This document shows positions 1-64,000 of a stretch of DNA of 64,000 nt, piece after piece. The stretch lies in NCBI GenBank assembly GCA_010093815.1, contig ML996569.1, one strand, 5' to 3'. Under the pieces are notes generated by a model. That model saw nothing but the letters and a program-made list of their open reading frames with translations. It searched no databases and was not told where the DNA came from. The translations under genes and the position numbers were made by a program. Source of the stretch: Pseudovirgaria hyperparasitica (Eukaryota). Within the stretch, counting starts at the first letter, position 1, and the number at the start of each line of letters is the position of its first letter.

Positions 1-3000
1 CAATGAGATCTTCGCACCCAACTACATCTTGAAACAACATGCGCACATTGGTAGTAACAGAGCCTCCACGTTTGTAGTCTGGGTCAAAATCGGTGGGTTC
101 CAAGATGTACTGCGTTGTTTTGTCCTTGATCTGGTTTCTCCGACGTCGTTGTTGGTGACGACCCATTGCAGTATTTAACAAAATGTCGACTGCTCCACCA
201 TTACCGAAGTTGGGACGGTTTCGTGCTAGTTTCAAAACCCCCATGGCAGTCTCTTTCCCAAGTGCACTAGTACTGAAACTCGAGGCATTGAGCTTCAACT
301 CGAAAATCTGTTCCAATTCCGCGTCAGAAAAGTCTTCGAACACGAAGGCCTCGTCCATGGGAAAGCGGCGACTGAGCCCCGGATTTACGCTCTGGAGCAT
401 AGTCTCCATTTCCTCTTTGTATCCTAGAAGTAGCACAGAACGATCCTCTCCTGGAACGCTCTGTACTTCCGCCACTATGGTATCAATAACAGCACTTTTG
501 TAGATATCGGAACCTCCTCCGCTGCCGCTGTTGCTGCCACCACTAGAAAGACCATAAGCCTCGTCAATGACTAGGACTTTCCCCTGAGTCGCTGCCAGAA
601 TGGCCTTAGTATTCCTTTCTGATGCTCCAAGTACATCACCAACAAAATCTGATGGATTTTTGATGACGACTAAACCCATTAGCGTTATACTATATGGCAC
701 TTGTATATTATTGCTTACCATCGCTACTTGAGAGCATGCCAATGTCAGCCAAGACTTGACCGTACAGTTTCGCGGCAGTTGTTTTTCCTGTACCTGGCGA
801 ACCTATCAAGATACGATTGAGATTGAATTTGATAAGAGGCTTTTCGGCCAACTCCCTCTCATAGTTGGATTGAATGCTCTCCATCAGTGCACTGATAGTT
901 TCTTTGACTGATTGCAATCCGATCATTGCTTTGAGCTTCTTCCATGCTTGGCAATCTTCTAACTTTTCCCCGGGGTTAGGTCCTAGCAGGTCTTCATTTG
1001 ATAAAAAATTGTCATCAGGTTGGGTTCCACCACGCCTCTCTAATTTCAGTCGTTCAGCCTGACGGCCAAGAGCCTTCGAAAGGGCGTTTTCGACGGCGCG
1101 AGCATTGCCAAAGCCTTCTTTGCCTCGTAGGTACCCGATACGTCGTGCAAATATGCGAGCGAACAGGCCGTCCAAGCCATCTTGAACCTTCATTCGTCCA
1201 TTGTACCGCTTTTGTATCTGATAGACGAAGATCTGTCGAAGCTCCTCATCACTATAGTCCCCAAAGGCGAAAGAGTAGGGGAATCTGCTTGGAAGACCCT
1301 CGTTGTGAGCAAAGAACTTTTCCATTGGTTTGTTGTATCCAGCTAAGATGAAGACGATTTTACCAGTGAGATTTTCAATCTCAGCTAAGAGGAAGTCCAG
1401 CACGCTGGTACCGCCGATACCGGATCCCGAAGTCAGTTGATAAGCTTCGTCAATGAAGACAGCTCCACCACCTTCGTTGAGAACATCTTCGATAAGCTTT
1501 TGACATCCAGATACTCCGCTATTGGCAAGTCTGGCGCCTGTCGTCTCCTTGATGGTTGTACCCGGCAGAACGCCTACGCTCCCAAGAAACCGAGCGTACA
1601 GTCTTGCAAGCGTCGTCTTTCCTATGTTCATGACAACTGTCAGTATGCTCCACACGGAATGGGGTGTTAGTTCCGGGACTACATACCTGTCCCGGGATTC
1701 CCAAGTAGCGACACACCGAAACGCTCGCTCCTTAAGTCAGTTCCTTGTCTTATACAGGTGTCAATTTTGGTTTTGATAGTAAGCACCTGATTTTTGACGC
1801 TCTCTAGCCCACTCATCCCCATCAAGTCATCGAGATCTTTGCTGTCTGCATTTTCATGCTTCTTCTGGTACTCCCACTCTTCGCGTGCTTTAGAGTGAGG
1901 CTTAGTGCTATGTTTGTCTGAAGTGCTCGCAATCACCTGGTCGTCCATAGTCCCAGCGTTATTACTAGTAGATGACTGGGCCTGCGTGTCCTGGACCCTG
2001 CTAACTTGATCTTTCTCTTTCGCCATGGACTTCGTTGTCAAAGATGTAGTGGTGAGTTTCTTTGCCTCTTCAAGATCTTTCTTGCGTTGCCGTAGGTGAC
2101 GCTGCTCTTCGGTTTCTTCTCTCAATTCTCTCTGCAAGCGCCGCTCATGAGCGATCTCGTCGTCAACCGTGGCCAACTCGCGGGCATAAGCGTCTTGTCT
2201 TCTTTGCCTTTCGGCAGTAAGTCTTTCGTCCCGCTGACGCTGTTTTTCACGTATTGCATCCTCGACTGCACATTTCCGGCAACGTGCTGTGTTTTTCGAG
2301 CATTGCCACGACATTTTGTGGCCTTTCGAGCATTTATCATGGATTACATGAGTACATTCAACCTTAGAGTGATCAGCCAGCTGATGGCACTTTTGGGGGC
2401 AAATGTGTATTCCGCAATTAAGTATGACGGTACTATTGTCATGTGTTATAAGATGAAAACCCATATATACGTAGAAGACGACGTACCAAGGTTCAGAGCA
2501 TCCTCCATCAGGGCATTCGTTCTCAAAGTCTTCGCCAGTTTTCAAGACCGTAGCTTTGGCAGGGTGTCGCTGGCATCTCACAGGTAAGCCATCAAAAACT
2601 TGGCCAGCATCACTCAACTGCTGCATGAAAGGGCCCCAAACCGACTTGCCTTTCCTGCTGCTCACAAAGGTATCACTATTGCCTATCATTATGAGACCAT
2701 CCCGTGCGCGAGAAAGAAGCACGTTAAGCCGCTCAGGTGCAGACATGAATCCGATATCGCCTTCCGGGTTGCTACGTGTAAGACACACTATGATGAGATC
2801 GCTCTCCTCGCCTTGGAAGTTGTCTGGCACGGCTTAGAAAATCCCCGACTGAATCAAGCCATATATCACAATCTTGACTCACCAATTGTAGACACACGCA
2901 ATTTTGTCTTCTTCGCAGATGCGCTCGCCTTGGGCACTAACCCAGCTCTGACAAGATCAAATGAATCCAGATCGTTCAGTACCGGATCATGTTCTGTCAG

Positions 3001-5852
3001 GAGCAATTTCAACAGAAGACCTAGTTGACCCAAATACGGCGTGAGAACGACTTGTTGATCGGTGCCATAGCCTTGCTGCGCCAAATATCGGACGACTTTA
3101 AGGACCATTTCAGCCTCATACAAATTCTGGCGGCTGACTTTTGACCCCTCATCGCGTCGATCCCTAATCTTATCTTGTTGGAGTTCAGGCACAGAATGCT
3201 TGAGAAACACAACGTTTGACTGAAGTCCACGGATGGATGGCCGGTTCATCGTGCTAGTTGCGTCTTCGAGGTTCGGATATGTAAGTCGTCTAACTAAAGT
3301 AGAAATCTCAGGGCGCATGCGATGCTGTTTAGCCAAAGTGGAATGCGGGAAGCCATTCAAGACTAGGCGTTCGAAGAGAGATCTATTGAGGTCGTATCCG
3401 TCACCTTTCTCGATAGTCAGGGCATAGTTGTTCACCTTTGGACGAAGTTGCTTGTGGTCGCCAATCAGTACTAGATGCTTCGTCTTTGCAGAAAGTGCTG
3501 TAAGGATATGCGCTTCAAGTATCTCTCCGGCTTCTTCAACCAACACAATTCCAGGTTTTGCACTGAGCAGCTCCTTTGAGTATTTTGCCGCAGCAGTTGT
3601 AGTACAGCCAATAATTCGCTTTGATGCAATGATCTCGGCATGTTTCTGTCCTTTTGATTCAGTGAACTGTTCATAAGCTTCACTGTAATCATGTAGCACA
3701 TCTTGCAGGAGAGTGGCCCCTTCCTTATAGAATTCAAGTGTCCATCTATCGTAGCATTCCCTTCGAGCAGCAACATCCATGCGCCAGACGTTTTCGAATT
3801 CTGTATTCGAGGCATCATTGAAGATCCCTCGATCTTGACCTGCCAACCATTGGTCCAGAAGGTAGAATTGGTCAACTTCTTTCCCTTTTCGCCCTATTCT
3901 TCTCATTCCGTCATCGCTACTCGGAACACTCAGGGCATTGTAGAAGTGATAGTCATCTGAACACTCGAGATAATTCATGATTTCCTCTTTAGGTGCTCTC
4001 AAGTTCCTGAAATCTGCGGACTGCTTTTCAAGCCTGTCGTCGAGATTGTCTACTCTTTCCCGACGGGAGTTGAATGTATGCCACTGGTCATGGGTTCGAC
4101 GATAAGACGAGGATTGCTCATAGAGGGATAATTGCTTAGTTGCCTCCGTCGACTTCGATCCAAGGCGAAGCATTACACTTTCAGGAACGCCAATCTTCAT
4201 AATGTCGGCGAGAAATTGATCCAGTGCATGATTCGTATACGTCAGAACTAGTATTTTCTCATCGGTATGGTGAAACAGGACCATAATCAGTAGTGCGCCA
4301 ATGAACGATTTACCAGTGCCTGTAGAGCACAGTTAGAGTGGCCTAAAATAAATGCTTAAGCCTTACCTGGAGGTCCTTGAATCAGGCTCACCTGGTTCTT
4401 CAAACCGGAGATAAGGGATTGTATCTGCGAAGGATCTAGATACACGTCGATACAGAGACGGAGGAGCGTACGCAGATTTTGACCAGAACACGATTCAATA
4501 TCTTCAATGAGGTCAAGGGGAGCAAAGGGTGATTGAGCTACGCTACGGATGTCATCGCTTTGGAGGAGCTGACCGGATAATGGCAATGATGTGATCTGTT
4601 GTAGCCTCCTGAGAATTGGGTCGTACGCGAAGTACGGTGTGTCGACTTGAACGAACTGGAGGTTGTCTTGATGAGTCATCTTTAGAGTGAGTAGTGTTTT
4701 AAGCATTGCGGACCCCCCGAATACTTGCAGTAATAGTACTGGGGGGCTCTTTGCTAGGAAGTCCGTATTTCGTTCTACAATGGCAAATGCAACAATCTCA
4801 TTTGACGCGAGAATGCAACCGAAAGAGTCGTGTTTCAGTATGTTTTTATTCTCTTCAAAGAAGCGCTTACGAGCCTCCAGATCGTAGGGCAGCTTAGGAA
4901 ATCCTTTGTAGCACCGCAGCGCAATCGAAGCAGGCCTTCTTCTGGTGTCGCTGCCGCATTGTATCCCGTGAAACACCAATCCTCCCAGACTCACAGAGGC
5001 TCGCCGCCCTTGTTTACGTCCCATCGCAACTTTTAGCTCCTCGCGTAATTCTGCCAGCATATCCTCTCTCAGGAGACGAAACTGGTTGTCAACATGGACG
5101 GCCGCCCGCTTATCAGGTTCTACAGCGAGAACTGAATCAGCTTGCAAGTAGTACGCCGGGTCCCTTGAGAGAAACTCATCAGCGGTTGGGAAGATAGCAA
5201 TCTTGCGATAGTCCTCAAAGTCGTTGTCGTGACGGCCGCCAGGCTTGATGATAGCCCCGGAGTAAACTCCTGATCGTTTGCTGTTGAGCACATCTTGAAT
5301 TTTGTACGCGACACTGCGAATGTCAGAATTTGATGAGGCTAATAGCCCGCCCCCAGCTGTGAGAGATTCTTGGGATATTTCAATGATATCTGATGGAATG
5401 GAAACAGTCGAGAATGAGATTAAGAGCAAATGAAGAAGGGTCGCAAACGCCTTTGTGCCGTTTTCTGAAAGGCCTCGGTTGCGGAAAGCTCCTACTAGCG
5501 CCACCCAAAACGTCGGCGGGTCAACCACGACCATCAGCAGATCTCGCAACAGCTGTCCACCACAAAGTTGTTTGATTTCGTCGGATGCGAGAGACAAGAG
5601 GAGCTGAGAGCCTGTCTCATTCATGAATTGCGGCGTGATGTTCACACGAAGGGTCATCTTCAGCGCCTGCAGACCGTTCTGCGATGCCGCAAGCCTTTCG
5701 AACGAGCTGATCCTATCTTCTGCTCCAAGGAGCGACCGAACGAACAGTTCTGCTTCATTGGAACTTTTAATCGCTCTGGACCCGCCAACAAAGCTCAAGA
5801 ATACTTTGCGTAGCCTAGCCACGTCAATAGCTGAAGCAGTTTCGTTCGACAT
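1..5852 (-). CDS. ZNFX1/NFX1-type SF1 (Upf1-like) helicase fused to CbbX/SpoVK-type AAA+ ATPase domains; 3' end runs off the window
   Basis: ATG at 5852. GT-AG introns at about 4320-4366, 2824-2882, 2433-2486, 1622-1686 and 670-718 join the ORFs. Splicing restores QGPPGTGKSF (Walker A), VSTIDNFQGEESD and GNPGTGKTT. Other motifs: GGRHDNDF, TYTNHALDQF, VEEAGE, LIGDHKQLRP, QHRMRPEI, RLNVLLSRAR, a short Cys/His-rich zinc region, FIDEAY, GSPGTGKTT and VIDEAY. Confidence 0.9.
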
Positions 5853-6540
5853 TGTTTCAAAGAATGAGTTGTGATTGAGTGCTAAACGACACTGTGAAGC
5901 CAACTCTGGTTGCAATATAATCCAATGAGTAGGATAAGATACCTATACCAACCCCAGCCGTGTTGCAATCTCTCACTACATCAGCATAGAAAAACAACTA
6001 AGGTGATACAGGTCCATAGTGTATACGCATCCCATGGACCATGGGACACAGCCTGACAACCCCAGCCTGTGCCAGCGCAGAATGAAATATACCTAATGGT
6101 CGATCCTTTCTCCAACTAGCCTTCTCATTAAGCTAGCCTTCTCATGAAGGTAAGGCTCCGCTGGTGTCGGGTAGAACAGTATGCATGAATGAGTCTTTGT
6201 GAACTCTCTGTCGTGCCAGGTGTGTGCGACCGGAGATGCTCTAGCACATCAGCAGGGATCTATCACTACCCTGAAAATAGCGGTGCGTTGTGTGGTGCAA
6301 AGCTCCTAATGCCATGTAATGCATATATAACCATCCTCATGGTCATTACCATCATAATTACACGGATAGGCACACACTCGTAATCGATAAGTGCACACAT
6401 GCCCCCCCAACAATTACACGGGACACACACACACGCATATATGTCGTCAGCTAGCATCGAAGGTTTACCTTCTACTGTTTCGCGTGGAAATCTCCTGCTT
6501 CTCTCACCCGAGCATCGCAGAATCGAATACAGAACTGGAA

Positions 6541-8072
6541 ATGAGGTACGAAAGCCGCCCCGACCGAGCTTACCGGCCTAGTACTTCCTTCTCTAGGGGT
6601 AGTGGAGCTAGCTCTCGAGGTATCTTCAACGTCAGTCAAAATCGTTGGCGTCGAGCTACTGAGGAAAGGCCCCCATCACCTCCCTTGGGTCCGCTGCTGG
6701 AGACCGTGACTAGAGACGAGTTGATCTCTGAGATTTCCATGGGCGAGTACGAGGTCGCCGATGCTTATATCACAAATGTCGAGTATCTTGCCTCGTATAA
6801 CTGGACTACTCAAGAGGAAGTCCTTATAATTCCAGGTATGCATGTATTACATCACATCGAATGGATTAAATTAAATTTGGCGAAGGATGTCCCCCAGCGT
6901 GGACTCCCATACAAGAAGCACGCAAATTAGCACCTGATAGTGGCAAGTATCTCCGCGATCGCAACGCCGCCCAATCTCCAGTACATCCCTTGGAGCCAGC
7001 TGTGCGGGCATTATTTGAAGAGAATGAGGATTTCCGAGGACAGGACATCGACCTCTTTGCATGTTCAAGCACATTTGGAGGCCTACTTCGGTTTGTACTG
7101 GGAGTTGACAAGAGCGTCCGATTCTTTGTTCAAACCTTAGGGAACACCGCTTTCTTCATCCGGCGCGAGAATTCGCCCACTGAGTTGATTTCCAACGTCA
7201 AAGGATATGGGCATGCATTTCCGGAAGCCTATACTACCTGGTCGAAAGATGTGAGAGGTTCAACCTCACATCAGAGACTCCTCAGATACAGATTTGCTGG
7301 GCTTAACGTTGTGTTGCGCTTCGAAGCTGACGGCTACCTCCCTTCCAAGGTTGAACAAGCACACATGACTACTTCAGCGGCCAGTGAAGCTCCAAACGAA
7401 CTCGAATCTTCGCTCAACGGTTTCCGAATCGACAGTTCTGATATTGAACCTTCAGTAGGTTCTAGGACCTGGACTATCAAGCACGCTGGTTCTCGCGTCC
7501 CACAATCCGCCATCTTTGACCTCAAGACGCGATCAGTACGTAGTCCATTCCAGAATGTCTTCGAAGAAGAGAGGCCTCGTTTTTGGGCAGCTCAAATTTC
7601 CAATCTCATTCTTGCCCGCCACGAGCAGGGCGTTTTCAACGAAATCGAAATTATGGAGACCGGCGAAGAAGTACGCAAGTGGGAGAGAGAGAACCAAGAT
7701 AGCCTTCGTCAACTAGGCTCTCTGATTCGCATGATCCTCGCAATAAGCGCATCTCGTACTAATGAGAAACTCGAGGTTTATCGCAAAGATGATGGGTCGC
7801 TCGAGCTCAGAGAACAACTTGGTGACGATCACGAAGTTCTGTCTGCTGGTTTGAAAGAAAAGTGGTTGTCTGATCCCCAAGATACTCCTCCTCTCCCCGG
7901 AACAACCCTTAAACAAAGCGGGAAGTCGACCTTCGAAAACATGGCGCCTGGTAGCGGCCAAGAAAATACTAAGACTCTCGGCGATGGAGATTTGGATGGT
8001 TCATCTGATGAGGACTCCAATGCAGATTTTACGAATTGTTCAGAAGTTTGCGGCTACTGTGGCCGGTGTTGA
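6541..8072 (+). CDS. DXO/Rai1-like PD-(D/E)xK nuclease-fold protein
   Basis: Intron 6836-6885 joins LASYNW...IIPGCPPAWTP to ORF 6990-8072. GYGHAF, FEADG, DLKTRS and RFWAAQ parallel the Rai1/DXO motifs GxxFE, EhD, EhKT and KxWxQ. Acidic, Cys-rich C-terminus (CSEVCGYCGRC). Confidence 0.65.
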
Positions 8073-10003
8073 GAAGGTCTCTATCGTTGGGTACGCTTGA
8101 TGAGAATGATCTACTTTGTGACCGCACACAGGGAGATTACGATAATCTTTGAAGTGTTGTCCCATCTTTCTTTTCCGGTGCTAATGGGCCAATTGTGGAT
8201 TGAGAAGCAGGCAACCTCCCTGGCTTCATTATGACTCACCCAACCTTGAACGCGAGCAAATCGGACTCTCTCTCTACGTGCTGCCACTCATTCGAGACAA
8301 AATATCAGGCGAGTCATTGTCTTCGGCGTGTTGGTGGCGTCTTGTTTGACTATTTCAGCCTTGTATGTAACTTTGGCGGACACTTGTTCAAGTTCATCGG
8401 CGGAGGCCATCCAGCGTATGGGTCGTAGTAGTCTGTTGTCGGGGCTAATGCTCATGTTTCCCGCAGCTTGAGCAATCGTGGTACAAACCTTGATGGGTTG
8501 GCAAATGAAATAGTCTAAAAACCACGGTTAACGGTCGTGCAGAATTCTACACGCATTAGTCTTCAACTGTGATACTACATGTCGACTAGGCTCTGCTCTT
8601 GGTTTGTAACTACGCTACACTACATAGCAAAGACGGAGCCAGTGTGGCATTTTTGTAACTTGCTTTGATTTCTTCCATCTGTACACCTCGATTAGTATAT
8701 GCTCAGATCTCAATAAAGTCCTATACCATGACTGTGTCGCTATGTTCGGTGCTCCGGCCTAACATATACAAATGACCGTGCTCGGGCTGTATGCTAAAGT
8801 CATCTCCTTCACGGTGCCTAAGGCTTTATTCGACTTCGCCATGCGTGTCAAGGGTGCATGGTTTCTACCAAGCCTTGCGTGTATTGGTAAGAGAATTCCA
8901 CAAAGTATAGACAGCCATGGACTTCTGTCTCGGGCCAGAATCATTCTTTTTGGGGGCACATGGGCACAGGTGCGTTGCAATACGCGAAAGTGAATTAGCT
9001 GCATCGGTGCAGAATCAAGATGTGTGACTGCCATCGTGTCTCGCTGCAACTGGGCTCAGGGGGCGCACAAGTCAGCCTCGGCGGGCCCAGACTGAAGAAA
9101 TAAGGCAAATACACAGGGTTTTCGGACTGGGGAGAGTCTCGTGTATATCTATCTGCACGTTTGAGCACAGCCAGGAATTTGCAAACAACGAGTGAGAGGT
9201 TGAATTTTACTACGCGCTTGCCCCGCGAACAGGGGCTGCCTAGACCCGCTAATCCATAGAAATTCATAGGCCGGCTAGGGCGGCCCGAGAGAGTGGATAC
9301 GCTAAAAAACCGAACGGCATTTTAGATCCAGCGCTAAGCCACCGGCTAGACTGGCCAGGGTCCTTGAACTGCCTCCCAACCTCTGTTCTCTCAGAGTATG
9401 TTGTTTCTTGTATGTTCTCATCTTCGAATTTTCCCATGCCGCTCCATTGCTAGACCACCCCATTCACATAGCGATGCAGAGCGCCACTCCAGCTTGGATT
9501 CCAGTGGGGCCGGGGTTGGTTGAACTACAAGTCGGCCGTGGAACCAGCTCGAAGCCGGGGGTATGTAGAAGCGGGAGCATTCCTGCAACTCCGCTTATCT
9601 CGTCATTAGGATTATAAGAGTCGTAGATCAAGTAAGACAGACATGCTTGGATGTCGATCGCACGCCAGCCGGCCCAACGACAACACCCCTGTCATTCCAC
9701 ATTTGATGGGTGATACAGTAAAATCCTTGGCATATGCTGAGAGCCCTTTCGAGATCCAATGGATACCGTCCGCGCTGTTTTTTGGACATCGATAGATTTG
9801 ACCTGTCCGCATAATTCACATACGTGCGTCTGGTGCCCTGGCCTGGCCTGGCCCTAGTGCCTGCGCTGACCCGACTTAAAAAAATGCAATAAAGTTGCAG
9901 GAGGTCGCATCGAATCGTATCCACTATCAGCCAAAGATTGCATTTACTTCATTTCCATGAAACAGCGATAACACAAATAAGAAGAAGCTAGACAGAATCA
10001 GGA

Positions 10004-11590
10004 ATGACATCTGAGCTCCACAACATGCCTAAACCACATTTTCGCAGCAAAGAGGAAAAACAACTTATGAGATTCTATGAACCTCTAGTCCTTCTACACA
10101 CCCTCGGTAGAAGCCGAGGCGACCGTACACAGAATTCCGTTGTATCAACTGGCACTTTCTCGGAAAGGCGGAAGTTCTTGAATAACCTCGCCTATATCTG
10201 CGACTTCAACACAGGGGGCGATACCGTTACATCCATCGCTCTGCAAGATTGCGCAGATGGACCAATATACTGGGTCGCGTCGAATTCAGAGAAGAAAGTT
10301 CTCAAAAGCCATGAATTCCTCATGTCGGTTCTATCAGATCTGTCGAGAGTCTCGGCTGAATCCGCTGAACCAAGTCCCGAACACAAAGAGCGATTGGCTA
10401 CTGAATTGTCCGAGAAGATCATTGTGTTTGCTAAAAAGAGAATCAATGGGTATCGGAGTCATCTGCGAACTGTTCTGCCACGGGCTATTGACTATCTTCA
10501 GAGGCGAGACGCTGTAGAAAGTGAGTATCTTGCAGCCAGATATCAGCTTGAAGTATTTTAATGTGCCCTAGATAGCGATATCTTAGACTGGTTGAACTCG
10601 TGGCGGACTAATGTATATTCGGAAGATGTGTGCCGTTTAGCCTACGACGCAAGAAGGTCCGAAAACATACGCGTACTTCGAAATTTGGGCGAGAAGCAAA
10701 ATCGTTCTGGCAACCGAGATTCAATCTACAACATACTGCATTCTGTCCGACATTACATCGGGCGACTGGGGTATCACTTCTGTGTTGCAAAGGCCTTGCT
10801 CAATTCTGCACGCCCCCTTGCGACGCTCTTGACCAGCTACGAAGTTCGAATCGTTGCACCTATGCCACCAGGTGAGATGCCAGATGCAGATTCGAAAACT
10901 AAGCTTGATGGTATCTTGGTACGAATGATGCCTAACAATGCAGTGGCATTGCCTTCTATGCAGGAAAACCTGCAGGCTATGGATGACAAGTTCGGCCTCA
11001 CGAAGCGGTATCTCGAGCTGTACACTGATCGGAAGTATTCTACGTCGGACAAAAGAAGATCTGCCGGCGTACATGCTGAAATCAAAGTCCTCGAGTACTT
11101 CTTCACGCAAAAATTTAGATTCGTGGATAACGACAAATTCATTGCGACCAGCAAGCCATCATGCTATTGCTGTCATCTTTACTTTAAGCACCACCCATTG
11201 ATGCCCTCAGAACCCGCCACTCATTGTAACATCTACTTGAACTGGCGTCCACCTCAATTCGTAGGAGAGCACTTCAAGAACTCGGTACGCGATCACCCAC
11301 GCCACATGTTATTCGCCATGATTCCCGATATCCGACAAGAGGCTCTACAACAAATTCTTGAGAGATCTCCTCCACGCCAATCTCATCCAGACTCTAACAC
11401 TGGGATCACGGAATCTGCCAACCTTGGGCACGCTTCAATACCAGATTTGTCGCACGAACTTGAGCGGTTATCTCTCGCTGGAGACATTGCCTCGTGTGTT
11501 GGTGACTACAGCGATGACATTCGACTGAGCGACTTAGAAAGCTCTGATGATGAGGAGGGCGGAGGGATCAGTCTTCTAGACTATGAATAA
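10004..11590 (+). CDS. OTT_1508-like nucleic acid/nucleotide deaminase
   Basis: Intron 10521-10571 joins two ORFs in frame. Zinc-deaminase motifs VHAEIKV and TSKPSCYCC; N-terminal FLNNLAYICD...GGDTVTSIAL. Confidence 0.8.
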
Positions 11591-12152
11591 GGAATGTTAG
11601 AGTAGATACGGATAACTGAGAGCCCTGCCAGAACGCTATCCAGATTGCTTAGTGTGCCATAGTCAGAACAGTGATTCACATAATACCATACCGATGCCCG
11701 TACTGGGGCGCACCCATACACCAATGTATAATGCAGTACGTTATAGGTCTCTAGAATATGCCTGCTTCGAGCTCTTACTTGAGCTTCAGCCCCGGAGTCA
11801 GTAAGGTTAGATTAGCTGTAGGCTGCTTCCATAAAGACATTAACTGCATATCATTCGAACATTGATCAGATGCCCGAGGGGCTAAACAATTGACCGGTGT
11901 GTTTCTGCATATATTGCTACGATTGTTTGCATGCATAGGCGCTAAAATAACCGACGGCAGACCAGTGCTGATTAGGCGTTTTCAGCCTTGTATGCATCTC
12001 TTTTGAGCACAGAGACGAGTGTCCTGCAGTGGCTTTCCTCACAAACACACTATATATTGCACTCAAGTAGCATGTTCTATAAATTCTTCGGGGTCATGCC
12101 CTAAAGGCCAGGCGAGAAGTTACACCTCACCTTTAGTCTCTCGGGTACTACT

Positions 12153-13177
12153 ATGGGTGACTCCTCCGCATTTGCACTATCGCTTCAGGGCGATTCTCAT
12201 GAGGTGAGTCTTTGATGTCAAGTAACATTATTTCAGTCTAACCGATGTCAAAGGTTGCTAATTGGCTCAACGATCATCTCATGATGGTGCATGGACGAAT
12301 TGCGAGGGATAAGCGACTAGCAGCCTTATTAAAGTACACCGTCAAAGAAAAGAATGAAAATGACAAAAACCGTTGCAAAAACTTTGTTCAATATGGTGGG
12401 ACAGATGATTGCACATGGAACTTTTTGCAATCGAATGTCTCCTCATGGAACGATAACCCCGCCTCTTTCTGGGATGGTACGAGCTCCCCAGTATCTTCTA
12501 CTGCCGCAATTTCACTTGAAGTGGTACTCTTTCACAGCTACCTTGGAGCAAAGCAAGACACTGCTTAGTCGCGCCTGCTCTTAAGGTTTTCCTGCATAGC
12601 CCTCGTCGAATGGAGACACAAACAAGGCCTCTCTGGGACACCTGACAAGGATACGATCTACCAGATCCAGTACTCTGGCATTACTGGAGAGTCTTTTTCG
12701 GTTATCGAGAAGAAATTTACGACAATGCTCGACCAGGGCAGTCGGTATATCAATCTTGAGAAAGAATTGGGCCCAAACATCTGTTTGATCCTAGGCCTAG
12801 AACTGGCGGAAACGTAGTAAGTAGAGTGGCATTCTCAGTCATTGTGAACCTCTTAGCTCACATCTCGAAGTTGGACAAAATTGCTTACAAAAAGCACCCC
12901 GAGAGCGAAGGATGTGATTAGGCACATGAGAAAATTGGGAATGGACACGCAAGCCGCAAGCTACGGGAATTTGAGGAACAAGATTATTTCAGCCAAGATT
13001 GAACAGTTTCAAAGTCGACCTTGGTGTGACTCAATGGGAGCCACACCTACTCCCAATCCCAACCCTTCACTGGTTCCACCAATGGTATCAAATGCAACGT
13101 ATAGTTTCGATCCGAGCACACTTCAGTATCCACTATGGGATACTCAATACACCCAATTTTACCAGCAGCAGCAGTAG
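12153..13177 (+). CDS. Hypothetical multi-exon protein (~280 aa), unknown function
   Basis: ATG at 12153, clean intron 12204-12253, probable introns near 12524-12568 and 12817-12870. These give a continuous frame (...FSCIALVEWR...RYINLEKELGPNICLILG...YWTKLL...) ending in a Gln tract. Confidence 0.5.
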
Positions 13178-13836
13178 TAGTAGTATTAGTAGTAGTAGGG
13201 CTATTAGTTTTCCATCACTAAGCGTTGGCTAAGAGTATTTCTTGCAGAATGACATTTTACCACCGTCGCTCAGTGATGCCTTGATGTTTGTAAGCATTCA
13301 ATCAATCTTAATGTCCTTTGGCCTTGTCGATCCCTCCTATACTACTCTGCTTCCTAATAGGGTAGATTTCATTGGCGTAGGGGAGCCGGAGCTGTCCTTA
13401 ACTTCGGATGATGATTGATTCAAGAGGAGCTGGGGTTGCGGGAAATCGCGTGTTGTACAATAGCGAATACTACCCAGCCGCTATTCGTGAAACAAGACCC
13501 AGGTTATATTACAATCCTTGCACATATGTACAGATCTGGAACATGATCTCTTTCTGATTAGGACAGAATCCGTGCACTTTCATTACTGTATGATCTCATC
13601 TGTGTTATGGGGAGATCGGCATGCAGATTAGACGTAGAGCGTGATATGCAAATGCCCTTTGCACCATGCGTCAGGACTCGTATCAAGATACGAGGTGTCT
13701 GGGCCGTCGCCTAGCCATTATGGGCCCCTTTTAATCGTGCTGGGCCCCAAGCAGAGCTTCGGCTAACCTTACACACACCTTGGCACACCGTACTCTCTTT
13801 CACCACCCATTCACTCAAGAACATTACCCTGATAAC

Positions 13837-14316
13837 ATGGCTCGAAATAAGCATCACAGGTCCCGTGGTACCAAGGCTACATACACGTTCACATCTCTTC
13901 ACCAAAATATCCTTGAAGCCATATCATACGATATCAACCACGCCTGGTTTTGCGGGGCCAAGAATCGGCAGATTCCAGAAAACGAATATCAGACACATGT
14001 TATGGGCAAGTTTAGATGCGTCAATGTGGCCTGCGACGCTACATGTTGGAGTAGTAAGAAGGTGGCTATACTGATTCGAGGCTTCTCGAACAACGGCTAC
14101 AACGCTGAAGTCTTTGGTCAGCGTTGTAAATCATGCAATAATCTCGGCTTGCTGGAACTAGACGAGGAGTCTTACGTGGAGCGAGTGGCGTACAGGGTCA
14201 AAAAGTGGGCAGGAGTCCACGCGGAGCGTCCGGTATATAATGGAAAGGAAGGCCCGCCGCATGAGAGGAGTTTATGTGAAGGATGCAAGAGGGGGGTCTG
14301 CCGATTGGGAGACTAA
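13837..14316 (+). CDS. zf-3CxxC zinc-binding protein (RTP/ZAR1-like domain)
   Basis: GKFRCxxxxC...WSS...VFGQRCKSC...GPPHERSLCEGCKRGVC is the 3CxxC pattern; intronless; first ATG at 13837. Confidence 0.85.
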   Translation: MARNKHHRSRGTKATYTFTSLHQNILEAISYDINHAWFCGAKNRQIPENEYQTHVMGKFRCVNVACDATCWSSKKVAILIRGFSNNGYNAEVFGQRCKSCNNLGLLELDEESYVERVAYRVKKWAGVHAERPVYNGKEGPPHERSLCEGCKRGVCRLGD

Positions 14317-14789
14317 CGGGACCAAGATCAATGACTATGACATCGATCACACATGACTAACGAGCTATATGAAGAGGCAGGGTACAACACGAGACAACGG
14401 GAAAAGCTTTGGAAAGTGAAAAGACGCCAAATGAAGAGACCTAAATCAATCAGGGGGAGGGATGTAGGGGATTTTCGGACGTGGGAGTCAGGTGAAGAGA
14501 TTGGCCAAAGCTTAAATAAGTACACCAAAAGGTGTTTGCTTCTTCATGTTGGCTTGCTCGGATTTTGTTCCATATGACAGATGGTGGTTCCCTATGACAC
14601 ACAAAAAAACGCGCGATATTATGGAAGTTTAGATTGCTACACACCTCTTGTTATTTCACAGTTCTGCAGTGGGTCATTTGTATGAGCCCTAGCCTTGCCC
14701 TCTCACACGTGTCGAACTGTGTTATTATTATATAAATCGAAGACTCCATAACGAAAGACGCCTTTTCGACAGATTTCCAAGCTCATTAT

Positions 14790-15482
14790 ATGACAAGACT
14801 ATCGACTTCAAAATATCTGTCTAGTACCATCATGCCGACGAAAGCAACCAATCCCCCGAACATATACCTAATTGGTGCACAATGTACTGGAAAGACGACC
14901 CTGCTGGCAGCGCTACAAGCTTTCTTCTCTGATCCCAACAACCGTACCAGAAGCGAAGCTGGAGCATTCGACCCTCCAGCTATAATCCCCGAGGTTGTAC
15001 GCGAAGTCATGGAACTTGAAGGCTTCTCTGCCAGCGATATTAAGGATACCAGATGGCAAATCCTACAGCGTCTCACGCTGGAGGCGCAGTGTTTGGCCGA
15101 GGAAAAGCTCACCGACCAATGGTACATTTCTGACCGTTCTGGATTAGACCCAATTATCTATGCACAACTTCAGGAGACGAACGACGCGCAGGCAATGAAA
15201 GAGTCAGCTAGCTGGGCGGCATCGCAGCAACGGATGAAAAATAGTCTCGTCATCCTATGTGAAGCTGGTAACCCAGACTGGTTCAAGTTGGACACTGCCC
15301 GAATCTCCCATTCGGAATCGCATAACTGGCATAATATGCATACGAGATACATCACTCTTCTAGAGGAGACCGATATCAAATTTTTTCTCCTGGAAAAGTC
15401 AATTACGAAGATTGGTGAGAGGGTCAATTTCGTTATTCGGAAGTTTGAGAGAATGTACACCGAAACGGATACCAGTGCATGA
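14790..15482 (+). CDS. AAA_28 (NadR-type) P-loop NTPase, nucleoside/nucleotide-kinase-like
   Basis: IYLIGAQCTGKTTL P-loop, PEVVRE, and ISDRSGLDPIIY (DRSxxDxxxY, typical of this kinase group); intronless. Confidence 0.75.
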   Translation: MTRLSTSKYLSSTIMPTKATNPPNIYLIGAQCTGKTTLLAALQAFFSDPNNRTRSEAGAFDPPAIIPEVVREVMELEGFSASDIKDTRWQILQRLTLEAQCLAEEKLTDQWYISDRSGLDPIIYAQLQETNDAQAMKESASWAASQQRMKNSLVILCEAGNPDWFKLDTARISHSESHNWHNMHTRYITLLEETDIKFFLLEKSITKIGERVNFVIRKFERMYTETDTSA

Positions 15483-16409
15483 GACATAACGCAATCGGCT
15501 AGTCTTGTCAATATAGATTGCTTGTGTCATCTACAAAGTGATCACGCCTGCAGGCCGCCAACTTGCCGTTAGGTTTTCTGACGAAAAAGGCTTACAGAGG
15601 ACTTCTGCTTTATATAGAATTCAATCTCAAATTCGTTTTTCGAGTGCTCTCCGCTTTCTGAGTCTAAAGAATGATGCTAGAAGTCTCCAACAGGTGCTGT
15701 TACCAACTGCTCTAAATCTATCTCACTAGCTTTGTGACTGAGGTCCATTAAATTAAGAACTATAAGGTACGTGCCATCCATTTTTCAAGACCTACTATCG
15801 TAATCAAATGACAATGCTTTATGGGGGCTAGGCTTCTCTATACTCTCGTGGCATTTAGAGACGTCGCCCACGTAGCGATGGATCATCGTGTCATGGTAAA
15901 TCATAAGGCCATACATTATAGATCTAGTATACGTCTCTATGGGACGATGCTTTTGTTTCTACATTGACTTCTAATTCTCTACCTTTCTCTGATAAACCTC
16001 AAACGTTTACATGATGGTTAGTGTCGTTATCGTAGCATATACTAATATAAGTCTTTCGACTTATGCAACATAGACTCTCGCATGACGGAGCTCTAGCGTC
16101 TAAATACAATTTTGGAATGTTAGAATCACATAGTTTGTACTGAAGTTTTAACATTCATGAAGTAATTAGAGCGTATGCTAATGTCCGAGTAGTAGTATAG
16201 AGGACTTGAATATGTGGTTTTACGAAACATAGCGGAGAAGAAAGTACTTTAATGGTTATTGTTCTTGTTCTCTAGGCTATTGGTAATAGACATCCTCATC
16301 GTCTCGACCCCTAGTCCATAGCATTTGCCTTATGATTCGTTCAACGACATCATGATACGTTGTCTTCCAGTTTGCATAGCCTTCTCAATGTTCCTAAATT
16401 CTCCACGGT

Positions 16410-17105
16410 CTAATTGTCACGGTCGGGATCAAGAACAGTCTCCCTAAGTGCCGATAACAGTTTCTGGTAGGTGGCATTAACATCACCACTTGAGTCGACC
16501 TAAACGTGAGTTAGTGATTGAAACACATGAGAAAAAGGACAACAAAGTCACCGTGACAAGAATTCCCCTATGATTATATTCCGCAAGGATCGGACTGTTG
16601 AGCCTAACGAACTCTTTGTATCTCTTCTTAAAAACGTCTGTTGTATCGTTACGTCCGGGGATGGCTCTGGTCAGATAACGCTGATGAACCAAAGGCTCTT
16701 CGCACTGAAGATGTAGCACCAGGTCAGGGGCCCTGAAACACTTTTCCATATGGAGAGCCTGGTTCAATTCCCGCGGAAAGCCGTCCAAAAGCACCACTTT
16801 AGCTCCGTTAGAGTAAAGGGTATTGATAGCTCTAGTCATTATTGGTTCTAGGTCCGTGATATCTAGTAGCTCGTTGTCGGCAATGCAATTCATGACTTCT
16901 TTGGAAATAGTGTCACTATCGGAAGCAACCATCTCTCGAAGATGATCCCCGATCGACAAGTGGGAGTAGCCAAAATCATCTCTGAGTTTGTGGCAAAGGC
17001 TACCTTTGCCAGAGCCTGGGGCCCCTGAAAGTCCAAATTAATGAGTGTAACTTGGTGGACGGAAATCATATGCTTACCGATCACAAAGACAAGGTACTTC
17101 GTCAT
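16410..17105 (-). CDS. Adenylate-kinase-family nucleoside monophosphate kinase (UMP/CMP-kinase-like)
   Basis: Intron 17025-17077 gives MTKYLVFVIGAPGSGKGSLC...HLSIGDHLRE. Also LLDGFPRELNQA and a short LID (R...GRNDT...KKRY) as in UMP-CMP kinases. A second intron near 16500-16550 gives the C-terminus VDSSGDV...DRDN*. Confidence 0.85.
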
Positions 17106-17770
17106 GTTTGATGAAAAATAAGTTTGAAAGAGGAACTGATTGGTAACGGAAATGGGATTGATTGATACTGCCAATCTTGTGAGGAGGTGACGTGTAAGAA
17201 TAGAACGCCCAAATCGCGCTTGAGGATACTATAATTTGAGTACGGACTGGGGTGTCGGGTAGAAACCAAGCAGAAGTGGAGCTCCCCGTAGGGGAAGGAA
17301 GGAAACTATAGAGCAGAATAGGCTACTTGCCTGGTGAAGAAGGTCTAAAACCTGTTTGTCAGCTGGAGCAGGGGAAGAGCATGAGCTCAAGTCGTACAAG
17401 ATCAAGCTTACCGTCACGTTTGGTCATCTTTGCTATTCTGAGTGAAGCGCCGACAGAATTGGGGGCATGACAAGTAATGACGAGTGTACAATACCAGATG
17501 AACCTTTCTATGTTACAGCCGCAAACGTTTCTAACCTGAACAGTACTTATTGTGTTGGTTACGTTAGAGGATGACGTGCTATTGACGAAAGCTTTGGCAA
17601 GCAATCACTCTTTCTCTGCATGGTGTTTGGCGGTCAGATTACAAATCGTTCATCCTACACTAATGTGCGTGAAGCAAGAGATATATAATACTGTCCCTTG
17701 CCCAGAGGCCGGCGTTCTCTTGCTATATTGACTTTGCGCCATCGAAGAACGATACACACTGAGCGTTTCC

Positions 17771-18796
17771 ATGAACACAATGATCTCAATTTATCTTGCT
17801 GGAGCGATCTTCTTCGCCGTCCTTCTCTCCATCTTTCTCTTTCCAGGACACGGGCATTCGTCTGCACTTTGGTCTGTACATTCGAAGGTTAATTTGGATA
17901 CGGACAGTGTACCGGTCTCCGTCAACTATCATTTCACTCGAAAATGTAACATGACTTGCGGGTTCTGTTTCCACACTGCCACAACATCAGACATGCAGAG
18001 CACCGAAAAGGCTATGCAGGGTATCAAGGCCCTCAAAGACGCGGGGATGCGCAAAATCAACTTTGCTGGAGGCGAGCCATTCCTCTACCCAAAGTTCCTT
18101 GGGACGATCATCGATTACTGCAAAGATATCAAAGTTGAATCTGTCTCTATTGTCAGCAACGGCAGTAAGGTTACACGACGATTCCTCGAGAAGCACGGGA
18201 AGCACATTGACATCCTTGCCATTTCCTGTGATTCATTCGACGAGCCGACTAATATCAAGATCGGTCGCGGAACAGGCAACAACGTAGAGCAGCTATACAG
18301 AGTCAAGGAATGGTGCAAGGAGTTTGGAATCAAGTTCAAGCTCAACACTGTAGTGTGCAACCTCAATTGGCAGGAGGATATGAACAAGCATATTTCGGCG
18401 CTGGCCCCCTTTCGGTGGAAATGCTTCCAAGTCCTCATCGTCAATGGAGAAAACGACTCACCCGAGCGACTACGTGACGCCACTAATTTTCTAATCACGA
18501 ATGAACAATATCAGCAGTTCATCACAAGGCACGCGGGTCAAAAGTCAATAGTTCCAGAATCAAACCGTGTCATGGCTAAGTCTTACCTTATCCTTGACGA
18601 ATACATGCGGTTCCTGGATCGTGATGGACGGCAACCTTCCAAGTCTATCCTGGAGGTGGGGGTACAGAAAGCACTCAAGAGTGTCTTCTGGGACGTAGAA
18701 AGCTTCAAGGAGCGCGGAGGGATATATGACTGGCAGGCTACTGGCTCGAGTTGTGGCTCAGTTGAACAGAGTGACCAGAAGGAATTGGACTGGTGA
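17771..18796 (+). CDS. RSAD2: Viperin / radical SAM ddhNTP synthase
   Basis: SVNYHFTRKCNMTCGFCFHT (CxxxCxxC), KINFAGGEPF, SIVSNGS, DILAISCDSF, FKLNTVV, RWKCFQ, SYLILDEYMRFL, FKERGGIYDW and terminal LDW. N-terminal hydrophobic anchor; intronless. Confidence 0.97.
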   Translation: MNTMISIYLAGAIFFAVLLSIFLFPGHGHSSALWSVHSKVNLDTDSVPVSVNYHFTRKCNMTCGFCFHTATTSDMQSTEKAMQGIKALKDAGMRKINFAGGEPFLYPKFLGTIIDYCKDIKVESVSIVSNGSKVTRRFLEKHGKHIDILAISCDSFDEPTNIKIGRGTGNNVEQLYRVKEWCKEFGIKFKLNTVVCNLNWQEDMNKHISALAPFRWKCFQVLIVNGENDSPERLRDATNFLITNEQYQQFITRHAGQKSIVPESNRVMAKSYLILDEYMRFLDRDGRQPSKSILEVGVQKALKSVFWDVESFKERGGIYDWQATGSSCGSVEQSDQKELDW

Positions 18797-19829
18797 GCTT
18801 CTGTGCAAAACTCCGGAAGGGTATTTGACAGACCGAGAACCGATCGAATCGGAATCGTGGAAGAAATAATAGTCCCTGCCACGATGATCGGGTCCATGAG
18901 TCCAGTGACAGCTTTTACTAGTGGCTAGTCTACATGCGTATATTGTACACAGCGTTCCTGGGTTTGATATGGTAGCTAAACTTTGTTTCCACTGACTTTA
19001 GTGGGCTCATAGTCCAGTATTTGGTGCTCCCATTGGATACCAATTTTGTAATGGCATAGGCTCTGGAGAGTCAAGCCAAGTAGTGACTTTTGAGCTATAG
19101 GTGATGAATCTACCGGTGTTGGTCAAGCTCTGTGTAATAGCGAGTCAATCTAGTGCGTTATTTGGGTGTGGGAGCTTTACAAACCATTATATTGCACGAC
19201 TGGAAAGGGAGAGAGGTTATGGTCGGTTGAGTGAGTTTGCTTCTTCACGACTGTGAGACTCAACTTTGAGATTCTGCCTTGTTCACCACTGCGAGAAGTT
19301 GGCCGAATGTCTGGTGACAAGGATTTCGTCTTAGTCAATATCAAGCATCCCTGCTTTCCTTGCCGTTGAGATTGGATCAAACTCCGGAATGATGGAAATT
19401 TGTATAGCCTGTGACGGGTTTGATGGGCAGGCATCCTACCACATTTGGCAAGAGCCTTGGTTTTCTATTGTTCCTTGTAATATCCGAGCCCATGAAGCTT
19501 AGACTGCGGGGGGCTGTGTTACATCCTGTAAGCTTCACTACCAACTGTTTGTGCGGCCCACTAGCCGGCTCATAAAGACCAATTTCAGCCATGCAGTTGT
19601 GACCAAAGCAAAGCTAGGCGCAGCATGGCAATTCACAATTGCAAGCCAGTTGCATGTTTCCACCTTAAGAGTGTTTACCTGATCACACAAGTTCACGCAC
19701 AAGGATCTATAAGAACTCTATGGTCCCCCATCCGCCCTCTATACTCCACCAATCCTCAACGTAAGGCTATCATCATCACATTCACACTTTTCAAGCCCTC
19801 TAGAATCCAAAGAAAGCTCGTACACAATC

Positions 19830-21839
19830 ATGTCTCTCGAGAAGCCTGTCATCATTGGCATCTATGGGCTACCTGGAGCCGGCAAATCATATCTCATGAG
19901 GCAGCTCAAGGAGAAGCTCAGTGAGACCGACTTCCTCTTCTTTGAAGGTTCGGAAGTGATTGCAACTTTAACCCCGGGAGGTCTCGATGCCTTCAAGCGA
20001 CTCAGTCAGGAGGACCAGACCAAGTATCGACATGCTGCGGGAATCTCTATCAAAGAGCAGTGCAAGTCTCTCAAAGCAGTCGGGGTTGTCACGGGTCACT
20101 TCATGTTCTGGAGTGGAGGTGAGGAGGAGGCGAATGAGGTCTGGACTGCTGCTGATGCAGAAACCTTTTCCCACATTATCTATCTGGACGAGATCACATC
20201 CGTCATCTCCACAAGACGACAGAATGACACTGTCAGAGACCGTGAAAATGTATGTCTCGACCATATCCACCGCTGGAAGGAGACTGAAGAGGATCGACTT
20301 CGCAAGCTCTGTGGAACCCACGGCATAATTTTCACCAGAGCCTTTCCTTATCCGGATATGCTACAGAGAGTCGTCCCATTGATTCAAGACTTCGCCACAC
20401 ATACGGAGGCTCGCAACCTTGAAAAGGCGTCTGCCAAGCTCGACATGGCCCTCTCTGAAAGTGATGGCAAACTCGACACACTTGTCGTTATCGACGGTGA
20501 CAAAACTCTGGCTCCACAAGATGCTGGTCAGATGTTCTGGGACCGCTACTGTATTCAGAAGCTGTCCTGGAAGGAAGCCTGGACCCCAACATCAGTTCAT
20601 TCAGGGCCTCTTGGTTACTCATATGAGGCCTTCCGACAAGTCGCACTGCTTCATGATGAAGCACTTGGTCAGAAAGATTTCGACGATCTCTGCGACTCCA
20701 TAGCGAAGGATGTTGACTGTCATCCTGAGTTTGTTTCCTTGCTCAAAGAGATATCCAACTCTACTCATACACGCGCAGTTGTTTTAACGTGTGGTCTGAG
20801 CCGCGTGTGGGAGACTGTACTGAAAAAGTTGGAATTAGGTGCCAAAGTCAACGTCATCGGTGGCGGACGGTTGTCCCATGATCTTGTAATCACACCAGAA
20901 GTCAAACGATCGCTCGTGCTTCATGCTCAGAAGCAGCGTGGTCTCTTCGTTGTGGCCTTCGGAGACAGTCCCCTCGACATACCGATGCTATGCCAGGCCG
21001 ATAAAGCTGTTATAATTGTTGGCGACGAAAAAACTCGAAGCCGATCTATGGATACTAATCTCACGTCTATTCTCGAGAATGATGAGTACAGGCTCAACGC
21101 TGTACAGATACCCCTGCCTCCAGAAGTAGTACCACGTCTGGACGTGAACAAACTCCCAGTCATCAATTTCGACAACCTTGAGCTTAATCGCGCTATCTTC
21201 CATTCAGGTACAGGTCTTAAACTTCATCATGCGACATCCAATGCAGCCGCTAAAGTACTTGCGACATCAATGCGAGATGCATCTGTCGGCGGTCCAGAGC
21301 TTCGCGAAAGACATCGCCGAGCAGGATTCTACTTGGCCGCCCAATTCGTGTCCAAGATCGTTGGACTTGAGGAATGCGAGATCCGACATGTACTCGGTCA
21401 TCAAGACCACGGTTATTGCCTCCTTCATGAGAGAAAGACTCTAATTGTCCCCCTGATGCGTGGAGGAGAACCGATGGCCTTTGGTGTGAACGATGTCTTC
21501 CCGAAGGCTAGTTTCGTCCACGCTAAAAATCCACCCGATATCACTGAGCTTCATCTACAGGATTGCTCTACCGTAATTTTAGTTGACTCCGTTATCAATA
21601 CCGGAAAGTCTCTCGTTGAATTCGTTACCCATGTCCGCGGTATCAACACCAAAGTCCGCATAGTAGTAGTCGCAGGGGTGATCCAGGCCGATGCGATTGC
21701 GAAGAGTAGTCTTCTTGCTGAGCTCCCTAAGGACTTCCGTCTCGAAGTCATTGGCTTGCGTCTTTCTAAGACGAAGTTCACTGGACAGGGAACTACCGAC
21801 ACTGGGAACCGCTTGTTCAACACCACTCACCTCGACTAA
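19830..21839 (+). CDS. Three-domain fusion: P-loop kinase + HAD phosphatase + uracil-phosphoribosyltransferase-like domain
   Basis: GIYGLPGAGKS (P-loop); VIDGDKTL and AFGDSPLDIPML (HAD motifs I and IV); PLMRGGEPM, VILVDSVINTGKS (PRPP loop) and TDTGNRLFNT (resembles the UPRT C-terminus GDxGDRLFGT); intronless. Confidence 0.88.
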   Translation: MSLEKPVIIGIYGLPGAGKSYLMRQLKEKLSETDFLFFEGSEVIATLTPGGLDAFKRLSQEDQTKYRHAAGISIKEQCKSLKAVGVVTGHFMFWSGGEEEANEVWTAADAETFSHIIYLDEITSVISTRRQNDTVRDRENVCLDHIHRWKETEEDRLRKLCGTHGIIFTRAFPYPDMLQRVVPLIQDFATHTEARNLEKASAKLDMALSESDGKLDTLVVIDGDKTLAPQDAGQMFWDRYCIQKLSWKEAWTPTSVHSGPLGYSYEAFRQVALLHDEALGQKDFDDLCDSIAKDVDCHPEFVSLLKEISNSTHTRAVVLTCGLSRVWETVLKKLELGAKVNVIGGGRLSHDLVITPEVKRSLVLHAQKQRGLFVVAFGDSPLDIPMLCQADKAVIIVGDEKTRSRSMDTNLTSILENDEYRLNAVQIPLPPEVVPRLDVNKLPVINFDNLELNRAIFHSGTGLKLHHATSNAAAKVLATSMRDASVGGPELRERHRRAGFYLAAQFVSKIVGLEECEIRHVLGHQDHGYCLLHERKTLIVPLMRGGEPMAFGVNDVFPKASFVHAKNPPDITELHLQDCSTVILVDSVINTGKSLVEFVTHVRGINTKVRIVVVAGVIQADAIAKSSLLAELPKDFRLEVIGLRLSKTKFTGQGTTDTGNRLFNTTHLD

Positions 21840-21957
21840 GCATCACGTCATTAGGAGTTGCAACGAGATCACTTCTAGATCGGGCTATTGACTGGTTCGC
21901 AGGATATGGTGATGTCTTCGTATCTATCATTCTATATCGTCTCTCCGTAGAGATAGA

Positions 21958-22437
21958 CTAAGGAAATAAAGGCCAAATGCGTCTCAAGCGTCGTGCAACT
22001 GTGACAAACTCCTGCACGTCCATTTCATGCCGACGTGCAACTGCCTCCAGCTTTTCATCCTTGCTCGCGTTCGTGACTTCGTTCACAGCTCCCTTTCGAC
22101 CACTTTTGCAAAGCCAGGCTGTCATTTTGTAAAATCCGTATCGAGAAGTGTATTTGGCGACCATGTACAGATGTACTAAGGAAGGACGAAGGTTGTCATT
22201 GAACTGGGGCTGAGAAAGATCGAATCCATCGTGGCGTGCGCGATACACCAAGAAGATGACATCGCTCGTCTCGCTGTACTTCTCGAGTCGGGTCTGAGCT
22301 TCGTGTAGCTCTTCAACTTCCTCGTGGAGGCGATTCTGGTGCCATGACAAGTCAGACTGTCGAGGAAGCTTGAGAATTGATAACCATCGCATGAAGATGC
22401 GTTCTTTGAGCGATTTGTAGGAGGATATCGGGCGCAT
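21958..22437 (-). CDS. MazG-like all-alpha NTP pyrophosphohydrolase-domain protein
   Basis: RLHEEVEELHEA...SETSDVIF fits the EExxE...ExxD metal-binding motif; first ATG at 22437. Confidence 0.6.
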   Translation of the reverse strand: MRPISSYKSLKERIFMRWLSILKLPRQSDLSWHQNRLHEEVEELHEAQTRLEKYSETSDVIFLVYRARHDGFDLSQPQFNDNLRPSLVHLYMVAKYTSRYGFYKMTAWLCKSGRKGAVNEVTNASKDEKLEAVARRHEMDVQEFVTVARRLRRIWPLFP

Positions 22438-24709
22438 CGTGGCTGTAGGGGACCTCGGGTGGGTAGAGCACAGGAGCAATGGTGAGAACGTCGTTGACAG
22501 GATGATTGGGAGGCTAGTATGACACTCTCAAAGGGCGAGTGGGATGGGTCTGATACGCATGAAGAATTTGTCCGTTTATGAATGAAGCAAGGGGTACGTC
22601 ATGTGATCGTACTCCCTTTCAACACCATCAGAACTTTTCACAGGTCTCCTTCACCGTTACGAAAGTCTCACGATGTAGCAACTTCAGTGACCCGAAAAAG
22701 TGTGACTGGTGGTACAAAATTGCCAAGGGCATGATTGTGGGGTCGCATCATCTCGAGAATCTACAGCAACGCAGTGCAATCGTGATAAGTCCCCCCCGAG
22801 TATGCTTTCAATATCATTAAATCCACGTCTCCCAAGGATAGAAATCTCCAGATATGTAAAGCTCACACCCATCTCCCTTTTGCAATGCCTATTAATGACC
22901 TTTTGACCCTTAGAAGAATTCCACGATAGCGAAACTGCCTGAAATACCTCGCTACTGACTTCATGTGTGCAGCCAGGAGGTCTATGGTGTTACAGGATGA
23001 CCGAACTACGTTTTCATAGCCTAAAGCCTCACTCTTCTGCATTTAATATGGCCAGATACAAACGTAGTGCTCAAATATCAAGCTCATCAATCGTCTCACC
23101 AGCATACATGTAGTACTCAAGCGAAATTTCCTTGGAGTAGTATCCATAAATTTTCAGTAAAGATGTCGTTGTATAGCATGAAACATGCACAGCCTTGCTT
23201 ATCTACAGCCTGCCGTCCTGTTTGATGGTTATGCACGAGCCTATTGTCGCTGGTATTCGAGAAGGTCAAATTGACAAAAACAGAAGTACGAATCACTCAC
23301 TGGACCTACAGCAGTTCGTCGGTGGGCATCTTGGACCCCCTAACCAGATGAGGAAATCTTAGATGGTTTAGGAGCTCATGAGTTCTGCATCCCCATTATG
23401 TTCAGATGAAAGGGAAGTGATGTGTGATACGGCGAGGCGTTGTGCATTGGCATACATCTTTTCCGGAAAGTCTGTCCGACAGAGTCGATATCTGAAAGTT
23501 GACGCTTATTGAATCAAACTGATGAAGTCATAAGTTCAATAATTGAGTTATGAACGCTATAGAAGTCTATAGCCCAAAATCGGCGAGCACAATCGCCATG
23601 TCACCACTTGCTTTCTACGGCTGTCTTGTGCCGTGAGTCGAAGACGACGATAATCCTCTTCTTTCCTTCTATCATGGCTATAGGAGTGCAGAACTGTTGA
23701 AGATATCGTGCTTGCCCAGGAATTTGTAGGTCGTCCATCCTGACAATGGGTGGTGGTCTAACTGAGTCCGTATGATTGAAGCTAGGCTTAATTAGGATCT
23801 ATTAATTCATCCCTTTAAGGCCCCGAAATGGATTCCGAGCCTGCCCAGCTCTGATTGAATTCCTTTGCTGCAATTCTTAGCTACCTTAGCTACCACAACT
23901 GATTACGGCGGAAACGATAAGTCCTGGTCTTGTTGGTCTCCTTCGATGACGCGGCATGCGTCACATGCTCGCTTAACGCAGAAGTTTACGTTGATGTCTC
24001 GCAAGTCATGAAAGACGCAGCGCGACGCGACCCAGGCCGCGACCATCTTCTGCAGAGTGCCCCGATGGTCGAGGTGGGCCAGATCCTGGGTTTGCTCTAT
24101 GGACACGCGCGAAAGTTTCACGTGTCGTACAGGTGAATAGCAATAACAGCGTGTCTGCCTTACCGTGCGCCACGACCGCCTTCCCTGGTACATTAAGCAC
24201 ACCAACGTCATCAGTGCAGCGACTACCTGTATAACGAATTAAGTATGAGCAAGCAAGGCTGTCTCAAGATACCGTACGGCGTTTTAGCGTCCCCGGACCG
24301 CTGCTTTGCAGTCATGCAAGAAAGCCATCACTTGTATCGATTGGGTATGAGCGCTTCGGGTAGAGGTGATGCGCTTCACTCTTGATTGATTAATTAATCA
24401 AGGTCAGCGAGAAGCTCACATGGAAGTCATGCGCATTGGCTTAGTGTCTACATGACCATTGACACGTCTGGGGGCTCAACATGTTAGAGGCAGCCAAACA
24501 TAGAAACGAGGGCTGAGTGGCAGCTACGACACATGCAGCCCGCCATACAGCTGGCCATTGCACAGCCTGTTGGCAATATCAGACAGCATATGTAGGATGC
24601 CCGGTCCAACCATCCACTGTACGTATTGTCGATGCTCTTTTACAGCTAAGACAGCGAAGAGACCTGGCCCCAGAGCAGATCTTTACTATTTTCCGGAGTC
24701 AAACTCAAG

Positions 24710-25842
24710 ATGAAAGCCGAGCTCATGCATACGGAAAGCCACAAGGCTATGGTGGAGATATGTGATTGGAGAGCTGAGATCATCTCAACCTTCATTCGCG
24801 AGCGTTCGACAGTCTTCAACGAACTAATGATATTGAGAAAGAGGGTGAGACGCTTTTTAAGCCCTTAATGATGTATCTGATTCATTGATAGGGTTGGGAA
24901 AACCCTGCAGGGGACACGTTCTTCAAGAAACGACGTCAAGTAGCTGACAATGCCGACGCAAAAACTAAGCTTGCGTTTTTGAACATAATGCAAGAAATTG
25001 CTGAACAAATGGACGCCAAGATGGATATCATAGGGAACAATGAAGCTACCCGCCGAGAGTTTCACATACTGGATCTTTGTCTAGCGCCAGGTGGTTTTGC
25101 AAAGTATTTCAAGAATTCCATCCCGAATTCGAAGGTATGGGGGTTCAGTCTTCCAAAATCATCTGGTGGTCATGAGGTGTTGCTCGATCTACGACAAAAT
25201 TGGCTAGAAGTCACGTTTCAGGACGTTACTATGCTGATGGACGAGATCCTTGGAGGCGCGAGCGATCAATCAGAGTCTGTAAAGGATCATATTGAAGCTG
25301 AGCAGCTTCGAAGCCAATGGCCCTACTCCACGCAAAAATTTGACTTGGTCATCTGTGACGGACAAGTACTTCGGACCCATCAGCGGGCAGAGTATCGACA
25401 GTCCAGCGAGCCTAAAAGGCTTGCCTTGAGTCAGTTGATAATAGCCCTGCAGAGGCTCACTCCTGGCGGAACACTGATTATGCTGCTTCATAAGATAGAA
25501 GCGTGGGATAACATTCAAGTCCTGTCTACCTTTCAACAGTTTTCAGACATCTGTTTTTTCAAGCCCAAGCCATATCATGCTATACAGTCCTCATTCTACC
25601 TAGTGGCAAAGAATGTGAGATCCGAGAGTAGCGCTGCCTTGGACGCAATCATGAAGTGGAGAGAAGCCTGGAAAGCTGCTACCTTTGAAGGCCCGTTGAC
25701 TGAATATGACACAGAGGAGGAGATCATGAAGGTCTTGGGGAATTTTGGGGATGCTTACGTCAAGATGGCTGAGCCAGTCTTTGAAATCCAGAAACTCGCG
25801 CTGGAGCGATCTAGCTTCTGCAAGGCACGACCTCTCAAATGA
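24710..25842 (+). CDS. FtsJ/RrmJ-like SAM-dependent methyltransferase
   Basis: Exon 24710-24844, intron 24845-24891. Motifs ILDLCLAPGGF (SAM binding), DLVICDG, PGGTLIMLLHK and FKPKPYHAIQSSFYLVA. Confidence 0.85.
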
Positions 25843-26457
25843 ATCATGAACTCAGAGTTGAAACACATTCCCGTAGTTAATACTTCCTACTTCGCTGTAT
25901 ACACCACTTCTGACCTGGGAAGTCGGACATGTATCAACCATATCAGGGTCCTTTGAGTTTCGCAATCAAAGCGTGCACGTAGATTAGGCTACGAGACTAA
26001 CATTTTGCAGTGCAACTATTCACTGCCAGAGCTAACGAGAGATGATTTGCAAATCAAGACAACACTGAAATTATAGATACAACCCAAGATTGTCATGAAC
26101 TGGGCAATCAGATTGGCTGACGCTACATTCGCTGATCTGCCTAGCATGGGCCCTGACAATTTATTACACCCGATACTAAAATAAGAGTCTAAGCTCAGAA
26201 AAAAAGATCAGGATTGTTGAATGATGTGCCTGTGACCGTGCCAGTGGGCCTGGATGTATGTAGGATCTGTATTTCGGAAGCTATGGGGCAGTCTCCCACA
26301 AGCGTGACGACCTCATCTCAACCCATCCATCTCTATCTCAACACCCGTAACAAGAGTCGCATATATTGCTACTCGTCGCACACGTTCATATAAAGTAACA
26401 TAATCTCCACCCCAGCAGCCGAACATCGCTCGATGTTTGTTGCATATCTCGTAAGCC

Positions 26458-26863
26458 CTAGGCCCAGCGCCAGAAGCGCGCTGCAAGTTGTCCACCGCGC
26501 ACCACCGCATTACCTCCAACGATGACTCCCTGGGTGATCAACCCTGCAGTCGCAGTCCCAGCTCCTCCCATAGCAGCGCTTTGGGCCACAGCAAAGATGC
26601 TGCCGGTCGCCGTAGTAGCGGTCTGGCAACCAGCTGCGATGGAGTCTATTCTGTCCTAAGCTGCCGTGCATATTATTGAGAGATGAGGAGCACTTACTTG
26701 CGATTGGACCCGCGACTCCAAAGCCTACTGCGCCCAGTACTGGTGTAAAAACCACAGATGGCGCGATAATTGCGACTCCTTGGGCGGCGTATAGGGCGGT
26801 CCTCCCAGGATTTTCGACGATGTAGTCTCCGACGGTCTTGCCTGCTGCGAGAATAGACTCCAT
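26458..26863 (-). CDS. Small Gly/Ala-rich membrane protein with IFI6/IFI27 (ISG12)-like motif, 117 aa
   Basis: Intron 26646-26697 gives ...PVLGAVGFGVAGPIANSIAAGCQTATTATGSIFAVAQSAAMGG.... This resembles the ISG12 pattern LxAxGFxxxGIxxxSxAA...GSxxAxxQS. Confidence 0.65.
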
Positions 26864-27893
26864 TGAGCTGAGTAACAGTGAAAAATTCTAGAGGTACTGA
26901 CAATGACGAATTGAGCAGAGTGCGTTGCAGAAAAACGCGAGGAGAATGCTCTATCTGGATTAAGTGTGGTGGGGAATGTGCAGTTACACAGCCACAATAC
27001 TTTCCAGAGGAACGTAGACCATTCAATATCATGCAGCAAAAAGAGGACCTTCTTAAGCGACCGGTGCCTAATTGTGGCACATGCGTCGCTATGGACGTAT
27101 GGTGCTGGTCCAGGTGTCAAGGCAAAGAAGCACCATGGAAGCCTTGCGCAGTGCATTAATTGTACACATCATCAGCTTGACGACAAGCCTATTGGCAGTC
27201 GTAGGTACCTCAGACCCGAAATATGAAGCTTCCGATGGTATTTCCAATCATACAGTCCTGTACACTCGCTTCCATGCGAGGATTATCCCAGCAATCAAAT
27301 CAAGATGTCGATGTTTTCTTTTTCCCAATTACCATGCAAGTCGCACATCGATCTGTGCCCGGAAGTAAGCTTGGACGAAGAGTCGTGTTACGCATCAAAA
27401 CGTGTCGGTGCTTTTTCCTAACTGCTTCTCGAATTCTTGTATCCTTTTGTTGGGCGGTTTAGGATCTTATGATTTGAATTCGGGTTACACCACAACACTT
27501 TAAAGCTTCAGCTCGTATCGTTTGAGTCTCTGAAGCGACGTCGGTACCCACAACTCACCTGGAGATTCCGTGCAATTCACTTGTTGAAGATCAAATATAG
27601 TACCTGCTCAATTGCTTGTAGAACATCAAGTGATTCACTGGCTCGGGATCTCCTTATAACCGGTCGAATGCAAAGACCTGCTCATTTTTTAGTGGTTTAT
27701 ATCTTTTCACCTAGAATCTGTGCGTTATTTATTCACTGCGCCCCTGTTCGTGGCGTAGCACGCAAATATATTCTTCAGGCTCACCTTTTAGAACTCATCA
27801 GAGTTTTCTCACTACCCTTTCCGAAAATCTTTAGTCAAACTGTATCAAGATTCAATCTTCCATTGACTTGTCCTTATTCGAAATCTTGACACG

Positions 27894-30800
27894 ATGGAAA
27901 GCCGTTTCGTCCCTGGTAGGCTCTCAACCGAGAGTCTCCAACACATCATCAATCATGTTTTCTTGCCTCCGAAGCTTCCACAAGAGGATGATCTCTCCGT
28001 AGACAATGACCTCAAACTTATCACTGCTGTCCTAGAAGCCCTAAAGGACTTTTCGGTGTGTCTCAATGACCTTGAGGTATCGGCTACCTTAAAAATAACC
28101 ACCAGCATGATCGACCGGATGATATCTGCGGCACCAAATGGAACACCTCTGGAAAATCTGGTCGAGAAGCAGATGAATAGTATGATGGTAAACGGTATGT
28201 AAATCCCGCTGATGTTGTCCCTCACACTCGATTATTCAGCTTATGACCGGAACAGATGTGTTAGCATTCAATGTGAAGGCTCAGAATGCAGCGCTCCTGA
28301 TACGTTGTCACGAATCAAAGTACATCTTTGAGGCCTTTGAGGTTTCGTGTCCAAACGCGAGTGTTACAGGAACTAAGGGCCGCCTGAACAGAATCTTCCC
28401 GCAAGAAGCCATCATGATCTCTTCTAGCATCATGAGCGATCCAGCATTTCGGCTGCCGTTCTCTGATATGCTTGTTGATTTGGCTAAAACGACACCTGAA
28501 GACGCCTACAAGATTTCCCGGAAGGCTCAACGTAATCTACCAGAAATACGAGACGTAATTGATCCCCGATACTTTACTGAGCTCGCATTCGGAATACTTC
28601 GTGGCATAGGCACTCCAGTAGAGATTCCACGCATTGAAAAGCGGGCCCAAGACGAAGTCCTCTGGTCAGACACTTATTGCTGCTGGCGGAGGTCACCATT
28701 GTGGACCGTGCTACGTGTAAGTTATCACTCTAAGCACTGATGCAGTCAAAGAAGCTGAACTAATCCATGCTATCTAGGTCGCTATTCAGACTACCCTCAT
28801 GCGACAGATTGGTCCAGATCGTGGCTGCGCAGTGTACAAGGCATTCATGATCCATTTCATGACCCGGCTGCTCATGCAAGCGACACGTGGCAACATGTGT
28901 AGCGATATTCTTTATACAATGCATAGAAAGATTGTTCGACGGTTGCATAAGTTATCCGAGATGAACGAAACTGAGTCCTTCACTTCACTGGCAGGTAAAT
29001 CTACATGGGGTTCGCATATTGAGAATACCATTGAAGCCAGCTATAAGGCTTTGAAATGTAGATGGCATCAGTTGGAATCATGTGCCGATCCTTTCAAGAC
29101 GCAGAGTGCCTGGGATGTATCACGGTTGTCGTTCCAGGATGATACATATCTCAAGATCAAGACTCTGAGATCGTCTCTCGACGCGGTGTTACACCGTCCA
29201 CCCCAGAGCTATAACACAAGGGAAGCTGATATCGGATTTTCCGCCCGCATCTCTAAGATCCCAAACTCCTTGCCTAATATAAATGCATTGGCACAGTCAA
29301 CTGGTCAAGCACAGCGCATCCTACTGTGCGATATTGAAATGTGGATCCAGGATTGCCTGGTCGACTGGACAGACTGCAACTTGAGCAAATCAGACGTCTG
29401 CTCCGATCTTGCCACACTGATGACTGCATATTCAACAGCCGGTCGAGCCTGCTATGTCGATGACCAGGAAGGGCTCTCGCGAATGTTTCTTGTCGTTATG
29501 GAGCTTTGGGTGTGTCTGGATAGAATTGTCACTAGACACGAACCGATGCTGCTTGATCATCCAATAGGTTTCGCGCCAGATCTGTTTGATCCTCTTCTCC
29601 TGCCTTCGAAGTCTCAAATGGCAAGACTTGCTGCTGTTGAAAGCTATCTGACTTCGAGACGTCAGAGCTGCCGTGCCCAGTATCCTTCTATATTTAATGC
29701 CTTTGGCGATAGTAATTCTTTGCCTGTTCGGTATTTTGACGGGTCTGAGAAGCACCAAGAGCTACACAGAACCATCGAAAGAGAAGCCAATACTGTCCGA
29801 GCAAGCAGGTTAGAACTTTTCCGAGCAGAACGTCACCGCTACAACGACTTGTCAAGGAAAGCTAACCAGGCTTCCCATGAACGAATTCAGAAGTCGGGAT
29901 GGGACTGGTACAATGAGGAGACCATAAGCTGGGAGGAGAATGCTTGCCCTCATTGCCAAAAATGCCGGTGGGAGAAAGAAGCCGCAGGATTAAAGATTAG
30001 ACGACATGAGTGGCCTTTGCCATCCAAATTAGCGGAAGCCAAAACAGCTGTCTTCGAGCTAGATTGTCCTAAAGCGATCAGTGTATGGAGGGACATGACC
30101 TACTTTGTTATGGTTGACGTCCTCACAAGTCCCCAGAACTTGCCACGCGATGTTCCAGCCACTGGAAAGTATGGACTGGAAAATTACGACGCATTGCGGG
30201 CTCATTTCATCTCGGACCAGAACCGCATTGTCATCAGGTCTGCCACGAAACCGATTCATGTATCGCATTACCGAGACGCAGATATTTCAAGTGCTACAGA
30301 ACAGTCGATATGCGTCGAGCACGCGATGCAATACGATATTCATGATTCTAGAAACGAGAAAGCTGCACATAAGTTTATCGGGTACGCGGATGTTCGCAAA
30401 GCATGTTCGCAACCAATAATGGACAAGAACTATGAAGGCTTACAGTCCTGGGTTGACAACACGACGCATCAACCCAATGAGGTGATTGCGAAGCAGTCAG
30501 AGTGTCCGCTCGAATTGTCTGTTCATGAATACCTCTCGTTTGGACACCTCCGCTCTGGTCCCTATCTACAGTGGCATAACATTGCGCGGGCGCTGATCGA
30601 CGGCACCTTGAACTTTAATACAGAAGCAGTGAGTGTTATCCTTGCCCAATGCGCATGGCAGGCTGGTCCATGTTGCGCTGAGGATGATCCAACCATGCGG
30701 GCCTCCCATGGAACGCTAAGCGCTCCCCCTTTTTGTCTTGACCTGCTTGATGCTCTCGAGGAGCTTTTGTCCAACACAAAAGAGAATTGGCAAGGTATCA

Positions 30801-33800
30801 TGTCCATTCAAATCCTTGTCACCCTTACAAGCCGGATCCTAAGCCTAGCGTCGCATAAAGATGTCCGACAGAAGTGCCTTGACATTCTTTGTGAAGCGCG
30901 TAATGTGACTTTCGCATGGACTCGGAAGCTGAAAGAGAAGCTCTCGACCTGCTTTGAGGAAAACGAACGGAAGCAATGGATGGACGTCAGCATCGAAATT
31001 GCACTTTGCTGTTACAGTACTTTTGCATTGGATCTTCCGGACATCGAATTGTTACTTACTTCTGAGGATCTTGTCGCAAAACTGACCGAATGCATGATTA
31101 CAATCGATGAACTACGTCCAACATCAATTGGTAAACTTCCTCGACACATGAGAAGCTCTCTTCTTAGATTTTCTAGGGTAGCACAGATTGTGGAGGAAGT
31201 TCTGTGCAGGGTCATCCTTCGAAACGGCAATGGACTGAATCGGAGTATCACTAGTTTATGGGAGTCCTACAGCCCTGGTAGTCCCTGGCAGATAGCTGTA
31301 CGCGGGCAGCGTGAATGGTTGATGACAAAAACGGCCGAGACAACAGACTCTGGCACGGTACCAGTGTACTTCAATCTACTGACAGGGAGTCTACTTGTGA
31401 ATGGGTCACCTCTTACGCGGCTTCCTACTACTTACGAGCGAAATGCATCCTACCTAAGGCTATTCTCTAAGGTAAGAACATGCATGTCCATAGGAGATGG
31501 AGACTGATATTATCATAGATGTATATCACTGTGATACCGTCAACTATGCGGGGGATGCGGTATGAAAGTCGAACGTCTGTATTCGGATATCAGGTAAGAT
31601 CTCCTGTAAGTACGCAGCTCGCGCCGACATACTGATTTGTTCCGCAAGGTACATTTCTTACTTGATGGTCCAAACCTTGTAATTTGTGCAAGAAAGGAGA
31701 GTGAAACCTTTCGTATTCTACCCACGGACCTGTTGTTTGACGATTTCCCTCCCGCTTTTATCAGTGGATACTCCCATTGGCTGAACCTTTCGACAAAAGA
31801 ATTGGAATTTCGCCCTATTACCAACCCTTGGGTCACATGCAAGTCAAACTGGAGGATACAAAGTTTAGGGGACGCAACCAACATTCTGTCATTGGAAAAA
31901 CTTTTACACCTCGACATGCCTACAATTACTGCGGAAAAGCTTTTACACATCGACATGCATACAATCACTGCTCACCGCATTTACCAGGTGCTGAGCCCGA
32001 TTGAACGTAGGGAACACATCCACATTTCCTATCATCCAGCCTCCCAATCTGTGGACGTCCATCTTATACGCCTACGCCTCGACTTCTTTATCAACGGAAG
32101 CGGGGTACTCGAATGCAGACAACGTCGAAATATGGAAGTAGACAAAAATCAGTCTTGCGGTACATTCACAGGTGTTCGCAATAAGTTGATTCTCCGCTCG
32201 AACAAAGACTCACATCGCTGCATTATCGTCCCATTCGGGGAAGTCAAGCTAGTATCACGAGAGAACCATACCGAGGTCCAGGTGGAGACTAGTAGTGAAA
32301 GCGACATTGAGTATTTTTATTACGAACTAGACATCACGCTGCGTCGTCTGAAAGATAATGATAGCATGAAAAGCTGTTTATTTCGAACTCTGCTTCATGC
32401 TACCTCAAGTCATTGCCTACCGGACTGCTTCACTGGTAGAACAGGTACTGAACAGGCGATTGCCAATCTCAAAGATGCAAGCACGTTATCGTTCCGCACC
32501 TTGAGTTCAGAAGAAATTCAGATCTTGGTGCGGATTGGACAGCTCACTCCGCATCGGGTCTACTATCCTCAGCACATGGCAGTAATGCAAGAGGTAAAGT
32601 GGCATACGGTTCTGCCACCTCTGTCGCAACATGAATCTTTTTACAGTTTAGTTTCTGACATATTCAAGTGTGCACGGGCACAGAAAATGTTCTACACCAC
32701 CGAAGGTTTGCCAGACGAAGGTAGATTCGGTGAGCCAGCTCTCTTAGCTAGGGCAGAGATCCGCAACTCCATCTTTAGAGGAATCGACTATGGAGGTGAG
32801 AAGCATAGTACTGTTCATGACAAGGCGTACCAAGAGAGCACAAAAACCAAAGAGGCAAGTGTCTGTGGGCTGACATCCTTGGTGAATGCGTGGCCTAACC
32901 GGTTGAGTCCTCCGAGTACCCTTCTAAGCATCATTGAGGACTGGGAGGGTACACTCAGAGGGCAGAACGCATCTTCTCACCACGATTCTCTGAGATATAA
33001 CCACACCTGGAAAGGAACACCGGATATAATGTTGAATTCGTTTTGCGAGCTTCTTCATCTCCTTTCACATGCTCGAGAGGAGCAGCATAAATATCGCATG
33101 GCTATCAGTCTTAGTACCCTCGTATATTCCGATATGAACATGAACCCTCTATGCGAAGCTCTTCTGGGTTTTGCAACGCTACCAGAACTTCGAGCCCTGG
33201 TAATGCCGCATTACAGTACGTACAACTTGGGAGAGGGATATGAGCCTACACAAACCGCTCTAAAATATTTGATCAACAGTGCCGCGAAGGACTTCAGCCA
33301 ATGCCCGGAAGCCTTGTTGCCGGCTCTCAGATTCGAGAAAAAGTGGCAAAGTAATGATCGAAGACGTGGCCTACACACTGAGGCTAAAGAGAGCAAGGCA
33401 AATCAACTCGTGGATCAGCTACTTTTACTATGGCCTACCGATACAATCAACATCGCGAATCGAAGCATTTTTGCAACACATTTTAACCTAGACCAAATTT
33501 CTGAAAGTGCAAATACTAGATTCGCCAGCTGGTTCCGGAACAGGAAATTCAAGACCTTTATATCCCAGGCTCAGTCAATTCTCAACCGCCATCGGACTTC
33601 ACCTAGACATACTGCACCTTACAACTTCTCTCGCCTACCCCAGATATCTCGGAAGCAGACTACGCACTTAGACTGGAAACATTTGTTCTCGGGAGAGCCA
33701 CCTAGCATAGAGGCCACGGGAGGGATCGATATGTCGTTGTTTTTGAGGCCCAGTGCTTCTATGCGAGACTGCCAGCGGGTTAGAAGACTTATCGAGCGGG

Positions 33801-36800
33801 GTCGACTGGATTGCATTGGTACTTATGAGACGAATTATATGAGGGATATGCTTCGTAGCTTAGACCACCTACGAACAATCCCACCGGGAAGTCACCTGGA
33901 TCGTGCCAAGGAAGATCTACTACGCGAAGCCCTGGGAGACGCCTGTATTGATATGGAAAGCAAGGTCGACACGGCATTAGAGGCGGTAAGAAAGGCAACT
34001 ATCCGTAGAGATTCATGGTCAGATTCCATTGCCGCCTTGGTCACTACCTGGCCGCGTATGCAGCCCACTGCCTTGCTGAAACACCTCACTCAACAAGATA
34101 CGCTGAGTCCTGGTTGGACGAACGCCATCCTCCAGTATGGAATATTGATCACAAGATGGCAGTACTATAGACGCCTCAGCGCCCTTCCACTAGGCACAGC
34201 GGAGTTTCTCAAAGAGTTCAAGAACGTTGGTCACGATGGGTGGGACCCAGCTCAGTACCCGGAATGGCTATTGTTTGAAATTGAGAATAATCTCCTCATA
34301 CGGCCTGAGCAGGCTCAAGTAGCCAAGGAGATGCTCAAGCCCAGCTGCAAGAGTAATTGTGTTATGCAATTGAACATGGGAGAGGGCAAGTCATCAGTGA
34401 TTGCGCCCATAGTCGCTGCGACACTCGCCAAAGGGCAATATCTACCCCGGATGATTGTTCTGCCATCGCTCTTTGCCCAAATGTTTCATCTTCTGCGAGA
34501 AAAGCTAGGCGGGTTGATGGGTCACCGGGTTGTCGGAGTTCCCTTCTCTCGTTCAACGCCAATGTCATCTGATGAAGCACTCGTGATCCACGAAATGTAT
34601 GAAAGGCTCCTGCGAGAGCGATGCATTGTGCTTTGCCAGCCGGAGCACATCTTATCGTTCGATCTTATGGGCATTGAGAAGTCCAACAGCACCATTATTA
34701 CACCGCTCGCGTCCACTTTAGTCAAGACACAGCGGTGGATCGATGAAAATACGCGTGACATTCTTGATGAGAGTGATGAGATTCTCAACGTCAAATTTGA
34801 GTTGATCTACACCATGGGCCAGCAGACTGCTATTGACTTCAGTCCACAACGCTGGGAAGTCATTGCCAGCGTTCTTCGTAGACTGAGACATCGCCTGAGG
34901 GATGATGCGAGGGCCGGGAAGCAGCCCGAAGGCTTATCTGTCCAGGACACAAGACCAGAGGGTTTCCCTCGCCTTCAAATTCTAGAGCAAAACGACGGTG
35001 AAGATCTCATGAAGCGCGTGGTCTACGACTTGATCACCGAAGGAGGAGTGCAGGGTCTTCCACTCTTAAGCCTCAATAGCAGCGAGAGACAGTCACTGAT
35101 CCACTACATATTGGATCCAAAAGCTCCCGGGCCCAGTAAGAGTATCGCATTGGAGAGAATCTTCAGCTCCCCTGAGACGCGTTCCATACTGCTTTTACTA
35201 AAAGGGCTCTTCGGACACGGTGTCCTGCTCTTTGTGTTCCAACAAAAACGATGGCGCGTAAACTACGGGCATGACTTCTCGAGAAGTCTGCTCGCAGTAC
35301 CGTACAGAGCAAAGGATCTTCCTGCATCTCGAGCTGAATTCAGCCATCCAGATGCAACGATTCTGCTCACATGTCTGAGTTACTACTATAAGGGCCTGAC
35401 CAACGATCAATTGTTCCAGTGCTTTGATGAACTCCTAAGATCTGACGATTCAACTGGTCAATATGCATCATGGACTTCGGAGGTCAGCAGTATGCCTGAT
35501 GCATTTCGCGCACTTTCAGGGGTGAATCTCAAGGACAGGTTGCAATGCACTATGGAACTGTTTCCAAGAATCAGGAACTCCAAAGCTGTCGTTGACTTCT
35601 TTATGTCGCGTTTGGTGTTCCCGAATGAAATGAAAGAGTTCCCGAGCAAGCTATCATCATCGGGATGGGACATTGCGCAAGTGAAGCGGCATCCGACGAC
35701 AGGATTCTCGGGGACCAACGACTCCAGATACTTGTTGCCACTCTCCGTCCAGCAGTATGACATTCCGGACCAAGTGCACACCAATGCGACTGTGCTGGAG
35801 TGCATACTGCAACCACATAACACCTACCAAGTCATTCCTGGGGCAGGTAATGCTAAATCTTTGCTTGATCTCGTCGTTGGCGCGCAACCGGAAATACGGG
35901 TCATTCTCGACGTTGGTGCTCTCGTACTCGAATGGAGGAACGATGAGATGGCTCGCAATTGGTTAGAGCGTATTCCGTCTGACCGGATTGAGGGCGTTGT
36001 GTACTTCGATGAGAACGACGAAGTCATGGTACTCACCCGAGATGGGCGGATACAGTTGCTTCAGGAGTCTCCTATGCAAAAGCAGATGGACACTTGTCTC
36101 GTTTATCTTGATGAAGCGCACACACGTGGTACTGACCTGAAACTCCCGTCCGACTACCGCGCAGCGGCCACGCTTGGACTTGGGTTGTCCAAGGACAGAC
36201 TTGTACAAGGTGAGTACACCTCTCCTCTATACATCAGCTTGTCTAATATGTTTTCTAGCCTGCATGAGAATGAGGAAGCTTGCACACGGTCAGTCTGTCA
36301 TGCTGTGTGCTCCAATGGAGATTGAGCGTAAGATTCGCCAGCACGCGAAGAAGGTGAGCGGAGCTGCCCTTGACGTTGAGGATGTTCTGCTTTGGAGCAT
36401 TCAGAACACGCATCACTACACCAAAAAGTGTGTTCCACTATGGGCTATTCAAGGCATGCGACACCAGCGTCGGAAGGTGGTCTGGAGCGGCGAAGGCAAT
36501 TCGCAAGTGTTGCTCGAGCCAGAGTCGAAGTCTCTGGAGGACTGGTATGGTGTGGTAGGTCAGCCTGATCACCCAGACTGGCTGCAGAGATATGGTCCAG
36601 ACGTGCTCTCGCAGAGATCACGCGAAGTTCAAAAGATCCAGCGTAAGATGAAAGACTTTGAGACGTCGTCAATCGATGATGCGGCCCTTCATGAAGAGCA
36701 AGAGCGGGAACTCTCACCAGAGTGCGAATTGCAAAGACAACGTGAGGTCCCGCCCACTACGGATCCAGTACGACATAGTCTCCACCGGGATATCGTCGTG

Positions 36801-37571
36801 ATGGTCCGTGAAGGCAGACTCAATACCAGCTCAGTATCGTTGATCCCGGCATTTAAAACACTCCAAGTGACAAAGATGGCGCAAGTCTTCGATCTATCTA
36901 CATGGCCTACCGGATTGTGGGCGACGAAAGACTTTGCCCGCACAGTACGAGCAGTTCCTACCGATAGGCAAGATTATTTTGTTCGGTCACCGCAATGGCT
37001 CTTACGGTGGCCAGAGACAGAAACCTGCGTGTTAATCAGTGCCTTTGAAGCAAACAGCCTGTTACCTGAGATCCAAAAGGCCCATAAATTGACTTTGCAC
37101 ATCTACACACCCCGAATCCGCGATTCCGCAGGCGCATCCCGAACAATGGATCTACTCCACCGGATGGAGAACCTCCAGTATTGCGTCGTTCCCAGTCTTA
37201 CAGCACAGCAGAAGACTCCACAAGCAGTCGCTGCCAACCAAGCAACCAAGGTCCAGCTGAATCTATTCGCAGGCCAGCTATACTTCGAGTCCCAAACCAT
37301 GTACGAAGCCACCTGTTGTTTCCTGGGTCTAGCATTCCGAGGCCCCTGCGACGGCGTAACGATGTCACCTGAAGGCTTTATTGAAGACACCGAGGACCGC
37401 TTACTTTATGACGAGAGAATGGCAAAGCAATGTAGCATACATAAAAGTCCAGTTGAACTTTTGCGCAAGTTGGCGACATGCCGAAGGAAGGGGCAGAGGT
37501 ACAAGAACTCCCACATGGGTCTTTTACTCGATGGAGACCCCGTCGAAGTAGGCAGATTGTTGGGGTCATAA
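27894..37571 (+). CDS. Giant (~3,130 aa) DUF6606/DUF3638/DUF3645-type P-loop helicase-like protein
   Basis: Introns 28195-28255, 28717-28777, 31472-31518, 31594-31648 and 36210-36258 link five ORFs plus a 75-nt exon. Motifs HVFLPPKLPQ, WRRSPLW, HEWPLP, QLNMGEGKSSVI (Walker A-like), DILDESDE, AVPYRAKD, GFSGTND, LDEAHTRGTDL and QACMRMR. Confidence 0.85.
31895..31972 (+). repeat. In-frame 39-bp tandem duplication (2 copies)
   Basis: Encodes EKLLHLDMPTITA followed by EKLLHIDMHTITA. Confidence 0.9.
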
Positions 37572-38594
37572 TGGCACAGCCAGGGAGGGAAAACAGGGAT
37601 ATTTTGTTAGTGTACCAACGCATCTTGATGGATGTGGAATGAAAGTAGCGGCGAGCTTATCTGGCAGTTTACTCAAATGCACGTACGGGTCTCATCATTT
37701 CATTTCTAGTGATGGTGAATATCACCAAAGTGACGCCTGATCCTCATCCCCTTTGGTTCTCCGCTGAGTATGATCTAGCAGCGGTGCACGACCTTGACGG
37801 CGACCGAGAAGGACTTGATGGTGGTGAAAGTTTTTTTTTTCCTTGGGCTGAGATGGCGCTAACATTGTGGGACAGATTGTGGTGTCAATTATGTCGGACC
37901 AGGTAGCGATTGCAGTTATAATGCCGAGAATCATGGCTTTGGGGGACTGGTGCCCCGTGAGATGGGATGTGAAGAGGATGACGTCGGGTTAGTATGTAGC
38001 TAGAGTATCGTAACAGGGCGGAGTGCGATGTGATGCGAGGATGTATTGCGTAGATTCCAAGTATGAGGGAAAACGATACCGTCCGGGAGACCACAGCTGG
38101 GCCTTAGCAGTGAGTTTGCATGGGACACAGCCTTTGACATGACGTCCGCCTGCATGCCCACTACCTGGTCGTATGCGGAATCATCTCCGGTAGCTGTCAC
38201 GACAGACGCCTATGTCAGCATGGAAACCGTAAATACTCCCTCAAACCTGCTTTGCTTCTATGCATCCTTGTACATTTTGGCGTAATCCTGCTTGCATGCT
38301 GGTCATCAGCATTTAAATCAGCCCACGACCGACGCTTATCCATCATCCGCCCTCTTGAACGATACGCTCTACTGTGATTCGCCGTGTTCGCGTCCATTGC
38401 GCGTCTTATGAAAGTACAGTGCGCGTTCCGTCATTCTGCCAAGGGCAGTAGCGTCTCGTGCTCTTTAGGACTTAAGATGACTGCGTTTCGCTGATGGTTG
38501 GCGATATTACATCCTCGCGTTTGGGCCAAATAGACCCCCTCCTATCATAACGAACGACTCTCCAGACTTGAAAAGGAACGACTCGGGTGTAGCG

Positions 38595-39066
38595 ATGTCC
38601 CAAGCGTGAATAACAACCTTGCATCTCACCTCGAACCTGTCACTAATAATCTTTGCAGAGCTCCGGTTACTGACCACCCAGCTGGGACCAACACAGCTGA
38701 ATCTCCAGATCGCAAGAAGCCTAAGAAGATCAACAACCAACAGCTACAGCGCTCTACGCCCCCGGTGGAGCCGGAGAGCGAAACAACCGAAGACCTGAAC
38801 GACGTGGCCGAACCCGCCATCCCACCACCACGACGCAGCGGTGGCCGACGCATGGTGCCCGTGCATCAGTCACGTATCGCAGACCGGCCGGCCAAGGTGG
38901 GCGAGAAGGACAGTAGCCTGAAGATCAAGATCGAGCTGGATCTGGAAGTCGAGGTAGAGATCTACGCCCGCGTCAAGGGAGACGTGACCATTGGGTTGAT
39001 GTAGTGTTCCTGCAGGTCGAGATCTACGCAAGGGTCAAGGGTGACGTGACTATTGGCTTATTGTAA
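38595..39066 (+). CDS. Small fungal protein with C-terminal LKIKIELDLEVEVEIYARVKGDVTIGL motif and a duplicated terminal exon
   Basis: ATG at 38595, intron 38606-38658. Stop at 39004 if unspliced, or at 39066 if 38954-39015 is spliced out. Confidence 0.75.
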
Positions 39067-39814
39067 GATGTGAGTTGGCTGTCGGTCAGAGGGACGGAGT
39101 GGTAATTCATGATTCTTATAGTACTACCTAAGTGCATACTCGACGTTGCGCGCGCGAAAGGGAGTGAACGTGTCCACTAGAATGAAGTCGCGGAGACAGT
39201 TTGCGATGAAGGCGGGAGGCGGAAGGTTTTTCGGTGTGATGGGATTGTGATTTATTTTGTCGCTGGAATGTCATGTTTGATGTTTTGGAATGGCGGGCGT
39301 ATGGCCGAGGCACGGACCTACGGAGTATGCTCCGTATTCTAATAATATCCCGATACGGAGACTTTTAAGTGGGGCCGTTCCCAATCCTTTTCTCCGACAT
39401 GTGAAAGTCAAACGCGCGCGTCCAACGTCATATCTGCAAGCAAATGCTCCCTTTTGATATCACTCAATTGTGGAATTGCCTTCTCGCCAACAAGAACGGA
39501 GAACCGATTACCCTACTGCTACAATCCAGCAGTATCAGGTTAGCATTGAGCAGCCCTGCGAATGGCGCTGCAGCATCAACCCTGGCTGGTTGGCTCCCTC
39601 CTTCTTTTGTTGGGGACCATATGATACAAACTTCGCCATCGCGTCCCTCGGCTTCTTGTTCCCATGTAGCGATCTCGACGAATTGTTGGGACGCGCAGTC
39701 GGCAGCGTAATCATGAAAATCTAAAGGCTCGCGCACTCTACTCGCTTTGTGCGCAGCAAACAGTGTTGGATTTCGCACGACTGTTCGAGTGGTGACGACG
39801 TCTACCCTTCCTCG

Positions 39815-41445
39815 ATGATAGGAACCTCACTCCCGGCGTACGTGTTCATCAGAGCCTGCGTGTTTTTCTTACATTCGATCGCTCCTCTTAGCGCTCTTTA
39901 CTGCGTTGTCTCTCTCTGCTACACTCCACCCTATGCCGTGCCGAAAGCTCTGCAAGTCACCGCTGCCGTCGAAACCGCGTTCTTCGTCCTCGTATACTTT
40001 CCGCACAGACTGTACCTCCAGAGAGCAGCTGCTCATCCTCCGCCAGTCGACTGTGAGCGTCGTCGCGAGCTATTCAGGCGCTGTCACGATAACATCCCCG
40101 ATCCAGAGGAATATTTGTCGAGATGGTTCATGGGCGCTCCTTCGTCTGAGATCAAACGCAACAACGTGAAAGAGTTCCTCAACTGGGCATTCTTCAATGC
40201 TGCGGAACCATGTGCGGAATATGAGGAAGAACTAAGCGAATATGTCGGCCACTTGGAAGAGCTGTTGGGGAGAAAGCTGGAGAAGGGCACAGGAAAAGCG
40301 AGGTGCATCAGGTTGACAGTAGACAAAGTCGACATGCTACACCGGAGTCTGACTTGGTACATGGTACGCGCTGAAATACTATAGACATGAGCGGCATGCT
40401 CAGTCGTTGACCTTCGTTGCTAATCTACCTCTTTTTCTAGTGCGTCTTCGTCGTCGACACCCTAGCATCGATTTACCTACGGTTTCAAGGATTCTACTTC
40501 CACCGCAATCCTCTATCTCAATTCTACACCGTCTTTCCACCCCGCCCTCTCCATCTACTGAGCTCCCATCACTCTCCTGCTCCACACTTGACCTACTGGC
40601 ATCGTCCTCATACGTCTAAGACTCGACTCCCTATCCTATTCATACACGGAATCGGCATCGGCCTCTACCCTTATAAGAACTTCTTAGCCGAACTCACTTC
40701 CGATGACACTACAGATTCTTCTGATGGCCAAATCGGCATCATCGCAGTCGAGATCATGTCCGTCAGCTTTCGCATCACCGGTGAGGCATTATCGAAAGAG
40801 CACATGTGCGATGAAATCGAATCCATCCTGAACGCCCACAATTGGGACAAATTTGTCCTGGTATCGCACTCGTGAGTCTTCGTCCATAGCTTGTTGCGTA
40901 CAAGGTGACTCACTCCACACCCAGTTACGGCAGCGTCATCTCAACGCATCTCCTGCGCAGCCCTCGCTTCGCAGCCCGCATCGGTCCGATCCTCTTCATC
41001 GACCCTGTCTCCTTCCTGCTGCACCTGCCTGACGTCGCCTACAATTTTGTAAGTGCCCACTATCTTCACCAGGTCTCCCATGTCTGACATACCGTACCAG
41101 ACATGCAAAACGCCGCGCCGCGCCAACGAATGGCAACTATACTACTTCGGCGCCAAAGACCCTGGCGTGGCACACGCGCTCGGTCGGCGCTTCTTCTGGA
41201 GCGACAACATACTGTGGAAAGAGGATATTCAGCAGCATCTCGTCAGTGTCGCAATTGGGGAGCGCGATCTGATTGTGGATACGGCGGCTGTGAGGAAATA
41301 TCTTGAGGGAGGCAAAAATGGGGTGGAAGATGCGGGGCTACGTGTATTGTGGTTTGAGGGCTTAGATCATGCGCAGGTTTTTGACAAGAGGCGTACGAGG
41401 AGGATGTTGGGGAATGTTGTCCGGGCGTATTGTGCAAATAGATGA
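39815..41445 (+). CDS. Membrane-anchored alpha/beta-hydrolase-fold protein
   Basis: Multi-exon; PILFIHGIGIG, VSHSYG nucleophile elbow across an intron, FIDPVSF, DLIV and LDHAQ. Confidence 0.8.
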
Positions 41446-41923
41446 GATGGTCGAGTAGTTGCTGGCGTGAGATTTCTTTTCGGTCTCGTCTGTGCAGTGG
41501 CTCAATGATATATAGTGATGGACTTCGTCCGATGGTGTATTCTCACTTTCGTCGATAATCGCTATTGTGCAAAATCATAACACAACAATACCACTAGCTG
41601 ACCGTCTGCATGTGCTCTCGTCTGGACCGAAAGTAATGTAATAGATTCTACTTGGATTGGATATGGCACTGTAGCCTCAATCCTTGTCAAGCACGTGATA
41701 GCCAGGAGAGCTATGCGAAACAGGCGATGGATATTATGTACCTGCTTTCTATCCATAGTATCAAGCCACTTAATAGATATCAGGCGTGTATAGTCTATCT
41801 CTTACCGTTACGTATGCGCACTTCCTTGACCTAATACAGCGTGCTATTCGTGGTATACATACCGTCTCGTTCTACGAGGATGTAGAGGTAATTACGTAGC
41901 TCTATATATACCGAGCTGTAATA

Positions 41924-44900
41924 CTAAGGTGTCCATTGTAGTCCATTAGACACGACTGCAATTTCTCCTTCTTTTGGAAAGACAATACTACCTCGGCGAG
42001 TTACAGACCCCATGTTACCTTCATTGCCACCGACGAACTCACGCGGAATAAAGAAATGCTTTTTGATGAGACCATCAAGACTAGACTGTGTGCCATGTAG
42101 CTGCGATAGGTCGATCGAACAGACCCAGAGATTATGATCCAGGAACACTATACGCTGTTCGAAACATCCCAGAAAGTGGTTGATGTCCTTCGATGTCAGT
42201 ATCAACGTGGCGTCTGCGCCACCGCTCCCTGGCGATGGAACTTGCGTCACCATGGAGGATGTACGCCATACCACCAATCTTTCGGTTGCTTTGCTCCCCA
42301 GCTTGTGAGCAAACTCTGCAATCAGGAATGATCCTCGGTGGTCCGTCACAAGATTCTTGAAAGCTAGATCTGCTCCCGTCAAGGCTGTCGCTCCAACGTC
42401 TATTCTGGTATCAGATTGACCTGTATGAACCACCTCTAGGGTGTCCCACGCATAGCGCCGAATGATGCAATCAGTCACAAGTACTATAGTACCCGGAACA
42501 CGGATAGAGGAGAGCCATCTCCATAGTGTGCGAGCCGATGCCTCTATCACAGTGACGTGCTTGAAAGTGTGCTCTTTCGTTATCCGAACGAAAAGATAGT
42601 CGCGACAAGTCGTGGAGACCAGCAACTTATCTTCTGTCTCATTGAAAACAATTTGTTGAACACTATCATCGAACTTTGAGTCAAGCAGGAGTCGTTGGGT
42701 CGAGACGCTGCTCTCATTGGTGCTCATTTCGATATCATACACGAGCACCCGGTTGCTAGCATCGACTGAAGCAACCATTCTTCCAGGACCAACAGCAACA
42801 TACCGAACAAAGATGTCCTGCTTGTGGCTATACAGGTCTGTCATCTTTTGACCGTTCACAGACGAGTACAGACTCATCGAACCATCATCTTTTCCAACCA
42901 ATATCACTTCCTCAATAGAGTGTACTCGAGTAGATGTTATTGGCACAATGTCGTTCCCGGTCCCAACGAGAAGTGGTGGCATGCTGACAGATTCACTGAT
43001 ATTGGACTCCTCTTCAACGACCTTGCGAACCAGGGCAGCCGGTTCCCATATCTTGGCTTTCCGGTCTTTCAGTTCGATGATACGTGTGCCATCTCCAGTG
43101 AAAGACAAGGCTTTCCCGAGAGTTTCACGAGTGTTAATTTGATATAACAAGGATAATGTTTCGAAATCCCAAAGACCGATGTACCCCCAGCTTGAGCCAG
43201 TAGCAAGGGTTCGTCCGTCGGGGGAGCATGCCAGGTAGTGACAGTCTTGTTGAGCCGCTTTGACAGCTCTTTGATTCCAAGTCTCATACAACACCATACT
43301 ACCATTTTGAAACGTTACCACCATCAGTTCTACTGCGGGATTCGAATTGAAGATCACCTTCTCGGGAGAAGTGTCAGATATCATAGCTTGCGCTTCGGCA
43401 CCAGCAGTCCCACCACAAGCTCCCAAGAGGCGATCGTTATCTAGACTCCACAAAAGCACGGGTTTCCCTCGGTAAGCAAAGGCAATTATGCTTTGATCGG
43501 GTGATATAGCGATGTCGAGCGGTGCTTGTCTATTCGGGTAGGCCTGATCAGACACAACGCAACCATCTTTACAGTCAATCTTTACTGCATGGCTCTGTCT
43601 TGTCGCTGCTATGAGAACTTCATCCGATCCGGAAAATTGCAGCAATACTGGAGTGTCCTTCATCACGTATGTCCAAAGTAGCTCGCGACTATTTATGTCC
43701 CACAATTGGATTTCGTGAGGTCCCGCGCAAGCTATACGGTTGTTATTGTCGAATCGAAGACATCGAGCGGCTTCCCCATGGTTCAGAATCAGCCTCTCTT
43801 GGCAGGTGACTTGCCAATATAAGAATATGCGACCAGATTTTGTGCCAATGGCGAACGTGTTGTCGCCGGCTGCTACCGACATTGCGCGATGTTCTCGAAA
43901 GTCGATGTAGCAAATCGAATCCTCCCATGAATCATTTTCGAGGCCATGAACAGTGAGGCCGCTGCAAGTGTCGGAAAAGTAACGATATATCGATGAAGTG
44001 CGTGGGCAAAAGGGTGTGATGAGGTAATATATGGAGCTTGGGACATTTAGCAGATTTGCTCCGAATTTTGCGACCAGTCGAACCAGGTCGGTCGACCACT
44101 GAGAAGCACATTGGAAAGCATCACCAAAGGGGGGTGTATGTTTTGCACGTCGGTGAAGATACTTTTGCAAGTTCTTTGCAGTCCTGATGAGATAGTAGAG
44201 ATTTTTCTTGATGCCAGCGATATATTCGATCCAAGTAAGGATATTCGTGCGAAGAAATCTTTCGAGGACCAGAAACAAGTCATGGTCCATCGAGGATGCT
44301 GATGCAAGGTGGTCGGAAAATGCTACACATGCATAGTCCGCAATGGCGCTCTTTGTTGGCCGAGAGACGTTAATGATTGTTCTATGACGGGGAGGTTTCA
44401 TCTCTTCACCGGAAAGATATCGGAGGCATGCCAGAGCTAATTGATTGTTCCCGGCCTCTTTCGAGACAGCAAACTCCGATTGTAGTGAACGATCAGTCAA
44501 GAATGCTTTTATAGTCATATGCATCGGCTGAACGCAACCAGCCTTATCAGTGCGCAAAAGCTGCCCACAAAGACCTTGGATCGATTTTTCTATGTTTCGT
44601 ACATTGATATCTGCATCAGTCTTGATGGCGCTGGCAAGTTCGTCAATTCGCAGCGATCGGACCGCGCACATCGTCCAGACGAGAAGTGATTTAGCCAAAC
44701 GTTTCTCTCTAACATTGCAAGACATTTCCTGCAGAATCCTCTCATACATCGAGCTCATTTCGGTTGGGAGTTCGTCGATAGTTCTTTCGATGTACTCTTC
44801 GCTGTACACAGATTGGAGCTCTTTTAAGATAAGGTGAGCCCACAAGAAGCATCCGCCAGATTTATCTATCAGATTTTGCACGAGTCGCTCTCTATCTGCC

Positions 44901-46739
44901 TCCCCATTAACCGGAAGGCTGTTCATGTTGTCTTCGATGAACAGTTTGATATCTCCAATAGTGTTTTCAATGGATATAGGATCAATGATAACTCTTTTTC
45001 CCAGGCGAGCGAATTGTCGGTCGAATTCTAGCCAGGGCCGACTCGTGATGAAAAATTGGACTGGGTAGGAACTTTCGATACGGGAGATAAGAGGAAAGAT
45101 TCTTGTTGGATCGATGCATTCGTCCAGGCCATCAATGATCCAGTATTGCGGCCGTCCCAGCGGTAACTTTAATATACCTCCGGCAAAGAACTTTCTCCAG
45201 ATGGCTCTCTCATCATCTCTGTCGAAAAATGGGTTGCGTTCTTGTGATTTTGCCAATTCCAAGCGCACAATTGGATGCATTAGTCCCATCTGGAAAGCAA
45301 ATGAGCGAAGCATTGCACTGATTGTATTCTTCCCTTTTTGTCCCGTCTTAAAGAAGTAATAGCAGCAGTCATGACCTGCATTCAGTAGCTCTGTAATGAC
45401 ATGTCCAGTTAGGATTGTCTTGCCAGTAGCTGGCTGCGCATGGACCCAGTATAATTCGCCCTGCGGAGTCTCTATCCAAGTCTGGAAACTTTGTCGCTCC
45501 TGAATCCAAGAGCATGAGCCAGGGGCCTGTATGTCTTGTTCGGTATTCAGCTCGTCAATCGGTTTGTCGCGGACTGCAAGGTACGTCTGAAGATCAGACA
45601 GCTGCTGCTTTTGGTCGTCAAACCGTTTAGTAATTGTGGCTCCAAGGATATCTTCGGCAATTGCAATAAGAGCGTTCTTTACTGCCACATAGTTTGGGTC
45701 ATGCGTGCTATCGTATTTGCACACGGATCGATGATCGGCATTGAGAAGCTGCACACGTTCATGTTTCAATCCAATTGTTGCGGAGTCTCTTTCCACGACG
45801 AGAGCTGACTGGATTCCGAGGTTCAGTTTCACGGTCTCATAGAACGACCATAGGCGGACTTCGTCCGCATAATGTCTGAAGTCATCATTTATCATGTCTA
45901 ATCCTGGCGAATTCTTCTCCAAATCGGCAAGAAAGGGCTTAACACTAAACACGCCAGTAGCCCGAAGCATATTATTGAGAAGGGAGGCCAGACTAGCGCC
46001 CCGGTGCGGAGTTGCGAGGAAAATGAGGCATTGTATGCGCGCCGCCAATTCCTTTGTCTCTTTATCTCTTCGCGCGAGAATATAAGCCTTTTTTATCACT
46101 ACAAAACGATCATATATCATCAGTCTTAAGTATTTCAAAACGAAGGCAACTAGTAAAAGGATCTAAGACAGTGCTTACCTAATCCTCCCATACTATGGCC
46201 TATCAAGACAATCGGAGAGTCCGGGGAAGATCTTAAGTAAGGCGAGGTGCTCATTTCCCCCAGCAGATATCTTCCAAAGTCGTGCACATTCAGAAAACTC
46301 TCTCTGCGCTCTCCCCAGTCGCTGTTGTAGCCAAATGTGTGTATCCGTGCGTGCTGCATCCTCTGCTCCTGCGGAAGCCAGGCCTGCGGCCAGAAGTATT
46401 GGTCATCGCTTTCCTTTCTCCATGTCTTCACAGAGCCACCGCGCAAACCGTGGACGAATATGAAATCGATGAGGGGCTCCGGGGGTTCGTGGAGAAGGGT
46501 TAGTCCGTAGGGACCAACATCGTCGCTTACAAGTGTGTCCTCGGACTTTGTTCTGGATAATATGCTGAAGGAACGCTGGAGCGAGAAACCATTCTTACTG
46601 GAGAGTCGCGATGAGGTTCCACTGGAACGGCACCTGTCGTATGTAGGAGGAACTACACGATCTGTATCCTGTTGACCACGTCGTCAGTCGGAGCACGAGA
46701 ACCCACGGTAGCGAAAAAGTATCATACTTCGTCAACCAT
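41924..46739 (-). CDS. Fungal NLR-like protein: N-terminal alpha/beta hydrolase (SesB/DUF676-like) + NACHT + WD40
   Basis: FIFVHGLRGG, GHSMGGL, FLATPHRG and ADHRSVCKY (hydrolase); HAQPATGKT and WIIDGLDEC (NACHT); degenerate WD repeats (CSPDGRTLATGS...LWD). Two introns near the 5' end. Confidence 0.9.
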
Positions 46740-47154
46740 GTTCCATGACCGCCTTACATTTCTGAACAGATGCTGAGAGACTGGTCGTTATCCTACGTTC
46801 TAGCATAGAGAGAGAGAGGTCATGACAGACGCCGACAGCCCAAGCCGCAAGCCCTCAACTCCCAATTAACCGGGTGGGGTCAGTCAGGCAGCCGGCCGTT
46901 TACGTGCGCAGTCCATAATGCCATTGTTGAGCAGGACATTGATGTTGGTCATTGGAAAGATTACACATCCATGGTAATATGCAGTGTGCCGTGTTTGGGA
47001 CGACGCCAGCGGCTACAACAAAAGCAACTCCGACCGTCCCGCCGATTGGCTGATTCATGACCCCACTCCCCACGAAAAGTTTCAGGCGGATGTTCACAGC
47101 TTGTCCTTGCATGCGGCGTTTGTACTTACACGCCTTGATCGCTCATCAGTAGAA

Positions 47155-48328
47155 ATGGCTAACGTGAAGTATCTTGACAAACATGACTGTGATTCCACCG
47201 GAGTTCACTGTGGCGGAGTTGAAGGAAGAGGACAAGTACGAGGGTCGAGAGATTGATGCCAATATTGCTGCTAGTAAGTGAATCTCTCCTGTGACAGGGC
47301 TTGCTAATTCAATGAAGGTCTCCCTGAGGGTGTAGATGTCATTTGGGTATCTACATATGGCGCGACGCATTGGTCGATATCTACCAAGATTGACACGATC
47401 GTCAATGGTGAAGAGAAATCATTCTTCCTCAAGGAGTATCGCGACGTAAACGCAGAAGCAATGGTCAAGGCCGAGTATGAGTCTACGGCGGCACTCTATG
47501 CTATTTCCCCTCAGAACGTGCCTGAGCCTATTGGGTATGGCTCCTTTGCATCAGATGCTCAGCGATTCTTCTACGTCCAAGTATTCTGTGACATGAATGA
47601 AGATCTTCCTGAAGTAGACAACTTCGTCACCGTTCTGTCCAAGTTCCACGCAAAGCAGTCACCGGACGGGCAATTTGGATTCCATATAACTACATTCCAA
47701 GGCAACATTCCGCAGAACAACAGCTGGACCCACACTTGGGAAGAATACTTCGCTCGCGGTCTGCAGGATATGATTGATAGGGAACGTAGCATCCAAGGTT
47801 CTGACCCGGAAATGACCGAGTTATCTGCCAAGCTAATGTCACATGTCGTGCCTCGACTCCTACGGCCAATGGAGACAGCTGGCAAACGAATCAAGCCAGT
47901 GTTGCTGCACGGTGATCTATGGCATGGCAACGTGAGCATCGATAATGTCTCTGGTGACCCGATCTTTTATGATGCTGGGAGCTTCTACGGACACGGAGAA
48001 TATGATGCTGGCCCGTGGCGCGCGACGCGCTACCGTTTCGACAAGACTCATCTGCGTGCTTATCACAAGCTGGTGGATATATCTGAGCCAGTGGAGGATC
48101 ATGATGACAGAAATGCGTTGTATGCGTTGAAGAACGACCTTTTGGTGTCGTGTTGCTGGAAAAATACAAAATCCACACGGCAGCTGTATGTATCCGTGCT
48201 ACTCATAACGTGTCCAATGACTGATGAATCACAGTGCCATCAATGAAATGCGTCGTCTAGTCACAAAATATCCAGATGGCTACGAAGGCTATGTGGCGAG
48301 CAACAGCCAACCTGCAGCTGGTGCGTGA
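47155..48328 (+). CDS. Fructosamine-3-kinase family protein
   Basis: FFLK, AEYES, QFGFHITT, LLHGDLWHGN and YDAGSFYGHGEYD; introns near 47275-47320 and 48186-48234. Confidence 0.88.
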
Positions 48329-48390
48329 GAAATTTACTTACTGCCGTCAAGAATCAATGGCCAGATTTGTTTAGGTAGTCTTGGCAGATC

Positions 48391-50038
48391 CTATTCATTG
48401 ATTATCTGCCGTGCCACGTTGTCTACTGTCTTACGGGTCTGCCTTGCATTCCGCCAATTCATCCCTTTCCATCGCAGGATAAAGGTCATGACCACACTCA
48501 ACAGTCCGGAGCTGATAGCCAAAGCTGTGAAGAAATACCCTGTACCTATACTATTCAAGAGAGGCTGCATGCCGGCTACCACAGCAGCGGAAAGCCCACA
48601 GCGTGTAATATTTCCTGCTGCTGCCGCTGTGCTAGCATATTCAGGACATATGTCCACTATAAGAGTGTTGTGCGTCTGAACTTTATGCTTAGCAGAACTC
48701 TGGAACTCACGCGACACCGATTACCTGGCATAAACATGTCGCGACAAACCCATGCAGAAACAACAGTACTAAAGCAGCACTGATATGAACCCTCTCTTCG
48801 AGAACCCAAGCATAAGCCACTAAGATGACCGTCGAGAAAGGAATGAGCAGCCACGACATTCGAGAACGAGCATTCTCGATTGGGAATGTTGACATGTTGT
48901 CACCTACCACTTTGTCGATGACAATGCTATTCTCTTTAGCAACTACTCTGTAGTTCCAGTCCAACAGCTTTCCGTTAACAAGACCGCCTACTATTACACC
49001 CGCTCCTATGGGTAAGTAGCAAAGCCCTACTTCAAGTTCACTCAAGCCATAAAGGTCCGTATAGATCTCAGGTATGGAAGCCTGGACACAATAGTAGACG
49101 GCATATGATACTGCACTAATGGTGAGTACGACAGATGTATCCTTATGGAAACAAACCAAAAGAGCCTTAAAGGGGTTCGGCGCCACAAATTGAGGTTGTC
49201 CTGGCACGGTCACATCGACTGCCTCATGCCTCTTCCGCTGTGTACGTGTCTGTACCAGGGGCCGATTCCAAGCTGGCGCAGCAATACTTCCATTGCCAAC
49301 GACACTTCGTCCAGTCTCTGGGAACACTGTCGCGAGAACGGCAAGAAAGACTGCTCCAACCATCACCAACAACCAAAACACCCATTTCCACCCAGCTTCA
49401 GCAACCACGACCCCGCCAATCAATGGCCCAAGAGTTGGACCCAGATTGGTCGCTATCATTGCCGGACCCAGCATACTGCCCCGTGTTGCAGGTGTGGCCA
49501 CGTCTGCGATGACGCCGTAGCTTATAGCGACAGTTGCGGAGCATCCTAAGCTTTGCAGGCTTCGCAGGACCATAAGTGCAGCATAGTGCCTCTGTAGCGC
49601 CAATGCTAGATTCGCTGCCACGTAGATACTAAACGTGAAAAGGTACACCGGACGGCGGCCCAGATTGTCTGCTAAATCGCCACAGAACGCAGGGGCGATT
49701 CCTTGCACGATGAGATACGTGGTGATGGTGAGATTGATGCGGCTGGAGTCGACATGAACGGCTTGAGCTAGCTGTTTGAGGCACGGGAAGTATATGTTTG
49801 CGGTGAATGGGGAGAAGAACATGCTGCAGCCGATTAAGTATGTTATAACGAGTCGTTCGCATTTTGTGAAGACTGTGTATGGTATTACTGGGTCCGGCCG
49901 GGCTCCTGGCTCCGTGTATGATTGATTTGATATACCATGATGATGTTCCTGCTCTCCTGTTTTGCCAAACGTCTTCACCGCCAACTCTTTCTCCACAGAA
50001 TTCGACATTTTCACTGTTGTGGGGGTGTTTTGGCTCAT
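48391..50038 (-). CDS. MFS multidrug (DHA1/QDR-like) transporter
   Basis: Many hydrophobic helices; GDLADNLGRRPV, LRSLQSLG, GPTLGPLIGG and PETGR; one intron near 48680-48725. Confidence 0.92.
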
Positions 50039-50446
50039 ATTGCATCAGGGATTTGGTTCAAACTGAACGAGGAATCTTGAGGCAAGGCAATGTCGTTGGA
50101 GGTCTGTGTTTGAAAGCATAAATATATCGAATTGTACCTCGAAGATCTTCTCGGCTGCGGGGTTTATCTTATGGGATCTGCCTGCAACATGAACGCAAGG
50201 GGGCTATAAGTTCAGCCTTATAGGCGTATTATCAGGGCCGCTAGACCTAAGCCTCAGGGCCGCTAAGCCTAAGCTAGATTCTCCCAAGGCTGAAAAAGTG
50301 CCGACACCTTTCACGAGTACTCTCACTACAGCTCGCAGGCACTGACGACCTCCGCAACTCTTTTCTGTTGTGGCTGTAAGCTCAGTATGTATATGTATCA
50401 CTAGCGAGTACAACTTCTGCATATCTAGTAGCTACGGCTGCAACTA

Positions 50447-52464
50447 ATGAGAGAGGAGCTCCTGTCACGCCCTGGAGATCTCAGACCCGGGATGGCGACC
50501 TCGGAAGACTCTACTATGACTATGAAAAGTATCTACCCTCAAGTCCCTTTACAACTTGGGCAACATTCGTTACGACTTTTGGAACTATATCCAGGAACAA
50601 TCGAAACACCCTTACGGGGCGAGCTACGTCTTCGAGTCGACCAGACCAAGTACGAAGCCGTTTCTTGGTGCTGGGGAGAAGCTCAGTCTAGCGAGTACCC
50701 AAGCATATGTCTACAAGACGGCATATCAATAGCGATACGTCCCAATCTACACACAGCTTTGCGTCATCTCAGGCATTCGAGCGAGTCTCGACACTTGTGG
50801 GTCGACGCTATCTGCATTGACCAGGACAGTGAGCCAGAGAAGAATGATCAGGTACCACAAATGGCTCACATATACCAGGACGCAGATGGTGTGGTGATAT
50901 GGTTAGGTGAGCCAAAGACAGGGGATATAGATGCCATACCCTTTCTGCATACTATACACGAGAACTTGGACAACCTCGACGATTTCCTAGAGCGGGCCTG
51001 TTACGGGGAGAAATGGAATTCCCTGGCTACCATGATGCGTTCGCCTTGGTTCTCACGAAAATGGGTCGTGCAAGAGGTCGCGCTCGCGAAGTGCGCCACC
51101 ATACATTACGGGGCGTCTACCATATCATGGAAGCTGTTCTGCAACATTAATCAGTTGACCAAACGGCGAAGTGAGAAGCTTATGCGATACACCGGAAGCT
51201 ATGAAGCTATTACGTCGATGGACCGCAGCGGTGCAATCGTACTGATAGCAATGGTGGAATCACTTTCTCGGCGTGATGGCGTGACAAGGCGCCTGCGCTA
51301 CGATCTTGACACCGTAGTGCCTCTTCTAGCTAAACTGAAAGTCACGGTCTTACATGACCATATATTTGGAGTCCTTGCGTTGGCACGGGATGCTCCAAAA
51401 GCCGTTGCGGCGACCGAGACGACGAAACCGTTATTGCCAATCGACTATGGACTCTCGTTCGAGGCCACTTGCAGAAACTTCCTCTCTTATGCGATCCAGA
51501 AATGTAACTCTCTGGACGTCCTATTTCTTCCCTGGATCTCGCCACAAGACGGCAATGATCTCCCATCGTGGATGCCAAAGAGACGTCTCGCTATAAAACG
51601 GCTTACATATCGATACAAACCCGGCGGACCTAGACTACGACCTTCCAATCAGATTTATACTTACTATCATCTTGTGGGCACATACGAGGATGCCAATGGC
51701 AGGCTAGTACCGCCAAGATATCCATATGAAGCTTCGTCAGGCATGCCATTTTCTGGCATTGACATAACGTGTCATCATACCATACGAAGTTTGAATCTGC
51801 ACGGTTTCTCAGTCGGCTCAGTGACGAAAGTTAGTACCCACATGAGGCATCGTCTGCAAAGTCTCAGCATCCCGAAGGACTGGATTGAACTAGCAAACTG
51901 GCCAGTGTCAGAATCCGAGCACCCAGAACGTTTCTGGCGCACACTGATCGCGAATCGATGGGATACACAGGATGAAGTACAGGACTACTACAGCGAGGCA
52001 TTCTCTTCAATCATGAGTTCCGAGCATACATTTGAGTTCAACAACCAGTCGGGTCAGGCCTTGTATTGGCGCCCCGGTGAATCTACCTTCACCAGTGAGT
52101 TAAAGAGACGTATCGCTGTGGTTCTCTTTCGACGAAGGTTGATCCTAGCAACTTCAAACAGTGGTCCTGAGCTCCTCGGTCTTGCGCCTGAGGATTGCGA
52201 GGAGGGTGACCGTAAGTTATTTTGCTTTGCCAAGATTCGTTATCAGAACCCTCCTAACCACAAGCAGTGATATGTATTCTCAGAGGATGTAGTGTACCTA
52301 TCATACTGCGAAAGAAGGATCTGCCGGATCAGAGCGACTGTTATGAAGTTATCGGCCCATGCTACGTACATGGCATAATGCAAGGCGAGGCTGTGGAAAT
52401 GCTCAAGGATCGGACATACAATAGTTCTGAGCATTTCACAGAGAGGACGTTTGAGGCTATATAA
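50447..52464 (+). CDS. HET-domain (HET-6-like) heterokaryon incompatibility protein
   Basis: YEAVSWCWG, LWVDAICIDQ, QVPQMAHIYQDA..VVIWLG, WFSRKWVVQEV, LPSWMP and C-terminal GPCYVHGIM after intron 52212-52267. Confidence 0.9.
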
Positions 52465-52991
52465 CTGGCTAGTATCAAGCAGAAGTCTCCTTTCTGGAGA
52501 GACAATGAATTGGTCTGTCTCCATGCCCGACAGGAGGATACAAACGATGTCTATACTATAGCATCTGTTTCTTCAAGGCCATACCCCAACATGATGGTAA
52601 CATATACCATTATATAATGTTGGGCATGTAACTGGCTCGGTCCAGTCATTGACTTGCAACACAACCTGGTCGTAGATTGATGGCGAATCAGTCAGTCCAA
52701 TGGCAGGCTGATGGGTAACACTTTCTGTTGTTGTACTTGGGGGCCTGAGTGCTGACCCGAGATCCAGATATCATCCTATAGGCCTTCGGATCCGGCTTTA
52801 GCATAAGCGAGCCGACCAATAGCCAGGGGTAAGGATCCATGACCTTTACATTAGCGCCGGGAAAGTGAACGTTTATGGTACAATCTCACACATCGTCAGG
52901 ATCCAGTGAACTAGCTACATTCCAGCAATACATATAAAGCCTCAAATTCAACCCAGAACAACCACAAACATACCCTTCAACAACTCTCACA

Positions 52992-53777
52992 ATGCGCTTC
53001 GTGTCCAAACCCCAAGACACCTACCCCACAGGCACCGGCCCCAAGGTCATCGCCGCAGGCCTCCCCCGCTGTGCCACAAGCTCCCTCCAGACCTCCTTCG
53101 AGCAACATCTCGGCTACGGGCCATGCATGCACTTCGCGCGCATCGCGCCATACGCCGAGCGCCTGCGTCTCGTCCGCAGCATGGCACTCGAGCGGGACAA
53201 GGCCACCCGGCAAGCCATGCTACGCACACTCTTCGACGTGGTCAACTCCTCGGCCGACTTCCCCGGGATGTGGTTCATCGAAGATCTGGTGGAGATGTAT
53301 CCAGACGCACAGATTATCCTCAATAAGCGGCGCAGCGGCACCGAGTGGCACAAGTCGTTCATGGACACGATATACTGGTTCTCGGTCCCGAATGGGGTGT
53401 ATGCGTGGGCTGCGTGGCTGGTGGAGACGGATCGCGAGCAGGTCAACCTGTTTCGCGTGTTCTATAGTCAGTTGCCGGAGAGGTATGGGGTGGAGGATTG
53501 GTGTCCTGAGATGATGGATCGGCATTCCGAGTTGGTGAGGAGGGTAGCAAGGAAGCATGGGAAGGAGGTGTTGGAGTGGGAGCCGGCTGATGGGTATGAG
53601 CCGATATGCAAGTTTTTGGGCAAGGATGTTCCGGCGGAGCCGTTTCCGAGGACGAATGAGACGGCGGATATACTGTTTATTCAGAAGTTCTTGCTTGTTA
53701 GGGGGCTGGCGTATTGGTTGGCTGCTCTGGCGACGCCTGTAGCTGTGTTTTATGCTGTTCGACAGCTTTTGTTCTAA
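52992..53777 (+). CDS. Sulfotransferase-like P-loop protein (Sulfotransfer_4 type) with C-terminal TM segment
   Basis: KVIAAGLPRCATSSL, PCMH, YPDAQIIL and GYEPICKFLG..PFPRTN. Confidence 0.8.
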   Translation: MRFVSKPQDTYPTGTGPKVIAAGLPRCATSSLQTSFEQHLGYGPCMHFARIAPYAERLRLVRSMALERDKATRQAMLRTLFDVVNSSADFPGMWFIEDLVEMYPDAQIILNKRRSGTEWHKSFMDTIYWFSVPNGVYAWAAWLVETDREQVNLFRVFYSQLPERYGVEDWCPEMMDRHSELVRRVARKHGKEVLEWEPADGYEPICKFLGKDVPAEPFPRTNETADILFIQKFLLVRGLAYWLAALATPVAVFYAVRQLLF

Positions 53778-53945
53778 GTTATGATAGCTGGTCATTTGGA
53801 CTATATTCGTTATCGTTAGAATGTGTATGAGCTGATATGACCGTGGCTCCAGATTAATCAGAACAACATGGCATAATATATTGATCCGACCGAGATTCAA
53901 TACGGTTATCATTGAATATTCGACATTACTATATATATTCCGAGG

Positions 53946-55658
53946 TCAGTGTATCGTCACGCCCCCAGGTAGTTCAAGAACCTGAGGATCGGCCTTCGGA
54001 TGACAAGGCTCAAGCACTGCTTGCCCACTGGGTGCCTCAGCCAGGCACAAGGCCGAATTCCCAGCCATCAGATTTCCTGTCTGATAATAGGTCCATACAT
54101 TTCCGGTTTCTGCATGACATGCTGTGGCTTTCAAGTTGCCGCGTTCATTGTGGCCCAAGCAAGTATCTCTGGCTCCAAGAGTGGTAAGAGCGCCTTGGGC
54201 TGTCGTCTGCCAGATCTGTTCGTCGCTAGCGTTACAGGTCTCGAATTGTGCGCCTAACCGTGTGGTAGTCAGACAATGGCCTGTGTAGGTGTTGAATATC
54301 ATTCCCGTTGGGGTAATGTCGAGTTTGGGTGCGTGTCTGCCTCGGATGCGAAGCACAGCTGTCGAATGTGAGGGTCTCTCGTGCAGCGAGATGGACTTCG
54401 ATACAGTAAATGTTTTGCCTGTCCAGAGATCTTTCACGCTATAAGAATGATCAGGGGATATCCCAACCCGCTCGAGAGGAATCAATGTTGAGTTTGTGTT
54501 GTTGCCACGATTCAGTACGGTAAGCAGTCGGTCACCGTTCTCGAGGCTTTTGGTCAGAACATCCCAGTAGCCATCCTGAGAGACCAATGTAGCTTGCAAG
54601 CACAGAGAGTCTTGGTCTACGGCGATGATGTCCTTGTTGCTCAGGTATTTGATATCACTTTCGGGTAGCTCTGGAATGTACGCTGAAATGATTAGTGGTG
54701 CCGAGAAACTGGCCCACAGCGAGAAATGCGACCGTTTTTCTTCTTCAGTCAGATCCGGAAAAGGAATCAGAAAGTCGGGGTCGTTGTAGAAGCCACACTT
54801 TTGCTGGTATCGCGCAAGTTCGGTATTATGGCCGTAGTTGGTCATGATACTGTCCCAATGACCGCCCGGCTCAAAAATCCCGTCAAAGCCCCATATCTTC
54901 ACATCGTTGGAGTGCCGTGCTAGCTCGCCGTACTCGGGCATGTACTTCATGATCGTGTACCAGTCAGTGTTATTGCTGTGTGGAGGCGTTTGAAAATCTG
55001 GAGAGAAGTATGCAGGTGCAGACTCAGAAAACACTAATGGCTTATCTAATGCTTCCAATGCTTTGTGCCATTTTTCATACAAGACGCGATACTGCTCGAC
55101 CTTAGGTCGAGGGTCTGTGTTATTGATGACATTGCAGCCGTCGAGCTTTAGATAGTCGATGCCCCAAGCTTCAAACGTTTTTGCATCGAGGTCCTCATAG
55201 TCTCTTGATCCAGGATAGCCTCCACAAGTAAGATTACCAGCATCTTGGTAGATACCATATTTAAACCCACGCTCGTGTAAGTACTCGCCAAGCCAGATTA
55301 GTCCATCCGGAAAGAGCGTCGAGTTCCAGACGAGTGATCCATTCTCAGCTCTGGAGTATTCCAACCAACAGTCATCAATATTGATGTATTCATAGCCAGC
55401 GTCAAGCAAGCCATTCTCAAGCATGGCATCTGCAGTATCAGTGAAAAGCGTCTGATTGAGGTCGCACATGAAGCGTGCCCAGTTGTTGAATCCCATCGGG
55501 GGGCGTGGCTGTATTGCTGGATCTTGAACTGTAGACCATACCATGGCTGGCAACTGGCCAAGCAGCATTGATAAGAGGACGAAAGTCATCGCTATTTGCA
55601 GTAGAAGGATGAAAAAAACAATGGTCCACAGACCTGGATGACAGGAGACGCTCTTCAT
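53946..55658 (-). CDS. GH27 alpha-galactosidase/alpha-N-acetylgalactosaminidase with C-terminal ricin-B lectin
   Basis: PPMGFNNW, NIDDCW, WGIDYLKLDGC, YNDPDFL and QxW-type C-terminal domain; hydrophobic N-terminus (start codon uncertain). Confidence 0.93.
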   Translation of the reverse strand: MKSVSCHPGLWTIVFFILLLQIAMTFVLLSMLLGQLPAMVWSTVQDPAIQPRPPMGFNNWARFMCDLNQTLFTDTADAMLENGLLDAGYEYINIDDCWLEYSRAENGSLVWNSTLFPDGLIWLGEYLHERGFKYGIYQDAGNLTCGGYPGSRDYEDLDAKTFEAWGIDYLKLDGCNVINNTDPRPKVEQYRVLYEKWHKALEALDKPLVFSESAPAYFSPDFQTPPHSNNTDWYTIMKYMPEYGELARHSNDVKIWGFDGIFEPGGHWDSIMTNYGHNTELARYQQKCGFYNDPDFLIPFPDLTEEEKRSHFSLWASFSAPLIISAYIPELPESDIKYLSNKDIIAVDQDSLCLQATLVSQDGYWDVLTKSLENGDRLLTVLNRGNNTNSTLIPLERVGISPDHSYSVKDLWTGKTFTVSKSISLHERPSHSTAVLRIRGRHAPKLDITPTGMIFNTYTGHCLTTTRLGAQFETCNASDEQIWQTTAQGALTTLGARDTCLGHNERGNLKATACHAETGNVWTYYQTGNLMAGNSALCLAEAPSGQAVLEPCHPKADPQVLELPGGVTIH

Positions 55659-56484
55659 GGTATCATTAGCAACAGATGAACCTTAAGAGCAGACAACCCC
55701 GCATCAGGCCCCTCGTGATGATGCAGAAAGGATGGCTGATGCAACCATGTAGTGTAATGTTCCGACGGGTCTTAGACTGCGATGTTATGCATTGGAAGAA
55801 TGCATGTCGGTTACTCGATCCATGCCTGACTGTTGATGCTTGCGGGGTTTCTGCCTGAGGCATGATATGTGCCTGGAGGCGTCACGTGCTCAGCCTCGTC
55901 TTTGCCATGACCTCCTGATTCTTTCCTTTCATGCGAGATCATCATGTCATCTACTTTTCATCCTTGCCTCATCATGGAAGTCATTTTAAACCTCTGGTGT
56001 ATTGTGTCGAGGTGCTGTAAGCCCTTAGTCTGCGATCCTCACGCCTGGATTACAGTGTGCCAGACCGATGTCGTGCGAAAGAAATACCCAGTCGGTTGCC
56101 CCCAGAGGTCGTGAAACTGCTCAGTTGAGTCACCGGTAAGACTTGATTTGTGTCAATATAGGGGATAGCGAGTTAATCTCGGATCATATAATGCTACGTG
56201 AAGTATCACATACGGCGTAATTATAATGTGGAGCCAGTCATCATATCGGCAAATCGGTAATTCGTTGTGCGGTTACCCCTGGCATATCTACAAATAGTCT
56301 TCTGTGTCACGGGCTAACAGGAACCACAAATCCCAGCAATTAGTCAAGTTCCGCTCGATGGGGTCCGTTAATGACGCGTACTGCGATCCTCGCATGTACA
56401 ACATCTGGGTGTTGACAATGTGTCGACGTCTTGTGGATACTTGAATCCAAACCTCGGGCAAGCCACGCACATCAGAATACCGCG

Positions 56485-58053
56485 ATGCTCACCAACACTG
56501 AATTTTCAATACGGTCCGCCTTTAGTATACTGTACGAGTACTGTTATCTGATAATACCGGTGTCGCTCGCATGTATCGCCGTGAAACGCCGCTACCTCTC
56601 CCTTCTAAGCAAGCATCCGGGACCATTTTGGGCGTCAGTAACACGTCTTTGGAAGCTCTACTTGACATCAAGGGGCCGCAGCCATATAGATCTCCCAGCT
56701 CTCCACGACAAATACGGGCCAATCGTGCGCATCGCTCCAAACGAAGTTTCGCTGGCGTCTCCCGAAGCAGCACGACAACTTCTTAGTGCAGGTAAAGGCT
56801 TTCACAAGACATCCTTTTATTGGGTCTTCCCACCACCGTCAAATCCGGACATCTTTACGGAGATACGCGAGCATGTTCATGCGCAGAAGAAGCGTGTTGC
56901 CAATGTTCCATACAGTATGGCTGCAATGCAGCAGCTCGCGCCCTTCATTGAGGATACCATCGACATGTTCTTTGAGAAGCTAGATGGTTTTACTCACGCT
57001 AACGATACCACGGTCGATCTTGGTGCCTGGCTGCATTATTTTGCATTCGATGTGCTGGGCGAAGTAGCCTTTTCTCGCAAATTTGGTTTCTTGGAGCAAG
57101 GCGTAGACGTAGAAAAGGCCATCAAGACAATCGATGATTCACAATGGTACAACGGTCTCATTGGGCAGATTCCAGAGCTAGATTACGTTTTTCGGAGGAA
57201 TCCGATCTGGAGCCTTCTTCCAAACACGGGACCTGGACTGATCACGAGAATTGCATTGTCAGAGATGGACAAGAGGAAGCCTTTCGAGAACATCGAGAAG
57301 AGTGATCGCCAAGATTTGTTGGCGAGTCTGATCAAGGGTCATCTCAAGGATCCAAGCAAGTTCAGCACAGGCGACGTCTTTGCCGTTGCACATGGCGCAA
57401 TGTATGTCCCAATCGATGCTTCTACATACTACCCACTGATATCTTGTAGCTTCGCCGGCTCCGACTCGACTGCTTCGACAATGCAATCTTTCTTCTATCA
57501 TGTTCTGAAGAATGCCCCGATATACGCCAAGCTTCAGTCCGAGATTGAGACCGCCGCGCGCAGTGGGACTATCTCCGCTAAAGTACAATGGTCTGAAGCC
57601 CAACAGCTCCCTTACTTCCAAGCGTGTCTTAAGGAGACGTTCCGTATGCGTCCAGCCGTAGGTCTCAACATCACACGCGCCGTTCCCGTTGGGGGGGCGG
57701 AGATAGACGGTGTCAAATATGCAGCTGGGACTGAAATCGCTGTGAACGGATGGGTGCTACATCGCGACAAGACCATATTCGGAGACGATGTCGATGTCTT
57801 CAGACCTGAGCGGTGGCTAGATGACAAAGAAAATGCCAAGAACATGGAGCGATATCTGTTTCACTTTGGCGGGGGTTCTCATGTCTGCATTGGACGCAAC
57901 TTGGCGCTACTAGAGATAAACAAGGTGTTACCTCACTTATTGAGGGAGTACACGTTCAAGCTTGCGAGGCCTGACGCAGAGTTGACGGCACATACAACAT
58001 TCTTCGTGGTGCAGGAAGGCTTGGACGTGTATATCACGAGAAACAAGGCCTAG
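56485..58053 (+). CDS. Cytochrome P450
   Basis: AGSDST, KETFR, FRPERW and FGGGSHVCIG; probable in-frame intron at about 57402-57449. Confidence 0.95.
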   Translation: MLTNTEFSIRSAFSILYEYCYLIIPVSLACIAVKRRYLSLLSKHPGPFWASVTRLWKLYLTSRGRSHIDLPALHDKYGPIVRIAPNEVSLASPEAARQLLSAGKGFHKTSFYWVFPPPSNPDIFTEIREHVHAQKKRVANVPYSMAAMQQLAPFIEDTIDMFFEKLDGFTHANDTTVDLGAWLHYFAFDVLGEVAFSRKFGFLEQGVDVEKAIKTIDDSQWYNGLIGQIPELDYVFRRNPIWSLLPNTGPGLITRIALSEMDKRKPFENIEKSDRQDLLASLIKGHLKDPSKFSTGDVFAVAHGAMYVPIDASTYYPLISCSFAGSDSTASTMQSFFYHVLKNAPIYAKLQSEIETAARSGTISAKVQWSEAQQLPYFQACLKETFRMRPAVGLNITRAVPVGGAEIDGVKYAAGTEIAVNGWVLHRDKTIFGDDVDVFRPERWLDDKENAKNMERYLFHFGGGSHVCIGRNLALLEINKVLPHLLREYTFKLARPDAELTAHTTFFVVQEGLDVYITRNKA

Positions 58054-58977
58054 AAGACAACGGCTACCACACTATGTTATGTGTAAGCTAGTGTCTATGT
58101 TTTAATTTCGCTCACCATCGTAGCCCAACACGTGAGATAGATCCCAAATATGATAAAAGAAGTAAGTAGTAAGACCAATCTCAAGTTCTCATTATTTCGT
58201 TTGAATTACCTACCGGACTAACGAAAGCATTGAAACTGCTGGCATCTGATTTCATCGGTACAAATGGTGTCCATCCAACGGCTGGTACACGGAGATGTTG
58301 ACTGCCACATGTAAGGGTTCTCAAGTGGACTAAATAGGAATTGTTCCACAGTCTGTCCAAATTTCGATTTCAAATAACCGTTCTACAGGCCACATAATTT
58401 CTGACAGGTACTGATGAGCTATGCCAAAGACAGCTGTTATACCAGGCACGCACGACGAAAGAAGATGACTGCATGCAGTGTTTACTGAGTATTGGCAGAA
58501 GCAGTCACTGTCATGCAGAGAGAGATACCATGACCGGAGGGTAAGACACTGCGTCTACCACTACGGCGGCGCTAGAAATGCAGACGATTGGGTGGGTACA
58601 AACGACACTATATAACGTTCACTTCACGGAGGTTATCACTTTATTTTAGCCACATCTTCAAAACAACCCAAGTTCCGATCTAGTGAACGATATATAATGG
58701 AAATCGCTAGTTTGTTTCACGTTACGTTTATGTTGCGAGCGGTGGTACAGGAACAAGCATGCTTGTCTGTGACTCGCTACACTACCGCTGTGACAGACTT
58801 ATGACGATGCGCAGGCAAACAATGTAATACACTTGCGCAGGACTTTACCATCGAAATAAAAAACCTGAACCTGTCAAGCGCAGAACACACATGTGACATG
58901 TTCGAAAAAAGCCTACGAAACTGCACCTAAACTTCAAAACACACTCGTACTCCATATCCAACCGACATCATCCAAAC

Positions 58978-61004
58978 ATGTCCCTCAAACACAATAACAC
59001 AGCGCCAAGAACTCAGGTACTCCAAATGGCACTCGATCGCGCAGATATTGACTCGCAAGGCCAACTTCAATTGCCCGTCGGAGGTCCTGCCATCGCCATC
59101 AATGTCTCTACACGATCCACCCCCACCGATCCTCCCAGCGTAACATCCAAAGAGAAACGCCACCACGCAGTTGTCAAGCTGCGTAAGGTACTGCATATGA
59201 GTAAACCATCCGACCACGTTATCCCTGCCGACCGAACCGTACTCGCACAAGATGCCGACGCGCAATCCGACGCCCGCCTAGTTCACGCCTTGCCACACAC
59301 CGAGAAACATACAGTAAAGGAAATGCTGCATTCGCCAATCGCTACGGCAAAGGCGAAGGTTACAGGCCAAGGGAGCCATGAAGTTGCTGCCAACATGGCG
59401 GCCAAGGAGATTCCGCATGGGCAGGAAGTCGATTTGATGAATGCGGAGACGGGTTTAAGTGGGGCGCAGACAGAGGATGAGTCGAGGGTGGCCAAGGGGG
59501 TTCTCGAGAGATTATTGCGGGAGAGACAGACGACATACGCGCGATGGACATTGGATCGGCATGTGTCTAAGCTGAGAGTCCTGCCAAAGAGGGAGAAGCC
59601 GACTTTGGTAGACTTCGAGACTGATGTACATGGGGAGGGACGCGTTATTGATTGGAGGGGATACGCAGAGCGGGTGAGTATACGATTTAAGAGGTATTTG
59701 ACGGTTGACTGATTACCTTTAGATGTCGGATTACTACGCGCATCGGTATGGCGGGCAATATGTGGGCTATGGATCAGATCCACCGCCACCATCAAAGAAG
59801 ACGATCATGCCGAACATCGAGCGTCTTATGATTGCATCTTTGCCGCTGCAGGAGCTGATTATGACGATTAGGAGAGTATATCGGTGGGAAAGTCCTCTCG
59901 AGACGATAAAGTATCTTTCCGTGTGCTGTGGATTGTGGTGGTTTGATTTACTGCTTCCGGGTGCTGTAAGTACTGTCGTGCCCGCATTCCTCGTCTCTTG
60001 ATTGCCGTAGGACACTGAATTGACGATACAAGATTTCTTGGGCGATCTATCTGGTCCTCGAGCGTCGGTACCACGGTGTCACACTCGGAGCATTGCGCGA
60101 GGACATCAAGCGTCGAGAAGATGCCGCAATCACAGCCAGGTCAATCACAGAACTGATTGTCAAGGAAGGTGACGAGAAGTGGGTAGACGAGCTTACTGCA
60201 GGATTGGGTTCGTGGTCTATGATCCAGCTGGCAGATCTAGCGAACTCTTTTGAGAGCATGCGCAAGTCAGTATTGATATATACCGTTCTTCATCAGACTT
60301 TCTAACAAAACGCAGCTTCTATGAGTGGAGAGTTCCATCTCGCACAATGGTCTCCCTTGTATTACTCGTATTGACTGTTCCGCTTACCGTTTTTGTGCCA
60401 CTTCGGATCTTGGTCAAGGCCATGACACTGAGTGCTATGATTACCTTCTTTGGGCTGTTTCCGCTCGCGACGAACTTTCCTGAGTATCGATTGCTAGTGT
60501 CACCGTCGAAACGTCTACTATGGAACATACCTACACATGGTAAGTTGTCATCATTGAACCTTCGAGACATCGAGTCAGTCGCTGACAATTGCAGCCGAAT
60601 GGGCAATCAAATACATCCAAGCGAGCGGTGCATTCGTCAACGATCGTATGAACGAGATCCCAGATTCCGAGCGTATGTCTGAAGCAGAACACTACGGCTC
60701 ATACACCGCACACTACGAGAATATCAATGGCCGCATCGTTGTGCAGTCCGACTCCATCGTATTTGTGTCCAAGATCACAAATATGCATTGGACGGTGCCG
60801 TATGCCGAGATGCGGAAGCTGGAGAAGCTTGATCGTATCGCGACCAAGAACGTGCCCGAACTTTTCCAAAGCGACTCTGGACAGGATCTGAAAATTACGG
60901 GCAAGGATGAGGTAGAAAGAGTACTTTGTAGCGTAGACAAGAGAGACGAGGTTTTCTCACAGATTGTAGGGTATAGTGGCTGTCAATGGCAGGTCGTTTG
61001 GTAA
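58978..61004 (+). CDS. Multi-exon membrane protein of unknown function, possibly with a C-terminal GRAM/PH-like domain
   Basis: Five ORF segments joined by GT-AG introns; VYRWESP, hydrophobic segments, WNIPTHAEW and KRDEVFSQIVG. Confidence 0.65.
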
Positions 61005-61401
61005 CTGATGTTCAAATCTTGGGGGCGTTGATCAAGTCAATCTTCGAATGCTTGTTGCAATCGCATTCATCGACGCAGAGTTGGGTTTCTCTAGCCTCGA
61101 GTACCGGCCTGGTACAAACATGCGCTTGTCGATCGTGAGTATGTCCACATCGGAGGATATCCATGGATGATATCAGCGCTGGGAAATGGGTCAGTTTGTG
61201 ATGATATCGTTACCAACAGTTGGCATCGATAAATGGCGTCGAGCGATGATGTCACGGCGGCTTCTGGAAACGCCTACTGGGCGTGAACTTACGTAGCGTG
61301 CCTGAATCTACAAGTAAACACATATATACACTCGAGCCGCTCGCACGTCCTGTCGCAACACCAAACCCTTACCAAAGATCGGATCTCCATACTCATACAA
61401 T

Positions 61402-61929
61402 ATGTCATCCACAGCAAGCTTTCTCGCCTCTCGACCGAATGTCCTCCCGGTCCTTCAAGCTACAACAATAACCTCGCTCTCTATCATTTCCGGGGTCTCA
61501 ATCTGTCTGACAGCCTGGGTAATCCCTGTGATCCGCACTGCGCGAGAGGCCCAAACCCAGACCACTCAATTCTCTCTGACCATTGAGAAGGGATGGAAAT
61601 ACCTACACCATTTCAGCCAACTGCAAGGTGCCTCCCTAGCCACCATTACATACCTGGTATCTCAGCATCCAAATCCTGCCATCGCTGCGAAGTGGAGGAT
61701 CTGGGCTGCTGCACTAGGAATCGTGGCATTCGCATGGCCCTTTGAGAGAATTGCAATCTTTCCAGTCAATGATCGGGTCGGGGAGATTGGTGAGGAGGTG
61801 AAGAAGGGAGATGAGGGGAGGGTGGGCGAGGTGGATGGGTTGTTGAAGGAGTGGGGAGTGAAGAATGTGTTTCGAGCTGCGTTGCCGTTGAGTGCAGCTG
61901 TGACTGGGTTGTATTCGCTGATATTCTGA
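61402..61929 (+). CDS. DUF1772/anthrone-oxygenase-like small membrane protein
   Basis: Four hydrophobic segments, IFPVNDR and LKEWGVKNVFRAAL. Confidence 0.65.
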   Translation: MSSTASFLASRPNVLPVLQATTITSLSIISGVSICLTAWVIPVIRTAREAQTQTTQFSLTIEKGWKYLHHFSQLQGASLATITYLVSQHPNPAIAAKWRIWAAALGIVAFAWPFERIAIFPVNDRVGEIGEEVKKGDEGRVGEVDGLLKEWGVKNVFRAALPLSAAVTGLYSLIF

Positions 61930-62333
61930 AGTTGTGCTGGTGGCTGGACCAGGGACTGAACATAGGACGTTTGAGCCGCTGTCATAATAATGCGTTTCCA
62001 TTGGACATCAAAAGAGGAACTACTTCTTGATCCAGTAATTCCAACACTTGCCTGTCGCTGTATACAAACATCTGCCCGAGAAGCAGAATATGAATCGTGT
62101 AAAATGGAGCACAATTTAAGATTATAGACAAGTCCGACCCGAACTCCGGACCCCACGCTACGGTTTGAATTGTTGGTATTTGCGTGGCTCACATCTCATT
62201 TAACTTTACAACCCCGCATAGCACCAACACTAGCCAAATGATCAATAAGCAATTTGTAACACTGCTCAGAGATATACTGGATTACTATTTATCACTCTGT
62301 ATCCCGTTCTTTTGATGCATCGATTGACTTACA

Positions 62334-64000: not shown

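Follow-up and report, generated by a model that had tools for sequence, protein, structure and literature searches.

In vertebrates, RSAD2, the gene for the radical-SAM ddhNTP synthase viperin, is arranged head-to-head with another interferon-stimulated gene, CMPK2, whose product, a nucleotide kinase, supplies the substrate of this synthase. Another animal protein, ZNFX1, is a dsRNA-sensing helicase, and in bacteria recurrence across genomes is a defining trait of defence islands. For fungi, linkage of viperin with a kinase gene is already published: according to the available part of the preprint by Shomar et al. (10.1101/2023.09.13.557418), the viperins of T. virens and Aspergillus make mainly ddhUTP, and human viperin likewise has a neighbouring kinase. 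Analogues of defence islands in fungi are treated as a hypothesis needing broader analysis in the available text of a 2023 review of fungal immunity (PMC10197012), and a 2025 review (PMC12881547), in its available text, only remarks that clusters of sensor and executioner genes in fungi are similar to those of bacteria; the word 'viperin' is absent from both texts to the extent that they were available. The locus described here provides a concrete, testable candidate for the question of fungal defence islands.

We analysed 64 kb of DNA from Pseudovirgaria hyperparasitica (this whole stretch is called the window), of which positions 1..37571 had been presented by a sequence-only reading as an antiviral defence island of about 13 consecutive genes. 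Comparisons with Pfam, PDB, NCBIfam and Foldseek confirmed the families assigned to most of these genes (Table 1), and the proposed resemblance to animal interferon-stimulated genes was upheld as well, as relatives of four interferon-induced families (ZNFX1, 3CxxC/RTP4, viperin and Ifi-6-16) are present within 27 kb, with the kinase partner of viperin among them. The order of genes stood as listed, apart from a spliced minus-strand transcript at ~8.1–9.1 kb that had been overlooked and whose ORFs have no Pfam match. The statement that no housekeeping gene is present is debatable, because the family of the kinase-HAD-UPRT fusion is conserved throughout Pezizomycotina. For expression, contigs of the runs X3/X4 were compared with the DNA run X1. 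Contigs of X3/X4 cover the DXO-like gene (its 3' end), the deaminase, unknown, MazG-like, FtsJ and Ifi-6-16-like genes and the additional minus-strand transcript, and seven segments bounded by GT..AG or CT..AC are missing from these contigs and kept in X1. Seven genes are therefore taken to be expressed and spliced, the MazG-like gene (contigs spanning 21899–22634) being transcribed and intronless.

Table 1. Genes and transcripts in the 64-kb window, with the evidence for their assignment.
Feature	Position	Strand	Evidence	Transcript structure
ZNFX1-like SF1 RNA helicase with two C-terminal SpoVK/CbbX-type AAA+ modules	2..5942	-	Pfam AAA_11/AAA_12, two AAA/AAA_lid_6	
DXO/Rai1-fold protein, 493 aa (P0244)	6541..8072	+	AlphaFold model and Foldseek	
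Additional transcript	8100..9083	-	Longest ORF 91 aa	CT..AC-bounded intron 8679-8726
OTT_1508-type deaminase, 511 aa	10004..11590	+	Pfam OTT_1508_deam 1.2e-18 (10562-11590)	Transcript 9403-11636; introns 9560-9608 and 10521-10571 (spliced contigs)
Transcribed gene(s), no known family	12061..13400	+	Spliced contigs; ORFs of 121 and 132 aa	Introns 12202-12251 and 12817-12870
3CxxC zinc-ribbon protein, RTP4 domain family	13735..14316	+	Pfam Zn_ribbon_3CxxC 2e-23, 83.3 bits (cut-off 23)	
AAA_28 P-loop protein	14736..15482	+	Pfam AAA_28 1.5e-20	
UMP/CMP-type (adenylate-kinase-fold) nucleotide kinase	16483..17228	-	Pfam ADK 2e-24 (16483-17037)	
Viperin (radical-SAM ddhNTP synthase), 341 aa	17771..18796	+	Pfam Radical_SAM (17732-18796), NCBIfam, PDB, PADLOC	
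P-loop kinase-HAD phosphatase-UPRT fusion, 669 aa	19830..21839	+	Pfam AAA_17, HAD and UPRTase (19713-21839)	
Small all-helical protein, candidate MazG/PRA-PH-type NTP pyrophosphohydrolase	21958..22437	-	PRA-PH E 0.018	
FtsJ-fold methyltransferase, 361 aa	24710..25842	+	Pfam FtsJ 1.1e-13 (24892-25842), 52 bits (cut-off 24.1)	Intron 24844-24890 (spliced contigs)
Ifi-6-16 (IFI6/IFI27)-like small Gly/Ala-rich hydrophobic protein, 117 aa (P0394)	26458..26863	-	Pfam Ifi-6-16 E 1.2e-4, 22.3 bits (under cut-off 29.1)	Intron 26646-26697
Giant DUF6606-DUF3638-DUF3645 protein, ~3,000 aa	27894..37571	+	Pfam (27867-36325): DUF6606 1e-53, DUF3638 1e-88, DUF3645 2e-15	Several short introns
Fungal NLR (PGAP1-like hydrolase, NACHT-type NTPase, WD40)	41924..46683	-	Pfam NPHP3_N, GPIID_WHD, WD40 families, PGAP1	
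HET-domain protein	50432..52270	+	Pfam HET 3e-31	

Judged by its sequence, the radical-SAM protein of the locus is a true viperin, as had been claimed. It matches solved fungal viperins with an E of 6e-133, is 56–66% identical to aligned fungal viperins, passes the NCBIfam model NF038283 (264.4 bits, cut-off 180) and scores 245 bits (1.6e-73) against PADLOC pVip. A hydrophobic N-terminal helix, the cluster motif CNMTCGFC (CxxxCxxC) and a C-terminal Trp are all present. The kinase gene is oriented head-to-head with the viperin gene, about 0.5–0.7 kb separating the coding regions, and its product has the NCBIfam UMP_CMP_kin_fam and adenylate kinase models as best models, yet remains under their cut-offs. 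Assignment of the kinase to CMPK2 was ruled out: it is of the adenylate/UMP-CMP (CMPK1) type and lacks a Thymidylate_kin match. The arrangement thereby differs from vertebrate RSAD2-CMPK2 in the type of the kinase and in the lack of an interferon system, and the probable substrate is UTP rather than CTP. By analogy with the characterised fungal viperins, the expected product is ddhUTP. In these respects, that is the viperin, the adjoining adenylate/UMP-CMP-fold kinase and the expected product, the locus is close to the fungal systems of Shomar et al. (10.1101/2023.09.13.557418), whereas the preprint, in its available part, treats kinases and fusions and the present locus also holds AAA_28, deaminase, 3CxxC, UPRT fusion and possible MazG-like genes.

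Recurrence was assessed in metagenomes at 80 further viperin loci (65 dereplicated groups), with flanks of up to 10 kb per side; many of these loci are short-flanked and some are non-fungal, L041 being of prokaryotic appearance and several having a very high AT content. In 18 groups, each flank reaches 3 kb or more. The kinase gene is found beside viperin in 14 of these 18 well-flanked groups, and the head-to-head layout is seen in all 20 dereplicated loci that hold the kinase. A CYTH (triphosphate-tunnel) gene is the usual third partner elsewhere, likewise in 14 of 18 groups, and the resulting fungal CYTH-kinase-viperin triad, observed in this analysis, was not found in print. A CYTH homologue is missing from the 64-kb window, where the best tblastn match (E 0.007) falls inside the helicase, and the locus is therefore atypical. 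According to a Pfam scan of 382 ORFs from 23 loci, the other neighbours of viperin are mostly ordinary genes (adaptin, Maf1, urea-carboxylase-type enzymes, Nop16, Pex24).

Among the genes of the window, AAA_28 recurs in 2 of the 65 groups and in one named genome, and the deaminase and the 3CxxC gene in one group each; every one of the three occurs once among the 18 well-flanked groups. Homologues of the AAA_28 gene, whose product is probably a nucleoside/nucleotide kinase, are located directly downstream of viperin in L001/L002/L034 (43% identical) and in L008 (37% identical), and a single gene model of a named Alternaria genome, P0201, joins AAA_28 to viperin. An OTT_1508-domain homologue of the deaminase, in whose translation HAE and CxxC-type motifs are visible, adjoins the kinase in L001/L002, and in L005 the distance between viperin and a 3CxxC homologue is 6.4 kb. 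Overall, identities of such viperin-adjacent homologues amount to 37–51% for AAA_28, 29–34% for the deaminase and 51% for 3CxxC. Because they recur beside viperin in other fungi, AAA_28, deaminase and 3CxxC appear to be real but optional viperin partners. The co-localisation in other fungi that had been set beforehand as a test of the island proposal failed for most genes: the kinase recurs and these three do so sporadically, whereas homologues of the helicase, DXO-like, fusion, MazG-like, FtsJ, Ifi-6-16-like and DUF3638 genes are absent within 10 kb of viperin at all 80 loci (0/65 groups), a distance that probes the helicase and DXO-like genes only partly, as they lie 10–18 kb from viperin here. 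The gene(s) at 12–13 kb have neither a Pfam match nor a homologue at the 80 loci. In a limited form of the enrichment control that had been proposed, 4 of the 12 genes other than viperin were matched by homologues next to viperin at other loci, as compared to 0 of 13 control ORFs taken from 38–64 kb.

These data also bear on the question of whether the kinase-viperin pair alone is the functional unit, the rest being chance neighbours in a fast-evolving, accessory-type region that gathers lineage-specific multi-copy families. The pair, together with CYTH, is indeed the sole widely conserved arrangement, the outer genes never recur at the 80 loci, the vicinity, with its NLR, HET, P450 and transporter genes, has the look of an accessory compartment, and the size of the DXO-fold family of Ascomycota (>1,400 representatives, E ≤ 0.001) suggests large paralogous expansions. 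However, the viperins flanked by AAA_28, deaminase or 3CxxC homologues elsewhere are only 59–70% identical to the window viperin and their remaining neighbours differ, so that inherited synteny alone is a poor explanation, and the failure of every control ORF to recur likewise speaks against chance. We consider it quite improbable that the pair stands alone.

The kinase-HAD-UPRT fusion has 461 relatives, and the window copy is 46–50% identical to 25 named orthologues, which are mostly 60–74% identical among themselves; this divergence would fit a recruited or fast-evolving copy. No linkage of the canonical family to viperin is seen in any of the four species assessed (Emydomyces, Xylographa trunciseda, Aspergillus avenaceus and Glonium), and since a fusion homologue is also missing near viperin from the 80 loci (10 kb per side), its placement here may be accidental. 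The MazG assignment of the small helical protein is weakly supported and under every threshold: the PRA-PH match reaches 15.8 bits (cut-off 21.3), the Atlas comparison gives a feature score of 0.84 and a TM of 0.53–0.56 to a phage cluster with PRA-PH in 20% of its members, and the AF2 model (pLDDT 54) is too poor for fold comparison.

On balance, we favour the view that the locus comprises a genuine kinase-viperin nucleotide-analogue module to which extra nucleotide and RNA genes were added in this lineage, within a region rich in immune-type genes. The kinase and viperin genes are divergently transcribed from a common spacer of ~0.5 kb; the kinase would help to supply UTP and viperin would convert it, as do the characterised fungal viperins, to the chain terminator ddhUTP. 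Nucleotide-handling genes, namely those of the AAA_28 kinase-like protein, the OTT_1508 deaminase, the fusion and possibly a MazG-type enzyme, may then have joined the pair in this lineage, along with the 3CxxC protein. The divergent kinase-HAD-UPRT copy could feed UMP, and a MazG-type NTP pyrophosphatase, if it is one, may trim the analogue pool. The outer genes would occupy the same compartment, which is rich in non-self-recognition genes, as NLR and HET genes follow. Substrates, the ddhUTP product, the antiviral role and any co-regulation of the locus are what we infer under this scheme.

The ddhNTP synthase is surrounded by UPRT (salvage) and HAD (phosphatase) domains and by kinase, deaminase, methyltransferase and possibly NTP pyrophosphatase activities, and this gathering could also indicate a biosynthetic cluster, in which the inner genes make a nucleoside analogue directed against other organisms rather than providing cell-autonomous antiviral defence. 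The fusion, kinase, viperin, deaminase, pyrophosphatase and methyltransferase would be its members, and a ddhU-type compound would be dephosphorylated and exported, like fungal nucleoside antibiotics. MFS transporter and P450 genes are detected by Pfam elsewhere in the window, and the species epithet marks this fungus as a hyperparasite, for which a role of antagonistic chemistry may be supposed. However, the transporter is 30 kb off with the NLR in between, as in animal viperins, the N-terminus of viperin retains a hydrophobic anchor, a cluster-type transcription factor or core synthase was not found, and the same kinase-viperin pair is located among housekeeping genes in other fungi, which makes a biosynthetic purpose very unlikely.

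A role in RNA surveillance or immunity is plausible for the outer genes, and nothing yet ties the helicase, DXO-fold, FtsJ, Ifi-6-16-like and DUF3638 genes functionally to viperin. The helicase gene, which leaves the window at its left end, bears out the 'ZNFX1-like' label, its core being far closer to ZNFX1 (9q9z, E 2e-52) than to UPF1 or to Aquarius, the next family (1.8e-18); the N-terminal part matches 9q9z at E 2e-5, and PADLOC MkoA of the Mokosh system is matched at 4e-33. It differs from ZNFX1 in that the five helicase ORF segments lack a Pfam-detectable NFX1-type zinc finger and in the C-terminal AAA+ modules, which NCBIfam identifies as spore_V_K/CbbX. The FtsJ protein shows no specific tie to CMTR1 (4n48), which it matches at E 0.25 only. 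For spliced P0394, Ifi-6-16 is the sole Pfam match, covering profile positions 11–80 of 84, and a solved relative of the giant DUF3638 protein was not found.

The proposal of one co-regulated antiviral island, made up of these ~13 genes and perhaps also of NLR and HET, would assign RNA sensing to the ZNFX1-like and 3CxxC proteins, self-marking or 5'-end surveillance to the FtsJ and DXO-fold proteins, editing to the deaminase and nucleotide poisoning to the viperin module. The close spacing of the four interferon-induced family relatives and viperin's kinase argues for it, as do the match of the helicase to a bacterial defence protein, MkoA, the head-to-head orientation of the helicase and DXO-fold genes, and the NLR and HET genes that follow. 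A further viperin locus, L005, combines the 3CxxC gene with a divergent dynamin-family GTPase (best solved match Mx2 ~ Vps1), and the available texts of the two reviews leave room for such islands, one posing them as an open hypothesis (PMC10197012) and the other comparing fungal sensor-executioner clusters with bacterial ones (PMC12881547). The locus also resembles prokaryotic defence islands in its viperin, which matches pVip and NF038283, and in the diverse defence-like genes side by side, including the MkoA-like helicase. However, its genes are eukaryotic with introns, mobile-element hallmarks were not seen at the locus, and its content does not recur across genomes, the outer genes being found in none of the 65 groups and the inner optional partners in one or two groups each (10 kb per side); even in the 18 well-flanked groups the outer genes are absent, the neighbours of viperin elsewhere are mostly ordinary genes, and a promoter motif common to the cluster genes was not found. 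A single co-regulated island is therefore, in our estimate, unlikely. The more specific claim of a first eukaryotic, interferon-independent antiviral island, in which the relatives of interferon-stimulated genes, the DXO-fold and FtsJ proteins, the deaminase and NLR/HET are jointly induced by mycovirus, we hold to be unlikely as well. The NLR and HET genes are situated outside the span of the sequence-only reading, the NLR gene adjoining it.

The linkage to viperin of AAA_28, the OTT_1508 deaminase and 3CxxC, and of CYTH at other loci, hints at new steps by which ddh-nucleotides are made or controlled. If the wider block were co-induced by virus, several families of animal interferon-stimulated genes would act together without interferon, and if a first eukaryotic antiviral island were true, this gene set would pre-date interferon as a functional ensemble. 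If the block is not co-induced, fungal viperin would represent a small two- or three-gene module with optional add-ons, and the lesson, narrower yet useful, would be that a neighbourhood resembling interferon-stimulated genes in one genome should not be taken for a system.

The DXO-like assignment was substantiated by the predicted structure. The AF2 model of this protein (pLDDT 80) has Dom3Z/DXO, DXO1, Rai1 and eIF3d as top Foldseek matches, with E down to 8e-13, and more than 30 DXO/Rai1/Dxo1 entries are matched at E 8e-13 to 1e-8 with a target-normalised TM of 0.5–0.7. It differs from DXO/Rai1 at the sequence level, where Pfam and PDB give no match and none of 50 family members matches the Pfam RAI1 profile at E up to 0.1, and in its Cys-rich C-terminal tail. 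An Asp and a Lys within the motifs FExDGY and DLKTR do not vary among 50 relatives, and these motifs may correspond to the DXO nuclease motif. In automatic annotation, the family carries the label 'geranylgeranyl pyrophosphate synthetase'.

The window DNA is eukaryotic, with a GC content of ~48% throughout, and short introns split its long ORFs. Pfam scans of 34 long ORFs, plus shorter ones, placed most genes where the sequence-only reading had seen them when it proposed, for the first 37,571 nucleotides, an antiviral defence island built from homologues of interferon-stimulated genes (ISGs); the MazG-like gene gave sub-threshold signals only. Sequence comparison identifies the radical-SAM protein as a true viperin, with the CNMTCGFC motif, a hydrophobic helix at the N-terminus and a Trp at the C-terminus: it is matched by the solved fungal viperins with an E-value of 6e-133, and it passes the NCBIfam viperin model, with PADLOC pVip also matching.

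Features of the window and of viperin loci from metagenome contigs (L numbers)
Feature	Location	Strand	Remark
SF1 helicase (AAA_11/AAA_12) with two AAA/AAA_lid_6 modules	window, 5942 to beyond left end	minus	Pfam
Spliced transcript	window, 8100-9083	minus	intron 8679-8726, CT..AC
OTT_1508 deaminase	window	plus	Pfam
3CxxC zinc ribbon	window	plus	Pfam
AAA_28	window	plus	Pfam
Adenylate-kinase-fold kinase	window	minus	Pfam
Radical-SAM protein (viperin)	window	plus	Pfam
AAA_17-HAD-UPRTase fusion	window, 19830-21839	plus	Pfam; follows viperin
FtsJ methyltransferase	window		Pfam
Giant DUF6606-DUF3638-DUF3645 protein	window		Pfam
PGAP1-like/NACHT/WD40 NLR	window, 41924-46683
HET-domain gene	window, 50432-52270
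Two P450 genes and anthrone-oxygenase-like gene	window, 56416-63992		right end
CYTH gene	L001:4703-5557
CYTH gene	L013:7081-7752
CYTH gene	L015:7027-7629
CYTH gene	L021:4483-5319
CYTH gene	L029:9528-10337
CYTH gene	L035:5493-6416
CYTH gene	L047:7068-7874
CYTH gene	L075:2929-3828
CYTH gene	L078:8655-9773
Viperin, CYTH gene and kinase	L078:7192-9773
3CxxC gene and dynamin-family GTPase	L005:11644-12144 and L005:13522-15270
Viperin and neighbours	L041:670-13031		prokaryotic-looking

The nearest solved relative of the helicase is ZNFX1 (E 2e-52; next family, 1.8e-18), which also weakly matches its N-terminal part, and the bacterial defence helicase MkoA matches as well. However, the window helicase differs from ZNFX1 in that no NFX1-type zinc fingers were found in it and in that its C-terminal end consists of SpoVK/CbbX-type AAA+ modules. 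The DXO-like protein and its family have no sequence match in Pfam or PDB, and automatic annotation misnames the family 'geranylgeranyl pyrophosphate synthetase'. The full-length protein (493 aa) and 1,426 relatives were retrieved from among 1.8 billion representatives, and 50 of the relatives were used to build a structural model (pLDDT 80). Since the best structural matches of this model are mouse DXO/Dom3Z, plant DXO1 and many Rai1 structures, alongside the cap-binding domain of eIF3d, the DXO-like call proves right at the level of the predicted fold.

Other assignments are weaker. The IFI27-like gene is split by an intron, and its spliced 117-aa product has Ifi-6-16 as its sole Pfam match, under threshold (E 1.2e-4). 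FtsJ is, from sequence comparison, solid as a fold family, whereas the specific tie to CMTR1 that had been suggested was looked for and none emerged. For the MazG-like protein, the evidence consists of a PRA-PH match under threshold and Atlas leads; its single-sequence AlphaFold model is unusable (pLDDT 54), and an EExxE...ExxD pattern, which we take to typify the MazG-type family, is legible in the sequence. No solved relative was found for the DUF3638 protein, and none at a meaningful E-value for the AAA_28 protein.

Two sequencing runs of the same coded organism, their type not stated, yielded contigs that match the window exactly, except that seven short segments bounded by GT..AG or CT..AC are missing from them, the stretch being unbroken in a DNA run. 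We read these contigs as spliced transcripts solely because they lack the seven intron-like segments. They fix introns in the deaminase, the unknown gene, the FtsJ gene and the Ifi-6-16-like gene, and indicate transcription of both the MazG-like and the DXO-like gene; the spliced deaminase displays HAE and CxxC-type motifs. No contig covers ~14.9-19.6 kb (AAA_28, kinase, viperin) and the fusion is nearly uncovered, so that the runs are uninformative on expression there. A spliced minus-strand transcript absent from the sequence-only reading was also seen, the longest ORF of which (91 aa) has no family match.

A metagenome scan with a single viperin protein as query retrieved no locus. With an alignment of 30 fungal viperins, 264 stretches encoding a viperin relative were fetched from metagenome contigs, and the best 80 of the 264, with at most 10 kb per side, were used; these form 65 groups at at least 95% nucleotide identity. 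Several of the 80 loci are evidently fungal, as they encode Zn2Cys6, fungal transcription-factor and HET domains, some are very AT-rich, and one looks prokaryotic. In tblastn comparisons with the loci, the queries were 27 ORF segments from the cluster, 13 control ORFs from 38-64 kb and, later, the spliced Ifi-6-16-like and the full DXO-like protein. Only four non-viperin genes have homologues in them. The kinase is found in 21 of the 65 groups, including 14 of the 18 whose flanks both extend to 3 kb or more, and stands head-to-head with viperin in all 20 cases examined. AAA_28 occurs at L001, L002 and L034, which form one group, and at L008, the deaminase at L001 and L002, and 3CxxC at L005 (51% identical), the Pfam domain being confirmed in the latter two cases. 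In addition, viperin and an AAA_28 fragment are merged in one gene model of a named Alternaria genome. The helicase, DXO-like, unknown, fusion, MazG-like, FtsJ, Ifi-6-16-like and DUF3638 genes have no homologue within the flanks of up to 10 kb at the 80 loci; nor did the 13 control ORFs match there. Pfam scans of 382 ORFs (at least 100 aa) from 23 loci revealed mostly ordinary neighbours.

Thus, the neighbourhood recurs in part: the kinase widely, AAA_28, deaminase and 3CxxC sporadically, but neither the outer genes nor the fusion and the MazG-like gene, with the reservation that the helicase and DXO-like genes lie 10-18 kb from the window viperin, so that a 10-kb flank tests both only partly. 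The locus is of interest as a candidate, and the strong claim of a defence island finds no support in this one recurrence test among 80 viperin loci. In k-mer counts over 21 kinase-viperin spacers, TACTCAAA and ACTCAAAG occur in 5 spacers each and ACTCAAA in 8 of 21, at variable position and orientation. A shared promoter motif was rejected: chance alone would put 2.07 copies in the window, where 3 are present, and no copy coincides with another promoter of the cluster.

In nine of the 23 loci, the Pfam scans also uncovered a gene of the CYTH (triphosphate-tunnel) family close to viperin. These nine CYTH proteins are mutually related and, used as queries, detected homologues in 22 of the 65 groups, 14 of which belong to the 18 with flanks of 3 kb or more on each side. 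As CYTH is therefore as frequent near viperin as the kinase, the usual fungal locus is CYTH-kinase-viperin, of which the window, with no CYTH gene anywhere in its 64 kb, represents an atypical variant. At L078, viperin and CYTH stand head-to-head, followed by a thymidylate-kinase-fold kinase in place of the adenylate-kinase-fold one; the contig is eukaryotic and includes housekeeping neighbours (Brr2-type helicase, CPSF73-type nuclease).

The best-supported reading is a pathway leading from pyrimidine supply through a ddh-nucleotide to termination of viral RNA synthesis, with control of the analogue pool. That is, the kinase, perhaps together with AAA_28 and the UPRT fusion, would raise the supply of pyrimidine triphosphates, from which viperin would make a ddh-nucleotide, probably ddhUTP, by analogy with two fungal viperins reported to do so in the available text of a preprint (10.1101/2023.09.13.557418). 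The analogue would terminate viral RNA synthesis, and a triphosphate-cleaving enzyme, CYTH elsewhere and maybe the MazG-like protein here, would adjust or detoxify its pool. The data establish family identities and linkage only; we infer every enzymatic step. A part in RNA surveillance would make biological sense for the outer genes, which include a ZNFX1-like helicase and a DXO-fold enzyme, arranged head-to-head, as well as a 2'-O-methyltransferase fold; none of the results links these genes to viperin.

For the fusion, 461 relatives were found, among which the canonical orthologues, drawn from seven classes, mostly share 60-74% identity with one another; the window copy reaches only 46-50% with any of them, fellow Dothideomycetes included, and the copy of a Zasmidium genome is similarly divergent. 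In all four species with both genes placed, fusion and viperin lie on different contigs or at distant locus tags, which argues that the fusion family as such is not a viperin partner. The window copy may be a paralogue that was recruited and evolves fast, or it may have come to lie here by accident.

Fungal kinase-viperin linkage, the CMPK1 type of the kinase and ddhUTP production are already described in the available preprint text (10.1101/2023.09.13.557418), to which the window adds AAA_28, OTT_1508, 3CxxC and an ISG-like neighbourhood. No description of the window's cluster was found in the literature on viperin, its neighbour families, DUF3638/DUF3645/DUF6606 and fungal defence islands, and the searched literature likewise yielded neither the ISG-like neighbourhood nor AAA_28, OTT_1508, 3CxxC or CYTH as viperin partners, the preprint's supplementary tables lying outside its scope. 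No paper in it tied viperin to the CYTH domain, on the basis of titles and abstracts, or to a 'triphosphate tunnel'. A 2017 structural viperin paper reportedly includes a gene-neighbourhood analysis, which may overlap with the present findings. Fungal defence islands are an open hypothesis in the available text of a 2023 fungal-immunity review (PMC10197012), and that of a 2025 review (PMC12881547) goes no further than noting a resemblance between fungal sensor-executioner gene clusters and those of bacteria; the word viperin is absent from both texts.

Further loci deserve mention. At L005, the DNA 6-8 kb downstream of viperin contains the 3CxxC gene as well as a divergent dynamin-family GTPase. 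The best solved matches of the GTPase, Mx2 (E 4.5e-31) and Vps1 (1.9e-30), are nearly tied, and it is thus no clear orthologue of Vps1 or Dnm1; L005 is a second, if weak, instance of a fungal viperin with ISG-like genes close by. At the prokaryotic-looking L041, viperin neighbours a TnpB/Cas12f-like gene, a C5 DNA methylase, a 2OG-Fe(II) oxygenase and an RtcB fragment. In the window itself, an NLR and a HET-domain gene follow just past the proposed island, making the whole region rich in non-self-recognition genes. Beyond them, Pfam identifies ordinary metabolic and P450 genes, and the presence of the P450 and anthrone-oxygenase-like genes at its right end hints that a secondary-metabolite cluster has its edge there.

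Follow-up and report, generated by a model that had tools for sequence, protein, structure and literature searches.

The locus raises the question of whether a fungal viperin works together with four neighbouring genes of nucleotide metabolism as a single pathway. The window analysed here is a 64,000-nucleotide stretch of contig ML996569.1 from Pseudovirgaria hyperparasitica (GCA_010093815.1), shown on one strand. The five genes concerned are referred to as A to E, with viperin as gene C. An original prediction had read them as one nucleotide supply and turnover module around viperin, and all of the genes and named domains that it listed were found in their places. The question was then approached through the identity of each gene, its company in other genomes and the readings that fit both.

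Gene C (17771..18796, plus strand) encodes viperin, a radical SAM ddhNTP synthase of 341 aa with a hydrophobic N-terminal segment; 12 in-frame residues are missing from the deposited model. Residues 43-341 match the solved Trichoderma virens viperin 6b4c with an E-value of 4.9e-133, and 7n7i, also from T. virens, is matched at ~5e-133. The cysteines C59, C63 and C66 of the CxxxCxxC motif are invariant in alignment A1. Against the NCBIfam model viperin_w_prok (NF038283), the protein scores 264 bits (cut-off 180), and against TIGR04278 it scores 365.6, under the cut-off of 450. According to the available part of Shomar et al. (bioRxiv 10.1101/2023.09.13.557418), the T. virens enzyme and an Aspergillus homologue yield mainly ddhUTP, the UTP-selective pocket of the former contains Arg257, and a hydrophobic N-terminal tail is linked to antiviral, ER-anchored viperins. 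When the window and T. virens proteins are aligned, the loop motif FLDR is the same in both, and across 22 fungal viperins the conservation of R284 is at least 90%. R284 may be the equivalent of T. virens Arg257. Being so near to the UTP-preferring T. virens enzyme, the window viperin appears to be of the UTP type, as had been proposed.

Gene B lies upstream of viperin on the opposite strand (16410..17105, minus strand) and encodes a protein of 196 aa. The gene model made here has three exons (17105-17078, 17024-16552 and 16499-16410) and two GT..AG introns of 53 and 52 nt, and the reading frame is open after splicing. The product belongs to the short-LID adenylate/UMP-CMP kinase family, with 86.8 bits against Pfam ADK (cut-off 26.8, E-value 2.1e-24) and a P-loop of the GxPGxGKG type, GAPGSGKGS, which spans the first splice site. 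The best PDB matches, AK1 (1.7e-21) and the yeast uridylate kinase 1uky (1.6e-19), score alike. With the main exon only, 84.9 bits were obtained for TIGR01359 (cut-off 207.6) and 98.5 for TIGR01360 (cut-off 284). The intergenic region common to B and viperin, 665 bp as read from the sequence (17106..17770), presumably acts as a bidirectional promoter.

For comparison, metagenomic viperin loci were collected. A scan with a single viperin query gave no relatives, and the scan with alignment A1 gave 80 loci, which form 66 distinct groups on contigs without a taxonomic label. Flanks of at least 3 kb were present on both sides in 19 groups and on one side in 27 of the 66, with 39 of the 66 having less than 3 kb on both sides. 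A B-like kinase was found upstream of viperin on the opposite strand in 23 of the 66 groups, and in 15 of the 19 that are well flanked on both sides, at a head-to-head gap of 266-1196 bp. The role of kinase B as a partner of viperin was thus upheld. Linkage of fungal viperins to a CMPK1-type kinase has already been published, as seen in the available part of Shomar et al. (bioRxiv 10.1101/2023.09.13.557418), and the window resembles that system in having a UTP-type viperin beside a kinase of the adenylate/UMP-CMP family, here head-to-head, an arrangement seen at most of the examined loci.

Downstream of viperin, gene D (19830..21839, plus strand, 669 aa) encodes a triple fusion by Pfam: an AAA_17 P-loop kinase at aa 12-146 (5e-16), a HAD phosphatase at aa 219-387 (PF12710, 8e-19, 69.2 bits) and a UPRT-like domain at aa 469-665 (UPRTase PF14681, 5.3e-40, 137.5 bits, cut-off 27). 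Its motifs are intact, namely GLPGAGKS, the HAD motif I DxDxT (DGDKT at residue 222), the HAD motif IV GDxxxD (GDSPLD at residue 378) and the PRPP-binding loop ILVDSVINTG of the UPRTase domain, and 134 of the 147 family-invariant columns are kept. Uridine kinase-UPRT fusions exist in yeast and plants. Compared with these and with Upp/FUR1, D likewise combines a kinase with a C-terminal UPRTase that has a PRPP loop, but the kinase is of the AAA_17 type and the HAD phosphatase lies between them. The UPRT domain is not the bacterial Upp equivalog, since it scores 36.7 bits against the NCBIfam upp model TIGR01091 (cut-off 208) and 35.1 against NF001097 (cut-off 114).

Members of the D family occur widely in Pezizomycotina, and literature searches brought up none that has been characterised. 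The window copy is 48% identical to a canonical D, as against a median of 72% among the 120 matches listed, and it stands on a long branch (0.96) as sister to a Zasmidium copy. Such divergence would be in keeping with recruitment to a new role, but the catalytic motifs do not differ from those of canonical copies and give no hint of a new substrate.

Gene E (21958..22437, minus strand) encodes a small all-alpha protein of 159 aa from the first ATG, in an ORF open to 22479. It has no Pfam family at threshold; the best was PRA-PH with 15.5 bits against the 21.3 required, matched by 2 of 47 family members. The E-family profile gave only chance-level matches to PDB sequences (E-values of at least 0.76), and the AF2 model (pLDDT 89.7) gave no Foldseek match in the PDB at E ≤ 0.001. 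With VIA-align, the best folds were the dimeric dUTPases 5myd (Z 8.5), 1w2y (6.7) and 2yay (6.3), followed by many MazG/PRA-PH chains; 13 of the 50 rows were dUTPase, MazG, PRA-PH or pyrophosphatase by title; for helical bundles, however, a Z under about 13 counts as weak. Among named Atlas clusters, the nearest were PRA-PH, dATP/dGTP pyrophosphohydrolase and MazG, at 0.82-0.84, and these are leads only. Enzymes of this superfamily have a four-helix core that carries a metal-binding ExxE...ExxD motif. The E family bears an acidic motif of this form, with complete conservation at E57 and at least 90% at E54, E70 and D73. E appears to resemble the dimeric dUTPases and MazG/PRA-PH proteins (5myd, 1w2y, 2yay, 3cra) in its helical core (Z 8.5 to 5.5) and in this motif, and differs from them in having neither a sequence-family nor a Foldseek match and in belonging to a family paired or fused with the kinase-HAD-UPRT protein. 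On its modelled fold, E is probably an NTP pyrophosphohydrolase of the MazG/dimeric-dUTPase superfamily. Since no sequence family was reached at threshold, Foldseek gave no match and only VIA-align recovered related folds, the name 'MazG-like' given to it earlier holds at superfamily level only.

The company kept by D and E in other genomes was different from that of B. The E family counts 147 representative clusters and is centred on ascomycetes. In six proteins from other ascomycetes (P0398, P0388, P0438, P0480, P0435 and P0033), the E domain is fused to the D-type architecture; five of them came from 13 long E matches scanned and one from the 120 D matches listed, and the D part of P0033 is 85% identical to canonical D. 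Judged by these sequences, D and E form a conserved pair of their own, kept without viperin elsewhere. Canonical D and viperin were found on separate contigs in Emydomyces testavorans, Xylographa trunciseda, Aspergillus avenaceus and Glonium stellatum. Neither gene turned up at any of the 80 viperin loci, whether by tblastn or, for E, by profile search as well, and this includes the 27 groups whose flank reaches 3 kb or more on one side. When 175 flanking ORFs were surveyed with Pfam, no UPRT or MazG neighbour emerged, and the sole HAD-superfamily match was an Acid_PPase ORF in L074. The proposal that the five genes are a conserved module was not borne out: of the partners expected to be linked to viperin in other genomes, B was so in many groups and A, as described below, in 2 of the 66, and D and E in none.

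Because D and E were not seen beside viperin at the loci compared and form a conserved pair of their own, the supposed five-gene pathway is probably two units that met in this genome. The reading favoured here, with fair but not high confidence, is that a UTP-type viperin immune cassette (A, B and viperin) and an independent uracil-nucleotide pair, D-E, stand side by side. The position of D-E immediately beside a UTP-type viperin, both with uracil chemistry, is a specific coincidence that counts against it.

The same survey brought out a further neighbour of viperin. Clustering by blastp of ORFs of at least 90 aa in the longer loci had shown only viperin, B and antisense artefacts to be widely common, and it missed a CYTH (triphosphatase-type) gene, which was first seen in the Pfam survey of flanking ORFs and then counted by tblastn and profile search. 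CYTH is present at 15 of the 19 well-flanked viperin groups, and a profile search of the whole 64-kb window did not find it even at E ≤ 10. At L001, the most closely related locus, CYTH occupies the position that E has here, downstream and convergent. The divergence of D, and a window without CYTH that has the NTP-cleaving-type E at this position, also go against the two-unit reading.

The main alternative is that all five genes act in one pathway in this lineage, as originally modelled. The UPRT domain of D would convert uracil to UMP, the three kinase domains would lead to UTP and viperin would form ddhUTP; E and the HAD domain would strip phosphates for self-protection or for release of ddh-uridine, the D-E pair having been recruited in replacement of the CYTH partner. 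Between the stop codon of viperin and the start of D lie 1,033 bp, and E ends 118 bp past D. The intact UPRT, HAD and kinase motifs of D, its unusual divergence, the lack of CYTH and the acidic motif of E, which is that of NTP pyrophosphatases, are all in keeping with such a pathway. Against it, there is a single instance, with D and E at none of the other viperin loci, the pair is conserved without viperin, and the catalytic motifs of D are those of canonical copies. In addition, 8- to 10-mers present in at least three of the four upstream regions (A, B/viperin, D and E) were no commoner than in 300 random region sets, which is a weak test. This pathway is considered unlikely, though worth keeping in mind.

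A more specific form of it, to which slightly less credit is given, is that in this lineage the CYTH (triphosphate-tunnel) partner was displaced by a recruited, fast-evolving D-E pair. One self-contained set of genes would then lead from free uracil to ddhUTP and would itself dephosphorylate ddhU-nucleotides for self-protection, signalling or export; it would be a eukaryotic immune 'operon' made from two older units.

The viperin cassette of the favoured two-unit reading includes gene A (14790..15482, plus strand, 230 aa; start at 14832 and 216 aa in the annotated form), which encodes a NadR/AAA_28-type P-loop kinase. It scores 74.8 bits against Pfam AAA_28 (cut-off 27, E-value 1.2e-20), and alignment A3 shows no variation in its Walker A motif, GAQCTGKT. 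A sequence search of the PDB gave no matches. Foldseek with the AF2 model (pLDDT 87.7) matched AbmG (8j5f, 2.6e-5), deoxyadenosine kinase (2jat) and thymidylate kinase (1e2g), with E-values of 2.6e-5 to 1e-4; AbmG, the best structural match, is an albomycin-pathway enzyme. A has an AAA_28 domain and a nucleoside/NMP-kinase fold, with a nucleoside or NMP as its putative substrate.

Relatives of A were found just downstream of viperin in L001/L002/L034 and in L008 (2 of the 66 groups), and in one Alternaria panax gene model, P0198, A and viperin are fused. The claim that kinase A is a partner of viperin was therefore sustained to this limited extent. It could be argued that only viperin and B belong together and that A, D and E came to lie beside them by chance, the region being rearranged and dense in genes. 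The A family is indeed widespread and often unlinked, with A and viperin on separate contigs in Periconia macrospinosa and Trichoderma ghanense and a second A copy in A. panax about 1,585 locus tags away, and the groups that link A to viperin are few. Nevertheless, A adjoins viperin in varied positions and orientations in the window, the L001 group, L008 and the A. panax fusion, and two more A/viperin pairs (P0127/P0263 and P0145/P0247) are suggested by contigs of equal length. This reading is given little credit.

Least credible of all, if only by a little, is a biosynthetic gene cluster for a diffusible ddh-nucleoside antibiotic in place of an intracellular immune module: the phosphate-removing HAD domain and E could release a nucleoside, and bacterial nucleoside-antibiotic clusters do contain radical SAM enzymes with kinases, AbmG being the best structural match of A, but the transporters, cluster transcription factors and tailoring enzymes that a secreted metabolite would lead one to expect are lacking within ~25 kb (the nearest MFS is at 48710-50044 and P450s lie beyond 56 kb), viperin has the hydrophobic tail of antiviral, ER-anchored viperins, as far as the available part of Shomar et al. 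(bioRxiv 10.1101/2023.09.13.557418) describes it, the neighbours of the locus are conflict-type genes (NLR, HET, deaminase, helicase), and the same viperin-kinase core is found across many fungi.

The deaminase among these neighbours, an OTT_1508-like protein in two ORF pieces (9992..11590, plus strand; Pfam OTT_1508_deam, E-value 1.2e-18) whose translation has HAE and PCxxC motifs, is a candidate accessory gene. Relatives of both pieces directly adjoin the B-like kinase in L001/L002.

In the favoured reading of two adjoining units, the genes of the first are identified, their motifs are intact and the linkage of B and A to viperin recurs. Its substrates, order of steps and antiviral role may be proposed as follows. 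Viperin and the UMP/CMP-type kinase B would be transcribed divergently from their common 665-bp region and, in this sub-lineage, would be joined by the NadR-like nucleoside/NMP kinase A and perhaps by the OTT_1508 deaminase. Uridine or UMP would be phosphorylated by A and B, a housekeeping NDP kinase would complete the conversion to UTP, and the ER-anchored radical SAM viperin would turn UTP into ddhUTP, a presumed chain terminator for viral RNA polymerases. The second unit would be a divergent, intact lineage copy of the Pezizomycotina-wide pair of D and the dimeric-dUTPase/MazG-like E, which probably acts on uracil nucleotides independently. Its placement beside viperin is specific to this genome. 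A functional coupling of D-E to viperin is possible, and its functional recruitment, perhaps in CYTH's stead, is doubtful.

The vertebrate viperin (RSAD2)-CMPK2 pair is comparable in that a radical SAM ddhNTP synthase is genetically linked to a substrate-supplying pyrimidine nucleotide kinase, as seen in the available part of Shomar et al. (bioRxiv 10.1101/2023.09.13.557418). The kinase of the window is AK/CMPK1-like, whereas the vertebrate one is CMPK2/thymidylate-kinase-like, and the expected viperin substrate is UTP here as against CTP. With respect to the fungal system in the same source, the window has in addition a NadR-like kinase and, close by, an OTT_1508 deaminase, is without the CYTH gene that other loci commonly carry and abuts the kinase-HAD-UPRT and pyrophosphatase pair, none of which appears in the available part of the published description. 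Literature searches gave nothing relevant on viperin with UPRT, with a biosynthetic gene cluster or with a HAD/phosphoribosyltransferase neighbourhood and, judged by titles, nothing related on viperin and CYTH or on fungal UPRT/HAD/MazG.

The viperin-kinase linkage is one of the few known eukaryotic immune gene clusters kept together. The locus suggests that in fungi it forms a modular cassette, with a core of viperin and an AK-type kinase and with accessories that vary (a NadR-like kinase, a deaminase and, usually, CYTH). If D-E does not serve viperin, the locus usefully cautions that, in fungal genomes, genes of matching chemistry can lie side by side by coincidence. If it truly does, it would show eukaryotic immune clusters gaining steps of substrate supply and product turnover, and it would give the first functional handle on a very conserved, uncharacterised pair of ascomycete enzymes.

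The five genes of the original prediction were all found at 14.8-22.5 kb of the window, which is fungal, its ORFs being sparse and broken up by short introns. Gene A (14790-15482, + strand) encodes an AAA_28 (NadR-like) P-loop protein according to Pfam. Its AF2 model (pLDDT 87.7) matched AbmG, deoxyadenosine kinase and thymidylate kinase in Foldseek (E 2.6e-5 to 1e-4), and the modelled fold resembles nucleoside/NMP kinases. A new gene model was built for B on the - strand (exons 17105-17078, 17024-16552 and 16499-16410), giving 196 aa. Both introns (53 and 52 nt) are GT..AG, the spliced frame has no stop, and the last exon can be aligned to B-like genes of other viperin loci. Comparison with Pfam, PDB and NCBIfam placed B among short-LID adenylate/UMP-CMP-family kinases. 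Viperin (17771-18796, +) hits the T. virens viperin of solved structure with E 4.9e-133 and carries the CxxxCxxC motif and a hydrophobic N-terminal segment. The deposited model of this gene (326 aa) starts three residues after the ORF start and removes 12 in-frame residues (WSVHSKVNLDTD) as an intron. Since the tail of this segment aligns with residues of the T. virens protein, an uninterrupted ORF of 341 aa seems preferable. Gene D (19830-21839, +) is a single 669-aa ORF with AAA_17, HAD (PF12710) and UPRTase domains, in which the Walker A, DxDxT, GDxxxD and PRPP loop motifs are all intact. Gene E (21958-22437, -) encodes a small protein below threshold for every Pfam family.

Gene linkage was studied in metagenome contigs; a scan with 22 aligned fungal viperins gave 80 loci, in 66 groups at ≥97% nucleotide identity. 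Many of these contigs are short; 27 groups have a flank of ≥3 kb on one side of viperin and 19 on both. A B-like kinase lies upstream of viperin on the opposite strand in 23 of the 66 groups, including 17 of those 27 and 15 of those 19. In two groups (L001/L002/L034 and L008) an A-like gene closely follows viperin on its downstream side, and one is fused to viperin in an Alternaria panax model (P0198). Two further pairs of A with viperin are suggested only by contigs of equal length, and many members of the A family are unlinked to viperin. D and E were found in none of the 80 loci by tblastn, nor was E by its family profile against all ORFs of at least 40 aa. Among 175 flanking ORFs surveyed with Pfam (97 and 78), there was no UPRT or MazG-type neighbour, and the only HAD-superfamily member was one Acid_PPase ORF in L074. 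The proposal that the five genes form one conserved module is not supported: B recurs, A accompanies viperin in two groups, and D and E in none.

The same survey first revealed a CYTH-domain gene (triphosphate tunnel metalloenzyme) beside viperin. By tblastn it is present in 33/80 loci (the L077 match is weak, 39 bits), such as L001:4703-5557 (-), L012:7081-7752 (+), L015:7027-7629 (-), L021:4483-5319 (-) and 29 more. This corresponds to 23/66 groups, within about 0.1-4.2 kb of viperin, and to 18 of the 27 flanked by ≥3 kb on one side and 15 of the 19 on both. CYTH seems to be a regular part of the fungal viperin cassette, as its third member. In the available part of a preprint on fungal viperins, the sole such mention is of four viperins fused to a domain described as "triphosphatase or cyclase" (Shomar et al., bioRxiv 10.1101/2023.09.13.557418). 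A profile from the locus CYTH genes, run with a cut-off as loose as E ≤ 10, found none in the 64 kb of the window. The closest related locus, L001 (viperin 70% identical to that of the window), has the order deaminase, B, viperin, A, CYTH; the window has deaminase, zinc-ribbon gene, A, B, viperin, D, E.

The E family comprises 147 representative clusters at E ≤ 0.001 in a full HMMER scan, and those with a source name are from ascomycetes. Its alignment keeps E54, E57, E70 and D73, an ExxE...ExxD pattern. The AF2 model of E (pLDDT 89.7) gave no Foldseek match. In VIA-align, which is independent of Foldseek, the best three chains were dimeric dUTPases, 5myd (Z 8.5, rmsd 2.4, 94 residues), 1w2y (Z 6.7) and 2yay (Z 6.3), although for helical bundles Z values of this size count as weak, and 13 of the 50 rows listed were dUTPase, MazG, PRA-PH or pyrophosphatase chains by title. 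Since these chains, a sub-threshold PRA-PH match and the named Atlas neighbours agree, the predicted MazG-like assignment was kept as likely at superfamily level.

Away from viperin, D and E are associated with each other as a separate unit. Proteins with the D architecture are widespread among Pezizomycotina classes; for the 120 matches listed, the median identity to a canonical member, that of the Dothideomycete Zopfia, is 72%. D-type domains occur in 5 of the 13 long E-family matches scanned: all three in P0398, P0388 and P0438, UPRTase in P0480 and AAA_17 in P0435. Of the other eight, seven gave no family match and the last is a MucBP repeat protein, which is unrelated. Conversely, one of the 120 D matches listed, P0033, carries an N-terminal E domain on a D part 85% identical to canonical D. 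Merging of neighbouring gene models may account for some fusions, but these too would place D next to E. In four species, canonical D and viperin are on separate contigs.

The 14.8-22.5 kb region is probably best read as a UTP-type viperin cassette (viperin, B, A and possibly the deaminase) adjoining an independent uracil-nucleotide pair, D-E. Less likely, though a serious alternative, is that D-E was recruited for viperin function, perhaps in place of CYTH: the chemistry matches, CYTH is missing from the window and its D is divergent, but the arrangement is known from one genome. Of the 147 columns that do not vary among 20 canonical sequences, this D keeps 134, yet its identity to every other member is only 46-50%, and it forms a long branch (0.96), sister of the Zasmidium copy (support 100/100). 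A secreted-nucleoside cluster is unlikely, with no transporter or tailoring genes nearby and conflict-type surroundings (SF1 helicase with AAA domain, OTT_1508 deaminase, NACHT-WD40 NLR, HET gene).

The OTT_1508-like deaminase (9992-11590, +) is 6 kb away from viperin and has HAE and PCxxC motifs. Since its two ORF pieces share one frame and are parted by one stop codon, a short intron is likely. A relative directly adjoins the B-like kinase in L001:2-1422 (-) and L002:2-1518 (-), where both order and orientation differ. The deaminase may be a cassette accessory, acting by C-to-U chemistry on RNA or nucleotides, or else an immune gene of its own. A Zn_ribbon_3CxxC gene (13780-14316, +) is just upstream of A; a 51% identical relative (L005:11644-12144, +) lies 6.4 kb downstream of viperin. 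Many conflict-type genes surround the viperin region (2-5942 (-), 24892-25839 (+), 28213-37568 (+), 41927-46162 (-), 50432-52267 (+)), including a large SF1 helicase (AAA_11/AAA_12) with AAA and AAA_lid_6 domains, an FtsJ-like methyltransferase, giant DUF6606/DUF3638/DUF3645 ORFs, a NACHT-WD40 NLR and a HET-domain gene. Since fungal genomes contain many NLR and HET genes, this may be chance. On the fungal-type contig L005, a dynamin-family GTPase (Dynamin_N, Dynamin_M; 13522-15270, +), which presumably resembles Mx-type antiviral GTPases, lies about 8 kb downstream of viperin. Another viperin contig, L039, lacks both B and CYTH genes. It encodes a Cas12f1-like TNB domain (TnpB/Fanzor-like) in an ORF of 586 aa (670-2427, +), and a C-5 cytosine DNA methylase immediately after viperin (8864-10027, +); its source may be a mobile element or another kind of organism.

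The kinase-HAD-UPRT protein (19830-22437 with its partner in the window; proteins P0002-P0120 and P0361-P0507) is highly conserved among Pezizomycotina classes, and repeatedly occurs paired with, or fused to, the small dUTPase/MazG-like protein. No characterised member was found in the literature searched, and D-E seems to be a core enzyme pair of pyrimidine-nucleotide metabolism in filamentous ascomycetes that is as yet unstudied.

Follow-up and report, generated by a model that had tools for sequence, protein, structure and literature searches.

The viperin gene of Pseudovirgaria hyperparasitica is probably accompanied by a dedicated accessory NMP kinase, which is encoded divergently next to it and would act as its substrate supplier. 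In the 64,000-nucleotide stretch of DNA that was analysed (the window), the start codons of the kinase (17105, minus strand) and the viperin (17771, plus strand) are 665 bp apart, and the coordinates given in the earlier note for this head-to-head pair are exact to the base. This pairing, real and widely conserved, was published before by Shomar et al. (bioRxiv 10.1101/2023.09.13.557418). According to the accessible part of that report, fungal viperins are linked to CMPK1-type and not to CMPK2-type kinases, a situation termed convergent, and this linkage is connected with the preference of these viperins for UTP. The pair in the window is of the same kind, as an NMP kinase from outside the CMPK2 lineage adjoins the viperin. 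The convergence with vertebrate CMPK2-RSAD2 that the earlier note had proposed agrees with the published view, but is not new. The accessible part of Shomar et al. makes no mention of gene orientation, of a bidirectional promoter or of a kinase apart from housekeeping URA6. What is added here is the near-invariant head-to-head orientation of the pair while every other neighbour changes, the linked kinase as a lineage that evolves fast and differs in sequence from canonical URA6, and a CYTH triphosphatase as a common third partner. Together, these three additions open the system to straightforward tests in tractable fungi, for example Trichoderma reesei.

In eukaryotes, functional linkage of genes is rare. 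The vertebrate CMPK2 and RSAD2 genes are arranged head-to-head and divergently, with a spacer of roughly 10 kb and an intervening lncRNA in humans, compared with 665 bp here, and CMPK2 belongs to the thymidylate-kinase family PF02223. Both systems place an NMP kinase beside viperin. However, the kinase of the window matches PF00406 (ADK) without a match to PF02223, it lacks an N-terminal extension, and the probable substrate is UTP instead of CTP. A viperin-kinase pair that arose with one kinase family in fungi and another in vertebrates clearly illustrates how selection keeps an immune effector beside its substrate supplier, a point that is already in print. For vertebrates, CMPK2 is said to supply the NTP substrate of viperin, and a kinase linkage was reported for 12% of the bacterial viperins, as were 18 eukaryotic viperin-kinase fusions (Shomar et al., accessible part). 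The prokaryotic pVip-kinase operons and the viperin-kinase fusions share with the window the genetic linkage of viperin to a nucleotide kinase, whereas the window harbors two separate, divergent eukaryotic genes with introns that form neither an operon nor a fusion.

Viperins convert a pyrimidine nucleoside triphosphate to its 3'-deoxy-3',4'-didehydro analogue. The gene for this radical-SAM ddhNTP synthase occupies positions 17771..18796 of the plus strand as an uninterrupted open reading frame of 341 aa, which begins with the ATG at 17771 and whose stop codon ends at 18796. The protein shows an N-terminal hydrophobic helix, a CxxxCxxC motif formed by C59, C63 and C66, a Radical_SAM domain (PF04055, 66.4 bits) and a C-terminal LDW. 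The three cysteines are unvarying among 17 fungal viperins, in which 118 columns are invariant in total. Residues 43-341 matched the Trichoderma virens structures 6b4c and 7n7i with an E-value of 5e-133. The match to mouse RSAD2 (5vsl) had an E-value of 4e-97, and the next radical-SAM family followed at 1.7e-6. The T. virens enzyme has the cysteine motif, the arginine of the RFLDR loop and a C-terminal [L][D/E]W in common with the window protein; differences are found in the N-terminal 45 residues, and the window protein carries 12-13 extra residues before the core. The C-terminus (...KELDW, with W341 invariant among the 17 fungal viperins) fits the CIA-targeting tripeptide motif [LIM]-[DES]-[WF] described in the accessible part of bioRxiv 10.1101/2023.05.19.541488. 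Fungal viperins expressed in bacteria produce mainly ddhUTP, and UTP selectivity has been assigned to an arginine of the beta-8 loop (Arg257 in T. virens), as opposed to a Cys314/Lys319 pattern in mouse (Shomar et al., accessible part). R284 of the window protein, located in RFLDRDGRQPS, aligns to the RFLDRNGQQPS of T. virens, the putative beta-8 loop, but the published Arg257 numbering does not match P0064, so that we infer which arginine is meant. By its likeness to the T. virens enzyme, the viperin most likely uses UTP. In the public annotation of the viperin (P0009, 326 aa), translation begins with the second ATG (17780), and 17872-17907 is excised as an intron of 36 nt; both gene models keep an open frame, and the enzyme core is the same in either.

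The kinase gene (16410..17105, minus strand) was read from the DNA as three exons encoding 196 aa. Exon 1 (17105-17078) opens with the ATG at 17105-17103 and is followed by intron 1 (17077-17025, GTAAGC...CAG), exon 2 (17024-16552), intron 2 (16551-16500, GTGACT..CTAAC..TAG) and exon 3 (16499-16410), which ends with a terminal TAG. As a splice check, the product was compared with database protein P0001, which is 100% identical to the spliced 196-aa kinase. The assignment to the adenylate/UMP-CMP kinase type in the earlier note was confirmed: the motifs GAPGSGKG and DGFPR are both present, PF00406 scored 87.7 bits (cut-off 26.8), and the thymidylate-kinase family PF02223 gave no match to P0001 at E <= 0.01. 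An ORF near another viperin (L078:7192-8163, minus strand) served as a positive example for PF02223. Exon 2 alone matched yeast URA6, human CMPK1 and AK1 (PDB 1uky, 1tev and 1z83) with E-values of 1e-18 to 1e-20, and these enzymes share the fold family and the catalytic residues with the window kinase. The residues K16, R39, D90, G91, P93, R94, R125, R129, R134 and R144 are invariant in an alignment of 12 sequences and represent the P-loop lysine (Lys16), Arg39, the DGFPR motif and the LID arginines 125/129/134/144. However, the NMP-binding loop, the 'DDN' stretch of the LID and the second P-loop glycine are unlike canonical URA6, and the P-loop reads GAPG throughout the linked kinase clade instead of GGPG. 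Judged from its sequence, the kinase evolves fast, is related to the AK1/UMP-CMP kinase group as a probable accessory enzyme, and corresponds in type neither to CMPK2 nor to canonical URA6.

The linkage recurs in eight further named fungi, as judged by how closely the accession numbers or locus tags of the two genes follow each other; under this measure the window's own two genes, used as a control, are consecutive. Seven of the eight harbor adjacent genes (Trichoderma ghanense, T. citrinoviride, T. reesei, T. parareesei, Parastagonospora nodorum, Fusarium phalaenopsidis and Xylographa trunciseda), and in three assemblies of Aspergillus alliaceus the two are three apart. The kinase found in the Trichoderma species is the same linked kinase as in the window. 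A search for literature on the locus tags TRIREDRAFT_64288 and TRIREDRAFT_108665 (both T. reesei) and SNOG_07909 found none. Among 80 related metagenome loci, tblastn detected the kinase in 33, each time upstream of viperin and on the other strand. A profile search located an ADK-type kinase ORF in 36 of the 80 loci, and the same order of kinase (minus) and viperin (plus) was present in 35 of these 36. Of 25 non-redundant kinase-bearing groups, 24 are divergent. Since the viperin is at least 70% identical to a named Pezizomycotina viperin in just four metagenome loci, the taxonomic spread of this survey is uncertain. Forty loci extend 1500 bp or more upstream; tblastn detected no kinase in 11 of them, and in 8 it was still missing after profile search and Pfam scan. 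The other neighbours differ between loci in identity, side and strand, and only the kinase-viperin pair is fixed. A lone divergent pair proves nothing, but recurrence in eight named fungi and in 35 of 36 kinase-bearing loci places the pair beyond chance.

The spacer between the two start codons (17106..17770, 665 bp) is a candidate shared promoter. A TATA-like TATATAA at 17682..17688 on the plus strand, 83-89 bp upstream of the viperin ATG, is a putative element that matches the consensus. Measured from the kinase N-terminal match to the viperin core, the distance is 260-1187 bp in related loci and 888 bp in the window. A comparison of 23 intergenic regions with 356 control segments by k-mer enrichment found no shared cis motif, and the top enriched k-mers had no common context, position or strand. 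One of these words, ATTGGTA, proved to be the junction between exon 1 and intron 1 of the kinase, which is conserved. The spacer contains only short repeats at chance level. That the orientation is conserved could reflect synteny inherited across a very short distance instead of selection for a shared promoter.

A rival explanation takes the kinase to be the housekeeping URA6 (UMP kinase) that adjoins viperin by chance, without a dedicated partnership. Both proteins belong to the same broad family, no P. hyperparasitica protein is among the best 120 of 5594 matches to the fungal-type URA6 P0251, and seven viperin-linked metagenome kinases group with canonical fungal URA6 (support 99/99), which points to a URA6-like neighbour in some lineages. 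For the window, however, this explanation is very improbable. With TIGR01359 (UMP-CMP kinase) the kinase reached 105.8 bits, about half of the cut-off of 207.6 and thus below it, whereas the fungal-type URA6 P0251 scored 212.7 bits. The top NCBIfam model of the window kinase is AK1 with 119 bits, UMP-CMP kinase being slightly lower with 106 bits, and the protein lies under the cut-offs of both models. It is 29-33% identical to URA6 of yeast, Exophiala and Yarrowia and 37-45% identical to viperin-linked kinases, while canonical fungal URA6s from yeasts to basidiomycetes reach 51-58% identity to P0251. Phylogenetic analysis of the kinase against URA6, as suggested by the earlier note, separated the two: viperin-linked kinases and close relatives formed a clade of 15 rows (support 100/100, stem 2.3) with long end branches, apart from a URA6 clade of 10 rows (96/98). 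After addition of 23 metagenome kinases the linked clade stayed, with 24 rows and a support of 98/90. The AU test does not reject that all linked kinases have a single origin (p 0.13), and support for the deep branching is weak. In addition, the named relatives of the kinase adjoin viperin, and a word-index search with the kinase yielded just eight relatives among 5.8 billion clusters, which argues against a housekeeping URA6 because such a gene would show hundreds of close orthologues. In sequence terms, the linked kinase thus belongs to a lineage of its own, which evolves fast and is distinct from canonical URA6.

Two further alternatives accept a functional connection between the genes. The kinase might be a true viperin partner that acts on another substrate, in re-phosphorylation or salvage of ddh-nucleotides or in AMP/ATP balance, and this role would account for the altered NMP-binding loop and the fast evolution. 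The deviating LID, the GAPG in place of GGPG in the linked clade, the long end branches and AK1 as the top model are consistent with it, and the triphosphatase-like CYTH gene that often lies beside the pair elsewhere hints at control of ddh-nucleotide phosphorylation. This alternative is rather unlikely, as further members of the clade score best on the UMP-CMP kinase model (for example P0005, 135.8 vs 118.6 bits) and the published reading of UTP supply by a CMPK1-type kinase (Shomar et al., accessible part) is simpler. Distinctly improbable is a small metabolic cluster that makes a nucleoside derived from ddh-uridine for export or signalling and not for cell-autonomous antiviral immunity. Such a cluster would be fed by the salvage-type neighbours, and within 7 kb the window does harbor an AAA_28 gene, the NMP kinase, viperin and a 669-aa fusion of AAA_17, HAD and UPRTase domains; moreover, no literature tying fungal viperin to mycovirus defence was found by title or abstract. 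However, the AAA_17-HAD-UPRTase fusion is next to viperin in none of the 80 related loci (36 of them flanked by 3 kb or more on one side), AAA_28 recurs in two non-redundant groups only, transporter or tailoring genes typical of clusters are lacking, and fungal viperins expressed in bacteria yield ddhUTP like their antiviral homologues (Shomar et al., accessible part).

In the preferred reading, a viperin transcribed divergently from its dedicated NMP kinase, the kinase would make more pyrimidine di- and triphosphates available locally once viperin is turned on. It would convert NMP and ATP to NDP, which a general NDP kinase would then use, and the short shared intergenic region would allow both genes to be induced together. 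The presumed substrates are UMP/CMP for the kinase and UTP for viperin. The pair may have an antiviral role against mycoviruses, and co-regulation of its two genes is conceivable.

The pair might also be embedded in a larger system. A thiamine-triphosphatase-like CYTH gene is a frequent third neighbour in other loci; no significant match to it was obtained in the 64-kb window, where just a very weak, relic-like match occurs, and a literature search linking viperin with CYTH or triphosphate tunnel metalloenzymes returned nothing relevant. As a tentative and not very probable extension, the pair could be the invariant core of a variable, operon-like nucleotide cassette of fungi and related eukaryotes, with CYTH and, in the lineage of the window, AAA_28 as companions. 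The kinase would then be a dedicated, fast-evolving paralogue with an altered NMP site that handles ddh-nucleotides or tunes their phosphorylation beyond bulk UMP, and the cassette would serve to produce, restrict and recycle a chain-terminating nucleotide. The window would represent a variant that has lost CYTH, possibly with a relic at about 15.7 kb. Among the remaining genes of the window, the FtsJ-like gene was found in none of the 80 viperin loci, the OTT_1508 deaminase only in L001/L002 and the 3CxxC gene only in L005. The NadR/Ttd14-like AAA_28 P-loop gene (14790..15482, plus strand, 230 aa; Pfam AAA_28 74.8 bits, family name from Atlas), whose product has no PDB match by sequence, also occurs in the nearest relatives of the window and is a probable accessory member of the viperin locus in this lineage. 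In the metagenome loci L001/L002/L034 and L008 a homologue follows viperin at a distance of 142-260 bp downstream, and the viperin model P0086 of Alternaria panax also carries PF13521.

The kinase and viperin genes are divergent, with 665 bp (17106-17770) separating their start codons. On the minus strand, the kinase gene extends from an ATG at 17105 to a TAG at 16410 and contains two short introns, both with normal fungal splice signals as read from the sequence (intron 1, 17077-17025, minus strand, GTAAGC...CAG; intron 2, 16551-16500, minus strand, GTGACT, a CTAAC branch site and TAG). The spliced product of 196 amino acids is identical to the database protein 'P-loop containing nucleoside triphosphate hydrolase protein [Pseudovirgaria hyperparasitica]'. 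The viperin gene on the plus strand (17771-18796) is an uninterrupted ORF of 341 amino acids. Another ATG is located upstream of the kinase at 17427-17406 (minus strand). Its first three codons, M-T-K, are those of the kinase, and CGGTAAGC, a splice-donor-like 8-mer of kinase exon 1, recurs 16 nt past it in the same phase. Since one perfect match of 8 nt is expected by chance within 750 bp, this element may be a uORF or nothing.

The coordinates assigned to both genes in an earlier note are exact, and the kinase motifs GAPGSGKG and DGFPR are present as stated there. The pair is genuine, clearly bounded and of biological meaning, but the pattern that it exemplifies is already published. The idea of the earlier note, convergence with vertebrate CMPK2-RSAD2 through a kinase outside the thymidylate-kinase family, is already stated in the searched text of Shomar et al. 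(bioRxiv 10.1101/2023.09.13.557418), according to which most viperin-linked kinases are CMPK2-related. This searched text contains nothing on orientation or promoters. The shared bidirectional promoter proposed in the earlier note would lie in the 665-bp spacer. Besides this source, the literature search found no paper joining viperin, CMPK1 and fungi.

The window viperin was matched by the solved viperins of Trichoderma virens at E 5e-133 and by mouse RSAD2 at E 4e-97; the nearest other radical-SAM family reached only E 1.7e-6. In an alignment of 17 fungal viperins, C59, C63 and C66 of the CxxxCxxC motif are invariant, and they belong to 118 invariant columns in total. The N-terminus carries a hydrophobic helix. 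The C-terminal LDW fits the tripeptide [LIM]-[DES]-[WF], a client signal for the cytosolic Fe-S assembly machinery according to the abstract of bioRxiv 10.1101/2023.05.19.541488. The beta-8 loop reads RFLDRDGRQPS, compared with RFLDRNGQQPS in T. virens. Shomar et al. (bioRxiv 10.1101/2023.09.13.557418) report that the viperins of T. virens and of an Aspergillus produce mainly ddhUTP, and that the UTP-selective residue is a beta-8-loop arginine numbered Arg257. We infer UTP as the putative substrate of the window viperin; the assignment is kept at this level because the number Arg257 does not fit the numbering of the viperin sequence compared. In the public model of this viperin (P0009, 326 amino acids), translation begins at the second ATG (17780), and 36 nt (17872-17907) are removed as an intron. 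This segment is open and in frame, and it contributes 12 residues to the 341-amino-acid ORF which have no counterpart in 15 other fungal viperins of the alignment. Fungal introns are rarely as short as 36 nt. Both models are possible, and they agree in the catalytic core.

The kinase is of the adenylate-kinase/UMP-CMP type, different from the CMPK2 family, as proposed in the earlier note. The full-length protein scored 87.7 bits on Pfam ADK (PF00406) and gave no match at E <= 0.01 to Thymidylate_kin (PF02223), which we take to be the family of CMPK2. All catalytic residues are kept in the alignment. Judged by sequence, however, the window kinase is not a canonical URA6/CMPK1. It reached 105.8 bits on the UMP-CMP kinase model TIGR01359, which has a cut-off of 207.6, and 119.3 bits on the model for AK1, where the cut-off is 284.1. 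A fungal-type URA6 reference (P0251, which matches yeast URA6 1uky at 223 bits) scored 212.7 bits on TIGR01359. It is 29-33% identical to the URA6 proteins of yeast, Exophiala and Yarrowia, a CMPK-like protein and an AK1, and 37-45% identical to kinases adjoining viperins. Among fungi as distant as yeasts and basidiomycetes, canonical URA6s share 51-58% identity with P0251; kingdom-wide conservation of the housekeeping gene is therefore much stronger than that of the window kinase within its own class.

In named genomes, linkage was read from consecutive accession numbers or locus tags, which shows adjacency, not orientation; the window's own pair, also consecutive, served as control. Kinase and viperin are consecutive in T. 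ghanense (TFA99676/77), T. citrinoviride (PTB61998/97), T. reesei RUT C-30 (ETS01023/22), T. parareesei (OTA02554/55), Parastagonospora nodorum (HBI56_108370/108380), Fusarium phalaenopsidis (LRP88_12978/79) and Xylographa trunciseda (MMC11_002302/01). The interval between the two genes is three in each of three assemblies of Aspergillus alliaceus/burnettii, and seven locus tags in Trichoderma sp. CBMAI-0711.

Orientation was surveyed, as suggested in the earlier note, in 80 metagenome loci obtained by a scan with the fungal viperin alignment, each set with viperin on the plus strand. Their taxa are mostly unknown, and only four carry a viperin at least 70% identical to a named Pezizomycotina viperin. 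By tblastn the window kinase matched 33 of the 80 loci, in all 33 upstream and on the minus strand; among loci with at least 1500 bp upstream it was found in 29 of 40, corresponding to 18 of 29 non-redundant groups (97% nucleotide identity). With a profile built from these matches, 36 of the 80 loci showed an ADK-type ORF, and the divergent order holds in 35 of them, the exception being L046 (downstream, plus strand). Because the loci share descent, 35/36 measures conservation and does not represent 35 independent events. Between the N-terminal match of the kinase and the viperin core, the loci have 260-1187 bp, versus 888 bp in the window. The first kinase intron splits the glycine codon before the P-loop, and it does so at the same place in several loci and in P0002. 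No ADK-type kinase was detected in eight loci of the set with ample upstream DNA. Locus L078 harbors a thymidylate-kinase-family ORF (PF02223, CMPK2-type; 7192-8163, minus), followed by a gene for a CYTH-domain protein (8655-9773, minus) and viperin (9746-10729, plus). Thus, both kinase families occur beside viperin within the sampled set.

An IQ-TREE tree was calculated from 30 sequences, including viperin-linked kinases, relatives and named URA6s. One clade (support 100/100) unites nine viperin-linked kinases with six close relatives whose genomic context is unknown; it has a stem of 2.3 substitutions per site and long end branches. Ten named URA6s form a separate clade (96/98), apart from that of the window kinase. 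After addition of 23 metagenome kinases it still belonged to a 24-row clade (98/90), which includes every named viperin-linked kinase and 14 metagenome kinases. Canonical URA6 grouped with seven metagenome viperin-linked kinases (99/99) that are all head-to-head with viperin (L014, L015, L033, L042, L048, L049 and L052); in these organisms the gene beside viperin may be either URA6 itself or a recent duplicate of URA6. Two further metagenome viperin-linked kinases form a separate long branch. The linked kinase may have been recruited once, with later acceleration in the window's lineage, or several times. Both readings stand, since a tree forcing all 33 linked kinases into one clade was not rejected (AU p 0.13). 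The source may be either URA6/CMPK1, the label used by Shomar et al., or an AK1-like gene.

Unbiased clustering of all ORFs of at least 90 amino acids in the 80 loci yielded three real recurrent families, namely viperin, the kinase and the CYTH-domain protein. The latter matches PF01928, contains an EVERKF motif and resembles mammalian thiamine triphosphatase (PDB 3tvl, E 6e-11). It was found in 33 of the 80 loci, representing 23 of 67 groups, upstream or downstream of the pair and on both strands, for example in L007 (4168-4956, plus), L003 (6303-7007, minus) and L075 (2929-3828, minus). In the kinase-less groups L073, L075 and L078 it is the divergent partner directly upstream of viperin. 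Side and strand of CYTH vary, whereas the order kinase(-)/viperin(+) is kept in 24 of 25 kinase-bearing non-redundant groups. This argues that the divergent pair itself, the only fixed arrangement in these loci, is under constraint. A connection with CYTH is hinted at in the literature; the literature search found no paper describing CYTH as a viperin neighbour.

CYTH-profile matches were also observed in the window at about 15692-15793 and 16298-16360 (both minus), in the interval that separates the 3' end of the kinase gene from a NadR/Ttd14-like AAA_28 P-loop gene. They score 6.5-7.3 bits versus at most 2.1 bits elsewhere in the 64 kb, and none of 306 other window segments reached 6.6 bits. 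Position and strand are those of CYTH in loci of the order CYTH(-), kinase(-), viperin(+). The candidate includes an in-frame stop but no N-terminal motif, and one more weak match lies out of colinear order. A decayed CYTH relic is thus weakly suggested as a possibility.

The AAA_28 gene (14790-15482, plus) and a 3CxxC zinc-ribbon gene (13837-14316, plus) lie within the same 7 kb as kinase, viperin and the fusion gene described below. The AAA_28 protein has no PDB relative by sequence. Since its homologue immediately follows viperin in the loci most closely related to the window (L001/L002/L034 and L008), and since viperin and AAA_28 domains are merged in an Alternaria panax viperin model (P0086, 405 amino acids), it is probably a lineage-specific accessory of the viperin locus. 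About 1 kb downstream of viperin, a 669-amino-acid fusion of AAA_17 kinase-like, HAD phosphatase and UPRTase domains is encoded (19830-21839, plus; UPRTase 137.5 bits). It would suit UMP supply, which is suggestive; it adjoins viperin in none of the 80 loci, of which only 36 offer a flank of 3 kb or more. Three other window genes likewise did not recur beside viperin in the loci examined; they encode a large SF1 helicase (AAA_11/AAA_12) that also carries AAA and AAA_lid_6 modules (2-5942, minus), an FtsJ-like methyltransferase (24892-25842, plus) and a very large DUF6606/DUF3638/DUF3645 protein (28213-36325, plus). Upstream of the pair, an OTT_1508-like deaminase gene (10562-11590, plus) has a homologue flanking the kinase in L001/L002. 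The 3CxxC domain is also that of mammalian RTP proteins, and L005 has a homologue of the 3CxxC gene at a distance of 6.4 kb from viperin. This may be due to chance or may reflect a conflict-gene neighbourhood.
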